Source of the DNA: a virus
Lineage: Duplodnaviria > Caudoviricetes
Length of the DNA: 38,819 nt
Virus record (IMG/VR): IMGVR_UViG_3300037424_001022
Location: 1 to 38,819 of that record
Strand: one strand, 5' to 3'
In this document: in pieces, positions 1 to 38,819 of the stretch
Layout of the letters: the number at the start of each line of letters is the position of its first letter
How positions within the stretch are numbered: position 1 is the stretch's first letter
Program-made: the position numbers and the translations under genes
Notes under the pieces: generated by a model
Databases searched by the model: none
What the model saw: only the letters and a program-made list of their open reading frames with translations
What the model was told of the DNA's origin: nothing

Positions 1-2
1 CA

Positions 3-1709
3 AAAGCTTATGTATTTGCAATAATCGGTAGAATTGGATGGTTGAAACAAGAACATACATATCGGTATGATGATGAGGGAATGGTTGATATTCGATTCTA
101 CAATAAGTTTTTGAAATTTGATCCGAATACTTCCGATAGAAGATTTGAAACCTGCCAATATATTTCTGATGAAGCATGGCTTACTCCCGAAGAACTGGTA
201 ACAACCTATGCCTATAATCAGCCGGAACTTGCGGGTTTAATCTATGAAAGGTCAAGAGCAATACTCGGAAGTGATGAAAAAAGCAGGAAGATGTTAGCAC
301 GTTGGGCCGAAAGAATGTTGAATATGGTAGTTAAGTATGGTGGAGAAGTCAGAGGATATGATGCTGATAAGCTGGCATTTGATATAAAAGGAGATTTCCA
401 TAGTGAATCCGGTAGATTCAAGGCCATTGATTTTTATGAAAGACGACTATTCTCAACAATGAATGTTTACGACAGAGTTGAAGGATTTATGTATGATTTC
501 AGTGAAATCATCCGCGTAAAAGAAACCGGTGCTGATTGGTATGATAAAGATAAATTTCAATTAGCTTTAAGCCGGTTACGTGATACTGAGCCTTATATTG
601 ATGAGAAAACCGAAACCCGAATTCATCAAACATCAACTATTCCTGGTTTACAATTAAAAGCATTTGACAAGCTGCAGCAATTACAGAATAAGAACTTCAA
701 ATTTACTGCTATTATGTGCTATGACTGGCATCCTGATTATCTGCAGACAAAAAGTTTGATTGATGTTACCAAAGATCCGGTGAAGTCATACAATCATCGG
801 GATAATACGAATTTAACGTATTTGATGAGAAGTGCGTTAGGTGGTGCTTACATTGAAAAGAAATATACCAAGGGCTTTGAGAATCAAATCAATTCAACCA
901 AAATTGGTGGAATGACTGTAGTTGGTGATGGTGCAATCCGGAATAAAGGAATAATGGAAAAGGGAATTCCACCTGTAAACGCTGCTATTGAACGATACCA
1001 GGCATTAAAGGCCAAGGAAGTAGAATTGATTTCAGGACTTCCACCTGCATCCAGGGGACTTGCTGAATTCAGTGGTGAATCAGGTAAGCATTATCATGAG
1101 AAAGTGCAACAATCGGATGTTATGCAGGAGTGGGCAAATGAAAATGCTCAGGCAGCAATGCAACAAATTTCAAAGAATAATATTTACTACGTTCAGAATT
1201 TCTTCACCGAGGAAAGAGTATTTAAGATTACTTTCAATCGGAATGAGCCTTATTGGTTGGCGATAAACAAACAGATTGCCGGTGAAGTGCTGAATAATAC
1301 TCAGATTGGTAAATATGATGTTATTTTAAGTAAGATGCCAGTAGGCAGGATTGCAAAGGAAATACGAAAGAATAGAATGGTTGAAATGATTTCCTTATTA
1401 TCTCAGCTTGATCCAAGGTATGTTGATCCGAAAGAAATTGTTGAAATCTACGAACCTGAGAATAAAGAGAACTGGTTATTGAGAATTGAAATGATTGAAG
1501 GCCAAATGGCAAAGGAAATCCAACTGCAGGCAGCGATGCAACAAATGCAGGGAGTTCAAAACTTCCAACAAATGCTGCAGCAAAATGTAGCCGGAAGAAT
1601 TGATAACCAGGGTAAACTATTGAATATCCGAAACCAGGAAAAGGATATTGGAGTAAAATCAGTGGTTCACGATAAACTACTTTCTGCAGGTGGAGGCGAT
1701 GAACTTTAA
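3..1709 (+). CDS. Portal protein (P22-like), 5' truncated
   Basis: The frame is open from the window start (KAYVFAIIGRIGWLKQEH...), so the TTG at 42 is not the true start. Portal-like features include 'ISGLPPASRG..ESGK', 'FFTEERVFKIT', 'GKYDVIL' and a Gln-rich C-terminal helix. It lies upstream of scaffold and capsid. Confidence 0.8.
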   Translation, partial: KAYVFAIIGRIGWLKQEHTYRYDDEGMVDIRFYNKFLKFDPNTSDRRFETCQYISDEAWLTPEELVTTYAYNQPELAGLIYERSRAILGSDEKSRKMLARWAERMLNMVVKYGGEVRGYDADKLAFDIKGDFHSESGRFKAIDFYERRLFSTMNVYDRVEGFMYDFSEIIRVKETGADWYDKDKFQLALSRLRDTEPYIDEKTETRIHQTSTIPGLQLKAFDKLQQLQNKNFKFTAIMCYDWHPDYLQTKSLIDVTKDPVKSYNHRDNTNLTYLMRSALGGAYIEKKYTKGFENQINSTKIGGMTVVGDGAIRNKGIMEKGIPPVNAAIERYQALKAKEVELISGLPPASRGLAEFSGESGKHYHEKVQQSDVMQEWANENAQAAMQQISKNNIYYVQNFFTEERVFKITFNRNEPYWLAINKQIAGEVLNNTQIGKYDVILSKMPVGRIAKEIRKNRMVEMISLLSQLDPRYVDPKEIVEIYEPENKENWLLRIEMIEGQMAKEIQLQAAMQQMQGVQNFQQMLQQNVAGRIDNQGKLLNIRNQEKDIGVKSVVHDKLLSAGGGDEL

Positions 1710-2013
1710 GGTTGTTACGAAAGTTGGTGCTGATTTACCTGCCTGGTATTTAGCACTGGCTTATGAGGTTTATGATACAAACAGGGCTGTATGGATTATG
1801 GTTCCGTTTCATGGGTTTGTTAAGGCAGGCAGATTCATTAAGCAAATATGGAATTATTACAGAAAAAGGCCAACGTGGTTTGATAAGCAAATGCAAGCTA
1901 TGTATCAGGATGGAATAAAAATGGGATATTTGCATAGAGTAAAAGAAGTTTCCAAATCACAGCGTGAATTGGATGATATAAGGCATAAATTAAAATTAGT
2001 TCATAAAAGTTAA
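1699..2013 (+). CDS. Hypothetical protein
   Basis: ORF overlapping the portal stop; start is ATG 1699 or GTG 1690. No recognisable motif. Confidence 0.6.
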   Translation: MNFKVVTKVGADLPAWYLALAYEVYDTNRAVWIMVPFHGFVKAGRFIKQIWNYYRKRPTWFDKQMQAMYQDGIKMGYLHRVKEVSKSQRELDDIRHKLKLVHKS

Positions 2014-2025
2014 GGGATTAAGGAA

Positions 2026-2433
2026 ATGAAACAATTATCAGCAATTTGTTTACTATTGATGGTTTTCTTTTCGGTTCAGGTATTCGGCCAGTGGGATTTT
2101 AAGAAAGTGTTAATTCCCGAAACTGCAGCCAGTGATTCGTTTAATACTCCTGGTGATAATGTTTATTTATCGGGTTTACAATTTCCCGATACTACAGGAA
2201 CCGGAATAGGAACATCATTAGATTCAATTTGGTTTTTGGTAAGTTCTAACCCTGCAGAGTTTGGTTGGGACACACTAAGCTACAATGATGTTGTTTATGC
2301 AATAAAAATTACAGGCAAAGCAATAACATTAAAGCTACCGGCAACATTTGCCTGGGAATGGTGGAAGATTTACTTTGAGGATGCTGTAAGCGATTCGGTT
2401 TACTTCTATCCACAATTTAACGATATGGATTAA
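2026..2433 (+). CDS. Small secreted-type beta-rich protein (signal peptide, Gln at +1)
   Basis: TAAGGA SD. N-terminus MKQLSAICLLLMVFFSVQVFG|QW; mature part is aromatic and beta-rich. Confidence 0.75.
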   Translation: MKQLSAICLLLMVFFSVQVFGQWDFKKVLIPETAASDSFNTPGDNVYLSGLQFPDTTGTGIGTSLDSIWFLVSSNPAEFGWDTLSYNDVVYAIKITGKAITLKLPATFAWEWWKIYFEDAVSDSVYFYPQFNDMD

Positions 2434-2471
2434 CAATTATTTTATTCACAATCAATTCAAGGAGAAACATA

Positions 2472-2957
2472 ATGAAAAGGCTATTCACACTCTCAGCTAT
2501 TTTCATATTATTCGCGGTTCTAAGTGTTTCAGCACAGTGGGGAACCAATACCAGCAGATTTGCTGATCAGTCAAAATTGGTGCTTTATTTTGCAGGAACG
2601 CTTGATACATTAGGTCAAACCTATGATTCGCTGAAATCAAACAGGTTTTCACTTGAGGACTATGATCAAAGCGGAACATATTTCAGTTTGAATTACATTT
2701 TTACCAGCACAGCCGGTTCACCGAATACGCTGATAGATTTGTATGGAACTGATGATGGAGGGACTACAAACTACTACATTGCACAGTTAAAAGATACTTC
2801 AACATCAGAAGCTTACACACCTGTAGCAACGAATTTATCAAACTACAGATTCAATGAATATTTTCTGATAATTGAGCAAGTAGCACCTGGCAGGGATGGC
2901 ACAACATTCAAAGCCTGGTTACATTCACCGCAAAAGGATCCGGCATTAAAGCCGTAA
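2472..2957 (+). CDS. Small secreted-type beta-sandwich protein (signal peptide, Gln at +1), possible head decoration
   Basis: AAGGAG SD. N-terminus MKRLFTLSAIFILFAVLSVSA|QW. 'IDLYGTDDGGTTNY' recalls the 'l.gS.DG..w' turn of small phage jelly-roll proteins. Confidence 0.75.
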   Translation: MKRLFTLSAIFILFAVLSVSAQWGTNTSRFADQSKLVLYFAGTLDTLGQTYDSLKSNRFSLEDYDQSGTYFSLNYIFTSTAGSPNTLIDLYGTDDGGTTNYYIAQLKDTSTSEAYTPVATNLSNYRFNEYFLIIEQVAPGRDGTTFKAWLHSPQKDPALKP

Positions 2958-2991
2958 CTATTTTTTAATTTATTAACAAAGGATAGAACCA

Positions 2992-4299
2992 ATGTTAAAG
3001 TATTTTTATGAACTTCTCCCTTTATGGGATAAAGAGGCTGGTGGATCAGGTAGTTCTGATGAAGCCAGCAAGGATGAAAAAGACAAAGAATCAGGTAGTG
3101 CTGATGATAAGTCTCAGGCATCCGGCAGTGATGAACTTGCTGAGATCGAAAAACGATTAGAAGCAAACAGGGCTGCTATTCTTAGTGATTCTAAGGAATT
3201 GAATCAGGGTAGTTCCGAATCAAAACCTGGTGAATCGAGTGCTGCAACCAAACCTGGTGAATCGGGTAGTTCCGATATAAAGGGTAAAATGGTTGAAATA
3301 AATGATGAGTTCATTTCCAAGGCAAAAGAAAACAAGGATTTTGAAGGACTTGAACCCGACCTGGTAACAAAAGCTTTGACAGAAATGAAGGGTGAACCAT
3401 TCACCCCGAAAGGACTAAAAAGCTATGTTCACAGTCAGGTTGCATTGTTAAAAGCAAAATCCGGTGGTGATAATGGTAAAGCTGCTACAGAAACAAAGGA
3501 AACGATTGAGACTGATGGTGATGAGAATATTGATTACAGTGAAAGATTCGATGCAAACTATGGTAAACTGACGAAGGATGAAAAGCAGAATGTTGAACAG
3601 GCAAAATCTAAGGCCATTTATGCAAACCTGAAAGAAAAATATCCCGAATTAAAACCGGAAGATTTAACTAACAGGGATTCATTGAATGATTTTATTTCAA
3701 GCCTGGCAATCAGCAAACCATTAGATGCTGATGATTTTAAGGCCGATTATGCCGATGCAGTTAAGCTTATCAGCAAATCAGTTGATGAGTATGTAGATAG
3801 AACTATGAATTGGGCCGAGTATATGAGGAATGAAGCAAAGGCAGAGTTAAAGAAGTTTGAAGGCTACCTATCCAAACGTGGATTGAAACTTAGTGATATG
3901 ACGGAAGGAGAGGAAATCAATGAAGCTTTCATCATCAAAAACATATTGACCGGCAGTGATAAGAACTTAAAGGCTGACTTAATCAATTACTATAAGGGTA
4001 ATGAAGCAATTCCAATGCTGAATAGAGATAAGTTTTACCAGTCGTTAATCGAACACTTTGACGACAGAGTAATTTCTTTGACTAAACAGGGTGGAATTAA
4101 CAATTATCTGCAAACCAGGAAAGAAAGAGACGGCCATCCATCACTGAGTAATTCATCGGCAGGAGGCAGGGAGAATAAGGATGGAACGACAAAAACCCTG
4201 ATTCCAAACGAAACCATTGATGTTGAGGAAATGGACAAAATCTTGGAAGAAAATAGGAAAGCCATAATACTGGATAGCAAAGGCCATCCATACGGCTAA
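2992..4299 (+). CDS. Capsid scaffolding protein
   Basis: Lies immediately upstream of the capsid gene. Acidic, low-complexity Gly/Ser/Asp N-terminus, helical body and flexible C-terminus. Confidence 0.7.
   Translation: MLKYFYELLPLWDKEAGGSGSSDEASKDEKDKESGSADDKSQASGSDELAEIEKRLEANRAAILSDSKELNQGSSESKPGESSAATKPGESGSSDIKGKMVEINDEFISKAKENKDFEGLEPDLVTKALTEMKGEPFTPKGLKSYVHSQVALLKAKSGGDNGKAATETKETIETDGDENIDYSERFDANYGKLTKDEKQNVEQAKSKAIYANLKEKYPELKPEDLTNRDSLNDFISSLAISKPLDADDFKADYADAVKLISKSVDEYVDRTMNWAEYMRNEAKAELKKFEGYLSKRGLKLSDMTEGEEINEAFIIKNILTGSDKNLKADLINYYKGNEAIPMLNRDKFYQSLIEHFDDRVISLTKQGGINNYLQTRKERDGHPSLSNSSAGGRENKDGTTKTLIPNETIDVEEMDKILEENRKAIILDSKGHPYG
3207..3275 (+). repeat. Short in-frame direct repeats in scaffold linker
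   Basis: AAACCTGGTGAATCG at 3223-3237 and 3250-3264; GGGTAGTTCCGA at 3207-3218 and 3264-3275 (encoding KPGES twice). Confidence 0.8.
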
Positions 4300-4332
4300 T
4301 TTTTAACAATTTTTTTTAAGGAGTTTTGTCCG

Positions 4333-5748
4333 ATGAGATACAGTGTAATTTTCAAAATACTAGCACTTTGTCTCTTTGCTGTAATATACGCTACCTACAA
4401 TGTTCAACCCGAAACAGGTGTAACCTTGGCTGTAATATCAGGAGGTTATTTGAACCCTAATGTTCAGTTATTCAGAGAAAACCTGGGAACGAAGGTTGGG
4501 TATGAAGTATGGTGGAGATCAAAGCTATCGAAATTTATTTCGTTCATTGATCATGTAAAATACAAAGAAACAGGTGTTTTCTCAGGTATGAAGGGTTCAC
4601 TCCCACCCGAATCGGGAGTAGTTCACGTGGTTAGAGATTTCACCCAAAAGGGTGGTGTAAATTTTGAAATGCCAATATTAAGACCGTTAACAGGTCAAGG
4701 GCGAATCGGAACTGCACCCCTATCCGGCCATGGTGAAAAGCGTAAATGGTTCACTCAAAAGCTGAAAATCAATTTAAGACGACATGCATTAGATGTTCGG
4801 GACAATGAAGTTTCCGAACAGATGATTGCACCGGAAATTGCAATGAAGCTTTTGGAACGTGGTGGCAACGATCTGAAAGACTGGTTCTCACGTTTACTTC
4901 CATTTGATATGTATTTCTCATTGTTACGCGGGTATAGTGAGAATATCACAGATGCAACATGGGGTAGGGGAGTATCAGCAAAAAGCCATCCGAACTCATA
5001 CGTTCAGGGATATGCAACAAATAACGGTAAGGTTCCATGGAGTACTGCCTATACCTTTGATGCTGCTTTTGAGACTAATTATGCTACAGCACTTGCATCA
5101 CTCAGTGATACAAGCAGCAAGCATTTCAAGGCTCAGAGTATCAAAAATATGGTATGGTTAGCCAGGAAACACAGAATACAGCCGATAGTTGTAAAGGGAT
5201 ATGAAGTATTCCTGATCTTCACACATTCAGCCCAAATGCGACAGTTGAGAATGGATTCCGAGTGGACACAGGCACAGCGGGAAGCTGGCCCAAGGAACTA
5301 CTCAGAGAATCAAATTTTCACTGGTGTAAGTGAGGGTTATTTGTTTGAAGGTGCATATATTTGTATTGATGATACAATTCCGGCTGCAAGGGTTAGTGGA
5401 GACACAGATACCACAATATTCGGAACTGCTTATAATTCAAGCTACGGCACTGTTAATTACGGAATTACCAATTATATGGACAATCCACGTGATCAATCAC
5501 CGAGGAAAGCTGCCATATTACTTGGTGCAGGTGCAGTTTTAGCTGCAAATGTAAATGGATTCAAATTAACAACCGAGGTTTTGGATCATGGTCAGAAGAT
5601 CGAAGATGGCGGGACTATGTTCTACGGCTTTGCAAGAACGGATTTGATTGATGATGATAACTTATTAGGCAACGGTGCAGACAAGTTTTATGACAATACA
5701 TCAAGTTTGGTGTATTGGACTTGGAGTCCTGATAATATCCAGGTTTAA
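4333..5748 (+). CDS. Major capsid protein, N4-gp56/DUF4043-like (HK97 fold), with hydrophobic N-terminal extension
   Basis: TAAGGAG SD. Motifs 'RDFTQKGG..FEMPILRPLTGQG..G...LSG.GE', 'LKINLRRHA', 'HSAQMRQLR.D.EW..AQ.EAG.R...NQIFTG' and 'AILLGAGA' match my recollection of DUF4043 capsids. Confidence 0.85.
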   Translation: MRYSVIFKILALCLFAVIYATYNVQPETGVTLAVISGGYLNPNVQLFRENLGTKVGYEVWWRSKLSKFISFIDHVKYKETGVFSGMKGSLPPESGVVHVVRDFTQKGGVNFEMPILRPLTGQGRIGTAPLSGHGEKRKWFTQKLKINLRRHALDVRDNEVSEQMIAPEIAMKLLERGGNDLKDWFSRLLPFDMYFSLLRGYSENITDATWGRGVSAKSHPNSYVQGYATNNGKVPWSTAYTFDAAFETNYATALASLSDTSSKHFKAQSIKNMVWLARKHRIQPIVVKGYEVFLIFTHSAQMRQLRMDSEWTQAQREAGPRNYSENQIFTGVSEGYLFEGAYICIDDTIPAARVSGDTDTTIFGTAYNSSYGTVNYGITNYMDNPRDQSPRKAAILLGAGAVLAANVNGFKLTTEVLDHGQKIEDGGTMFYGFARTDLIDDDNLLGNGADKFYDNTSSLVYWTWSPDNIQV

Positions 5749-5800
5749 TTGAATCTATCTAATTAACTGATTTATTAACAAGAGTTAAGGAAAAATAGCA

Positions 5801-6079
5801 ATGTTTAGCAAAAAATGCTTAATCCATAACGAGAATCAGGGCTGGATGGATAGATTTGAAATAACCGCTGGTTATGCAGATCTTGAACTCCAGGTGCTTG
5901 GTGCAAACGGTAACACTCAGGTTATCGGTTTTTACAATGGTTCAAGTGGTTGGACTATTGCGAATTATGCTAACCTTCCGAAGGGAACCATAGTTTTCAA
6001 TAATCAGGATCACAAAACCTATGAAAAGACCGGTGCTGTAGGAGTTGATACCTGGGTTGCATCGGCAGCACGTTCATAA
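5801..6079 (+). CDS. Small virion accessory/head decoration protein (putative)
   Basis: TAAGGA SD; directly after the capsid gene. 'NLPKGTIVFN....TYEKTG....W' resembles short phage fibre/decoration repeats. Confidence 0.55.
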   Translation: MFSKKCLIHNENQGWMDRFEITAGYADLELQVLGANGNTQVIGFYNGSSGWTIANYANLPKGTIVFNNQDHKTYEKTGAVGVDTWVASAARS

Positions 6080-6101
6080 TTGATTCTTGGTATAATTCAT
6101 A

Positions 6102-6130
6102 GCCTGGCCCGAAACGGCCAGGCATTTATA
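6102..6130 (+). terminator. GC-rich hairpin after capsid genes (probable weak intrinsic terminator or stabiliser)
   Basis: GCCTGGCC-cgaaac-GGCCAGGC (6102-6123), an 8-bp perfect intergenic stem followed by ATTTATA (poor U-tract). Confidence 0.6.
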
Positions 6131-6153
6131 AAACAAATTTGGAGGAACTAACA

Positions 6154-6501
6154 ATGGAAACAACACGCAAAGGAACGGTAGTAATACTTGAAAGAGGGAA
6201 AGAGATTGAAGTAAACAAAGATTTTGCAGAAGCACTTGTAAAGGGTGATCCTGATAATTATGCTTTTCCTGGTAAGGAATCAAAGCCAAAACCAGAACCG
6301 AAACCAAAAGATACTGGTGGCAAGCCTGAAAAACCGGTTAAAGAAGAAAAGCATTTGACCGATGGTAAATTAACGAAAGAAGATTTGGAAGCATTAAAAC
6401 GACCTGACTTAATTGCACTTGCAAAGAAGGTTGAAGTTGATGCAACTGGTAAAAATGCTGCGATTGTAGAAAGAATTTGGGAAAAAGTTCAGGGTAAGTA
6501 A
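6154..6501 (+). CDS. Protein with C-terminal HeH/SAP/Rho-N-like helical domain
   Basis: GGAGG at 6141 precedes ATG 6154. A Pro/Lys linker leads to 'LTKEDLEALKRPDLIALAKKVEVDATGKNAAIVERI', a domain type common after phage capsid genes. Confidence 0.75.
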   Translation: METTRKGTVVILERGKEIEVNKDFAEALVKGDPDNYAFPGKESKPKPEPKPKDTGGKPEKPVKEEKHLTDGKLTKEDLEALKRPDLIALAKKVEVDATGKNAAIVERIWEKVQGK

Positions 6502-6533
6502 GCCCTGTTATCAACAAATAATCGAGGAATAAA

Positions 6534-7100
6534 ATGAGTTATTCTAAACTCAGCAGAATAACGCTTGCAGAATTCAAACGTATCTTGAATACTGATGAGG
6601 TTTTTGCAAGCCTTTCGGATGCCGATAAAATGGCATTTATTAACGATGCTACTAATAAGCTGGCAAGTTTCCGTAATGAATTAGGCAGAGAGGAATTCAG
6701 TGCTGATACGTTAGGTGCTGGAATTATAATTGTTCCAGGTTACGGAAATGTGTTAGTGTGTGCTGATGGACAGGTATTGAAAGATGTTCAGGCAACCATT
6801 ACAGATGCTTCGGCTGGCAATCGGTATAGTATTCTATTCTATCCAGGTGCGACTATTGGATCAGGCTTTGCATTTGCTGAATTTATATCAGTAATATTTA
6901 TGGCTGATTCTGCACAGGACTTAGATTTTGAGGGTGCTGATTTTACGGATAACTTGAGTTCTATGTATGGTGCGATAGTTCATGGTGCAGATTTCACCGG
7001 CTGCACAATCCCGATTTCACTGGCAGACTTCAAAAATATACTTGGAGGTTGGGATCCTGTAACTACTTTATGGACTAATGGCAGTCCATTTGGAGCCTGA
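6534..7100 (+). CDS. Hypothetical virion protein (adaptor-like N-terminus, short pentapeptide-like C-terminus)
   Basis: GAGG SD. 'ITLAEFKRIL...SDADKMAFINDA' resembles adaptor N-terminal helices; 'ADFTD...GADFTGC' is pentapeptide-like. Confidence 0.5.
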   Translation: MSYSKLSRITLAEFKRILNTDEVFASLSDADKMAFINDATNKLASFRNELGREEFSADTLGAGIIIVPGYGNVLVCADGQVLKDVQATITDASAGNRYSILFYPGATIGSGFAFAEFISVIFMADSAQDLDFEGADFTDNLSSMYGAIVHGADFTGCTIPISLADFKNILGGWDPVTTLWTNGSPFGA

Positions 7101-7102
7101 TT

Positions 7103-9916
7103 ATGAAGAAACACGCATATTATTTGTGCATAATTGTAACCCTTTTTTGTTTACAATTTGAAACAAATGCACAGATTTACAAAGCATTAGATTCATTAGG
7201 GAACAAAATATCTTACACTTATAATGTTAAAAGTTATGGTGCAGTAGGAGATTCGGTTACAAACGATTCTGCAGCAGTTTACAATACTATTTATGCTGCC
7301 GATGGAGGTGGAACCGTTGTTATCCCAAAAGGCCAATATAGGGTTGGTGAAATTATTTTGGAGGGATTATCCGATATAACTATAGAGGGTTCTGGAAAAG
7401 AAAGCATTATTGAGAATGGTGGAAATTATTTATCTGCTTTCAAACTAAAAAATTCTCACAATATTACTTTCCAAAATTTCACTATTCGTGGTGATTTTCT
7501 GACAATGCTGAACAATCACGATTCGCAAGCTGGTATTATTTGTGTGCAACCAGGAACTACGGATTCAGTTTCAAACATAGTAATCCAGAATATGTATTTC
7601 AACAATTTAGGTAGCGATGCTCTAGCATTTAACAGTAATGCAACTAATATAAAAATTATAAATAACACTTGGGAAGATGGATTGGGTTTTGTTCAACTAA
7701 TCGGAACTGTGGCAACGCCAGTGGATAATGTTTTGATTCAGGGGAACACAATTTTAGGTTCTGTAGTTTCCGAAAGGGGTGATCCTGGTAGTATAAGTGG
7801 TTCAGATGATATTATTGATATGTGGGGAACAATTAGAAATGTAAATATAGTTGACAATTATTTCGATGCCAGAAGGTTATCTACCGATACAACTTGTGTC
7901 AACCATGGAGTTTTAATTTTAGGGGTGGATAATCCGCTGATGGGTAGTTTTACAAACATCAATATAGAAAACAATACCTTTGTAAATTTCCATAATTCCA
8001 GGCAAACTCCATTTGGAAACACTTATTATACAGTTGGTGCTATTGAAGTAAACCATGCTAATTTTGGGGCCGACTCATCAGCAAGAGGAATTACGATTAG
8101 AAATAACAAATTATATGCAGAAAAAAGTAGAATGATTTTTCTTTCTTGTCCAATGAGTAGCGTGTTGGTTGAAGGGAATGATATTTACGGTGGTGCAACC
8201 GGAATATTTATTTTCGAGAATTTAGGTTACAAATCTGTTATGAAAACCATAAAAAATAACAATATTCAAGAGTTTACAGAAAGTGGAATTTATCTCCAAG
8301 CAAACAACACTTTGATAAAGAATAATATAATCAATATGGATTCGGTAGATATTGCAGGCGGTTATGGGATATTTGCAACTACATGTGATTCTAATTACAT
8401 CATTGGGAATTTAATTGAAGGAGGATCTGCCCTACACAGAGGACTATTCGTTGCTCAAAGTTCTTTTCTCTTTATCGAAAACAATATTTTTAGGAATATC
8501 CCAGGAACGGCAGTTGAATTTGGCACTTATATATCAACTGATAATATATCCTTCAAAAACAATATTTTTTCCAACAATGGAACAAATTTAGTGAATTCAA
8601 ATGTGCAAGATATATTTGCACTCTCGGAAGGTGTTACTGATGTTTATTATGCAGATAGATACTATACGGGTAACGATGGTTATTTGTCCGGTGATGATAA
8701 TGAGGTGTATTCTACGAATAAAGAAGGAAAAACCACAAAGATTACACACAATCTATCTACTAATTTACCTTATGATGTGGTTGACAATACTTCTTTTGCT
8801 CGGAATCAAGCTGATGGAATATTTAATTATTTCAGCAATGAAAATAAGGAACGACAGATTGGAATACTTTCTCCGGCAATAGATGATACGCTTTCTTGTT
8901 GGCTAAGAACAACTGGAAAAATAATAATAGATTCTATAAAGGCAGTTGCAGATGATTCTGTAAGAATTCAGGCATACTTTGGTAATGACAGCTTATTTTC
9001 AAATCCCGAACTGATAAACTTAGATACAACAATAATTACATTCGATGTTAATACAATACCGGCAGGGAGTAGAGTTCGATTATTTTTTACCTATATGGGT
9101 GATTCTGTTTTTGATTTTAGTGCTGTGCTTTACTATCATGACTTAGGTTCAGAAACCTTCTCAAAAAAATATCTTTTAGATACATATCTCCGAAGGGTAA
9201 CAGAGAATGGAGGTGTTATAGTTGATACTCAGGCAGTTGAAAGTTTTTATAATATGATGGTTGAAAATGGGATAATAGATTCAATAAAACACGCATCAGG
9301 AACAAGCTATGGTGTTAAATTTGATGCTGATAGCAATATAATAAAACTATTCGATTTGAGCATTTATAAAAATGATGTAGCACAAATAGATACAAATTAT
9401 TCACCTGATTTACGCTTATCCCAAATAAATGGTTATGGAACGGTTTCTTTTGACGGCACTAATGATTTTATGGATGTTCAAATTGAGAATCTTTCCCAAC
9501 CAGAAACTATGTTTTTAGTATGTAAAGCTGATACTTGGCAAGGATCAAGATTCTTTATTGATGGATATAATACGCAATCAGGTGGAATATCGATGTTAGG
9601 TTCATCACCTTTAATTGGAATATTTTCGGGCCTGATTTCAGATGGAGGCCAATCTATAAATATAGGCTCATTTGATTTATTAACCGCTACTTATGATGGT
9701 GCTAATTCTTCAATACAAGTAAATGATCTCGCTGCTGAATCGTGTTCTCTAGGTGTTGAAAATATGGACGGTTTAACATTAGGTAGAGTTGGTGGCACTT
9801 CGGCTTTGTTTGGAGACGTTGACTTATCAGAACAAATTATTGTTGATAACAATACAAGTGCAACACTTAGGACAGCAATTAAAAATTTCTTGAATAACAA
9901 ATATATAATCTATTAA
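7103..9916 (+). CDS. Tailspike-like right-handed beta-helix protein (pectate lyase-like) with C-terminal ConA/LamG-like domain and N-terminal signal peptide
   Basis: 'YNVKSYGAVGDSVTNDSAAV' and 'VVIPKGQY' entry motifs; many I.NN.I/I.GN.I rungs; C-terminal 'INGYGTVSFDGTNDFM'. Signal MKKHAYYLCIIVTLFCLQFETNA|QI. Confidence 0.85.
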   Translation: MKKHAYYLCIIVTLFCLQFETNAQIYKALDSLGNKISYTYNVKSYGAVGDSVTNDSAAVYNTIYAADGGGTVVIPKGQYRVGEIILEGLSDITIEGSGKESIIENGGNYLSAFKLKNSHNITFQNFTIRGDFLTMLNNHDSQAGIICVQPGTTDSVSNIVIQNMYFNNLGSDALAFNSNATNIKIINNTWEDGLGFVQLIGTVATPVDNVLIQGNTILGSVVSERGDPGSISGSDDIIDMWGTIRNVNIVDNYFDARRLSTDTTCVNHGVLILGVDNPLMGSFTNINIENNTFVNFHNSRQTPFGNTYYTVGAIEVNHANFGADSSARGITIRNNKLYAEKSRMIFLSCPMSSVLVEGNDIYGGATGIFIFENLGYKSVMKTIKNNNIQEFTESGIYLQANNTLIKNNIINMDSVDIAGGYGIFATTCDSNYIIGNLIEGGSALHRGLFVAQSSFLFIENNIFRNIPGTAVEFGTYISTDNISFKNNIFSNNGTNLVNSNVQDIFALSEGVTDVYYADRYYTGNDGYLSGDDNEVYSTNKEGKTTKITHNLSTNLPYDVVDNTSFARNQADGIFNYFSNENKERQIGILSPAIDDTLSCWLRTTGKIIIDSIKAVADDSVRIQAYFGNDSLFSNPELINLDTTIITFDVNTIPAGSRVRLFFTYMGDSVFDFSAVLYYHDLGSETFSKKYLLDTYLRRVTENGGVIVDTQAVESFYNMMVENGIIDSIKHASGTSYGVKFDADSNIIKLFDLSIYKNDVAQIDTNYSPDLRLSQINGYGTVSFDGTNDFMDVQIENLSQPETMFLVCKADTWQGSRFFIDGYNTQSGGISMLGSSPLIGIFSGLISDGGQSINIGSFDLLTATYDGANSSIQVNDLAAESCSLGVENMDGLTLGRVGGTSALFGDVDLSEQIIVDNNTSATLRTAIKNFLNNKYIIY

Positions 9917-9920
9917 AATT

Positions 9921-10445
9921 ATGCTAAAAGTTCTATTTTTCTGTTTATTAACGTCTTTGGGATTTTCTCAAGTGCGTTTTATAAATATGTTAACAAACAT
10001 TGAAGAAGCTGCTGCTGTAGATTCTTGTGCTGGTGGGGTTGATCTGATCACAGGGAATAATACTACCATGAGTGGAGCAAATGATTGGACTGATTATGGA
10101 ATTTGCGGTGCTTTTGATGTTAATTCAACTTACCCTGGTAAATTATATATGTTAGGTAATGGAAGTGCTGATGGTGTATTCAGGGCTGGAATAATAACTC
10201 CTGGAAGATCATATAGAGTAACATTGAAAGCAAGATTGGTAGCGGGTGCATCTACTACAATCAAGGCGGGTAATTACAGTTCTGATAATCCGTTAAATTA
10301 TATGGAATTTACTCCAACATCAGTTGAAACTGAATATACAGATGATTTTATTGGTGATGGAACTAATTTCGTTATTGGAATAAATACCGGCTTTGATGGT
10401 GTTGCTTTTACAATAGATGATGTTACATTGGTGGAGTGTCCTTAG
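9921..10445 (+). CDS. Secreted-type carbohydrate-binding module protein (CBM4/9-like jelly roll)
   Basis: Signal MLKVLFFCLLTSLGFS|QV; 'PGRSYRVTLKAR' and terminal 'FTIDDVTLVE' strands are typical of galactose-binding-like CBMs. Confidence 0.7.
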   Translation: MLKVLFFCLLTSLGFSQVRFINMLTNIEEAAAVDSCAGGVDLITGNNTTMSGANDWTDYGICGAFDVNSTYPGKLYMLGNGSADGVFRAGIITPGRSYRVTLKARLVAGASTTIKAGNYSSDNPLNYMEFTPTSVETEYTDDFIGDGTNFVIGINTGFDGVAFTIDDVTLVECP

Positions 10446-10446
10446 A

Positions 10447-10917
10447 ATGAAGCTTTTTTTATTCATATTGCTCACAATCTCAATTTACTCACAGGATATG
10501 ATTTCAATATCTAAAGGCACTGGTGGAATACCAAATAAATACGCGAGAAGTATGTGGAACCAAACCTTTATAGTTGGTGCTTGGGTTACATCAACTCCAA
10601 CCGATTCACTCATTTCGGACACGACAGATGTTTATATGTTTGAATTTTCTGCCGTAATGAAAATGAATCAGTTGCTCAATTCAGCCAATTATTCAATAAA
10701 AGATTCAAATGATGTAACAATACCGATTTATGAAATTGCAAAAATAGATACTTTGGATGGATTAGCAGCAACGCCAGGAACTACACTTGTAGCATTGGTG
10801 ATACCAAAAGCAGATTCAGGAATGGTATATGAGGCATCAGTTAATAATCTTCAAAGGAATGATGGGATGCCGATTGATACTACTAAAAAACAATATTACT
10901 ATCACAATTGGGAATAG
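10447..10917 (+). CDS. Secreted-type Ig-like domain protein (paralogue A)
   Basis: Start reassigned to ATG 10447, just after the upstream stop. Signal MKLFLFILLTISIYS|QD; 'FEFS...LLNSANYSI' Ig-like pattern. Confidence 0.65.
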   Translation: MKLFLFILLTISIYSQDMISISKGTGGIPNKYARSMWNQTFIVGAWVTSTPTDSLISDTTDVYMFEFSAVMKMNQLLNSANYSIKDSNDVTIPIYEIAKIDTLDGLAATPGTTLVALVIPKADSGMVYEASVNNLQRNDGMPIDTTKKQYYYHNWE

Positions 10918-10919
10918 AA

Positions 10920-11345
10920 ATGAAAACTTTATCAATCTTTTTTATTATGCTTTTTGCTGTTAGCAGCATCCATTGTCAGCCGAATACCAAAACAATCATT
11001 GAGGTTGGAATTGTTAATCCGGCAGTGGGAAAAACGTATATTTTCTTTGCTGAAATCAAACAGGACAGTAGTTCTTCGGTTTTGGTTAATGGAATGGATT
11101 ATAAAAGCCCCGATGTAAGCAATCTGATCAGAACTTTAACAAATATTCATACGGTAGCAGATACAATGTTTGGAGAAATTCAAATAAATGATCAAACTTA
11201 CAAGCAATATATGAAACCAGGGCTGGTTCAATTTAATCCGATCACACAGAAATATTCCGCGATGAAAACAGCATTTTGGGTTGCTACTGATACAATAGAA
11301 CCAATGCAAGCGGGATTCTTTGTAAGGAAGAAAAAACAACAATGA
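10920..11345 (+). CDS. Secreted-type beta-rich hypothetical protein
   Basis: Start reassigned to ATG 10920. Signal MKTLSIFFIMLFAVSSIHC|QP. Confidence 0.65.
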   Translation: MKTLSIFFIMLFAVSSIHCQPNTKTIIEVGIVNPAVGKTYIFFAEIKQDSSSSVLVNGMDYKSPDVSNLIRTLTNIHTVADTMFGEIQINDQTYKQYMKPGLVQFNPITQKYSAMKTAFWVATDTIEPMQAGFFVRKKKQQ

Positions 11346-11704
11346 TGCCGTTATTCATTGCTGCCTGGCTTACGATTACTCCACCTGCACACTTAATAAG
11401 TGATTCAACTGCAGTATTCTTGCTTGAATTTCAGCAATCAGTTAGTAATACATATTTGCTGAATGTAGGAAACTATTCAATTTATGATGATAATAACCAG
11501 GAATTGCAGATATATTCTGCAGAATTGCTTAGTTCAATAGATGGAATTCCAGTTCTATACACTAAGCTTTTAGCATTGAAAACAGCGATACCCGAACAAA
11601 AGAAACTTTACAATATTGATGCTTTTAGTTATGGTGTTAGATCTTATTTCAATAATGGATTTGCACCGAATTTAGAATTACAGCCTGTATTGATGATAAA
11701 ATGA
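11342..11704 (+). CDS. Ig-like domain protein (paralogue B of 10447..10917)
   Basis: Aligns by eye with 10447..10917 (AW.T.TP...LISD.T.V...EF......LLN..NYSI.D.N....IY). Confidence 0.65.
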   Translation: MMPLFIAAWLTITPPAHLISDSTAVFLLEFQQSVSNTYLLNVGNYSIYDDNNQELQIYSAELLSSIDGIPVLYTKLLALKTAIPEQKKLYNIDAFSYGVRSYFNNGFAPNLELQPVLMIK

Positions 11705-11883
11705 GTGCGAAGTATTTACCCTTTGCAGTAAAAATGTATCGGGGAGTAGTTAAGATTACAGTTATAATTTGGGGTGATGGAAATATGGATGCCATGCATC
11801 AAGCAAGAGAAAAATATGAAGGATTCACGATATACTTAATTCAGGCACAATGGCATTATCGAAACAGAATGATAGCAATATGA
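11701..11883 (+). CDS. Small hypothetical protein
   Basis: Couples to the next gene by an ATGA overlap at 11880-11883 and follows the previous gene with no gap. Confidence 0.5.
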   Translation: MSAKYLPFAVKMYRGVVKITVIIWGDGNMDAMHQAREKYEGFTIYLIQAQWHYRNRMIAI

Positions 11884-12053
11884 GTAAATTGTTTGAAAAA
11901 AATGCTTCTGTTAAAGTTGATGGTTTTGATCAACTGATGAGAAAAGAAGATTTTGAATCAGTTGAAACCGGATTCAAAGCAAAGATGAAGCTGCTTTGGA
12001 TATTGATTGCAATACTCAGTCTTTGGCTAATAATCGGGATGTTCAGATGGTAG
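11880..12053 (+). CDS. Small protein with C-terminal transmembrane helix
   Basis: ATGA overlap gives start 11880; TM segment LLWILIAILSLWLIIGMF. Confidence 0.6.
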   Translation: MSKLFEKNASVKVDGFDQLMRKEDFESVETGFKAKMKLLWILIAILSLWLIIGMFRW

Positions 12054-12142
12054 GCGAAATACTACAATGGATTATAATTGCTGCAGTAGTGATATGGATA
12101 TTGCTGCGAATTGATAACAAACGAAATACCGGAAGTTACTAA
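12047..12142 (+). CDS. 31-aa single-pass membrane peptide (not in ORF track)
   Basis: MVGEILQWIIIAAVVIWILLRIDNKRNTGSY*. It exactly fills the gap between neighbours; its stop ends at 12142 and the next ATG is at 12144. Confidence 0.6.
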   Translation: MVGEILQWIIIAAVVIWILLRIDNKRNTGSY

Positions 12143-12143
12143 A

Positions 12144-12587
12144 ATGATACAGCGGATTTGGCAAATAATCAAAGAAGAAAGAAAGATCATATTATTCCTG
12201 GCAGTACTCGGGATGCTGAGGGCTGCACACGAAATATCTAAGTTTAGAATAAATATGAGTTGGCTGCCATCCTGGGATTATCCATTTGGTATTACTACTC
12301 CACCTTTGGACAGCTATCACGTTTACGGTGGCTTGTTTGTTTTGGTGTTAATTGCTGGATTAAGATTGAAGCTGAGAGTATCAAATATCATTGTAAATAC
12401 AGAATCAGGGCTGAAAAAAGCAGGTGTAAATACCTGGTGGCAATCGGTAATCATTGTGCTTGGTGAAATGTATCTCTGTTACTTTTGGGTTTTCGATCTA
12501 TTTTATCATGGGCTGTTTATGAAGCCCGAATACTACCAGTGGGAATATATAATCCCCTTTCTCACAATTATTCAAGGGCTGGTTTAA
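12144..12587 (+). CDS. Polytopic membrane protein
   Basis: Start reassigned to ATG 12144; three to four hydrophobic segments. Confidence 0.65.
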   Translation: MIQRIWQIIKEERKIILFLAVLGMLRAAHEISKFRINMSWLPSWDYPFGITTPPLDSYHVYGGLFVLVLIAGLRLKLRVSNIIVNTESGLKKAGVNTWWQSVIIVLGEMYLCYFWVFDLFYHGLFMKPEYYQWEYIIPFLTIIQGLV

Positions 12588-12928
12588 TGGAATGGAAAGA
12601 CGTAATTGCTTACATAGTAACGCCATTGTTCACTCTTATTCTGATACTTTTCAATTTGTATCTGAATGCCAAACTAAGCAAATTTGTAACAGAATCACAG
12701 GTTCAGGCTATGTTAGATGAGGAATGTGATAGTGCCTTATTAAGGATGGATGATAAGCTTAACAATCACTGTCCTAATATGACAAGAATTGAAAAATTAG
12801 AAAGTGCCAAGGAAAAGCATACGGCCAATATAGAGCATGTAAATATGAAGCTGCAGGAAATAACTATTAACTTAAAGAATCTTTGCACGAATAACGGTGT
12901 AAAGTATGAAAGTGGTAATGGTAATTGA
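12587..12928 (+). CDS. Single-TM coiled-coil protein (holin/spanin-like architecture)
   Basis: TAATG overlap gives start 12587; TM VIAYIVTPLFTLILILFNLYL, then a heptad-rich helix. Confidence 0.65.
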   Translation: MEWKDVIAYIVTPLFTLILILFNLYLNAKLSKFVTESQVQAMLDEECDSALLRMDDKLNNHCPNMTRIEKLESAKEKHTANIEHVNMKLQEITINLKNLCTNNGVKYESGNGN

Positions 12929-13143
12929 AGCGGAGAAAAAAAATTACAATAACATCACTGGTAAGTGTAGTGATGTTAGGGACAGGAATTTTAACTTTTG
13001 TTGAAAAATCCCTGGATATTGTAGCCAGGGCAACGGCAAGTGAGGTTCCGGATTCGGTTCAGGTCAATGTTAATCCAAAAAGAACAATGGCCGGTGAGGT
13101 TGAGGATAAAACTGAGGTAATAATGTCAAAGGGTGCTAAATAA
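12925..13143 (+). CDS. Small N-terminally anchored membrane protein
   Basis: TTG start overlapping the upstream stop; basic KRRKK followed by a hydrophobic helix. Confidence 0.55.
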   Translation: MKRRKKITITSLVSVVMLGTGILTFVEKSLDIVARATASEVPDSVQVNVNPKRTMAGEVEDKTEVIMSKGAK

Positions 13144-13157
13144 TAAAGGATTAAATT

Positions 13158-13355
13158 ATGCCAGCATTGAGTAAAGATCAGCAAAAAGTAATGGCGATTG
13201 CCTTACACGAACCCGACAAACTCTATAAAAAGAATCGGGGATTGCTGAAAATGAACAAATCACAGCTTCACGAATTTGCATCAACCAAGCGAAAGGGATT
13301 ACCAAAGAAAGTTAATCCAGGTGCGAGTAAGTATGAGGAAATGTTCAAGAAATGA
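13158..13355 (+). CDS. DUF3008-like small basic protein
   Basis: AAAGGA SD. 'MPALSKDQQK.MAIAL ... M.KSQLHEFASTKRKGLP' matches my recollection of DUF3008. Confidence 0.7.
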   Translation: MPALSKDQQKVMAIALHEPDKLYKKNRGLLKMNKSQLHEFASTKRKGLPKKVNPGASKYEEMFKK

Positions 13356-13534
13356 ACCCAATGCTTTACAAATATGGTAAAACTGTATTTGTGGCAATGT
13401 TGCTGTTTATCGGTATGCTGTTATTTTTCCTGATACTACAGCAATACAGAATTGCGGATTTGGAAATAAAAGTAAAAGAATTAGACAATTATCAAACCTA
13501 TAACAGCGGTGTGCTGTTCATTAAAAGGAGTTGA
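13352..13534 (+). CDS. Small single-TM protein with short coiled coil
   Basis: ATGA overlap; TM VFVAMLLFIGMLLFFLIL. Confidence 0.6.
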   Translation: MNPMLYKYGKTVFVAMLLFIGMLLFFLILQQYRIADLEIKVKELDNYQTYNSGVLFIKRS

Positions 13535-13537
13535 ATT

Positions 13538-14218
13538 ATGGCATTCGGTTCAAGAGTAACAGACTTTCCACAAAGTGCGATAGGCCTTTTTGGATATACA
13601 TTGAAAATAGATCTCACAAGTTTACTATTCCACAAAGTTACAGAAGTGCAGGCACAGATCGGGCCGAGCAACACTCCCGAACCATTTTACACTGAGGAAA
13701 AGCTTGCGACAGTTCAAAGCTATTTGAACAATCCGAATTGTCCGAGACTTGCATTTAATTACAGTGATGGTAATGTAACTATTTTCTGCAAAGAAGATGG
13801 AACGGATATTCCTGCCTGGGTGGGTGCAACAATGTATGAGGCCGGTGATTTTGTGCAAGGTGATATTGGAGGGGATGCAGCATTATTCCAGGCAGCAAAC
13901 AGAGGTTTTAGCGGTAGTGTTGAACAAACGTGGAGTGAGGGAACTGTAGTTGATGGTGATGTTTCGTGGACTTTTGTAAAATATATTCCTTTCAATGATG
14001 GATTTCCTTATGCAGCTACAACCCGCTTTGCAGTGATGGGATTAAGAAAAGCACAGCCAGCAGTTGATGATAGCGATTATCTTGATTTCCCTGATAAGGA
14101 TGCAGACCTGGTAAAAGCCTATGTTATCGGAATGGTTTGGCTGATAAAAAAGAAACTTATTCCATTAAACATATTGAATCAAATCAAAAGTTTGGAGTTC
14201 AAAATAACAAATGAATAG
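13538..14218 (+). CDS. Virion neck/ring-type protein with inserted CBM5/12-like module
   Basis: AAAGGAG SD. Insert 'AWVGATMYEAGDFV...G.SG..E.TW....VVDGDVSW'; adaptor-like C-terminus 'DYLDFPDKDADLVKAYV'. Confidence 0.55.
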   Translation: MAFGSRVTDFPQSAIGLFGYTLKIDLTSLLFHKVTEVQAQIGPSNTPEPFYTEEKLATVQSYLNNPNCPRLAFNYSDGNVTIFCKEDGTDIPAWVGATMYEAGDFVQGDIGGDAALFQAANRGFSGSVEQTWSEGTVVDGDVSWTFVKYIPFNDGFPYAATTRFAVMGLRKAQPAVDDSDYLDFPDKDADLVKAYVIGMVWLIKKKLIPLNILNQIKSLEFKITNE

Positions 14219-14795
14219 CAGGAATCAACTAATATTATCCAGGGTGAGGCTTGCATTAAAGAGACTGAATCAGGCTGCCGAAGAAGATGAGGTATTGTAT
14301 GATTATGCAACCGAGGTTCAGGATGATATATTCTTAAAATGTGATATTGAAAAACCCTTTGAAATAATCCTTCTGCAGAATGTGGCCGATTACGACTTTG
14401 CAGCCGAAAACAAACTAAACATAAAGGCAATCGAGCCATCCTGGGGGGGATTATTTGAAAAGGTGAGCCAGGCTGATTGGCACAAATATAAAGATATTAC
14501 AGGGAACAGACCTTGTTTCTATTCTATCTTTGATCAGCGAATGTATGTAGCACCGGTTCCGAAACTGACTACAGACAAGCTTATAATCAAAGCCAGCCAG
14601 GTAAAAACCATTGTTCCGATTGATGAGAATGTTCCACCGGAACTACCGGATATTTTTGATAATGTAATTGTTTATGGAATCTGTAAGAAATATGATCAGG
14701 TGTTTTTGGGTTCATTCCTGGAAAAGCTTGCTGATGCACGTGAAAAATACGACAATCCAACGGAACAGTTAATTGTTCCCGATGCAACCTGGTAA
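14211..14795 (+). CDS. Head-tail adaptor/ring protein
   Basis: 'G.RPCFYSIFDQRMYVAPVP' and 'PELPDIFDNVIVYG' are characteristic of podovirus adaptor proteins. Confidence 0.75.
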   Translation: MNSRNQLILSRVRLALKRLNQAAEEDEVLYDYATEVQDDIFLKCDIEKPFEIILLQNVADYDFAAENKLNIKAIEPSWGGLFEKVSQADWHKYKDITGNRPCFYSIFDQRMYVAPVPKLTTDKLIIKASQVKTIVPIDENVPPELPDIFDNVIVYGICKKYDQVFLGSFLEKLADAREKYDNPTEQLIVPDATW

Positions 14796-14807
14796 AAGGA
14801 GTAAGTT

Positions 14808-15440
14808 ATGCCAACTGTAAAATTTGATACAATACTGCAGGAATTCAGCAAAAGAATTGGAGATAGACTAGCCAGTGCATTTACTCCTGGTGGAGGTGCT
14901 TTTCCCGAAGGAACCGTTCTTGCAGCGGTAGATGCCATAGCCTATGTGAATAAAGCCTTACACGCTTATCATGGTGCTATTTGGGAGAGTGTTCAGGGTG
15001 ATGTTCAAGCTTTTGCCCGATACTTTCCAGAAATGGTTACTCCACCTGTAACCATTACATTCACAGCCGGACTTTATACTGTAGCTAATCCAAACTTGAA
15101 TTACTTCAAGATATTCGGTGCATACAAATCATCCACAACGATAATCAGGCTGGAAGATGAGAACGCATTACCGGCATTATTCACAGGGAACTATCCGCTT
15201 CATCCACCTACTGCAGACAAGCCTATTCTTGTTGCTGTAAGGGATAAAATGTATATCTTCCCGAATTCAGAGACTTCGGCAAATATATTGTTTGTTACAC
15301 AGCCATCAAACCCGACTAATGGCCAATTTTTAACACAGAACGGAACTTATGATTCACCGTTTTACGATTCACGAAACCATGTAATTGCAACAATGGCAGA
15401 ACAATTATACTGGAACGAAAAAAAACCAGGAGGTAACTAA
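14808..15440 (+). CDS. Adaptor/ring-like tail protein
   Basis: AAAGGAG SD. 'IAYVNKA', 'PTADKPI.....KMYIFP' and 'HVIATMAEQL' follow the same topology as its neighbours. Confidence 0.6.
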   Translation: MPTVKFDTILQEFSKRIGDRLASAFTPGGGAFPEGTVLAAVDAIAYVNKALHAYHGAIWESVQGDVQAFARYFPEMVTPPVTITFTAGLYTVANPNLNYFKIFGAYKSSTTIIRLEDENALPALFTGNYPLHPPTADKPILVAVRDKMYIFPNSETSANILFVTQPSNPTNGQFLTQNGTYDSPFYDSRNHVIATMAEQLYWNEKKPGGN

Positions 15441-16351
15441 TGCCACAATCTAAAATATACACTTTGGCCCAAGCCAGGGGTTTAGTGATCCTTTGGCTGA
15501 AACAACTTAATCTTTCCACGCTGGATTCAGATTTGGTTGATGATTTTGTAAAGCTTGCTGTAAGAGAAGTATATCAGTTGAACAAAGATTCAATCTTCAA
15601 GCTTTATGGAGAAACGGCAATTCTCAGCGATGCTGCAAGTTCATTTGCTTTGGCAACTGTAGTTGGAACTTCATTTACTAATGCAACAAAAACCATCAAC
15701 GAAACAGCCCATGGGCTTACGAGTGCAAGTATTGGTAAGCGGATAATGTTTGGAAAGGTAGTTACAGGAACCGGAGTTGTTTCATATCTGACGATTGCAA
15801 CGATTGTTTCCATCACTGATGCAAATAACTTTGTTGTAAGTCATTCACCTGGTGTAGATATTCCTACAGGCGGGCCAGCAAATGAATTGTTCTATGCAGT
15901 GCTTCCTTTTTCAAGCCAGTTATTCTACGATATATCGAACTTACAGATTGATTCAATCAGAAAGATTACCGACAGCATCAATGGTGAAGTAATTGAGGTT
16001 GATGATGCAAGGGATTTTGAGAACTTATCGAAATTCCCACAGAAACAAAATAAAGTTTACTTTTTCAATCATGGTGATAGAATCGAAATTTACAAAGGCA
16101 GCAATGTAGCAAACCTGGGAACTCATACACTTTACTACTATTCAATGCCGATAGATCCTGCTACACAAACCGACTTCCTGGATATTCCCGATGATTTAAT
16201 GGCACAGGTAATTCAGAAATCACAAAACTTTGTAGTATCACACTTGAAACGAACTACCAGCCAGGTATTATCACCGAGTGTTGAGGAAAAGGCCGGATTA
16301 AGCAGACAGGTCAACATTAACAAGGACAGCCAATTAGAAGTTAAGAGATAA
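15440..16351 (+). CDS. Adaptor/ring-like tail protein with inserted beta domain
   Basis: GGAGG SD and TAATG overlap. Core 'YTLAQAR', 'LYYYSMP...DFLDIPDDL'; insert 'INETAHGLT...IGKRI...SITDANNF'. Confidence 0.6.
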   Translation: MPQSKIYTLAQARGLVILWLKQLNLSTLDSDLVDDFVKLAVREVYQLNKDSIFKLYGETAILSDAASSFALATVVGTSFTNATKTINETAHGLTSASIGKRIMFGKVVTGTGVVSYLTIATIVSITDANNFVVSHSPGVDIPTGGPANELFYAVLPFSSQLFYDISNLQIDSIRKITDSINGEVIEVDDARDFENLSKFPQKQNKVYFFNHGDRIEIYKGSNVANLGTHTLYYYSMPIDPATQTDFLDIPDDLMAQVIQKSQNFVVSHLKRTTSQVLSPSVEEKAGLSRQVNINKDSQLEVKR

Positions 16352-19215
16352 TGCCTGAATTTGAGATAAATGATTTTAAGGGAATTTATGCTGGAACTGT
16401 AAAACCACCGAAATCCGGTGCATCAGTTCTCAGGAACTTTGATTTGAGGAATCAAAGCGGAGTGCTGGAACAGCGTTACGGAAGTGGAAAGGCTTTCGAT
16501 AACAAACCCGCGGGAACTTCAATCAGTGCAATTACCTTTTTAGATGCTGAATGTTTTTATATTCCTGGTGTTGGAAGCGGACAGGAAATAACGGTTCAGG
16601 TTGCCAAAGGAACAATTACATCAGAAAGGATAACCGGATCACAATTTACACAGGCAATTTCTTTAATTTGGGCCAGCCACGTTTGGGATGGTTCAGCCTG
16701 GCAATCGAGAACACACACAGCTTATACCTGGAACTGGTTGAATGAAACTGTTTGCACACGATTAAATGCAGTTGATCCCGCTGTAGCCGGTGATAATTAT
16801 AAAATTGCTGTAGATATACTTGAAGATGGCAGGGCTGCAGCCGGTTACTTCAATGGATGGTATATTGCAAACGAGAGTGAGGGTGGAGTTCACAGGATTG
16901 TTGATTCTTATGTATGGAATGATGGTGTTAATAACAGGATAGCTTTCAAGCTGGATGCTAATGCTATTAACTGGAATCCTGCAACGCAAGGCAGATTGTA
17001 TATAATGAAGAATTACATTCCGGTAGCTAACCTTGTTTCTATGGGAGTTGCAGATCGGAACGATATTACTTTCTTAAAGATTCGGGATGAGATCAGGATT
17101 GCTTTTGGTGCTAAAGCCGATAGGATGGCACTGGCTGTAAGTTATCAAAAGAACTATCTGAATATCAAGGAATTTGATGTTGAGGCTTATTCATCTGCTT
17201 TAATTAGTGCATACTGCAAAACTGATGGCCTGATAGTTACTCCTTATTCCTTGTTGACAGATGAAGTTTCTTTGGAATTAACCCAGGTTGGCTCAGGAAC
17301 TTATCCGGCTGATACTCATTACGTAAAAGCTTCTGCAACTATGGTTTCGGGTGATGAAGTGCTGGTAACTCAGGAAACAAGTCTAAAAACAGTTTCAACT
17401 ACAGCATTATATGTAAATGCTTATTTGAAAGTAGCAACGCTGAATAGACTGGTAAATTCAATCAAATTTTACTACAGCAACGATACACTTCTCAAAGTAT
17501 TTTACTTGATTTTCAGTGATAAAGTAAGGAGTGAAAACCGAGAGGAAAAGTTCAAAGTTAATGTTGAAGGTAGAATGACACTGCTTGATTCTGCACTGGA
17601 AATACATGATCCAGGAACGGCCAGTGCTGCAGCACCGGTTTTAGTTGCTGATCCTGCCAGTGTTGGAGATTGGGAACTTTTAGGAATTCAGGCTGCTTTG
17701 ACAGCCGTTGCTGATGTTGGTGCTGGAAGTGTGAATGTGCTGGATATTGAAATGATTGAGGCAATGTATGGTAATATGTCTATTACTTATACTCCTGCAG
17801 GTGGGATGGTTGGATTGGCTTCCGATACACTTTATGATGCAAGTGTTTGGTTGAAAAGGGATGCAGGAACATTAGTTAGCGTCATGCATATATATTTTCA
17901 TAGCATTGAAACAGGTGAAGTTGGGCCGGTATCTGTTATTACTTTTGATGGAACATGGACTGAATATACTTTTCAAATCCGAACTCCCGATGTAGCTGAT
18001 GTTAGCAAATTAGTATTGTATGTATATTTTGGCAGAAATGCCCTTGGTGTTCTTCCAGTTGGTGAAACAGTGAGAATGGATAGATTGAGTATTAAAGCTT
18101 ACACACAGCACACTATTTCTGAACTTACGGCTTTACAAGCCGAAATGAATAGTGAATTTGGTTATACTCCTTCCCGAAATCTCATCAAGAGTTGGGACAC
18201 AGGATTAGTTACTGCAGGAAAAACCTTTGTAACGAATGTTTACATTGAAAAGCTTTACACAAATAAGATATTCTTTTCTGCCATTGGTGGTGCTGGTAAC
18301 CCAATGTATGATGTGCTGGTAGCCGGATTATTCTACGATGTTGAGAACTTTGATGGAAATGATGTAAAGAAAATTGAACTCCTGGCTAATGCTGATTTTC
18401 TACTTTTACAATCCCTGGCATCACAGAGGCTTGATCCTGATTCGGGTAGAACTGCAAATATTGGATTAAACAGCGGAACGGTTCAGCCCTTCGGTTCTGT
18501 TAATTTTGGTGATAAGATAATATTCCCAAGTAAATTTGATATAATGGCTACAGGTGGAAGTGGTGCTGTAGATATATCAGAAAACACAATCAGGGGATTA
18601 TATCGAGATTTATCGGATGCTGAAATAGCAAAGATGTGTGCTTCCAAGGATGTTTATGGAGGTGCTTATGTTCTGTATTCAGGTAGAGCATCAACCAAGG
18701 AAGAATATATTCTGACGAAAGCCGGATGGATTGAAAGACGTTTGGCCCAGGAACCACAAAGGTATTTTGTTGATAGAACCGGAGTTCTTAAATTTTTAAG
18801 CAATGGTGATATTTACGCAATAGGCAAGAGTTACACAAGTGGTGATAGTGCAGCTGCAATAGTCAGTCTTTGGGAATCAATTATATTTGATGCTGAGGCC
18901 ATGGGTGAATCAATAACCGCTGAAATGAAATTTGTTTTAACTGATTTCTTTGTAGAATACATTTCAAATGCTAATCTCACGTTTACAGTTTATTTGATGG
19001 ATAGTATTGCACCGGTTACACACGACACTCAGATAATCCCAAAATCCACGACTTATGGTAAATTTACATACAGACGGCCATTAAAACAGGCAGGGACTTG
19101 TAGCAGATTTAAGCTTTCGCTTAGTTACAGTGGCAATGGTGGGCCAAGTGAATGTTCAATCTATTCAGTAGGCATTGTTTACGATATAATCAAAGGGAAG
19201 CTTCATGCCCAATAG
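16351..19215 (+). CDS. Tail stabilisation/nozzle (muzzle) protein, P22 gp10/T7 gp12-like
   Basis: 954 aa, beta-rich. N-terminus 'EINDFKGI.......GASVLRNFD....GVLEQRYG' is typical of podovirus nozzle proteins. It follows the adaptor genes. Confidence 0.7.
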   Translation: MPEFEINDFKGIYAGTVKPPKSGASVLRNFDLRNQSGVLEQRYGSGKAFDNKPAGTSISAITFLDAECFYIPGVGSGQEITVQVAKGTITSERITGSQFTQAISLIWASHVWDGSAWQSRTHTAYTWNWLNETVCTRLNAVDPAVAGDNYKIAVDILEDGRAAAGYFNGWYIANESEGGVHRIVDSYVWNDGVNNRIAFKLDANAINWNPATQGRLYIMKNYIPVANLVSMGVADRNDITFLKIRDEIRIAFGAKADRMALAVSYQKNYLNIKEFDVEAYSSALISAYCKTDGLIVTPYSLLTDEVSLELTQVGSGTYPADTHYVKASATMVSGDEVLVTQETSLKTVSTTALYVNAYLKVATLNRLVNSIKFYYSNDTLLKVFYLIFSDKVRSENREEKFKVNVEGRMTLLDSALEIHDPGTASAAAPVLVADPASVGDWELLGIQAALTAVADVGAGSVNVLDIEMIEAMYGNMSITYTPAGGMVGLASDTLYDASVWLKRDAGTLVSVMHIYFHSIETGEVGPVSVITFDGTWTEYTFQIRTPDVADVSKLVLYVYFGRNALGVLPVGETVRMDRLSIKAYTQHTISELTALQAEMNSEFGYTPSRNLIKSWDTGLVTAGKTFVTNVYIEKLYTNKIFFSAIGGAGNPMYDVLVAGLFYDVENFDGNDVKKIELLANADFLLLQSLASQRLDPDSGRTANIGLNSGTVQPFGSVNFGDKIIFPSKFDIMATGGSGAVDISENTIRGLYRDLSDAEIAKMCASKDVYGGAYVLYSGRASTKEEYILTKAGWIERRLAQEPQRYFVDRTGVLKFLSNGDIYAIGKSYTSGDSAAAIVSLWESIIFDAEAMGESITAEMKFVLTDFFVEYISNANLTFTVYLMDSIAPVTHDTQIIPKSTTYGKFTYRRPLKQAGTCSRFKLSLSYSGNGGPSECSIYSVGIVYDIIKGKLHAQ

Positions 19216-19486
19216 GAATTTTAAAAGACTACCAGGGCAGAGATTTGAGACAGTTAATAAGCTGGATGATGAACTGGATAATGTTTATAAACAGTTAAAT
19301 TTATTCAGTGCTGAGGTAGTGGTTAGCGATACATCGAAAGATCTGTTTGAAATTCAGAAATATAACAAGCTGCTTAAAATTAACAAGGATACAGCAACAT
19401 TGGGTGATGTAATTGATTTTGTAGCCACGTTATCTATAAAACTCGGAGAATTGAAAGCAATAAAAGTGAAGGTTAAGGGTGATTAA
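19205..19486 (+). CDS. Small tail-associated helical protein
   Basis: Overlaps both neighbours; 'LDDELDNVYKQLN' recalls fibre-anchor helices. Confidence 0.55.
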   Translation: MPNRNFKRLPGQRFETVNKLDDELDNVYKQLNLFSAEVVVSDTSKDLFEIQKYNKLLKINKDTATLGDVIDFVATLSIKLGELKAIKVKVKGD

Positions 19487-20837
19487 GTCATTATTTTTCA
19501 TATTGATAATATCCGTTTCCTGTTTGGCTCAGGTTACTCATAAAACTATTGGCAATACTAAATTGGCCGATAAGATTATAATTATTACCAGTTTAAGCGG
19601 TCAGGCGGGTAAATACATTAAAGTTAATGCCGGAGGGACAGATCTTGAATTCGGGACAGTTTCGGGTGGACCAGGTGATACTACTCATTATGTTGCATTT
19701 TCAAAAGTTATCGGTTTGATAGATAGTTTACTGGAAAAAGCTGATATTACGCTATTAGCAAATTATTTACCGCTGAGTGTGTTTGATGATTCATTACTTT
19801 CATATATTGCTTTTAATCTTGGTGATGATGATTCGCTAGTAACCGGTGCAAGTGTTATTGAGTATTTAGCTGCACAAAATTATTTATCCGGTGATATGGA
19901 TGATATTCCCGATGGAACTACTTATGTTAAAACTGAAAACAATTATACTGATGCTGATGCAAGCAAATTAAGTGGTATTGCTGCGGGTGCTGAGGTTAAT
20001 GTAAATGCTGATTGGAATTCGGGTAGTGGAGATTCACAGATATTAAATAAACCTACATTAGGGACTGCCGCTGCCCAAAATGTAGAAGCGTTTGCTGCTG
20101 CTTTAGGTGCTGATGATAATTATGTAACTGACGCTGAAAAAATAGTAATTGGTAATACTTCCGGCACAAACTCAGGAGATAATGCAACCAATTCACAGTA
20201 TTCAGGTTTGGCAGCAAGTAAGCAAGATGTTCTTGTAAGCGGAACAAATATTAAAACCATAAACTCAACATCACTTTTGGGGAGTGGAGACATTGCGATA
20301 GGTGGATCGCCAACCGGAGTGTTTGATGATCTTCAAATATCAATTCTACAAGGTGATGGTAATTTAGCAGAAGCAAGCGGAGTTCAAACCTGGGCCGGAA
20401 GTGATAGAACTACTCAGGATGTTTTTACTGTAACTGCGAATACAACTTACATTGTTGAGGGACGGTATATTATTAACACAGGTGCAACTACACACACAAC
20501 TGCATTAGCCTGGTCAACTGGTGCGACAATAACAAGTTTTCAGTATGAAACTTTGTTATGGAGTGCTGCTGCAAATACAATAACAACGGCACAAAGCACA
20601 ACACACGTTACAGGAGTTGCTTCAAAGGTTATCAATGCAACTTCAACAGCAGTTTATACGAACATAAGATTCAAGGGAATTTTAGTAGTTGGTAGTGTTG
20701 CAGGTGGCAGCACAATAACTCCACAGATAAGTTTCTCAGCAAATCCAACCGGAACTTGTTTGATGAAAAGAGGAAGCTGGATTTCATTTACAAAAATTGG
20801 TAGTGATACTGATATTCTAAAAGGAGGATGGAATTGA
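19479..20837 (+). CDS. Tail fibre-like protein with N-terminal signal peptide
   Basis: GTG start. Signal MIKSLFFILIISVSCLA|QV; fibre motifs 'KLSGIAAGAEVNVNADWN..SGD.QILNKP', 'GNTSGTNSGD' and 'KQDVLVSGTNIKTINSTSLLGSGDI'. Confidence 0.8.
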   Translation: MIKSLFFILIISVSCLAQVTHKTIGNTKLADKIIIITSLSGQAGKYIKVNAGGTDLEFGTVSGGPGDTTHYVAFSKVIGLIDSLLEKADITLLANYLPLSVFDDSLLSYIAFNLGDDDSLVTGASVIEYLAAQNYLSGDMDDIPDGTTYVKTENNYTDADASKLSGIAAGAEVNVNADWNSGSGDSQILNKPTLGTAAAQNVEAFAAALGADDNYVTDAEKIVIGNTSGTNSGDNATNSQYSGLAASKQDVLVSGTNIKTINSTSLLGSGDIAIGGSPTGVFDDLQISILQGDGNLAEASGVQTWAGSDRTTQDVFTVTANTTYIVEGRYIINTGATTHTTALAWSTGATITSFQYETLLWSAAANTITTAQSTTHVTGVASKVINATSTAVYTNIRFKGILVVGSVAGGSTITPQISFSANPTGTCLMKRGSWISFTKIGSDTDILKGGWN

Positions 20838-21193
20838 TCAGACTATATAAACCCGAAGATTACGAGCAAGTAAAAGTTTATTGCAGCAAACACAATATTG
20901 CTTTACCTGTAAATTCTGCTATATTACTGGTAAGCTTTGATAAAAGTGGAACAATAAACGGTATTTGCGGATTGAGAACTGAATATTTTATTGAGCCATT
21001 GATTGCTGAAAATCCACAAGCAGCATATCAATTAGGTATTATGGTTGAGGGTTACGCTGTAGGCAGTGGAATCAAAACCATTCGGGCCGAAGTTCCAGGG
21101 GATAATGTAAAGCATTGTGATCAGCTTGAAAAGGCTGGATTTGTAATTGTAGATAAAAACAGAACAATAATGGAGAAAAACTATCATGGGTAA
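20828..21193 (+). CDS. GNAT-fold acetyltransferase-like protein
   Basis: 'IRLYKPEDYEQV', 'INGICGL' and 'LEKAGF'; sits between tail and ejection genes. Confidence 0.65.
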   Translation: MELIRLYKPEDYEQVKVYCSKHNIALPVNSAILLVSFDKSGTINGICGLRTEYFIEPLIAENPQAAYQLGIMVEGYAVGSGIKTIRAEVPGDNVKHCDQLEKAGFVIVDKNRTIMEKNYHG

Positions 21194-21740
21194 ATCACCG
21201 AGAGATGAAGCATTTGAAGGGTTGATGGCAGAATCATCCAAATTAAACCCGAATGTTCAAAATCTATTCGCGAACTACCAGGATCCGTATTCAGCGGAAT
21301 CCATACTCAGTTCTCTTGATCAATACACTAATAAGGCAATAGGTGATTTGACAAAAAGAACTGAAACCGGTATTAACAGGTCAAGAAGTGCTACAGCCAG
21401 CAGGCTCATGGGCCAAGGAGTAAAAGGTGGAAGCATATTTGAAGATTTGATGGCCGGTGCTGAAAACAGAGTAAGAGTTCCAGCCAGTGAGCAAGCTGGA
21501 AACCTGATGACAAAGAATTTGGGAATGAGACCTGGTGTATTAAACGATGCCAATACTCGGAAATTCCGTTCAACACTTGCAAATCAGGATGTTCTATTTA
21601 AGAATATGGCCAATGTATTCAATAAGTTTGGTTTGCGTGGAGGACTGGCAGGAAACCTTGACAATACAAATACCTGGGATGATATATTTGAGGGATTAAA
21701 TGCTGGTGCTAATGTAGTTGACGCAATAATTCCTGGTTAA
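21186..21740 (+). CDS. Internal virion/ejection protein (putative)
   Basis: GGAG SD. Helical, Gly/Ala/Asn-rich, with 'ASRLMGQGVKGGS'; lies upstream of the giant protein. Confidence 0.55.
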   Translation: MGKSPRDEAFEGLMAESSKLNPNVQNLFANYQDPYSAESILSSLDQYTNKAIGDLTKRTETGINRSRSATASRLMGQGVKGGSIFEDLMAGAENRVRVPASEQAGNLMTKNLGMRPGVLNDANTRKFRSTLANQDVLFKNMANVFNKFGLRGGLAGNLDNTNTWDDIFEGLNAGANVVDAIIPG

Positions 21741-21758
21741 AATTAAGGAGATTCAAAG

Positions 21759-22823
21759 ATGAGTGGATTTGCACAAGCCGTAAGACGATCAAACCGATTG
21801 GAACCCTTCAAGCGGGGATTGGAGAACTTTGTTAATAACCTGCAGCAAGAATCGGCATTGGATGAATTCTTAAAAGAGGTTGCCGGAACCAAAACTAAGG
21901 TAGGTTCAAGATTTGATTTACAGCCCAATGCTGAAAAGAATCAAATGATTAACAATACTGAAACCGATCCGTTTCTGCAATTTGGTAATCAATTCAGACG
22001 AGAAACTGCACTGAACAATATCAATGCAACCCCGAATACAGTAAATGATCCAAGGGCAAATCAAAAGGCAATGGGTGATATTGCTGAATTTGTTATGCAG
22101 GAAATAGGAAAGCGGAGGAATCTACCGGAAGGTTCATTTAATCAGGCTTTACAGGGATTGGATTTATTCAGGCAAAGTAAAACAACTCCCGAAAAGAAAC
22201 GGAATACTGTAAAGGTTAGAGAGGGTGAGAGTGTTTTTGATGTTGAAACAGGTAAAGAACTATTCGGCAGGAACAAAACTGAAAAACCACCGACAGTTGA
22301 AAGCAAGTTCAAGGGTATTAGTGCCAGGGGTTATTGGAGTGTTGAGCAGGATGATCAGGGAAATCCATCGTTAAAGTGGAATGATAATCCTAATTTCAAA
22401 CCAAGTTATGTAGGTGGAAAAGAGGATAATTTACCGGATTACAGCAAGCAATTAGGTGATTTGAATGAGGCTATCAGTAAAATCAAAATGATGAAGATGG
22501 CCAAACAGGATAAATCAACTGGATTATACAAGGTGGCAGATCCTAATTCTTTGGGCCAATACGATTTGACGGCTGAGGAATTGACAACGGCAAAGGAACA
22601 AGTTAAAAAACAGTATTCTAATGTTCCGATTACTATGATTACACAGCAAGGATTACAAAACGCTGTAGGTGATGTAAAGCAAATCTTATCCAAGAAAGGT
22701 GATGGCAAACCGAGCCTTGATGATTTGGATGATGCACTGCAGCAATTTAAGCAACTGAATCCGAATTACACAGATGAAGATATTCGATTATTGAATGATT
22801 ACTTCACTTTCTTTTTACTTTAA
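21759..22823 (+). CDS. Internal virion/ejection protein (putative)
   Basis: AAGGAG SD. Gln/Asn-rich and helical, with a 'VREGESVFDVETGKELF' hairpin of a kind seen in podovirus ejection proteins. Confidence 0.55.
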   Translation: MSGFAQAVRRSNRLEPFKRGLENFVNNLQQESALDEFLKEVAGTKTKVGSRFDLQPNAEKNQMINNTETDPFLQFGNQFRRETALNNINATPNTVNDPRANQKAMGDIAEFVMQEIGKRRNLPEGSFNQALQGLDLFRQSKTTPEKKRNTVKVREGESVFDVETGKELFGRNKTEKPPTVESKFKGISARGYWSVEQDDQGNPSLKWNDNPNFKPSYVGGKEDNLPDYSKQLGDLNEAISKIKMMKMAKQDKSTGLYKVADPNSLGQYDLTAEELTTAKEQVKKQYSNVPITMITQQGLQNAVGDVKQILSKKGDGKPSLDDLDDALQQFKQLNPNYTDEDIRLLNDYFTFFLL

Positions 22824-22829
22824 GGCAGT

Positions 22830-25800
22830 ATGGCAAAAGATAAAAGACCGAGACAGCGGGAAACTAATCAATCGGGGTTACAGGATTACCTAAATTCGCT
22901 TACCGTTCCCGAAACAGATACGGCACGTATTGAGGAGGAAACAGGCCTTAGCCGAGTTAAATTCCCCTGGGAGGATAAATATGTCAGACCTGCAGGAGAA
23001 ACCGATGCAGGAGTAAAGCCTGCAGCTTTACCCGATACACTGAAAGAAAGACAGCCATCCAGGTTTGAGGATTTATTCAAACCTACGACTACAGAAGCAA
23101 GCACACTAAAAACCCCTGGTGTTAATAAATTAGCTGTATCACCTGAGCAAGGTGCTGATGAAGAACTACCTGGCAGATTAAAGAATCTTTCTGAACTCAG
23201 GACTGAGATTGATGATAGACTGAAAACTATTGATAAAAGTAATGAGGGTGAGGTTACTGAATTCAATAAGCTGATAGATCTGTATGAAGGTCAACTGAAT
23301 CAACTGAAAACAAACTTTCCATTATTTAATCTTTCTCCTGATGTAGTTGAAAAAACTCTTACAAGCCGAATGCCCGATATGCAGCAAACCGAACTCAGGC
23401 CTTTGGATGAAAGTAACCTGGATGTTGATTTCAGTGTAATGCCTGGATTAAAAGTAAAAGGTAAGAAGCCATTAGGTGAAACCGAATTAAGTGATAATCA
23501 GAGGGCATATAATTACCAGTTACTGGTAAAAGCGATCAATAGGGATATTCCGATAAGTGAAGCTGAGAAACAATCTGATATTCGTGGCACTCAGTTAGGC
23601 AGGCTTGGAGGCAGTTTTGCACAGGGACTACTTTCAGTTCCCGAAGGAATAGCCGGAATGGGTGAGTATTTGGCTGATAGAACTGGTGTAAATGTGTTTA
23701 AGGAATTCTTTAAGGAAAAAGGTCAGGGATTACAGAATATAATTGAGGGTGTTGCACCCGCTGATCCAAACTTTGCTGAGGGTATTTCGTCGGGATTCGG
23801 TTCAATGATTACGTTCATGATACCCGCAACGGCACTTGCAAATATTGGAAGTTACGCGGGATTATCAGCGAGAGTTGCAAAATGGTTGGGTATTGGTGCT
23901 GCATCTATGTTGGAATCAATGACTGAGGCAGGAATAGTTTACAGGCAATCCAATGGTGATGCTGCAGCAACGGAAAAAACTTTCCTGGCTAATTTGCTGC
24001 TTATCACAGTTACAAACAAGTTTGGTATTTTGGGTGATCAGGCAGTAGGATTAAAGAAAGCTTTGCTGAGTATGCCAATGGAAGGACTGCAGGAAGGATT
24101 TCAAGAGATTATCAGCAATGCTTCACAAAACAAACCTATTCCCTGGAATGACGTATTATCATCCCTGGCAATCGGTGATATTGTGGGTGGTGCTACAGGA
24201 TTCGTTACTCCAAGTCAGCCAAATAGTTTTGAAGATTTATTCCCCCGACACGCTACAAGCCCAGCTACGCCAACTGAAACCCCACTGCAGCCCCCCAGTG
24301 GGGTTGAGGTTGGCAAGATTGGTGGTGATATAGCCGAGCAAACCAAAGATTTAATGAGTTTGGAAGAACTTGCACAAGAAAAAAAGATGGAGACTGAATT
24401 AAGCAAGCTGAAAGTAAAGTTTGAAGGTGTTGAAAAAGATGATCAGGGCAGGCAGTTTGTGTATTTTACTGATGAATCAATAAAACCAAAGACTGAAAAG
24501 GGTGAACAGGTTCCGGCTACATATCGGATACCGTTAGAAAAATATACTCCCGATGCTGTAAAAACTATGATAACAAGAGGGAGAGAGAAATTTGGAAAAG
24601 AAACAGGAGTTACAGAACCAGTTAAAGCTGCAGAGCCAATTAAGGAAACAGTTGCACCGATTGAAGAAATTAAAGCTGAAAAGGTGGAAGTTGCTGAAAT
24701 TCCTGCAAAGGTAGAGCCATCCAAAACCGAGGCTACAAGCTACAAGGATATGGATATTCCAACGTATATGGAATTAACGCCATCGGATATTGAGGATTTT
24801 GATTTACAAATATCTGAGGAAGAAACCAGGCAAACTGATTCACTTGATCGGGATATTAAGAATGTGCAGCAATCCCTTACAGAACTCAAAGGTAAAAAGG
24901 ATAAGAAAACCAGGGAACTAAAAACAGAACTCAATAAAAAACTTGATACACTGAAATCCGAAAAAAAGAAAATTCAATCCAAATACGAAAATGATTCGAT
25001 TGAATTTGGTTTGCAGTTGAGAGATTTCATCATTGATAAAGCCAAGAAAGAAGGAGTTAATTTACCGGAGGATGAACTATATGAGGTTGCTGATGATGTG
25101 TTTATGAAGCTGCAGCCACCTTTCACCGAAAAGACCTGGAAAGTTAAAGTTAGTAAGCTGATTGATGATAGTATTGCACAGTTCAAAGAAACCTTGGGAA
25201 CTGAAACCCCTGTAGAGCCTACGGCTGAGGATTTCAAAAAGATGAGTTATTATCAGTTTGCAAAGTGGTATTCTAAAAATGGTAGTGATCCACAGACACG
25301 AATGAGGGCTGGAAACTTAGAAATGGGTAGAACTGATGAATTTGTAAGTGCTGCTTTTAAAAATGCTCAAGAGGGTGGAGAAAAGCCAGTTATTAAAGAG
25401 CCTGCAGTGGAAGAATTACCAGGTGATATTGAGGATTTGATAGATAAATATGAGGGTAGATTTGAAGTTGAAAAAAGTAAAATTGGAAAGGGTTACAGAG
25501 TAGTTGATCAGCAAACCGGTGAAGTTGCAAGAATCGGTGGTGAATTAGATACGGCCCAAAAGCTTGATACTGCACTGGCAGAATACGTTAAGAAACATCC
25601 ACAAATGAAAGCCAAACCCGTAGAGACTATTCCGGTTAAAAGTAAAAAGGTTGAAGAATCGGAATTAAAGGTAGGAGATATTCTTGATCCACAGGGTAAA
25701 ACTAATATGGTTGGGAATGTAACTATAACAGAAATTTCTGGTAATACCATCAAGTTTACTGATTCAAAGGGAACTGACTATAGCGGGATGGCAAAATCAC

Positions 25801-28800
25801 AAGTAAAAAAACTTATTAAAGAGGGTAGCTGGAATAGAGTTGAGCCAACAATTATCCGGCAGAGTTTGGTTACTGGTGAAGTTGATGAAATTAAACCACC
25901 TATAGAAAAAGAGGAACCAGTTGAGGAAATATCAGACGAAAAATATGTAAGTGATTTGGTTGATGAGGATAAGGCAGCATTTGATATTGCTTTCAAAGAT
26001 AAGTTTCCTGCTACAGCAACAAATGAGTTGTTTGCAGTATTAACAGGTGGCTTGCCTGGTGCTGGAAAATCCGCTGTTAAAAAGGAAGTTGAGATAGATA
26101 AAGTTGCTGCAGTGAATATTGACAGTGATGAGACAAAGAAACTACTTAAAGGTAATGCACCCGAAATACATGAACGAAGTTCCGAAGTAGCCAAAAGGCA
26201 AGTTTCAAAGGTAATAGATCAGAATTACTCAACAATTTACGATTCTCAGTTATCAAACTATCCGCTGGCTAAAAAGCTGATTGATGATAGAATTGAGAAA
26301 GGTGGCAAGGTTTACATTGCTTATGTTAGCATTGGGCCGGAAACATCGAGAACACGAAGCGTAACCAGGTATTTAGCATTTGAATCTGATAGATGGATAC
26401 CTGAAAAGGCCATAGTTAAGGGTGAAAACAGGGCTGCACCGACATTTGCACAAATTTACCAGGAATACAAGGATAATCCGCAAGTATCATTTGTGGTTAA
26501 AGATGTAGATGAAGATTATGCTACTCCAAAAGCCGTTTTATCTATAATCAATGGTAAAGAGAAATTCGTTAATCAAAAACTACTTGACAACATCGTGGAA
26601 ATTGATTATGTTTCACGTGGGAAAGGAGACAATAAACGCTATGAAAGGAAAAATGAATACACGCTTGAAGATCTCCACAGAAGCGGAGATGAAATCCTTA
26701 GACGAATCCATTCTGGCCTCGATAGAAAGAGGAATGAATTCCCTGACCGGAACATCCCAAACTACACACTTGAAGAACTCAGAGAAAAAATCCGATCAGA
26801 AGAACTCAAAGCCCGAAGGGAAGGAGGCGAAGTAATTGATGAAGAATATACAGTTAGTGAGCCAAGTGAAAGAGTGGATGAAGGATTACAAGCCGAAGGA
26901 ATACAAAAGCCTGCAGAGGGAGGGGAAACTACAGGAGGAATCGGAAGCACTAGCGAAACAGGTAGGACAGATGATCAACCAACTTCTGGAGAGCAACCCG
27001 AATTTGAACCCAATCGAAGCGAGGGAGTTAGCGTACGCGGAACTACTCCCGACAAACCAAAGTTAAATCAAAATAACTACCGAATAGTTCCATCCGATAA
27101 AATCGGTGAGGGAAGTTTCAATATTGATGATAAAATTGCATCCAATGTTGAAGCCATCAAAACACTAAAGAAAATCCTTAAAGAAAACAGACCTGCCAAA
27201 CCAGGTGAGAAAAAGAAACTGGTGCAGTATGTTGGTTGGGGTGGACTTCCACAAGCATTTAATCAGTATGAACCGAAATACAAACCATATTACGACACAC
27301 TGAAAAAGCTGCTTACCGAAAAAGAATTTGATGATGCAAGAGCATCTACAATCAATGCTCACTATACATCACCCGAAGTAATTAACACTATGTATGATGT
27401 GTTGAAACGATTAGGTTACAAAGGTGGTGGCCGAGTGCTGGAACCAGGAATGGGAACCGGACACTTTTTCGGAATGATGCAAAAGAATGTTTCTGATGTT
27501 ACTGAACTGCATGGTGTTGAACTTGATACACTGACGGCACAGATAGCCAGGCTGTTATATCCTGATGCAATTATAAACAGTGGTGAGAATGTTGGTAAGG
27601 GATATGAAGAAACTTTTTATCCTGATAATTATTTTGATGTTGCTGTTTCTAATGTTCCGTTTGCCAATATTAAAATGACAGACCGATTCGATACCAAGGC
27701 TGATTACAGTAAGATGAAATTATCACTTCATAATTTCTTCTTCGCTAAAACAATGGAAAAGTTAAAACCAGGTGGATTGATGATGTTTGTAACGACACAC
27801 TACACGCTGGATGCAACTGATTCAAGTTTCCGAAATTACTTATCAACCAAAGCTGATTTCCTTGGTGCAATCAGATTACCGAACACAGCATTTAAGAAAA
27901 ATGCCAACACTGATGTAGTAGCTGATATACTTGTATTCCGAAAGAAAGATGGAACTGAAATTAAAAAATCCAGGGACTTCATTGAATCTAATCGGGATGA
28001 AGAACTGAGCATTTACTACAATGATTATTTCAGAGAATTCCCCGAACAGGTATTGGGAACCATCACGAATAAAGGCACAATGTATCAAAAGGGTGAATTG
28101 ACAGTTGAGCCTAATAAAGAAGTTCCGATGGAAAAACAGTTGAATGATGCAGTCAAGCACTTTCCGACAAATATATTTGGTGCTAATCCTGATCAGAAAG
28201 CAAATCAGCAAAAGTTTGATGATGTAAAGCTTACGAATAAGAAAGAGGGCAGTTATGTTAAAGAGGGTAAGAAGATATACCAGTCAAAAGGTAAAAAGCT
28301 GGTTGAGGTTGGTGAATTAACCGACAAACAGCAAGCGAAAATGGATAAGCTGATTCAGTTGAGGGATGGTTTGAATTTGCTGATTGATACACAGCGAACC
28401 AATGCAGATGATAAAGCATTTGAACCGATACTGAAAAAAGTAAACAAGATGTATGATGATTTTGTAAAGAACGAAGGAAACATATCATCACTGGCAACAC
28501 GCAATGTATTCAAAGATGATCCTGATTACTACAGGCTGCTTGCACTGGAAGTAATTAACCCTGAGACAGGTGAGGTAGTAGATAAAGCTGGTATTTTGAA
28601 GGGTAGAGTATTATTCCCTGAAAAATCAATTACCAAAGTTGATAGCAGTAAAGAGGGATTGGCAGTAGTTCAGAATGAACTTGGAAAGGTTGATATTGAC
28701 CGGATTGCAAACCTGACAGGCAAACCCGCTGAGGCAGTAATAAAAGAATTGGAAGATGAAGAACTCATTTTTGAAAACCCCGAATCAAATCAATATGAAC

Positions 28801-31800
28801 CTGCAGATACTTACCTTTCAGGAATGGTAAGACAAAAGCTTAAAGTTGCTGAGGAATTGGTAAAAATCAATCCTAAATACCAAAAGCATATTGAAGCACT
28901 TAAAAAGGTTCAGCCGACAGATTTGAAATATTCTGAAATCAGTGTTCAGCCTGGTGCTACATGGGTTGAGCCAGGTGATTATACTGAATTCTTAGAGACT
29001 TTGGTGGATGTTCAGAATTCCAATATTAACGTGAAATACAACACAGCATTAGACCGGTGGCAGGTGGATGATTATGATTGGAGAGTTCAACAATCATCAA
29101 ACAACAATAAGAAATTCGGAACAAATTACTACACTGCAACCAGGCTATTTGAAGATGCACTGAATCACAAGCTGCCTACTGTATGGTATAAGGATCCGGT
29201 TACGGAAGCCCGAAAAATAGATGCTGATAAATCCGCTGTAGTAAGAGAAAAACAGGAACAAATCAAAAATGAATTCAAAAACTGGATTTGGAACGATAAA
29301 GACAGGAGAGACAGGCTCACCCGAAAATACAATGATGAGTTCAATCAGATTAGAGTTAGAACTTACGATGGCAACCATTTATCATTCCCTGGATTAAGCA
29401 AAAGGATTCAGGGCAGGGATTTCAACCTGAGAGATTATCAGAAAAATGCAATTTGGAGAATAACACAAAACCCGAATAATTTGATTGCACACGCTGTAGG
29501 CAGTGGTAAGACTTCAACAATGGCTACTGCAGCTATGGAACTAAGGCGATTGGGATTAAAGAAGAAGATTTTAATTGTAGTTCCAAACCATTTAACTGAG
29601 CAATTCGGCAGGGAATTTCAAGAACTATATCCACAGGCCAGGATATTAGTTCCATCAAAGACTGATTTTGAGAAAAAGAACCGGAAAGTAATTCTATCAA
29701 GGATTGCTACAAATGATTGGGATTCTGTAATTGTAGCATATTCTCATTTTAAGATGATACCGATGAGTGCTGAGGCAGTGGAAAAGTTTCTCACGAAACA
29801 ATTAAATGAACTTGAAATTGCAATCATTGAGGCCAAGGGTGAGGACAGACGCGATACCCGATTGATTAAAGAACTGGAAAATGCAAAGAAAAAGCTGAAA
29901 GAGAAGATCGTAAAACAGATTGAAAAGATAAAAAAGGATATTACGATCAGTTGGGAAGAATTAGGAATTGATCAGATGTTTGTTGATGAAGCCCACAATT
30001 TTAAGAATTTCAAAGTTCCAACTAAATTAACAGGTATTGCTGGTTTGGGTGGTTCCAATGCTGACAGGGCAATGGATATGATGATGAAGATTGAGCATAT
30101 CAACGATAATTATGGTGGTGGTGTTACGTTTGCAACCGGAACCCCTGTAAGTAATAGCCTGGTAGAATTCTTTGTAATGCAGCGATACTTACAGCCAAAA
30201 GCACTAAAGAATTTTGATATTTACAATCTTGATCAGTGGATATTCAATTTCGGTAAAATACAAACCAAGCTTGAACTTACTCCCGAAGGTAATGGCTACA
30301 GGTCAAAAACAAGATTTTCAGCACTTGATAATTTACCGGAGTTAATGCAGATCTATTCAGAGGTAGCTGATATTATCGGGCCGGAAGTAATTCAGAAACA
30401 AGTTAAGCTGCCTACTCACGTTGGAGGTAAACCAAGGATAATTGAAATTGAGCCAAGTGATGAAATGCTCAAATTTTGGGAAAACCTTGTAAAGCGGGCT
30501 GAATGGTGTAAAAAGAATCCGAAGGAAAGAAGGGTTGATAATTTCCTTAAAATAACCAATGACGGCAGGTTTGCATCAGTTGATTTAAGATTAACTAATA
30601 AAGCTACAGATGATCCGAATAGTAAATTCAACAAGTGTATTGATGAAGTTTCGCGGATTCATAAACAGGAAAAAGAGAAAAAGGGGACGCAATTAGTATT
30701 CCTGGATATGGGTGTTCCAGGTGGCAGCCGAATGGATTTGTATGCTGAAATGAAAAAGAAGCTGATGGCTAAGGGTATGCCCGAGAAAGAAATTGCTTTC
30801 ATTCATTCTGCTAAAACCAAAGCCCAAAGACTTGCATTGTTCGATAAGCTTAACATGGGTGAAGTTAGAGTATTGATCGGGACTACTGATAAGATGAGTG
30901 AGGGAATGAATGTTCAGAAACGATTGTATGCAATTCATCATTTATCGGTTCCCTGGAAACCATCACAGATTGAGCAACGTAATGGCAGAATTTTCAGATT
31001 TGGAAACATATACGATCAGGTTGAAGAAATCCGGTATGTAGTTAAAGGAGTGAACAAAACCACAGGATTTGATTCTTACCTTTGGCAAATACTTGAAAAT
31101 AAAGCACGTGGAATTGCTCAGGCAATGAATACTGATACTTCCGTCAGATCAATCGAGGAAGCTGATGGAAGGGCTTTAACTTATGCTGAGGTTAAGGCTA
31201 TTGCATCCGGTAATCCGCTGATACTTGAAAAGGTTGAACTTGATAATGATGTAACCAGGCTGGAAAGACTTGAAACTGAGTGGAGAGTTAATTTAAGCGA
31301 CACACAAAGGGAAATTGCTACACTACCCGAAAAGATTGATAATTCCAGGGAGTTGGTTAAAAAATACAAAGGCTTGAAGTTCCCCGATTCATTTGATACC
31401 ATTATTGATGGTGTGAAATATTCTGAGGAATCTGATAAAGAAGCCAGGAAAAAAGCTGGTGAACAAATAATAAAGATTGCCGGTGATTTTGTTACGGCTG
31501 CAGATAAAGCTGGAAAGCCATCAGACTTTAAGAAAATTGGCAGTATTGGAAAGTTTGATGTTGGAATCAGGGTTGAGGAGGTTTACATTGATGGTAAACC
31601 ACAATGGATTTCCAACCTGGTAACATATCCACAGGGAACGGACTGGTTTGCTCAAACTGCTATCAGCTATCCGGTAAGTGTTGTAGGTGGTGTTAATTCC
31701 AATCATATAATGGAATACGGCACAGTTATCAACAAGTTATTAACCAGTGAAGAACAAACCCTGGGTATTCGTGAAAAGCGATTAGAGGACTTGAAAAAGG

Positions 31801-34800
31801 AAATTGACAAAAAATCTCCTTATTCAGATGATCTCAAAGCTAAACTGAAACGGCAGCAAGAACTGGATGCTTTGCTGGAAGTTAAAGACAAAAAGAATAC
31901 TACTGAGGATGTTGGCCAGGGTGGAATCGAACAAGAGGAATCTGATCTTGAGCAAGTTGATGAGACTGAAAAGACTGAGGAAGGTGAAGAAACCGAGGAA
32001 ACAGTAAAGCCAAAGTTGTATGAATTGCTACGGACTGCAGAAGTATTCAAGGTTAAAGAATTGGCCGAGGAATCCGGTAAGAGTGAAAAAGAAGTAGCAC
32101 AGGCCTTGAATGATTTGAGGAAACAGAAGTTAATCGAATCGGTGGAAGGTGGATTTAAGCCCACAGACGAATTTAAGATACTCCTGGAAGATTTGAACCG
32201 GAACCCTGAGAAGTATGAGGAAGATTTCAATAAACTCTATTCTAACCCGCTGCCTGCCATCCTAAAGGGTGTTTTGAATGTTCCAACGATTGTTGATGAT
32301 ATGTGGAAAAGGCTGGCAGGAGAAAAGATTTACAAGGGCTTGGGTAGTGTAGTTGATAAGATCACTCCTGAAAGACTGAAAGAATTGGTTGTAACCAATT
32401 ACGGACTACCTACAGAATATCTGACAACCAGGAGAGAGGCTTTTGATGCTTTTGAAAGATATAAAGCAATAGCCAAAAATATTGCTGAAAATCTGAAATA
32501 TCGTAATCCGGTTACTGGTGAAGTATTTACAGAGGCCGAACAAAAGCGTTTGGCCCAGGTTATCAAAGGTTCAATTACCAACGTTCCATTGATCAAACAA
32601 AGGGCTGACCTTGCAATCAGAGAAATTAAAGAACTTGAAAAATTGGGTAAGGAATTAGAAGTATTACCGATTGAAACTTACAATACAAAGCTACCGAGAA
32701 CCAGGATAAATGAGCTACTGGAAGAAAAACGGAAATTGGAGGAGAAACGTGATAAAATCCTTAAACAATTCAAAAAAGTAAAGGGTGAGGATAAAGAAGC
32801 TGAGAAGATCCGCAAGCGTTCAACCAAGGCCATTGATGATAAGATTGAGGATATTCATAAGAGAATCCGAACCAGCTATGTTTTGGGTGGAACCGGTTAC
32901 TTAAAGCGGGTGTATTTAACGAAGGAACAGGAATTACGATTATCCAAATATGGAATAACTAGGCCAACACGACTTGACTTAACATCAGCAATTCAGAGAA
33001 AAGATATTCCCTGGGAAGTAAGAAAGGAAATGGGAGAAATACTGACCGCTGCTTATCCTGCAGCAAAAGGTATTATGTTGGAGGGTAAGGATGTATCATT
33101 CGGTAGATTCTTTGAGGTGATCAGTGAAAATCCATCGTGGAGTAGTGAATCTGAGGTTGCTGGTTGGGTTCAGATGCCGGAGGATTATAAACTTGGTAAG
33201 CTGCAAGGAATGTGGGTAGAACCGCATATTGCTGGTGATATTAACGATGTGCTAAAGTTTACTGATAAAGATGAAATGGATAAGTTCTTAAAGAAGATCA
33301 ATAGTATTTGGAAAGCAAGTAAGACTATAATGAATCCATCTACTCACCTGAGAAATGTTTACAGTAACACAATACTACTAGATTTCAGCGGTGTTTCTCA
33401 CGTTGATCAGTTGAGGATATTACCAAAGGCTATTCAGGCAGTTCAGGGTAAGGGCAAATATGCTCAGGAATTCGAAGCCAGCCATTTGAATAATACTACT
33501 TTCACGAAAGAGGAATTAGGAAATTATCTCAGCCAGGTAGAAGCTGATGGCCGTTCATTCCTGGATTTATCACTTGGTGAAAAGATTGCTAAGGTATATG
33601 GAAAAGCAACACTGGTTGATACCAAGTTAGGTGAGTTCATGGGCAAAGTTTATCAGATGGAAGAAGTATTGGGGAAATCTGTTAAATTCATCAGTGAACT
33701 TGAAAAGGGTAAAACAATTAAAGAAGCCAGGCAGGAAGCTAACAAATGGCTGTTTGATTATACTGAAATACCAAGGATTGTAAGATACCTGAGAACTAAT
33801 CCTGTATTTGGTGTTCCGTTCATTACGTGGAGTTATAAAGCATTTCCGCGGATAATTGAAGCTGCAATTACAAGGCCTATAAGTTTTTGGAAATATCCGG
33901 TTATATTCTCAGCACTGGCCAAGTATGCACTTCAAGCACTTGATTTGGATGATAAGGATTGGGAAGAAATTAAAGCATATATGCCCGAAAGAATGTTGAA
34001 GGGTGAATGGCTGTTACTTCCGTTTAAGGATGAAAACAATAAGATTCAGATGGTTGATTTAACCTGGATATTACCTTACAAAGATGTGTATGATGTGATG
34101 AGTAGTGGTGTAACGCTGGTTACTACCGGTCAGTTCAATAATTCTGATGATATTGTAGATGGTTTGTTAGGACTAATTCAAGCACCGATACTCAAATCAT
34201 TTTCAGAATTGTCAACTAACCGGAATACTTACACTAATCAGGAAATTTGGTTTGATATTGATGAACCGCAAGAAAAGCTGCTTAAAGTATTCGATTATAT
34301 GTATAAAACTTACATGCCATCACTTGCACCCGAAATACCCTGGTTATCGAGGGGTGGATATGCTTATCACAAGCTGAGATCAGTAATTACCGGCAGGGAT
34401 GATTATTATGGCAGAACATTCGGAATAATACCTGCAATTACTTCAAGTTTGCTTGGTATTAAAACATCACCTATTGAGCCTGAAAAGAATGTTGATATGT
34501 TTTTGGCAAAGAAACAGAGTGAACTTATTCAGCTTGCTACAAAGAGGAACCAGGTATTACGTGATGGAGGATTGACCGAAACCCAAAGAATATCAAAGGC
34601 TGAGGAACTTGAAACTCAGATGGATATGGTAAGACAGCAAATTGGAGATTTGAAATTGCCTGTTAAGAACCAGGATATTATCAAAACTGAATCATCCATC
34701 CGTAAGCTGCAGGATAAACTGAGCAATGTAAGCTTAAAGCAGGTCAATACACGAAGGGAATTAACGATCAAAATTAACCAGTTGAAAATAAAGCTGAATG

Positions 34801-34913
34801 AACTGATGAGTAGTCCTGATGCTTACACTGGTGAATTCAAAAAGGGTAAAGAGGAAAAGCAGCGAAAGACTTTCAATAAGTCAACCAGCAAGCCATTTGG
34901 TAAAGAATTCTGA
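22830..34913 (+). CDS. Giant polyvalent DarB-like virion protein: zeta-toxin-like P-loop kinase, N6-adenine DNA methylase, SNF2-type helicase, winged helix, LPD38-like C-terminus
   Basis: GGLPGAGKS at 26046-26072 with IDSDETK and HERS; VLEPGMGTG at 27435-27461 and NVPF at 27651-27662; AHAVGSGKT at 29487-29513, DEAH at 29985-29996, FATGTP, EQRNGRIFR at 30972-30998; HTH at about 32013-32175; C-terminal 'NP.THLRN', 'FDY', 'PF.TW.YK', 'NRNTYTNQEI'. Confidence 0.9.
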   Translation: MAKDKRPRQRETNQSGLQDYLNSLTVPETDTARIEEETGLSRVKFPWEDKYVRPAGETDAGVKPAALPDTLKERQPSRFEDLFKPTTTEASTLKTPGVNKLAVSPEQGADEELPGRLKNLSELRTEIDDRLKTIDKSNEGEVTEFNKLIDLYEGQLNQLKTNFPLFNLSPDVVEKTLTSRMPDMQQTELRPLDESNLDVDFSVMPGLKVKGKKPLGETELSDNQRAYNYQLLVKAINRDIPISEAEKQSDIRGTQLGRLGGSFAQGLLSVPEGIAGMGEYLADRTGVNVFKEFFKEKGQGLQNIIEGVAPADPNFAEGISSGFGSMITFMIPATALANIGSYAGLSARVAKWLGIGAASMLESMTEAGIVYRQSNGDAAATEKTFLANLLLITVTNKFGILGDQAVGLKKALLSMPMEGLQEGFQEIISNASQNKPIPWNDVLSSLAIGDIVGGATGFVTPSQPNSFEDLFPRHATSPATPTETPLQPPSGVEVGKIGGDIAEQTKDLMSLEELAQEKKMETELSKLKVKFEGVEKDDQGRQFVYFTDESIKPKTEKGEQVPATYRIPLEKYTPDAVKTMITRGREKFGKETGVTEPVKAAEPIKETVAPIEEIKAEKVEVAEIPAKVEPSKTEATSYKDMDIPTYMELTPSDIEDFDLQISEEETRQTDSLDRDIKNVQQSLTELKGKKDKKTRELKTELNKKLDTLKSEKKKIQSKYENDSIEFGLQLRDFIIDKAKKEGVNLPEDELYEVADDVFMKLQPPFTEKTWKVKVSKLIDDSIAQFKETLGTETPVEPTAEDFKKMSYYQFAKWYSKNGSDPQTRMRAGNLEMGRTDEFVSAAFKNAQEGGEKPVIKEPAVEELPGDIEDLIDKYEGRFEVEKSKIGKGYRVVDQQTGEVARIGGELDTAQKLDTALAEYVKKHPQMKAKPVETIPVKSKKVEESELKVGDILDPQGKTNMVGNVTITEISGNTIKFTDSKGTDYSGMAKSQVKKLIKEGSWNRVEPTIIRQSLVTGEVDEIKPPIEKEEPVEEISDEKYVSDLVDEDKAAFDIAFKDKFPATATNELFAVLTGGLPGAGKSAVKKEVEIDKVAAVNIDSDETKKLLKGNAPEIHERSSEVAKRQVSKVIDQNYSTIYDSQLSNYPLAKKLIDDRIEKGGKVYIAYVSIGPETSRTRSVTRYLAFESDRWIPEKAIVKGENRAAPTFAQIYQEYKDNPQVSFVVKDVDEDYATPKAVLSIINGKEKFVNQKLLDNIVEIDYVSRGKGDNKRYERKNEYTLEDLHRSGDEILRRIHSGLDRKRNEFPDRNIPNYTLEELREKIRSEELKARREGGEVIDEEYTVSEPSERVDEGLQAEGIQKPAEGGETTGGIGSTSETGRTDDQPTSGEQPEFEPNRSEGVSVRGTTPDKPKLNQNNYRIVPSDKIGEGSFNIDDKIASNVEAIKTLKKILKENRPAKPGEKKKLVQYVGWGGLPQAFNQYEPKYKPYYDTLKKLLTEKEFDDARASTINAHYTSPEVINTMYDVLKRLGYKGGGRVLEPGMGTGHFFGMMQKNVSDVTELHGVELDTLTAQIARLLYPDAIINSGENVGKGYEETFYPDNYFDVAVSNVPFANIKMTDRFDTKADYSKMKLSLHNFFFAKTMEKLKPGGLMMFVTTHYTLDATDSSFRNYLSTKADFLGAIRLPNTAFKKNANTDVVADILVFRKKDGTEIKKSRDFIESNRDEELSIYYNDYFREFPEQVLGTITNKGTMYQKGELTVEPNKEVPMEKQLNDAVKHFPTNIFGANPDQKANQQKFDDVKLTNKKEGSYVKEGKKIYQSKGKKLVEVGELTDKQQAKMDKLIQLRDGLNLLIDTQRTNADDKAFEPILKKVNKMYDDFVKNEGNISSLATRNVFKDDPDYYRLLALEVINPETGEVVDKAGILKGRVLFPEKSITKVDSSKEGLAVVQNELGKVDIDRIANLTGKPAEAVIKELEDEELIFENPESNQYEPADTYLSGMVRQKLKVAEELVKINPKYQKHIEALKKVQPTDLKYSEISVQPGATWVEPGDYTEFLETLVDVQNSNINVKYNTALDRWQVDDYDWRVQQSSNNNKKFGTNYYTATRLFEDALNHKLPTVWYKDPVTEARKIDADKSAVVREKQEQIKNEFKNWIWNDKDRRDRLTRKYNDEFNQIRVRTYDGNHLSFPGLSKRIQGRDFNLRDYQKNAIWRITQNPNNLIAHAVGSGKTSTMATAAMELRRLGLKKKILIVVPNHLTEQFGREFQELYPQARILVPSKTDFEKKNRKVILSRIATNDWDSVIVAYSHFKMIPMSAEAVEKFLTKQLNELEIAIIEAKGEDRRDTRLIKELENAKKKLKEKIVKQIEKIKKDITISWEELGIDQMFVDEAHNFKNFKVPTKLTGIAGLGGSNADRAMDMMMKIEHINDNYGGGVTFATGTPVSNSLVEFFVMQRYLQPKALKNFDIYNLDQWIFNFGKIQTKLELTPEGNGYRSKTRFSALDNLPELMQIYSEVADIIGPEVIQKQVKLPTHVGGKPRIIEIEPSDEMLKFWENLVKRAEWCKKNPKERRVDNFLKITNDGRFASVDLRLTNKATDDPNSKFNKCIDEVSRIHKQEKEKKGTQLVFLDMGVPGGSRMDLYAEMKKKLMAKGMPEKEIAFIHSAKTKAQRLALFDKLNMGEVRVLIGTTDKMSEGMNVQKRLYAIHHLSVPWKPSQIEQRNGRIFRFGNIYDQVEEIRYVVKGVNKTTGFDSYLWQILENKARGIAQAMNTDTSVRSIEEADGRALTYAEVKAIASGNPLILEKVELDNDVTRLERLETEWRVNLSDTQREIATLPEKIDNSRELVKKYKGLKFPDSFDTIIDGVKYSEESDKEARKKAGEQIIKIAGDFVTAADKAGKPSDFKKIGSIGKFDVGIRVEEVYIDGKPQWISNLVTYPQGTDWFAQTAISYPVSVVGGVNSNHIMEYGTVINKLLTSEEQTLGIREKRLEDLKKEIDKKSPYSDDLKAKLKRQQELDALLEVKDKKNTTEDVGQGGIEQEESDLEQVDETEKTEEGEETEETVKPKLYELLRTAEVFKVKELAEESGKSEKEVAQALNDLRKQKLIESVEGGFKPTDEFKILLEDLNRNPEKYEEDFNKLYSNPLPAILKGVLNVPTIVDDMWKRLAGEKIYKGLGSVVDKITPERLKELVVTNYGLPTEYLTTRREAFDAFERYKAIAKNIAENLKYRNPVTGEVFTEAEQKRLAQVIKGSITNVPLIKQRADLAIREIKELEKLGKELEVLPIETYNTKLPRTRINELLEEKRKLEEKRDKILKQFKKVKGEDKEAEKIRKRSTKAIDDKIEDIHKRIRTSYVLGGTGYLKRVYLTKEQELRLSKYGITRPTRLDLTSAIQRKDIPWEVRKEMGEILTAAYPAAKGIMLEGKDVSFGRFFEVISENPSWSSESEVAGWVQMPEDYKLGKLQGMWVEPHIAGDINDVLKFTDKDEMDKFLKKINSIWKASKTIMNPSTHLRNVYSNTILLDFSGVSHVDQLRILPKAIQAVQGKGKYAQEFEASHLNNTTFTKEELGNYLSQVEADGRSFLDLSLGEKIAKVYGKATLVDTKLGEFMGKVYQMEEVLGKSVKFISELEKGKTIKEARQEANKWLFDYTEIPRIVRYLRTNPVFGVPFITWSYKAFPRIIEAAITRPISFWKYPVIFSALAKYALQALDLDDKDWEEIKAYMPERMLKGEWLLLPFKDENNKIQMVDLTWILPYKDVYDVMSSGVTLVTTGQFNNSDDIVDGLLGLIQAPILKSFSELSTNRNTYTNQEIWFDIDEPQEKLLKVFDYMYKTYMPSLAPEIPWLSRGGYAYHKLRSVITGRDDYYGRTFGIIPAITSSLLGIKTSPIEPEKNVDMFLAKKQSELIQLATKRNQVLRDGGLTETQRISKAEELETQMDMVRQQIGDLKLPVKNQDIIKTESSIRKLQDKLSNVSLKQVNTRRELTIKINQLKIKLNELMSSPDAYTGEFKKGKEEKQRKTFNKSTSKPFGKEF
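26584..26614 (+). promoter_or_regulatory. Internal promoter inside giant gene (putative)
   Basis: TTGACA (26584-26589), 17-nt spacer, TATGTTTC (26607-26614). Same geometry as the intergenic promoters at 34917 and 36709. Followed by AAAGGAG at 26622-26628. Confidence 0.6.
26641..26835 (+). CDS. Overprinted small ORF A (+1 frame, 64 aa), candidate antitoxin of the zeta-like domain
   Basis: Upstream promoter and AAAGGAG precede ATG 26641 (alternative: GAAAGGA before ATG 26653). Helical core 'STEAEMKSLDESILASIERGMNSL'. The function is inferred from position only. Confidence 0.45.
   Translation: MKGKMNTRLKISTEAEMKSLDESILASIERGMNSLTGTSQTTHLKNSEKKSDQKNSKPEGKEAK
26836..27066 (+). CDS. Overprinted small ORF B (+1 frame, about 76 aa), TnpV-like helical protein
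   Basis: Perfect AAGGAGG at 26821-26827, 8 nt before TTG 26836 (ATG at 26839). The product looks like a real amphipathic helical protein, while the host frame here is a disordered G/E/T/R linker. Confidence 0.65.
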   Translation: MMKNIQLVSQVKEWMKDYKPKEYKSLQREGKLQEESEALAKQVGQMINQLLESNPNLNPIEARELAYAELLPTNQS

Positions 34914-34916
34914 GAA

Positions 34917-34947
34917 TTGTAATGAGTGCAATATGCTGTTATATTTG
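34917..34947 (+). promoter_or_regulatory. Promoter of lysis cassette (putative)
   Basis: TTGTAA (34917-34922), 17-nt spacer, TATATTTG (34940-34947, matching TAnnTTTG), in the gap after the giant gene. Confidence 0.6.
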
Positions 34948-34975
34948 CGACAGACAAACAAGAAAGGTTTTTGAT

Positions 34976-35425
34976 ATGGCCAAAGTTATTGAATTCAATG
35001 AGATACCCGAACCACGCGGGCCGGAAATTCCAACGGCTGATGAAGCAAAAAAGAACCTGCAGGAAAAAGCTAAAAACGAAAAACTATCAACAATTCCAAC
35101 AATAAAACCGGAGTTAAATATGTTACCATACAATGATGTAGAGGACGTAGTTCTTCTCGTTTGTGAGTTCATAAACGATATAGTAAACAAGGCAACCGTA
35201 TTCGGATACCTTGATAATTTACCTTTGCTTGTAGCAGCTTGGACAGGCAAGGAGAATATCATCCCTCAGCTTAAAGACCTTACCGTTGAGGAGAAGGAAG
35301 CATTAGTCATTTCAGTAAAGAATAAACTGGACTTATCAGAAGGTGCTGAGAGGATCGCAGATAAAGCACTTAACCTTATATGGGCTGGTAATGAGTTAAG
35401 AATAGCTATCGAAGAAGCAAAATGA
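34976..35425 (+). CDS. Hypothetical helical protein, first gene of lysis cassette
   Basis: Start reassigned to ATG 34976 (GAAAGG SD, downstream of the promoter); ATGA overlap with the holin. Confidence 0.65.
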   Translation: MAKVIEFNEIPEPRGPEIPTADEAKKNLQEKAKNEKLSTIPTIKPELNMLPYNDVEDVVLLVCEFINDIVNKATVFGYLDNLPLLVAAWTGKENIIPQLKDLTVEEKEALVISVKNKLDLSEGAERIADKALNLIWAGNELRIAIEEAK

Positions 35426-35676
35426 AAGAAGCCGATAAAGTAAAATTTTGGCAAAGGAAAGAGGTGTGGGGATCACTTCTCACACTGATTTCTTACTCAC
35501 CTGAGATAATCAACTCTGTAGTTGGTATTGGCATATTACCCGAACATACTTTGGTTGCACGATTAGTAACCCCTATCGGACTGATTTTAACAGCACTTGG
35601 ACTAAGGGATGGAAAGAAGTATAACAATATGCCATGGTCAAAGGGTGAAGAATTGCCACATGGTTTAGGCAAATAA
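35422..35676 (+). CDS. Holin (putative)
   Basis: 84 aa, 'KFWQRKEVWG' start, two hydrophobic segments and a charged tail; upstream of the endolysin. Confidence 0.6.
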   Translation: MKEADKVKFWQRKEVWGSLLTLISYSPEIINSVVGIGILPEHTLVARLVTPIGLILTALGLRDGKKYNNMPWSKGEELPHGLGK

Positions 35677-35848
35677 TTACAACCAGTATTTTAATAAGCG
35701 GGATTGCTATAATCGGGGTTAAGATAGTATTCTGTAATGGATATTAGCTTTATTCACAATATGTTGAATGGACAGACCTTGCTGTAGAAATCCGAGATTG
35801 ATTCGGATAGCTGAGAAATATAGAATCCCGCACTATTTTAGGAGGGTT

Positions 35849-36250
35849 ATGCAAGCAAGTAATAACTTCAAAGTATCGGAATTTGATTGTAAAGATGGAA
35901 CCAAGGTTCCGAAAGAATTCATACCTAATGTAATTGAACTAGCCCAAAGCCTGCAGGTATTACGAGACTTTCTCGCAGTTCCAATCCACGTATTATCCGG
36001 TTACAGAACACTTACTCATAATGCTGCAGTTGGTGGTGTTCAGCCTAAAGATGGCGAACTAAAACCAGGAAACGGCAGTTTTCATCTTTACGGTTTGGCT
36101 GCAGATATTACAACCAAATCACTAACTCCCGATGATTTAGCCCGAATGATCGAATTGCTGGTTGAAAAAGAAAAGATGAAACAAGGTGGAATTGGTGTTT
36201 ATCCTGGATTTGTGCATTATGATGTTCGTGGAAACAAAGCCCGATGGTAA
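35849..36250 (+). CDS. Endolysin, peptidase M15 (D-Ala-D-Ala carboxypeptidase-like, Zn)
   Basis: 'NFKVSEFDCKDG', 'LSGYR...HNAAVGG', 'SFHLYGLAADI' and 'GIGVYPGFVHYDVRG..ARW'. Start reassigned to ATG 35849 after AGGAGG. Confidence 0.9.
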   Translation: MQASNNFKVSEFDCKDGTKVPKEFIPNVIELAQSLQVLRDFLAVPIHVLSGYRTLTHNAAVGGVQPKDGELKPGNGSFHLYGLAADITTKSLTPDDLARMIELLVEKEKMKQGGIGVYPGFVHYDVRGNKARW

Positions 36251-36705
36251 AGCCCAAAACCCGCAAGCGAATCATTTGTTTAGATTTTGATGGTGTTATT
36301 CACAAATATATTTCTCCCTGGCAGGGTGCAACCACAATACCGGATCCACCTGTAGAATTCTACAGTGTTGAAAAAAAGCAAATGATGAGTTCTATTGATT
36401 GGATAATAGATTTCATCATCATGCACTGCACAATTCCCGAAAGCATAGCACCGCTGGTTACATCCGGCCCATACGAAATACATATTTACTCATCCCGATC
36501 AAGGTATTGGGGTGGCCGTAAAGCAATGAAACGCTGGCTGGTTAAGAACGGACTGGATAAGCGATACCTGGAAGTAATTAAATTTCCTTTGTTCAAACCA
36601 CCTTACCACCTGATGATTGATGACAGAGTTTATCTGTTTGAGGGTGTGTTCCCGACAATTTCCTACATAGAATATTTCAAACCTTGGAATTCTGATAAAA
36701 AATAG
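36244..36705 (+). CDS. HAD-superfamily phosphatase (5'-nucleotidase/polynucleotide phosphatase-like)
   Basis: Motif I 'ICLDFDGVIH', motif II 'IYSSR', motifs III/IV 'KPP..LMIDDR'. Confidence 0.85.
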   Translation: MVKPKTRKRIICLDFDGVIHKYISPWQGATTIPDPPVEFYSVEKKQMMSSIDWIIDFIIMHCTIPESIAPLVTSGPYEIHIYSSRSRYWGGRKAMKRWLVKNGLDKRYLEVIKFPLFKPPYHLMIDDRVYLFEGVFPTISYIEYFKPWNSDKK

Positions 36706-36708
36706 TCC

Positions 36709-36739
36709 TTGACAAATCGTTTGTGATTTTGTAATTTTG
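36709..36739 (+). promoter_or_regulatory. Early-operon promoter with overlapping inverted repeat
   Basis: TTGACA (36709-36714), 17-nt spacer, TAATTTTG (36732-36739). ACAAA-tcg-TTTGT at 36712-36724 overlaps the -35 element. Confidence 0.7.
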
Positions 36740-36775
36740 TAATGAGACAAACAAACAATTTGAAAGGAACCTACA

Positions 36776-37030
36776 ATGACATACAAACTCATCAAGCGTG
36801 AAATCAAGTTTAACAAGACTTCCAAATATCACTATCAGGTGATTGATGAAAACGGAGATATGATCAGCGAGAGGCGAAGCAATAGAGAGTATGTTGCTGC
36901 AACGATTGATGGAAAATATTACTACGGAAGAATGGATTTAGTAGGGAAGGGTGATTACAGAAAATATGGAGAAACAACCCCAATAGCTTACCTGGAAACA
37001 AAACCAACTAATCAAAAGGATAAAAACTGA
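36776..37030 (+). CDS. Hypothetical early protein
   Basis: GAAAGGA SD; first gene after the promoter. Confidence 0.7.
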   Translation: MTYKLIKREIKFNKTSKYHYQVIDENGDMISERRSNREYVAATIDGKYYYGRMDLVGKGDYRKYGETTPIAYLETKPTNQKDKN

Positions 37031-37236
37031 TGGAAGAAGAAAAAATCAAAACAAAGAACGTGGCTATCAACGAGAACTTGCATAAAGCATTAAAGAAGAT
37101 TGCCATTGAAAGGGACGATACATTGCAGCATTTAGTTGAAGCTGCAGTAAGAGATAACTACAGGCTGGATGAGAACGGAAATCAAACATCAACACTGCTT
37201 TCATCCAAGATGCCGGATAAGGTCGCCAGTGTTTGA
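37030..37236 (+). CDS. Ribbon-helix-helix (Arc/CopG-like) transcription regulator
   Basis: AAAGGA SD. 'KTKNVAINENLHKALKKIAIERDDTLQHLVEAAV' is a strand-helix-helix pattern. Confidence 0.75.
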   Translation: MEEEKIKTKNVAINENLHKALKKIAIERDDTLQHLVEAAVRDNYRLDENGNQTSTLLSSKMPDKVASV

Positions 37237-37265
37237 TTTAAGTGAAAACCTATTTAAGTTTACTA

Positions 37266-37294
37266 ACAAAAATGCCCGAAGTTAATCGGGCATT
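37266..37294 (-). terminator. Hairpin with T-tract on minus strand
   Basis: AATGCCCGA-agttaa-TCGGGCATT (37271-37294), a 9-bp stem preceded by an A-run on +, so followed by a T-run on the minus strand. Confidence 0.5.
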
Positions 37295-37328
37295 GAATGA
37301 GACAAACCCATATCGAAAGGAATCTTTT

Positions 37329-37604
37329 ATGGATTGCAACACAAACATAGCAGAAACCCGCGAACAAAACAATGCTATTCCTGGACTACTGACTACAGTA
37401 TCAAAACATCTTCACAAATTCCACGATGAAGAATTCAATCCCGCTGATGATGAAGAACTAATGGCCATTGTTGGCGATTCTTCATTTAATGTTGGAATAT
37501 ATTTCCCTGAAAAAGTAAGAGTATATCAATTCAAAAATGGAAAGGTTACAATCAATGACTACAGAAAAAGAACTCATTCAGCAAGCAAGAAACTTGTTGG
37601 CTGA
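37329..37604 (+). CDS. Hypothetical protein
   Basis: Start reassigned to ATG 37329 (GAAAGGA SD), which leaves the hairpin intergenic. Confidence 0.6.
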   Translation: MDCNTNIAETREQNNAIPGLLTTVSKHLHKFHDEEFNPADDEELMAIVGDSSFNVGIYFPEKVRVYQFKNGKVTINDYRKRTHSASKKLVG

Positions 37605-37845
37605 CAGCCCTGTAATAGGGAATCTTAACTTTGAACTCTTTCTGTATGCTACTTGTGCAGCATCGGAAACCATCACACTGCCCGATGAAAAGAGAATAAT
37701 GGATTCTGATATTTACTTTAATCGTTTACAGTATAAAGTAGATGCAGTGCTGGATGGATTAGCTAACAAAATCGTTCAATACAAAAAAAGCAAAGGACAA
37801 TTAGATGCTCAACTCGGAATTACTACAAACAACAAACGAAAGTAA
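37555..37845 (+). CDS. Hypothetical protein
   Basis: GAAAGG before ATG 37555; helical. Confidence 0.6.
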   Translation: MTTEKELIQQARNLLADSPVIGNLNFELFLYATCAASETITLPDEKRIMDSDIYFNRLQYKVDAVLDGLANKIVQYKKSKGQLDAQLGITTNNKRK

Positions 37846-38632
37846 TACTCTGCCTGCAAAGGTAGAGGAATTACCAGTATTAAATATTCAGGGGTTAATT
37901 CAATTTCAAAATGATGTTGAATATATTATAAAAAACTGTATGAGAGAGGACATTCACTATGGCAAATTACCTGGGACGAAAAACAGCATTATGTATAAGC
38001 CTGGCTTAGATTTACTTTGCACTTCTGCTAATATCCTTGATTTATATGATGAGCCGGTAGTATTCGATCATGACAACAATCACAGATCTTACGAATTCAC
38101 CTGCAAGCTGCAGAAAGTAAACAGGGATGGCAGCACAAGAGTTGTGGCCATTGCTACAGGAAGTGCTTCGACAATGGAATCTAAATTCAGGTATGAGAGT
38201 TATTACGAGAATCAGCAATATGCTGGTAAACGTGAAATACAACCGGAAAAGGTTTATGATAAACATTATTTGGTGATTCAGGTTGCCAAAACCAGGGCCA
38301 AGAGAAACGCTGTAAATGCTTTCTTTAATCCTGCAGGATTCATCAATGAGCCGGAACCCGAAAAACCGAAACCTGATAAACCTAAAGTAAAACAACCTGT
38401 AGAAAAGCCCAAGCCAAGTAACGGTGGCCAAAAGAAATGGAATCCAAATCCACTGCAGCGAAACAATCCAGATTGGTTTTTTGAGGAAATCAAGAAACTT
38501 ACATCACACGATGAAATAGTAGAATTCCACGAAACCTTTGAACTGGATGAGAAATTCTTTGATGATGCTACACAGAAACAATTCAAAGATGCTTACAATG
38601 CACGTTGGGAAGAATTGAAGGTGAAGAAATGA
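37805..38632 (+). CDS. Putative single-strand annealing/recombination protein
   Basis: 'MREDIHYGKLPGT....MYKPG', 'G.GSASTMESK' and 'AKTRAKRNAV' resemble a phage annealing-type family; followed by a Pro/Lys linker and a small helical C-domain. The family is not firmly assigned. Confidence 0.5.
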   Translation: MLNSELLQTTNESNTLPAKVEELPVLNIQGLIQFQNDVEYIIKNCMREDIHYGKLPGTKNSIMYKPGLDLLCTSANILDLYDEPVVFDHDNNHRSYEFTCKLQKVNRDGSTRVVAIATGSASTMESKFRYESYYENQQYAGKREIQPEKVYDKHYLVIQVAKTRAKRNAVNAFFNPAGFINEPEPEKPKPDKPKVKQPVEKPKPSNGGQKKWNPNPLQRNNPDWFFEEIKKLTSHDEIVEFHETFELDEKFFDDATQKQFKDAYNARWEELKVKK

Positions 38633-38819
38633 AAGTTCAAATTCCCTTTCGTGATGGTTTCAAAGATGTAATGTTGAACGGAACCAAAACTATGACTTGC
38701 AGGAGTAAGGCCTATGGTAAAGCTGAGGACACTTTTGAAGCTTTCGGAGCCACGTTTGTAATAATCGAAATAAAGAAGATGAAACTCGGATATGTAGCTT
38801 TTGATCATTACAAGGATGA
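38629..38819 (+). CDS. ASCH/PUA-like domain protein, 3' truncated (not in ORF track)
   Basis: ATGA overlap; MKVQIPFRDGFKDVMLNGTKTMTCRSKAYGK... carries the ASCH G.K..T.R motif and is open to the window end. Confidence 0.7.
   Translation, partial: MKVQIPFRDGFKDVMLNGTKTMTCRSKAYGKAEDTFEAFGATFVIIEIKKMKLGYVAFDHYKD

What the first reader, a model, noticed from the sequence alone, without database searches (positions are those of the whole stretch)
2026..20837. Seven structural-region proteins, including tailspike and tail fibre, carry Sec signal peptides with Gln at +1: a phage that may export its appendages
Seen: ORFs at 2026 (VFG|Q22), 2472 (VSA|Q22), 7103 (TNA|Q24), 9921 (GFS|Q17), 10447 (IYS|Q16), 10920 (IHC|Q20) and 19479 (CLA|Q18) each begin with a basic residue, a hydrophobic core, a small residue and then Gln. 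Scaffold, adaptors, nozzle and ejection proteins do not. Known: Bacteroidota signal peptidase I substrates typically start with Gln that is cyclised to pyroglutamate (Q-rule), and tailed phages normally assemble fibres and spikes in the cytoplasm without signal peptides. Inference: these proteins are sent to the periplasm. They may dock onto particles at or after lysis (compartment-split assembly), or they may act on the host envelope (receptor masking, capsule shedding). Classic fibre motifs directly behind a signal peptide at 19479 favour the virion role.
Basis: partly seen in the sequence, partly recalled or inferred. Interest (0 to 1): 0.85.

Follow-up and report, generated by a model that had tools for sequence, protein, structure and literature searches.

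The report
Exported, sugar-tagged phage capsid cement, spikes
An uncultured short-tailed phage and many relatives start a conserved capsid-region protein and their tailspike- and fibre-like proteins with secretion-type leaders and load them with the host's sugar-attachment motif, so these parts are likely exported and glycosylated outside the cytoplasm and would join the finished particle at cell lysis, a route I did not find described for tailed phages.

Summary
Observation confirmed. All seven ORFs have a basic/hydrophobic/small-residue leader before Gln (7 of 11 hydrophobic-start ORFs, 1.3 expected).

Additions: the mature chains hold 29 Bacteroidota O-glycosylation motifs against 11 expected, the 21 leaderless proteins 26 against 25. 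The 2472 protein heads a family of 216 clusters; 142 of 148 examined keep a leader and all 148 a motif. It folds as a single jelly roll like the cement proteins of this capsid lineage, tied with non-viral matches. Three relatives without that leader lack the 2472 gene. In cultured Cellulophaga phage phi18:3, 3 of 12 MS-annotated virion proteins have such leaders but no motif excess.

Best reading: export, glycosylation, docking at lysis (0.55). Export itself is about 0.9; docking is untested. A paper already notes signal peptides on capsid and unknown proteins of Porphyromonas phages (PMC10367356). This scan found the pattern before in at least 21 other genomes.

The parts
2026..2433 (+). Leader + Gln22 protein, 135 aa, 4 glycosylation motifs; syntenic homologues with leader in L001/L024 and L026; no family
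2472..2957 (+). Leader + Gln22 single jelly-roll protein, 161 aa (family F4), conserved between portal and scaffold genes; likely capsid cement/decoration protein
4333..5748 (+). Major capsid protein (PF13252, phrog_334) with a ~33-residue two-segment hydrophobic leader (4333-4431) ending near xLA; no Gln at +1, no motif excess
5801..6079 (+). Conserved 92-aa gene after the capsid gene (family F3); leaderless here, carries the capsid-type leader in 4 of 20 aligned homologues
6534..7100 (+). Leaderless 188-aa protein directly before the tailspike gene; residues 43-187 match the C-terminal half of an SU10-adaptor protein elsewhere (43% identity); candidate cytoplasmic anchor
7103..9916 (+). Leader + Gln24 beta-helix tailspike-like protein, 937 aa, 13 motifs; the pectate-lyase-like match starts at residue 41, so no N-terminal head-binding domain
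9921..10445 (+). Leader + Gln17 protein, 174 aa, weak CBM_4_9 match (E 0.013, under cut-off), no motif
10447..10917 (+). Leader + Gln16 protein, 156 aa, 4 motifs; no family
10920..11345 (+). Leader + Gln20 protein, 141 aa, 2 motifs; no family
11342..11704 (+). Leaderless paralogue of the 10447 protein (E 7e-14), beginning inside the mature region; 1 motif
19479..20837 (+). Leader + Gln18 fibre-like protein, 452 aa, after the nozzle-like gene; 4 motifs, all in the first 120 residues; mature residues 120-179 match annotated tail fibres
42..1709 (+). P22-like portal (probably cut at its 5' end by the contig edge; homologues are about 700 aa); leaderless core
2992..4299 (+). Scaffold-like protein (by position and composition); no signal peptide
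14211..19215 (+). Adaptor genes (two with SU10_adaptor matches) and a 954-aa nozzle-like gene (named by position, no profile hit); leaderless core, no motif excess
35768..36250 (+). Peptidase M15 endolysin with no signal peptide, so release would need inner-membrane lesions

Best explanation
This short-tailed phage encodes seven late proteins with secretion-type leaders ending before Gln and an excess of the Bacteroidota sugar-attachment motif; they are likely exported to the periplasm, likely O-glycosylated there by the host, and at least the cement-like, tailspike-like and fibre-like ones would dock on finished particles when the inner membrane fails at lysis. Step 1 (shown in sequence): leaders, Gln, motif excess and conservation. 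Step 2 (inferred, about 0.9): Sec export, signal peptidase I cleavage, Gln cyclised to pyroglutamate. Step 3 (inferred, about 0.8): glycosylation at D-S/T-hydrophobic sites by the host's periplasmic system. Step 4 (inferred): portal, scaffold, capsid, adaptors, nozzle and ejection proteins assemble and package DNA in the cytoplasm; the capsid protein's longer leader likely tethers it to the inner membrane and is cut off. Step 5 (inferred, about 0.65): after holin lesions the two pools mix inside the outer membrane, and the jelly-roll 2472 protein binds the capsid surface while spike and fibre bind leaderless anchors on the neck, such as the 6534 protein. The result would be a particle coated in the host's own glycan. 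Glycosylation is not needed for this route in general, since phi18:3 virion proteins have the leader without the motif excess.
For: Leaders: 7 of 11 hydrophobic-start ORFs, 1.3 expected. Motif D[ST][AILVMT]: 29 against 11.1 in the seven mature chains, 26 against 25.2 in 21 leaderless proteins; four control motifs 0.93-1.10x. In relatives (410 of 747 ORFs kept after removing near-copies): F4 39 against 11.8, other leader+Gln proteins 91 against 27.2. F4 family: 216 clusters; of 148 examined, 116 leader+Gln, 26 leader without the small-residue+Gln pattern, 6 without leader that look N-truncated; all 148 carry a motif, at one column in 131 of 149 rows and a second in 112 of 149. The motif is used only in non-cytoplasmic proteins (PMC12871550, passages); Ignavibacterium album follows the Q-rule at 77% (PMC5837995, passages). 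One relative lies in an Ignavibacteriales MAG, whose leader+Gln proteins show 46 against 24.6 motifs and cytoplasmic ones 143 against 124.8 (60 contigs, 367 kb of about 3.5 Mb). F4 sits between portal and scaffold in 33 of 38 loci with a leader-bearing capsid protein and 0 of 5 without (three distinct phages; duplicates included). The capsid protein's nearest solved relatives include Pam1 and KHP40, a lineage with beta-sandwich cement proteins (PMC9698820, passages). The F4 model (pLDDT 93.9) matches BPP-1 cement at Z 8.1, rmsd 3.2, 113 aligned of 140, and epsilon15 and KHP40 chains at Z 7.3. 19479 shares 38-58 residues at 52-77% identity with 9 phage records, 6 annotated as tail or tail-fibre protein. 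7103 matches phrog_2234 tail spike at E 2.8e-12. In phi18:3, 3 of 12 proteins annotated from MS/MS as structural carry leader+Gln. 6534 domain is fused to an adaptor in another phage.
Against: No experiment on this phage. The cement match is tied with or below non-viral jelly rolls (XepA Z 9.7, PNGase F 9.3, GOLD domains), Foldseek lists no cement protein in its shown rows, and the F4 profile weakly matches a carbohydrate-enzyme domain (7nsn, E 0.0096). 7103 lacks an N-terminal virion-binding domain and so also resembles a secreted polysaccharide lyase. Motif excess is not significant in 2472 alone (2 against 0.9), 19479 (4 against 3.2) or 9921 (0 against 0.9). The F4 profile contains the motif, so hits are biased towards it. 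Some leaderless families also run above 1 (F9 22 against 14.0; leaderless capsid set 12 against 7.2). Relatives with F4 or the capsid leader can have leaderless post-nozzle fibre-like proteins (L005, L006, L011), so export of fibres is optional. phi18:3 gp085-087 have fewer motifs than chance (1 against 3.9, 3.2, 2.9) and are not detectably homologous to the window's proteins. The anchor rests on one hit. The host is inferred from one binned relative at 41% capsid identity.
Confidence: 0.55

Rival explanations
1. The proteins are exported and glycosylated but never join the virion; they act on the infected cell's envelope (receptor masking, superinfection exclusion, capsule or matrix breakdown to ease release).
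For: 7103 looks like a secreted lyase without a head-binding domain; F4 fold matches carbohydrate-binding modules as well as cement; four small proteins have no virion-type match; the Porphyromonas paper reads its Q-rule phage proteins this way (PMC10367356, passage).
Against: F4 keeps one place between portal and scaffold in 33 of 38 leader-capsid loci; leader+Gln proteins occupy the post-nozzle slot that leaderless fibre-like genes fill in L017 and L018; 19479 carries a tail-fibre stretch; phi18:3 virion proteome holds such proteins.
Confidence: 0.22
2. The proteins are exported and join the virion, but the D-S/T motif is a structural turn or neutral by-product and the particle is not glycan-coated.
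For: phi18:3 virion proteins have leaders and a motif deficit; the conserved F4 motif lies at a strand-loop border, where such turns are common (general knowledge).
Against: Only the exact glycosylation consensus is enriched, not D-S/T followed by other residues or E/N variants; Ser and Thr and six third residues interchange at the conserved column; a membrane-anchored, spanin-like protein of a leaderless relative also shows 6 against 0.9.
Confidence: 0.1
3. The leaders are membrane tethers that are cut without translocation, like the presumed capsid leader, so all parts stay in the cytoplasm.
For: The capsid protein, which has to meet leaderless portal and scaffold, also has a hydrophobic leader, so a leader alone does not prove export in this family; 80alpha capsid and scaffold leaders are cut by a host protease (PMC5744158, passages).
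Against: The seven leaders differ from the capsid leader (15-23 residues, one hydrophobic core, Gln at +1); only they go with motif excess (capsid with leader 18 against 17.0); Gln cyclisation and glycosylation are periplasmic.
Confidence: 0.08
4. The capsid protein is exported too and the whole head matures at or beyond the inner membrane.
For: 43 of 54 distinct capsid sequences carry a leader with a basic start and an xLA-like end; F3 gains the same leader in 4 of 20 homologues; capsid signal peptides are reported in Porphyromonas phages.
Against: Portal, scaffold, adaptors and ejection proteins have no export leader; no motif excess in the capsid protein; DNA packaging needs cytoplasmic DNA and ATP (established knowledge).
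Confidence: 0.05

Closest known systems
Q-rule and capsid signal peptides in Porphyromonas gingivalis prophages, proposed family Nixviridae (Matrishin et al. 2023, PMC10367356; passages read)
   Same: Phage genes with signal peptides, five obeying the Q-rule, and major capsid proteins with signal peptides.
   Different: There the Q-rule proteins are of unknown function and read as host outer-membrane modifiers, and the capsid leader is thought to be cut by a phage prohead protease. Here they are cement-, spike- and fibre-like, rich in glycosylation motifs, and no prohead protease was identified in the window.
Cellulophaga phage phi18:3 gp085, gp086, gp087 (record KC821620, annotated 'structural protein' from MS/MS)
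   Same: Podovirus virion proteins beginning with a leader and small residue + Gln.
   Different: No detectable homology to the window's proteins, no motif excess, no capsid leader; the record does not remark on the leaders.
Beta-sandwich cement proteins of BPP-1, epsilon15, Pam1, KHP30/KHP40 and GP4 (PMC9698820; passages read)
   Same: Size, single jelly-roll fold (Z 7.2-8.4), gene near the capsid gene, capsid protein of the Pam1/KHP40 lineage; some cements are added after prohead assembly.
   Different: No sequence similarity; the passages read mention no signal peptide or glycosylation; binding of F4 to the capsid is not shown.
Bacteroidota Q-rule (PMC5837995 passages; PMC10653852 abstract) and general protein O-glycosylation (PMC12871550 passages)
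   Same: Signal peptidase I type leader, Gln at +1, D-S/T-A/I/L/V/M/T motif enriched in exported proteins.
   Different: The substrates here are phage late proteins, with about 1.4 motifs per 100 residues against 0.53 in the sampled host-lineage exported proteins; 'phage' does not occur in the two main texts searched.
Filamentous phage coat proteins (PMC3185693; passages read) and staphylococcal phage 80alpha capsid and scaffold leaders (PMC5744158; passages read)
   Same: Coat or capsid protein made with an N-terminal leader removed by a host enzyme.
   Different: Filamentous phages are extruded without lysis and keep coat proteins in the membrane; the 80alpha leader is a 13-14-residue L27-like peptide, not a hydrophobic hairpin; neither exports accessory parts for later docking.
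Rotavirus VP7 (PMC13043047; search listing and start of abstract only) and glycosylated mycobacteriophage virions (Freeman 2023, seen only as a citation in PMC12691614)
   Same: Outer virion protein made with a signal peptide in another compartment; glycan on a phage capsid.
   Different: Eukaryotic virus in one case; in the other, phage-encoded glycosyltransferases are implicated (PMC11256854, search listing) rather than export to a host periplasmic system.

Membership tests
Sec/SPI Q-rule substrate | Basic n-region, hydrophobic core, small residue at -1, Gln at +1 | tested here: met
   7 of 7 by own heuristic, P about 4e-5; conserved in 116 of 148 F4 homologues. SignalP not available.
Sec/SPI Q-rule substrate | Cleavage before Gln and N-terminal pyroglutamate | not testable with these tools
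   Needs proteomics.
Sec/SPI Q-rule substrate | Host with the Q-rule pathway | tested here: inconclusive
   One relative binned with an Ignavibacteriales MAG that has leader+Gln proteins (22 in 367 kb); PF05096 not found in that incomplete MAG, and it may be the wrong cyclase family (recalled).
Bacteroidota O-glycoprotein | D-S/T-A/I/L/V/M/T motif enriched in a non-cytoplasmic protein | tested here: met
   29 against 11.1 pooled; individually significant for 2026, 7103, 10447, borderline 10920, not for 2472, 9921, 19479; family-wide for F4.
Bacteroidota O-glycoprotein | Glycan attached at the motif | not testable with these tools
   Needs glycoproteomics.
BPP-1/Pam1/KHP-type capsid cement protein (2472) | Single jelly-roll beta-sandwich of 110-160 residues | tested here: met
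   Model pLDDT 93.9, nine strands; jelly-roll matches throughout.
BPP-1/Pam1/KHP-type capsid cement protein (2472) | Closer to cement proteins than to other jelly rolls | tested here: inconclusive
   BPP-1 cement Z 8.1 (rmsd 3.2, 113 aligned) against XepA 9.7 and PNGase F 9.3; no sequence match to any cement.
BPP-1/Pam1/KHP-type capsid cement protein (2472) | Gene in the head module of a capsid lineage that uses such cements | tested here: met
   Between portal and scaffold in 33 of 43 loci; capsid profile matches 7eel (Pam1) and 7f2p (KHP40) among 6 hits.
BPP-1/Pam1/KHP-type capsid cement protein (2472) | Binds the outer capsid surface as dimer or trimer | not testable with these tools
   Needs cryo-EM or a binding assay.
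Podovirus tailspike (7103) | Right-handed beta-helix body | tested here: met
   PF13229 and PF12708 over cut-off; phrog_2234 E 2.8e-12.
Podovirus tailspike (7103) | N-terminal virion-binding domain before the beta-helix | tested here: not met
   The lyase-like match starts at residue 41, 17 residues after Gln24. It is therefore called tailspike-like, not a canonical tailspike.
Phage tail fibre (19479) | Shares shaft segments with tail fibres and lies in the tail module | tested here: met
   Residues 120-179 match 9 records, 6 annotated tail or tail fibre; second gene after the nozzle-like gene. Coverage only 6-13% of the protein.
Phage tail fibre (19479) | Trimer attached to the tail | not tested

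The most novel reading that the evidence does not exclude
A widespread group of tailed phages builds its particle in two compartments: heads and necks in the cytoplasm from membrane-tethered capsid protein, and an outer coat of cement, spikes and fibres exported by Sec, capped with pyroglutamate, glycosylated by the host's own O-glycosylation system and snapped on at lysis, so that each virion wears its last host's glycan, as enveloped animal viruses do through the secretory pathway.
Probability: 0.45. Interest if true: 0.9.

Novelty: new variant of a known kind. Interest (0 to 1): 0.76.

Why it matters
Tailed phage particles are taken to be completed in the cytoplasm. Export of a capsid cement and of receptor-binding parts would add a second assembly compartment and a host-dependent chemical coat that could affect stability, adsorption, host range and recognition. 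It is testable now: cultured Cellulophaga phage phi18:3 has three leader+Gln proteins in its annotated virion proteome, and the 2472 family gives a small, foldable substrate with a conserved glycosylation site. It also warns annotators that a signal peptide does not exclude a virion role.

Tried and rejected
Complex prediction of capsid protein with two copies of the 2472 protein: no answer, score 0.00, no evidence either way. No cultured phage matched the capsid or 2472 protein by tblastn. No PDB sequence match for mature 7103; F4 and F3 profiles gave only chance-level or weak PDB and PHROG hits. ESM Atlas gave no usable hit for 2026 and only sub-0.9 hits for 10920. Capsid tree (quick method only; the careful run did not finish): 9 label changes, 105 of 500 shuffles as low; the 'none' label mixes true leaderless starts with about five truncated gene calls, so I draw no order of gain or loss. 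Promoter and terminator counts in 1-20000 equal chance. No RNA holder listed. Cellulophaga phi38:1: 0 of 17 late proteins translated have leader+Gln. The crAss001 structure paper has no occurrence of 'signal peptide' or 'glycosyl' (PMC10172136, find). The 12144-12587 membrane protein was considered as a leader-cutting protease: no Pfam, NCBIfam or PHROG hit and no homologue in the fetched loci; left open. My idea that 6534 begins with an adaptor-like helix was not supported (best E 0.012 among five targets). Artefact by wrong start codon was rejected because homologues keep the leader at under 30% identity. Literature: ten searches found no paper describing export or periplasmic glycosylation of tailed-phage virion proteins; subscription papers are mostly not held, the original Cellulophaga proteomics paper was not available, and I read no supplements, so the gene list behind the Porphyromonas statement is unseen.
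Full report
What the window is. One contig of 38,819 bases, a virus record, held best by sediment metagenome runs. It is the late region of a short-tailed phage: P22-like portal (PF16510), scaffold-like gene, major capsid protein (PF13252, phrog_334), SU10-type adaptors, a nozzle-like gene, a 4027-aa DarB-like protein and an M15 endolysin. The portal is probably cut by the contig edge, and no terminase gene was identified. No cultured phage matches the capsid protein.

The observation. All seven ORFs have the stated leader and Gln. Of 42 plus-strand ORFs, 11 start hydrophobic and 7 of these have small residue + Gln, against 1.3 expected from shuffles (P about 4e-5; own heuristic, not SignalP). 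The other four are the capsid protein and three small membrane-type proteins at 12587-13534.

Conservation. Capsid-protein searches gave 53 loci, duplicates included. Leader+Gln genes recur at the same places: before the scaffold gene, after the capsid cluster and after the nozzle. The 2472 family (F4) is the constant one. It lies between portal and scaffold in 33 of 43 loci that show portal, scaffold and capsid. A profile search found 216 clusters at 50% identity; of the 150 listed I dropped 2 long repeat proteins, and of 148, 116 have leader+Gln, 26 a leader with another +1 or -1 residue, and 6 no leader but look N-truncated.

A second signal of export. The mature chains are rich in D-[S/T]-[A/I/L/V/M/T], the Bacteroidota O-glycosylation motif, which is used only in non-cytoplasmic proteins (PMC12871550, passages). 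Window: 29 against 11.1 in the seven, 26 against 25.2 in 21 leaderless proteins; E-S/T-x, N-S/T-x, reversed and D-S/T-other motifs are at chance. Three proteins are significant alone (2026, 7103, 10447), 10920 is borderline, and 2472, 9921 and 19479 are not. Relatives: 39 against 11.8 in 14 F4 proteins and 91 against 27.2 in 17 other leader+Gln proteins (six from the window); core families run from 0.26 to 1.58 times chance. In F4 the motif holds one column in 131 of 149 rows and another in 112 of 149, at 12% mean column identity, with Ser and Thr interchanging; the profile favours such hits, so these counts lean high. I wrote this idea down before consulting earlier findings.

Host. One relative (41% capsid identity) is in an Ignavibacteriales MAG, which is a binning and not proof. 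In 60 of its contigs (367 kb), 22 leader+Gln proteins show 46 against 24.6 motifs and 168 cytoplasmic ones 143 against 124.8. Ignavibacterium album has a Q-value of 77% (PMC5837995, passages). The phage proteins are denser in motifs (1.4 against 0.53 per 100 residues), which suggests selection (inference).

Are they virion proteins? For 2472: the model from 149 sequences (pLDDT 93.9) is a single jelly roll. It matches BPP-1 cement (Z 8.1, rmsd 3.2, 113 aligned), epsilon15 and KHP40 chains (Z 7.3), but XepA (9.7), PNGase F (9.3) and others score as well or better, and Foldseek favours Eph and carbohydrate-binding domains. The fold alone is inconclusive. It gains weight because the capsid profile's six PDB hits include Pam1 and KHP40, phages whose capsids carry beta-sandwich cements, some added after prohead assembly (PMC9698820, passages). 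For 19479: a stretch at mature residues 120-179 matches 9 phage records, 6 annotated as tail or tail-fibre protein. For 7103: beta-helix and tailspike profiles match, but the helix starts 17 residues after the Gln, so the usual virion-binding domain is missing. The leaderless gene just upstream (6534) has one longer homologue, in which its domain is the C-terminal half of an SU10-adaptor protein (43% identity); it may be the cytoplasmic anchor (one hit; lead from e1-10031965). For 2026, 9921, 10447 and 10920 only gene position speaks.

A cultured precedent. Following earlier notes I fetched Cellulophaga phage phi18:3 (record positions 28,001-71,443). Of 12 proteins annotated as structural from MS/MS, gp085, gp086 and gp087 begin with leader + Gln and the other 9 do not. 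So such proteins do occur in a podovirus virion proteome. They have fewer motifs than chance and are not homologous to the window's proteins, so glycosylation is not the general reason for export. I saw the record's annotation, not the paper.

Natural controls. Three distinct relatives (L017, L018, L020) have capsid proteins that start at the mature N-terminus; none has F4, and the post-nozzle proteins seen in L017 and L018 have no leader. L017 still has a membrane-anchored, spanin-like protein with 6 motifs against 0.9, so host type alone does not force the leaders. Against a strict rule, L005, L006 and L011 have the capsid leader with leaderless fibre-like proteins, and L002 and L011 lack F4.

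The capsid leader. Of 54 distinct capsid sequences, 43 have a leader of about 30-50 residues: basic start, hydrophobic core, short often acidic linker, second hydrophobic stretch ending near xLA, then a GG motif. It ends about where leaderless homologues begin, and the small gene after the capsid gene gains the same leader in 4 of 20 homologues. There is no Gln and no motif excess (18 against 17.0). Since portal and scaffold have no export leader, I infer a membrane hairpin that leaves the capsid body in the cytoplasm and is cut by an unknown protease. This is inference; 80alpha (host-cut leader, PMC5744158, passages) and filamentous coat proteins (PMC3185693, passages) are the nearest described cases.

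Mechanism. Sec export, cleavage, pyroglutamate and glycosylation give a periplasmic pool of outer virion parts. Heads are built and filled in the cytoplasm. The endolysin has no signal peptide, so lysis should need inner-membrane lesions, which would mix the pools before the outer membrane breaks (established holin-endolysin-spanin pathway; recalled). Late, spontaneous addition of tailspikes and decoration proteins is known for P22, lambda and T4 (recalled). Confidence: export 0.9, glycosylation 0.8, virion docking 0.65, whole model 0.55.

What is known. PMC10367356 (passages) reports signal peptides on capsid proteins and five Q-rule proteins of unknown function in Porphyromonas prophages and reads the latter as envelope modifiers. 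Ten searches found no description of exported or host-glycosylated virion parts in tailed phages; the library lacks most subscription papers. This scan has noted the pattern before: 22 findings in at least 21 genomes for leader plus motif and several for capsid leaders; these are unchecked notes, not support. What this window adds is a large conserved cement-like family with an invariant leader and motif, a likely Ignavibacteria host, both leader types in one genome, and leaderless relatives as controls.

Verdict. Real feature; new variant of known parts in a combination not found described; interest 0.76.

Noticed in passing
window 4333-4431: Major capsid protein carries a conserved two-segment hydrophobic leader, distinct from the Gln-type leaders; 43 of 54 homologues have it.
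   Followed up: yes
L010:11202-11609, L034:4233-4634, L035:5019-5444, L036:3232-3642: The small gene after the capsid gene has gained the capsid-type leader in one clade; it ends where leaderless homologues start.
   Followed up: partly
window 2992-3050 and relatives: Scaffold proteins of most leader-capsid relatives begin with a short aromatic-rich peptide before an acidic EGG-like motif, longer and hydrophobic in L012 and L043; absent in L018 and L020. Possibly a processed leader.
   Followed up: no
window 2442, 2970, 5772, 6508, 35750: A 10-base A/T-rich motif lies 8-20 bases before five start codons; 9 matches against 1.35 expected, pattern chosen after seeing it; none in L001.
   Followed up: partly
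window 22830-34913: 4027-aa DarB-like ejection-region protein with methyltransferase, SNF2 helicase and a Zeta_toxin-family kinase-like domain.
   Followed up: no
window 11850-13534: Cluster of small membrane proteins (one with a weak XhlA match), holin- or spanin-like, inserted between the exported cluster and the adaptors; the 147-aa one has His/Glu/Asp motifs but no family.
   Followed up: partly
window 11342-11704: Leaderless paralogue of the exported 10447 protein, overlapping the previous stop codon.
   Followed up: partly
window 13538-14218: 226-aa protein whose C-terminus weakly matches an adaptor family (E 0.0025 among five targets); possibly a fourth adaptor-like ring protein.
   Followed up: partly
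L012:800-1318, L017:1358-1873: Membrane-anchored, spanin-like proteins with 6 glycosylation motifs each against under 1 expected, also in a relative without exported virion genes.
   Followed up: partly
proteins P0102, P0127, P0128, P0131 and others: A subset of the 2472 family has leaders followed by Gly, Asp or Ala, not Gln, yet keeps the motifs, hinting at hosts with the glycosylation system but no Q-rule.
   Followed up: no

Follow-up and report, generated by a model that had tools for sequence, protein, structure and literature searches.

A conserved promoter-like site and two nested out-of-frame genes, one a candidate antitoxin, beside a zeta-like kinase domain in a phage polyvalent protein gene

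The question raised by this locus is whether a giant phage gene with a toxin-like kinase domain also carries, in another reading frame of the same DNA, a small and separately promoted gene for that domain's antidote. The original prediction, made from the sequence alone, placed a hidden promoter and a 64 aa open reading frame (ORF A) in the +1 frame at the end of a zeta-like domain and proposed an antitoxin nested within the gene of its own toxin. We find that the promoter-like site is conserved and that the region holds two +1 genes, which can each be started independently and go with different domains of the giant protein. What the first of them does is weighed below.

The giant gene and its zeta-like kinase domain

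The DNA analysed here (the window) is a 38.8-kb stretch of viral sequence with genes of portal, capsid and tail type. At least half of the window's sampled words are also found in each of two sediment metagenomes, one of them possibly its source, and none of the sequencing runs listed as sharing window sequence contains RNA data. Runs that share less of the window yielded short strain contigs only. The features under discussion are the following.

22830..34913, + strand: giant polyvalent (DarB-like) gene, 4,027 aa, within the virion structural block
25977..26660, + strand: zeta-toxin-like P-loop kinase domain (aa 1050-1277; Pfam PF06414 at aa 1065-1223), Walker A intact
26584..26612, + strand: promoter-like site of sigma-70 type, TTGACA-N17-TATGTT, internal to the giant gene
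26622..26628, + strand: Shine-Dalgarno (SD)-like AAAGGAG of ORF A, 12 nt before the ATG at 26641, a longish spacer
26641..26835, + strand: ORF A, 64 aa in the +1 frame, a basic peptide and the kinase's candidate antitoxin
26821..26827, + strand: Shine-Dalgarno AAGGAGG of ORF B, inside the end of ORF A
26839..27066, + strand: ORF B, 75 aa, +1 frame, with TTG 26836 as a possible start; four-helix, TnpV/DUF1896-like
27069..31004, + strand: DarB-like N6-adenine methylase and SNF2 helicase module, beginning directly behind the ORF B stop

Residues 1375-3091 of the giant protein match phrog_10089, a DarB-like antirestriction family, per PHROGs. JC1 gp69, a homologue of such giant proteins, is described as virion-associated by mass spectrometry in the accessible portion of PMC9144972, and the main text of Iyer et al. 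2017 (PMC5512222) counts zeta-like kinases among polyvalent-protein domains. That main text contains neither TnpV, DUF1896 nor the word "overlap"; its supplements may name such neighbours. The protein studied here resembles the DarB-like polyvalent proteins in being a huge phage protein with a methylase-SNF2 module plus a zeta-like kinase. In the phage records examined, nested genes carry no annotation.

The kinase domain matches PF06414 at 53.6 bits against a curated cut-off of 22.3 (E 2.5e-14). Its predicted structure (pLDDT 79) retrieved AvrRxo1, zeta and PezT as the best Foldseek matches, with E values of 2e-9 to 4e-7, TM-scores of 0.5-0.7 of the query and 15-18% identity, and its profile matches PezT at E 1.3e-6. 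The Walker A motif GxxGxGKS is preserved across the kinase alignments, and an [DN]xD motif, whose second Asp we take to be catalytic, aligns with the DGD of PezT. By score, fold, Walker A and [DN]xD, the domain thus belongs to the zeta-toxin-like kinases (PF06414). The substrate-binding positions are unlike those of PezT. Since all ten listed strain differences in the domain, from one strain contig, are synonymous, the kinase is under purifying selection.

Within the accessible text of PMC4803016, UDP-GlcNAc is given as the zeta substrate and epsilon as blocking zeta at the ATP site; AvrRxo1, per the accessible text of PMC5491322, phosphorylates NAD and has Arc1 as its antitoxin. A solitary Acinetobacter zeta homologue is reported to be non-lethal (PMC4803016, same portion), which makes the toxicity of the present domain less certain. 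In common with epsilon/zeta, PezAT and AvrRxo1:Arc1, this locus has the kinase fold, Walker A, an Asp aligned to the PezT catalytic region and a small adjoining gene, whereas here the kinase is embedded as a domain in a phage protein of 4,027 aa. Among 15 free-standing zeta-family genes examined (a set that leaves out L116-L120 and longer Pfam hits), five are followed by a small partner gene, all of one family, which overlaps the zeta stop or lies near it. These partners may be viewed as an analogue of the unfused state, though without detectable homology to ORF A (hhalign probability 0.24% against the partner family).

A promoter-like site and ORF A inside the giant gene

The promoter-like site, the AAAGGAG and the 64 aa +1 ORF lie exactly where the original prediction had put them, and the +1 frame is, as it stated, open from 26551 to 27066 with TAA 26833-26835 between the two ORFs as the sole interruption. 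The open stretches holding ORF A and ORF B are the first and third longest +1 stretches in the gene, at 95 and 76 codons; a further one of 87 codons begins at 24070. Of the two main-frame peculiarities claimed for this region, the R/E/G-rich composition extends over both ORFs (R+E+G 42% over ORF A and 37% over ORF B vs 21% for the gene), whereas the preference for C-ending codons is seen over ORF A (29% vs 12% for the gene) and not over ORF B (14%). At 29250, in an unrelated part of the gene, C-ending codons are as high as over ORF A.

The site was also said to mirror the phage's intergenic promoters. One intergenic look-alike was found, TTGACA-N17-TAATTT at 36709, but no second one, and with that single example the claim is a weak one. 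The sequence TATGTTTC occurs on the + strand of the window at this site only. Taken as a class, promoter-like matches in the window do not outnumber those in shuffles (43 found vs 53.7 expected); the promoter-like site by itself therefore proves nothing, and the case rests on comparison. When the gene was recoded synonymously with its own codon usage, promoter, start with SD, and open frame were jointly kept in 0.005% of 20,000 trials. Taken together with the same layout in all six other distinct close zeta loci, this places the signals beyond chance, and we are highly confident in predicting that the nested unit is expressed.

ORF A itself retrieved no family match of note from Pfam, PHROGs, NCBIfam, PADLOC or the ESM Atlas, and neither it nor five relatives have similarity to epsilon or PezA in Pfam, NCBIfam, PHROGs or PADLOC. 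We also considered the site as a promoter for an in-frame shortened methylase and rejected this, as no main-frame start in 26613-27400 has an SD match above 3 nt. On the same finding, and being in the +1 frame, ORF A is not an antitoxin gene of the in-frame Rpn type discussed below.

Conservation of the cassette across close zeta loci

Scans with kinase alignments yielded two metagenome loci, three viral loci and one further locus among 401 genomes; a genome locus identical to one of the viral loci was not counted, and with the window included there are seven distinct close zeta loci. Duplicates were dropped before counting (L071, from the same contig as L001; L014, the same as the window; L106, L110 and L122, the same as L104; and L121, the same as L111). 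Zeta searches that started from one sequence or a pair gave no matches among viral contigs, phages or shorter proteins. Over the kinase, the five loci that were aligned are 28-38% identical to the window.

That promoter, start and +1 ORF should persist in homologues was part of the nested-gene proposal, and all three are present in each of the seven loci, with the frame nowhere interrupted. The promoter-like site has 9-11 of 12 consensus bases, a 17-nt spacer and a common register throughout, and is followed in register by a +1 ORF of 43-65 aa. In six of the seven, the SD matches over 6-7 nt; in the seventh, L104, an ATG lies 7 nt behind the -10 box, as expected of a leaderless message. The signals persist where the main-frame residues change: in L103, Ser replaces Tyr, yet a +1 GTG start is retained, and in L105, His replaces Asp, yet a -35 box (TTCATA) is retained. 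The codon behind the -10 TAT ends in T in all seven loci while encoding five different residues, and the AT-rich boxes are retained in L104 and L111 despite third-position G+C of 74% and 71%.

Under synonymous recoding, the joint chance of promoter, start and open frame is 0.005-0.24% per locus. The promoter alone is less telling, at 0.4-61%, with L103 (P 0.61) as expected by chance; none of these per-locus P values is independent, because the loci are related. Six of the main ORFs, 42,735 nt in total, hold only seven cassette-like places, six of them at the kinase end. Part of the conservation of the promoter boxes is explained by protein constraint, since the residues beneath them lie in a predicted helix and strand of the kinase model.

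Neither the methylase nor ORF B was found in L102-L105 and L111 within the 3.7-10.7 kb of DNA available for each. From these five of the seven loci we conclude that the cassette travels with the kinase, in agreement with the suggestion that it follows the domain into different polyvalent proteins. The same main-frame words occur in P0006, known as a protein only. Two more distant zeta-like domains also have a +1 ORF: at L046 there is TTGAAG-N17-CATAAT, an SD and a 75 aa +1 ORF, and at L112 an SD-led +1 ORF behind the kinase, where no promoter-like site was found. The +1 ORFs of L046 and L112 have short words in common, but at p 0.06. In all seven close loci a small candidate partner gene is linked to the kinase, as in type II toxin-antitoxin systems.

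Conservation of the ORF A peptide

The ORF A peptides are basic, short and not alignable, with two of 15 pairs at p<0.05. No ungapped motif common to them beats shuffles (p 0.43-0.47), and a helix motif spotted by eye was rejected as no better than shuffles. Over the ORF A DNA the mean z is 1.6 for the main frame vs 0.25 for the +1 frame, and +1 is the higher in 4 of 21 pairs. ORF A therefore lacks the mark of an overprinted gene, a shifted frame conserved above the host frame; what is conserved is the start signals and the openness of the frame. Three strain differences are listed in the ORF A tail, from one contig of depth 2; none of them changes the main-frame product, and two change ORF A. 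Since antitoxins commonly evolve faster than toxins, the divergence of ORF A lowers the antitoxin reading without removing it.

ORF B and the methylase-helicase module

The second +1 ORF had been seen in the original prediction as a separate ORF, but its identity as a strongly conserved TnpV/DUF1896-like gene, led by an SD of its own and tied to the methylase-helicase, had been missed. Pfam TnpV (PF14198) matches ORF B at 19.2 bits (E 0.0012), below the cut-off of 27 bits. A profile seeded with ORF B and its relative in L101 retrieves nested proteins, of which 9 out of 20 scanned pass the TnpV cut-off, and the full TnpV proteins that it reaches are likewise nested in +1. Searches with ORF B alone gave mostly nothing, apart from one plausible protein of 73 aa and one spurious match; its relatives were reached via the flanking methylase. 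The ORF B structure was predicted with confidence (pLDDT 91). Foldseek returned no significant match for the model and the ESM Atlas only leads below 0.9. The top VIA match among 48,161 chains is 2apl, a DUF1896 (PF08989) protein, with Z 6.2, rmsd 3.0 and 66 aligned residues, where a Z under 8 for a helical bundle is a lead only.

A nested +1 member of the ORF B group, detected by two linked profiles, is present in 86 of 100 DarB-like methylase loci. These comprise the best 80 of 435, 18 annotated phage records chosen from 123 and, for the rest, loci from other scans plus the window, with one duplicate dropped. When these 100 loci are clustered at 70% methylase identity, a nested member is present in 45 of the 54 clusters with an internal methylase. 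The 73 matches of the first profile fall 70 times in +1 and three times in main-frame phase about 5.6 kb downstream, and never in +2 or on the minus strand. Over the ORF B DNA, the +1 frame is conserved above the main frame in 302 of 325 pairs (z 8.9 vs 1.5), and an SD match of at least 4 nt precedes 77 of 84 ORF B-type starts. Frame conservation and start signals together indicate that ORF B is an overprinted protein-coding gene.

In L015, the gene immediately ahead of a DarB-like methylase encodes a DUF1896 protein. ORF B was not found in P1 darB, Thermus Lalka8 or a Streptococcus SNF2 gene within the DNA examined. At ORF B loci without zeta, a promoter-like site occurs in 12 of 79 vs 9 of 312 control points. 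By its distribution, ORF B is associated with the DarB-like methylase-helicase and not with zeta, and it is likely a partner of that module. TnpV has been postulated to be an excisionase helper (PMC3158075, accessible text). The ORF B profile retrieves full TnpV (PF14198) members, but ORF B is shorter, scores below the family cut-off and lies in a context suggestive of the methylase-helicase. The leads to DUF1896 (PF08989) are the top structural match 2apl, at the modest Z of 6.2, and the placement of such a gene before the methylase in L015.

Proposed explanation and comparison to known systems

We propose ORF A as a candidate antitoxin of the zeta-like kinase, the two deriving from a toxin-first unit that was absorbed in frame with its antitoxin left overprinted, and we consider the chances of this evenly balanced. 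The fold of the domain resembles AvrRxo1, zeta and PezT, all of which have small protein antitoxins, and this supports the antitoxin reading. The giant protein would be packaged and injected, on the model of its JC1 homologue, and the kinase would phosphorylate a small host nucleotide metabolite, harming the cell after injection and also during late synthesis of the giant protein. Host RNA polymerase could read the internal promoter independently of the late transcript and so produce a short two-gene message. From this message, ORF A, as a short basic one-helix peptide, would bind and silence the kinase in the producing or lysogenic cell, while ORF B would bind the methylase-helicase as an inhibitor or chaperone. 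Once the toxin had lost its stop codon, the kinase would have become part of the polyprotein, with the antitoxin gene now overprinted, and kinase and antidote would therefore move as one cassette.

Several known systems have parts of this arrangement. Rz and Rz1 products act together. Rz1 is embedded in Rz (PMC9144972, accessible portion) and, like ORF A, is encoded entirely in a different frame of another phage gene; the lysis pair consists of small genes, whereas here there is a promoter-like site of the unit's own and a position at the domain borders of a giant gene. In toxin-first toxin-antitoxin operons, a second promoter for the antitoxin lies within the toxin gene, according to the accessible text of PMC11951105. 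These type II operons (PMC11951105, same text) have, as here, a toxin-like domain first, a promoter in its 3' end and a small gene directly behind. In contrast to them, the toxin frame here runs on for 2,750 codons with the small gene wholly overprinted in +1, and ORF A, the candidate antitoxin, has no recognisable DNA-binding domain. Rpn gene-within-gene systems (PMC10400984) likewise have a putative antitoxin made from an internal start in the toxin's own gene, but RpnS shares the toxin's frame and has the very sequence of its C-terminus, whereas ORF A is in another frame and of unrelated sequence; moreover, Rpn is a host defence, and the kinase and ORF A are phage-borne.

Alternative explanations

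One alternative is that the promoter is what selection maintains and that ORF A is a translated leader, protecting the message or passing ribosomes to nested genes such as ORF B, with a peptide of no function. This we think fairly unlikely, though several observations are in line with it: the ORF A sequence lacks conservation and trails the main frame in this respect, the ORF B start lies within about 10 nt of the ORF A stop in the window, L101 and L046, and further nested SD-led +1 ORFs follow downstream in L102 and L105. However, as no ORF B was found in L102-L105 and L111, five of the seven loci (3.7-10.7 kb each), ORF A can be no mere leader for ORF B there, and L104 has no further SD-led +1 ORF behind ORF A. 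The frequent promoter-like site of their own at ORF B loci without zeta (the 12 of 79 vs 9 of 312 controls given above) also tells against a leader, as does a cassette position that is fixed to the kinase end whatever comes after. A still less probable reading, improbable in our view, makes ORF A a partner of the giant protein and no antidote, either a helper in its packaging, folding or processing or a regulator of a non-toxic kinase that serves the phage. P1 DarB requires accessory proteins such as Ulx, none of which were found in Bcep22-like phages per the accessible portion of PMC9144972; the substrate-binding positions differ from those of PezT; and the module that goes with the other nested gene, ORF B, is not known to be toxic. 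On the other hand, the helper of a late virion protein would need no host-type promoter of its own, and the nearest solved folds are all toxins with antitoxins.

Two further readings seem to us very improbable. A programmed +1 frameshift could give the giant protein an alternative C-terminus and a shortened form, and the +1 frame in the window is indeed open for 31 codons before the ATG; but in L103 and L105 a stop closes the +1 frame one codon ahead of the start, and a frameshift would need neither the SD nor the start codon, which are conserved. Promoter, SD and ORF A could instead be by-products of conserved main-frame residues and an R/E-rich linker, as L/F-D, Y and Y-E-R do spell the boxes and the ATG, and the main frame is the better conserved over the ORF A DNA. 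Yet all three signals are kept in at most 0.24% of recoding trials per locus, they outlast residue changes, the main-frame residues that underlie the SD site differ from locus to locus, and such cassettes are almost absent elsewhere in the same genes.

Implications

There are precedents for parts of the antitoxin arrangement, namely internal antitoxin promoters, in-frame Rpn antitoxins and embedded Rz1. For an out-of-frame, separately promoted companion gene on a toxin-like polyvalent domain, we found no published case in a search that lay mostly outside subscription papers. Were ORF A the antitoxin of the kinase, the two would make the first toxin-antitoxin pair in nature whose antitoxin is written entirely over the toxin gene in a different frame. 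More broadly, polyvalent proteins may be strings of cassettes in which each dangerous domain has its own promoted, out-of-frame inhibitor gene over the adjoining linker, an idea to which we give somewhat less than an even chance. Equally tentatively, the kinase would then be matched by an antitoxin that evolves quickly, the methylase-helicase by a TnpV/DUF1896 protein, and other domains by unnamed peptides encoded behind them. If so, hidden peptides would flag which uncharacterised domains are toxins. The arrangement offers a testable answer to how phages carry and swap toxic domains in huge virion proteins, with the control element in the same DNA in another frame.

TnpV and DUF1896, long unexplained families, gain a consistent neighbour and a likely target. 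The nested ORFs would also form a class of small genes that annotation has overlooked even in well-studied phages such as Bcep22, VvAW1, PEp14 and SopranoGao, and anyone who recodes the "disordered linkers" of the giant genes, or trims them, would remove the hidden genes within them.

Left border of the kinase cassette

The stretch directly upstream of the zeta-like kinase domain of the giant gene (window 25589-25994) occurs as a divergent variant in contigs from two sequencing runs. In one such variant, 67 nt are replaced by 295 nt, and this suggests an exchange at the left border of the cassette.

Other signals in the window

Two further stretches of the window are listed here:
36709-36737: TTGACA-N17-TAATTT, intergenic, upstream of small genes starting at 36776
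24070-24333: open +1 stretch (frame shifted relative to the main frame) of 87 codons, with an ATG at 24118 opening a 71 aa ORF

The intergenic site probably acts as an early promoter. Directly after its -35 box stands ATCGT, a sequence also found at this place in the internal promoter-like site of the giant gene. The ORF starting at 24118 has no Shine-Dalgarno (SD) match of 5 nt, and the open stretch around it is probably due to chance.

Further nested ORFs

Among the close zeta loci compared with the window, four carry additional nested +1 ORFs:
L101, 4057-4197: SD-led, lysine-rich, within the giant gene after another, unnamed domain
L104, 3781-3909: same description
L105, 6358-6525: same description
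L102, 3777-3923: second nested ORF, of another type, 48 aa, strong SD, downstream of ORF A (the candidate antitoxin)

The three lysine-rich ORFs, which may be signs that further domains have hidden partners, measure 42-55 aa; that of L104 is preceded by TTGTAA-N16-TATAAT. The 48 aa ORF of L102 matched nothing in Pfam or NCBIfam.

Internal +1 genes of the TnpV type were found in the long methylase-helicase genes of L021, L023, L029, L030, L035, L037, L038, L043, L053, L076, L081, and L083, at 1.2-3.2 kb upstream of the methylase; Pfam confirmed seven of them, and in some of the loci another copy lies 4-6 kb downstream. Separately, L046 and L079 each contain a nested +1 ORF about 55 aa long, located about 1.4 kb upstream of the methylase in L046 and ending 539 nt upstream of it in L079. 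The two ORFs resemble each other and apparently form a third nested family.

Free-standing zeta-family genes and existing annotations

L114, L115, L128, L131, and L144 carry free-standing genes of the zeta family, about 200-250 aa long and each followed by a conserved small partner without an assigned library match.

In Sinorhizobium phage PBC5 (AF448724.1), the annotation splits the giant gene into two ORFs with a frame break, and the nested relative of ORF B (the TnpV/DUF1896-like ORF) lies at their join, where it seems to have been annotated as the end of orf33. The giant DarB-like gene of Pseudomonas phage Itty13 is itself missing from the public annotation, reverse-strand hypothetical proteins having been placed over it.
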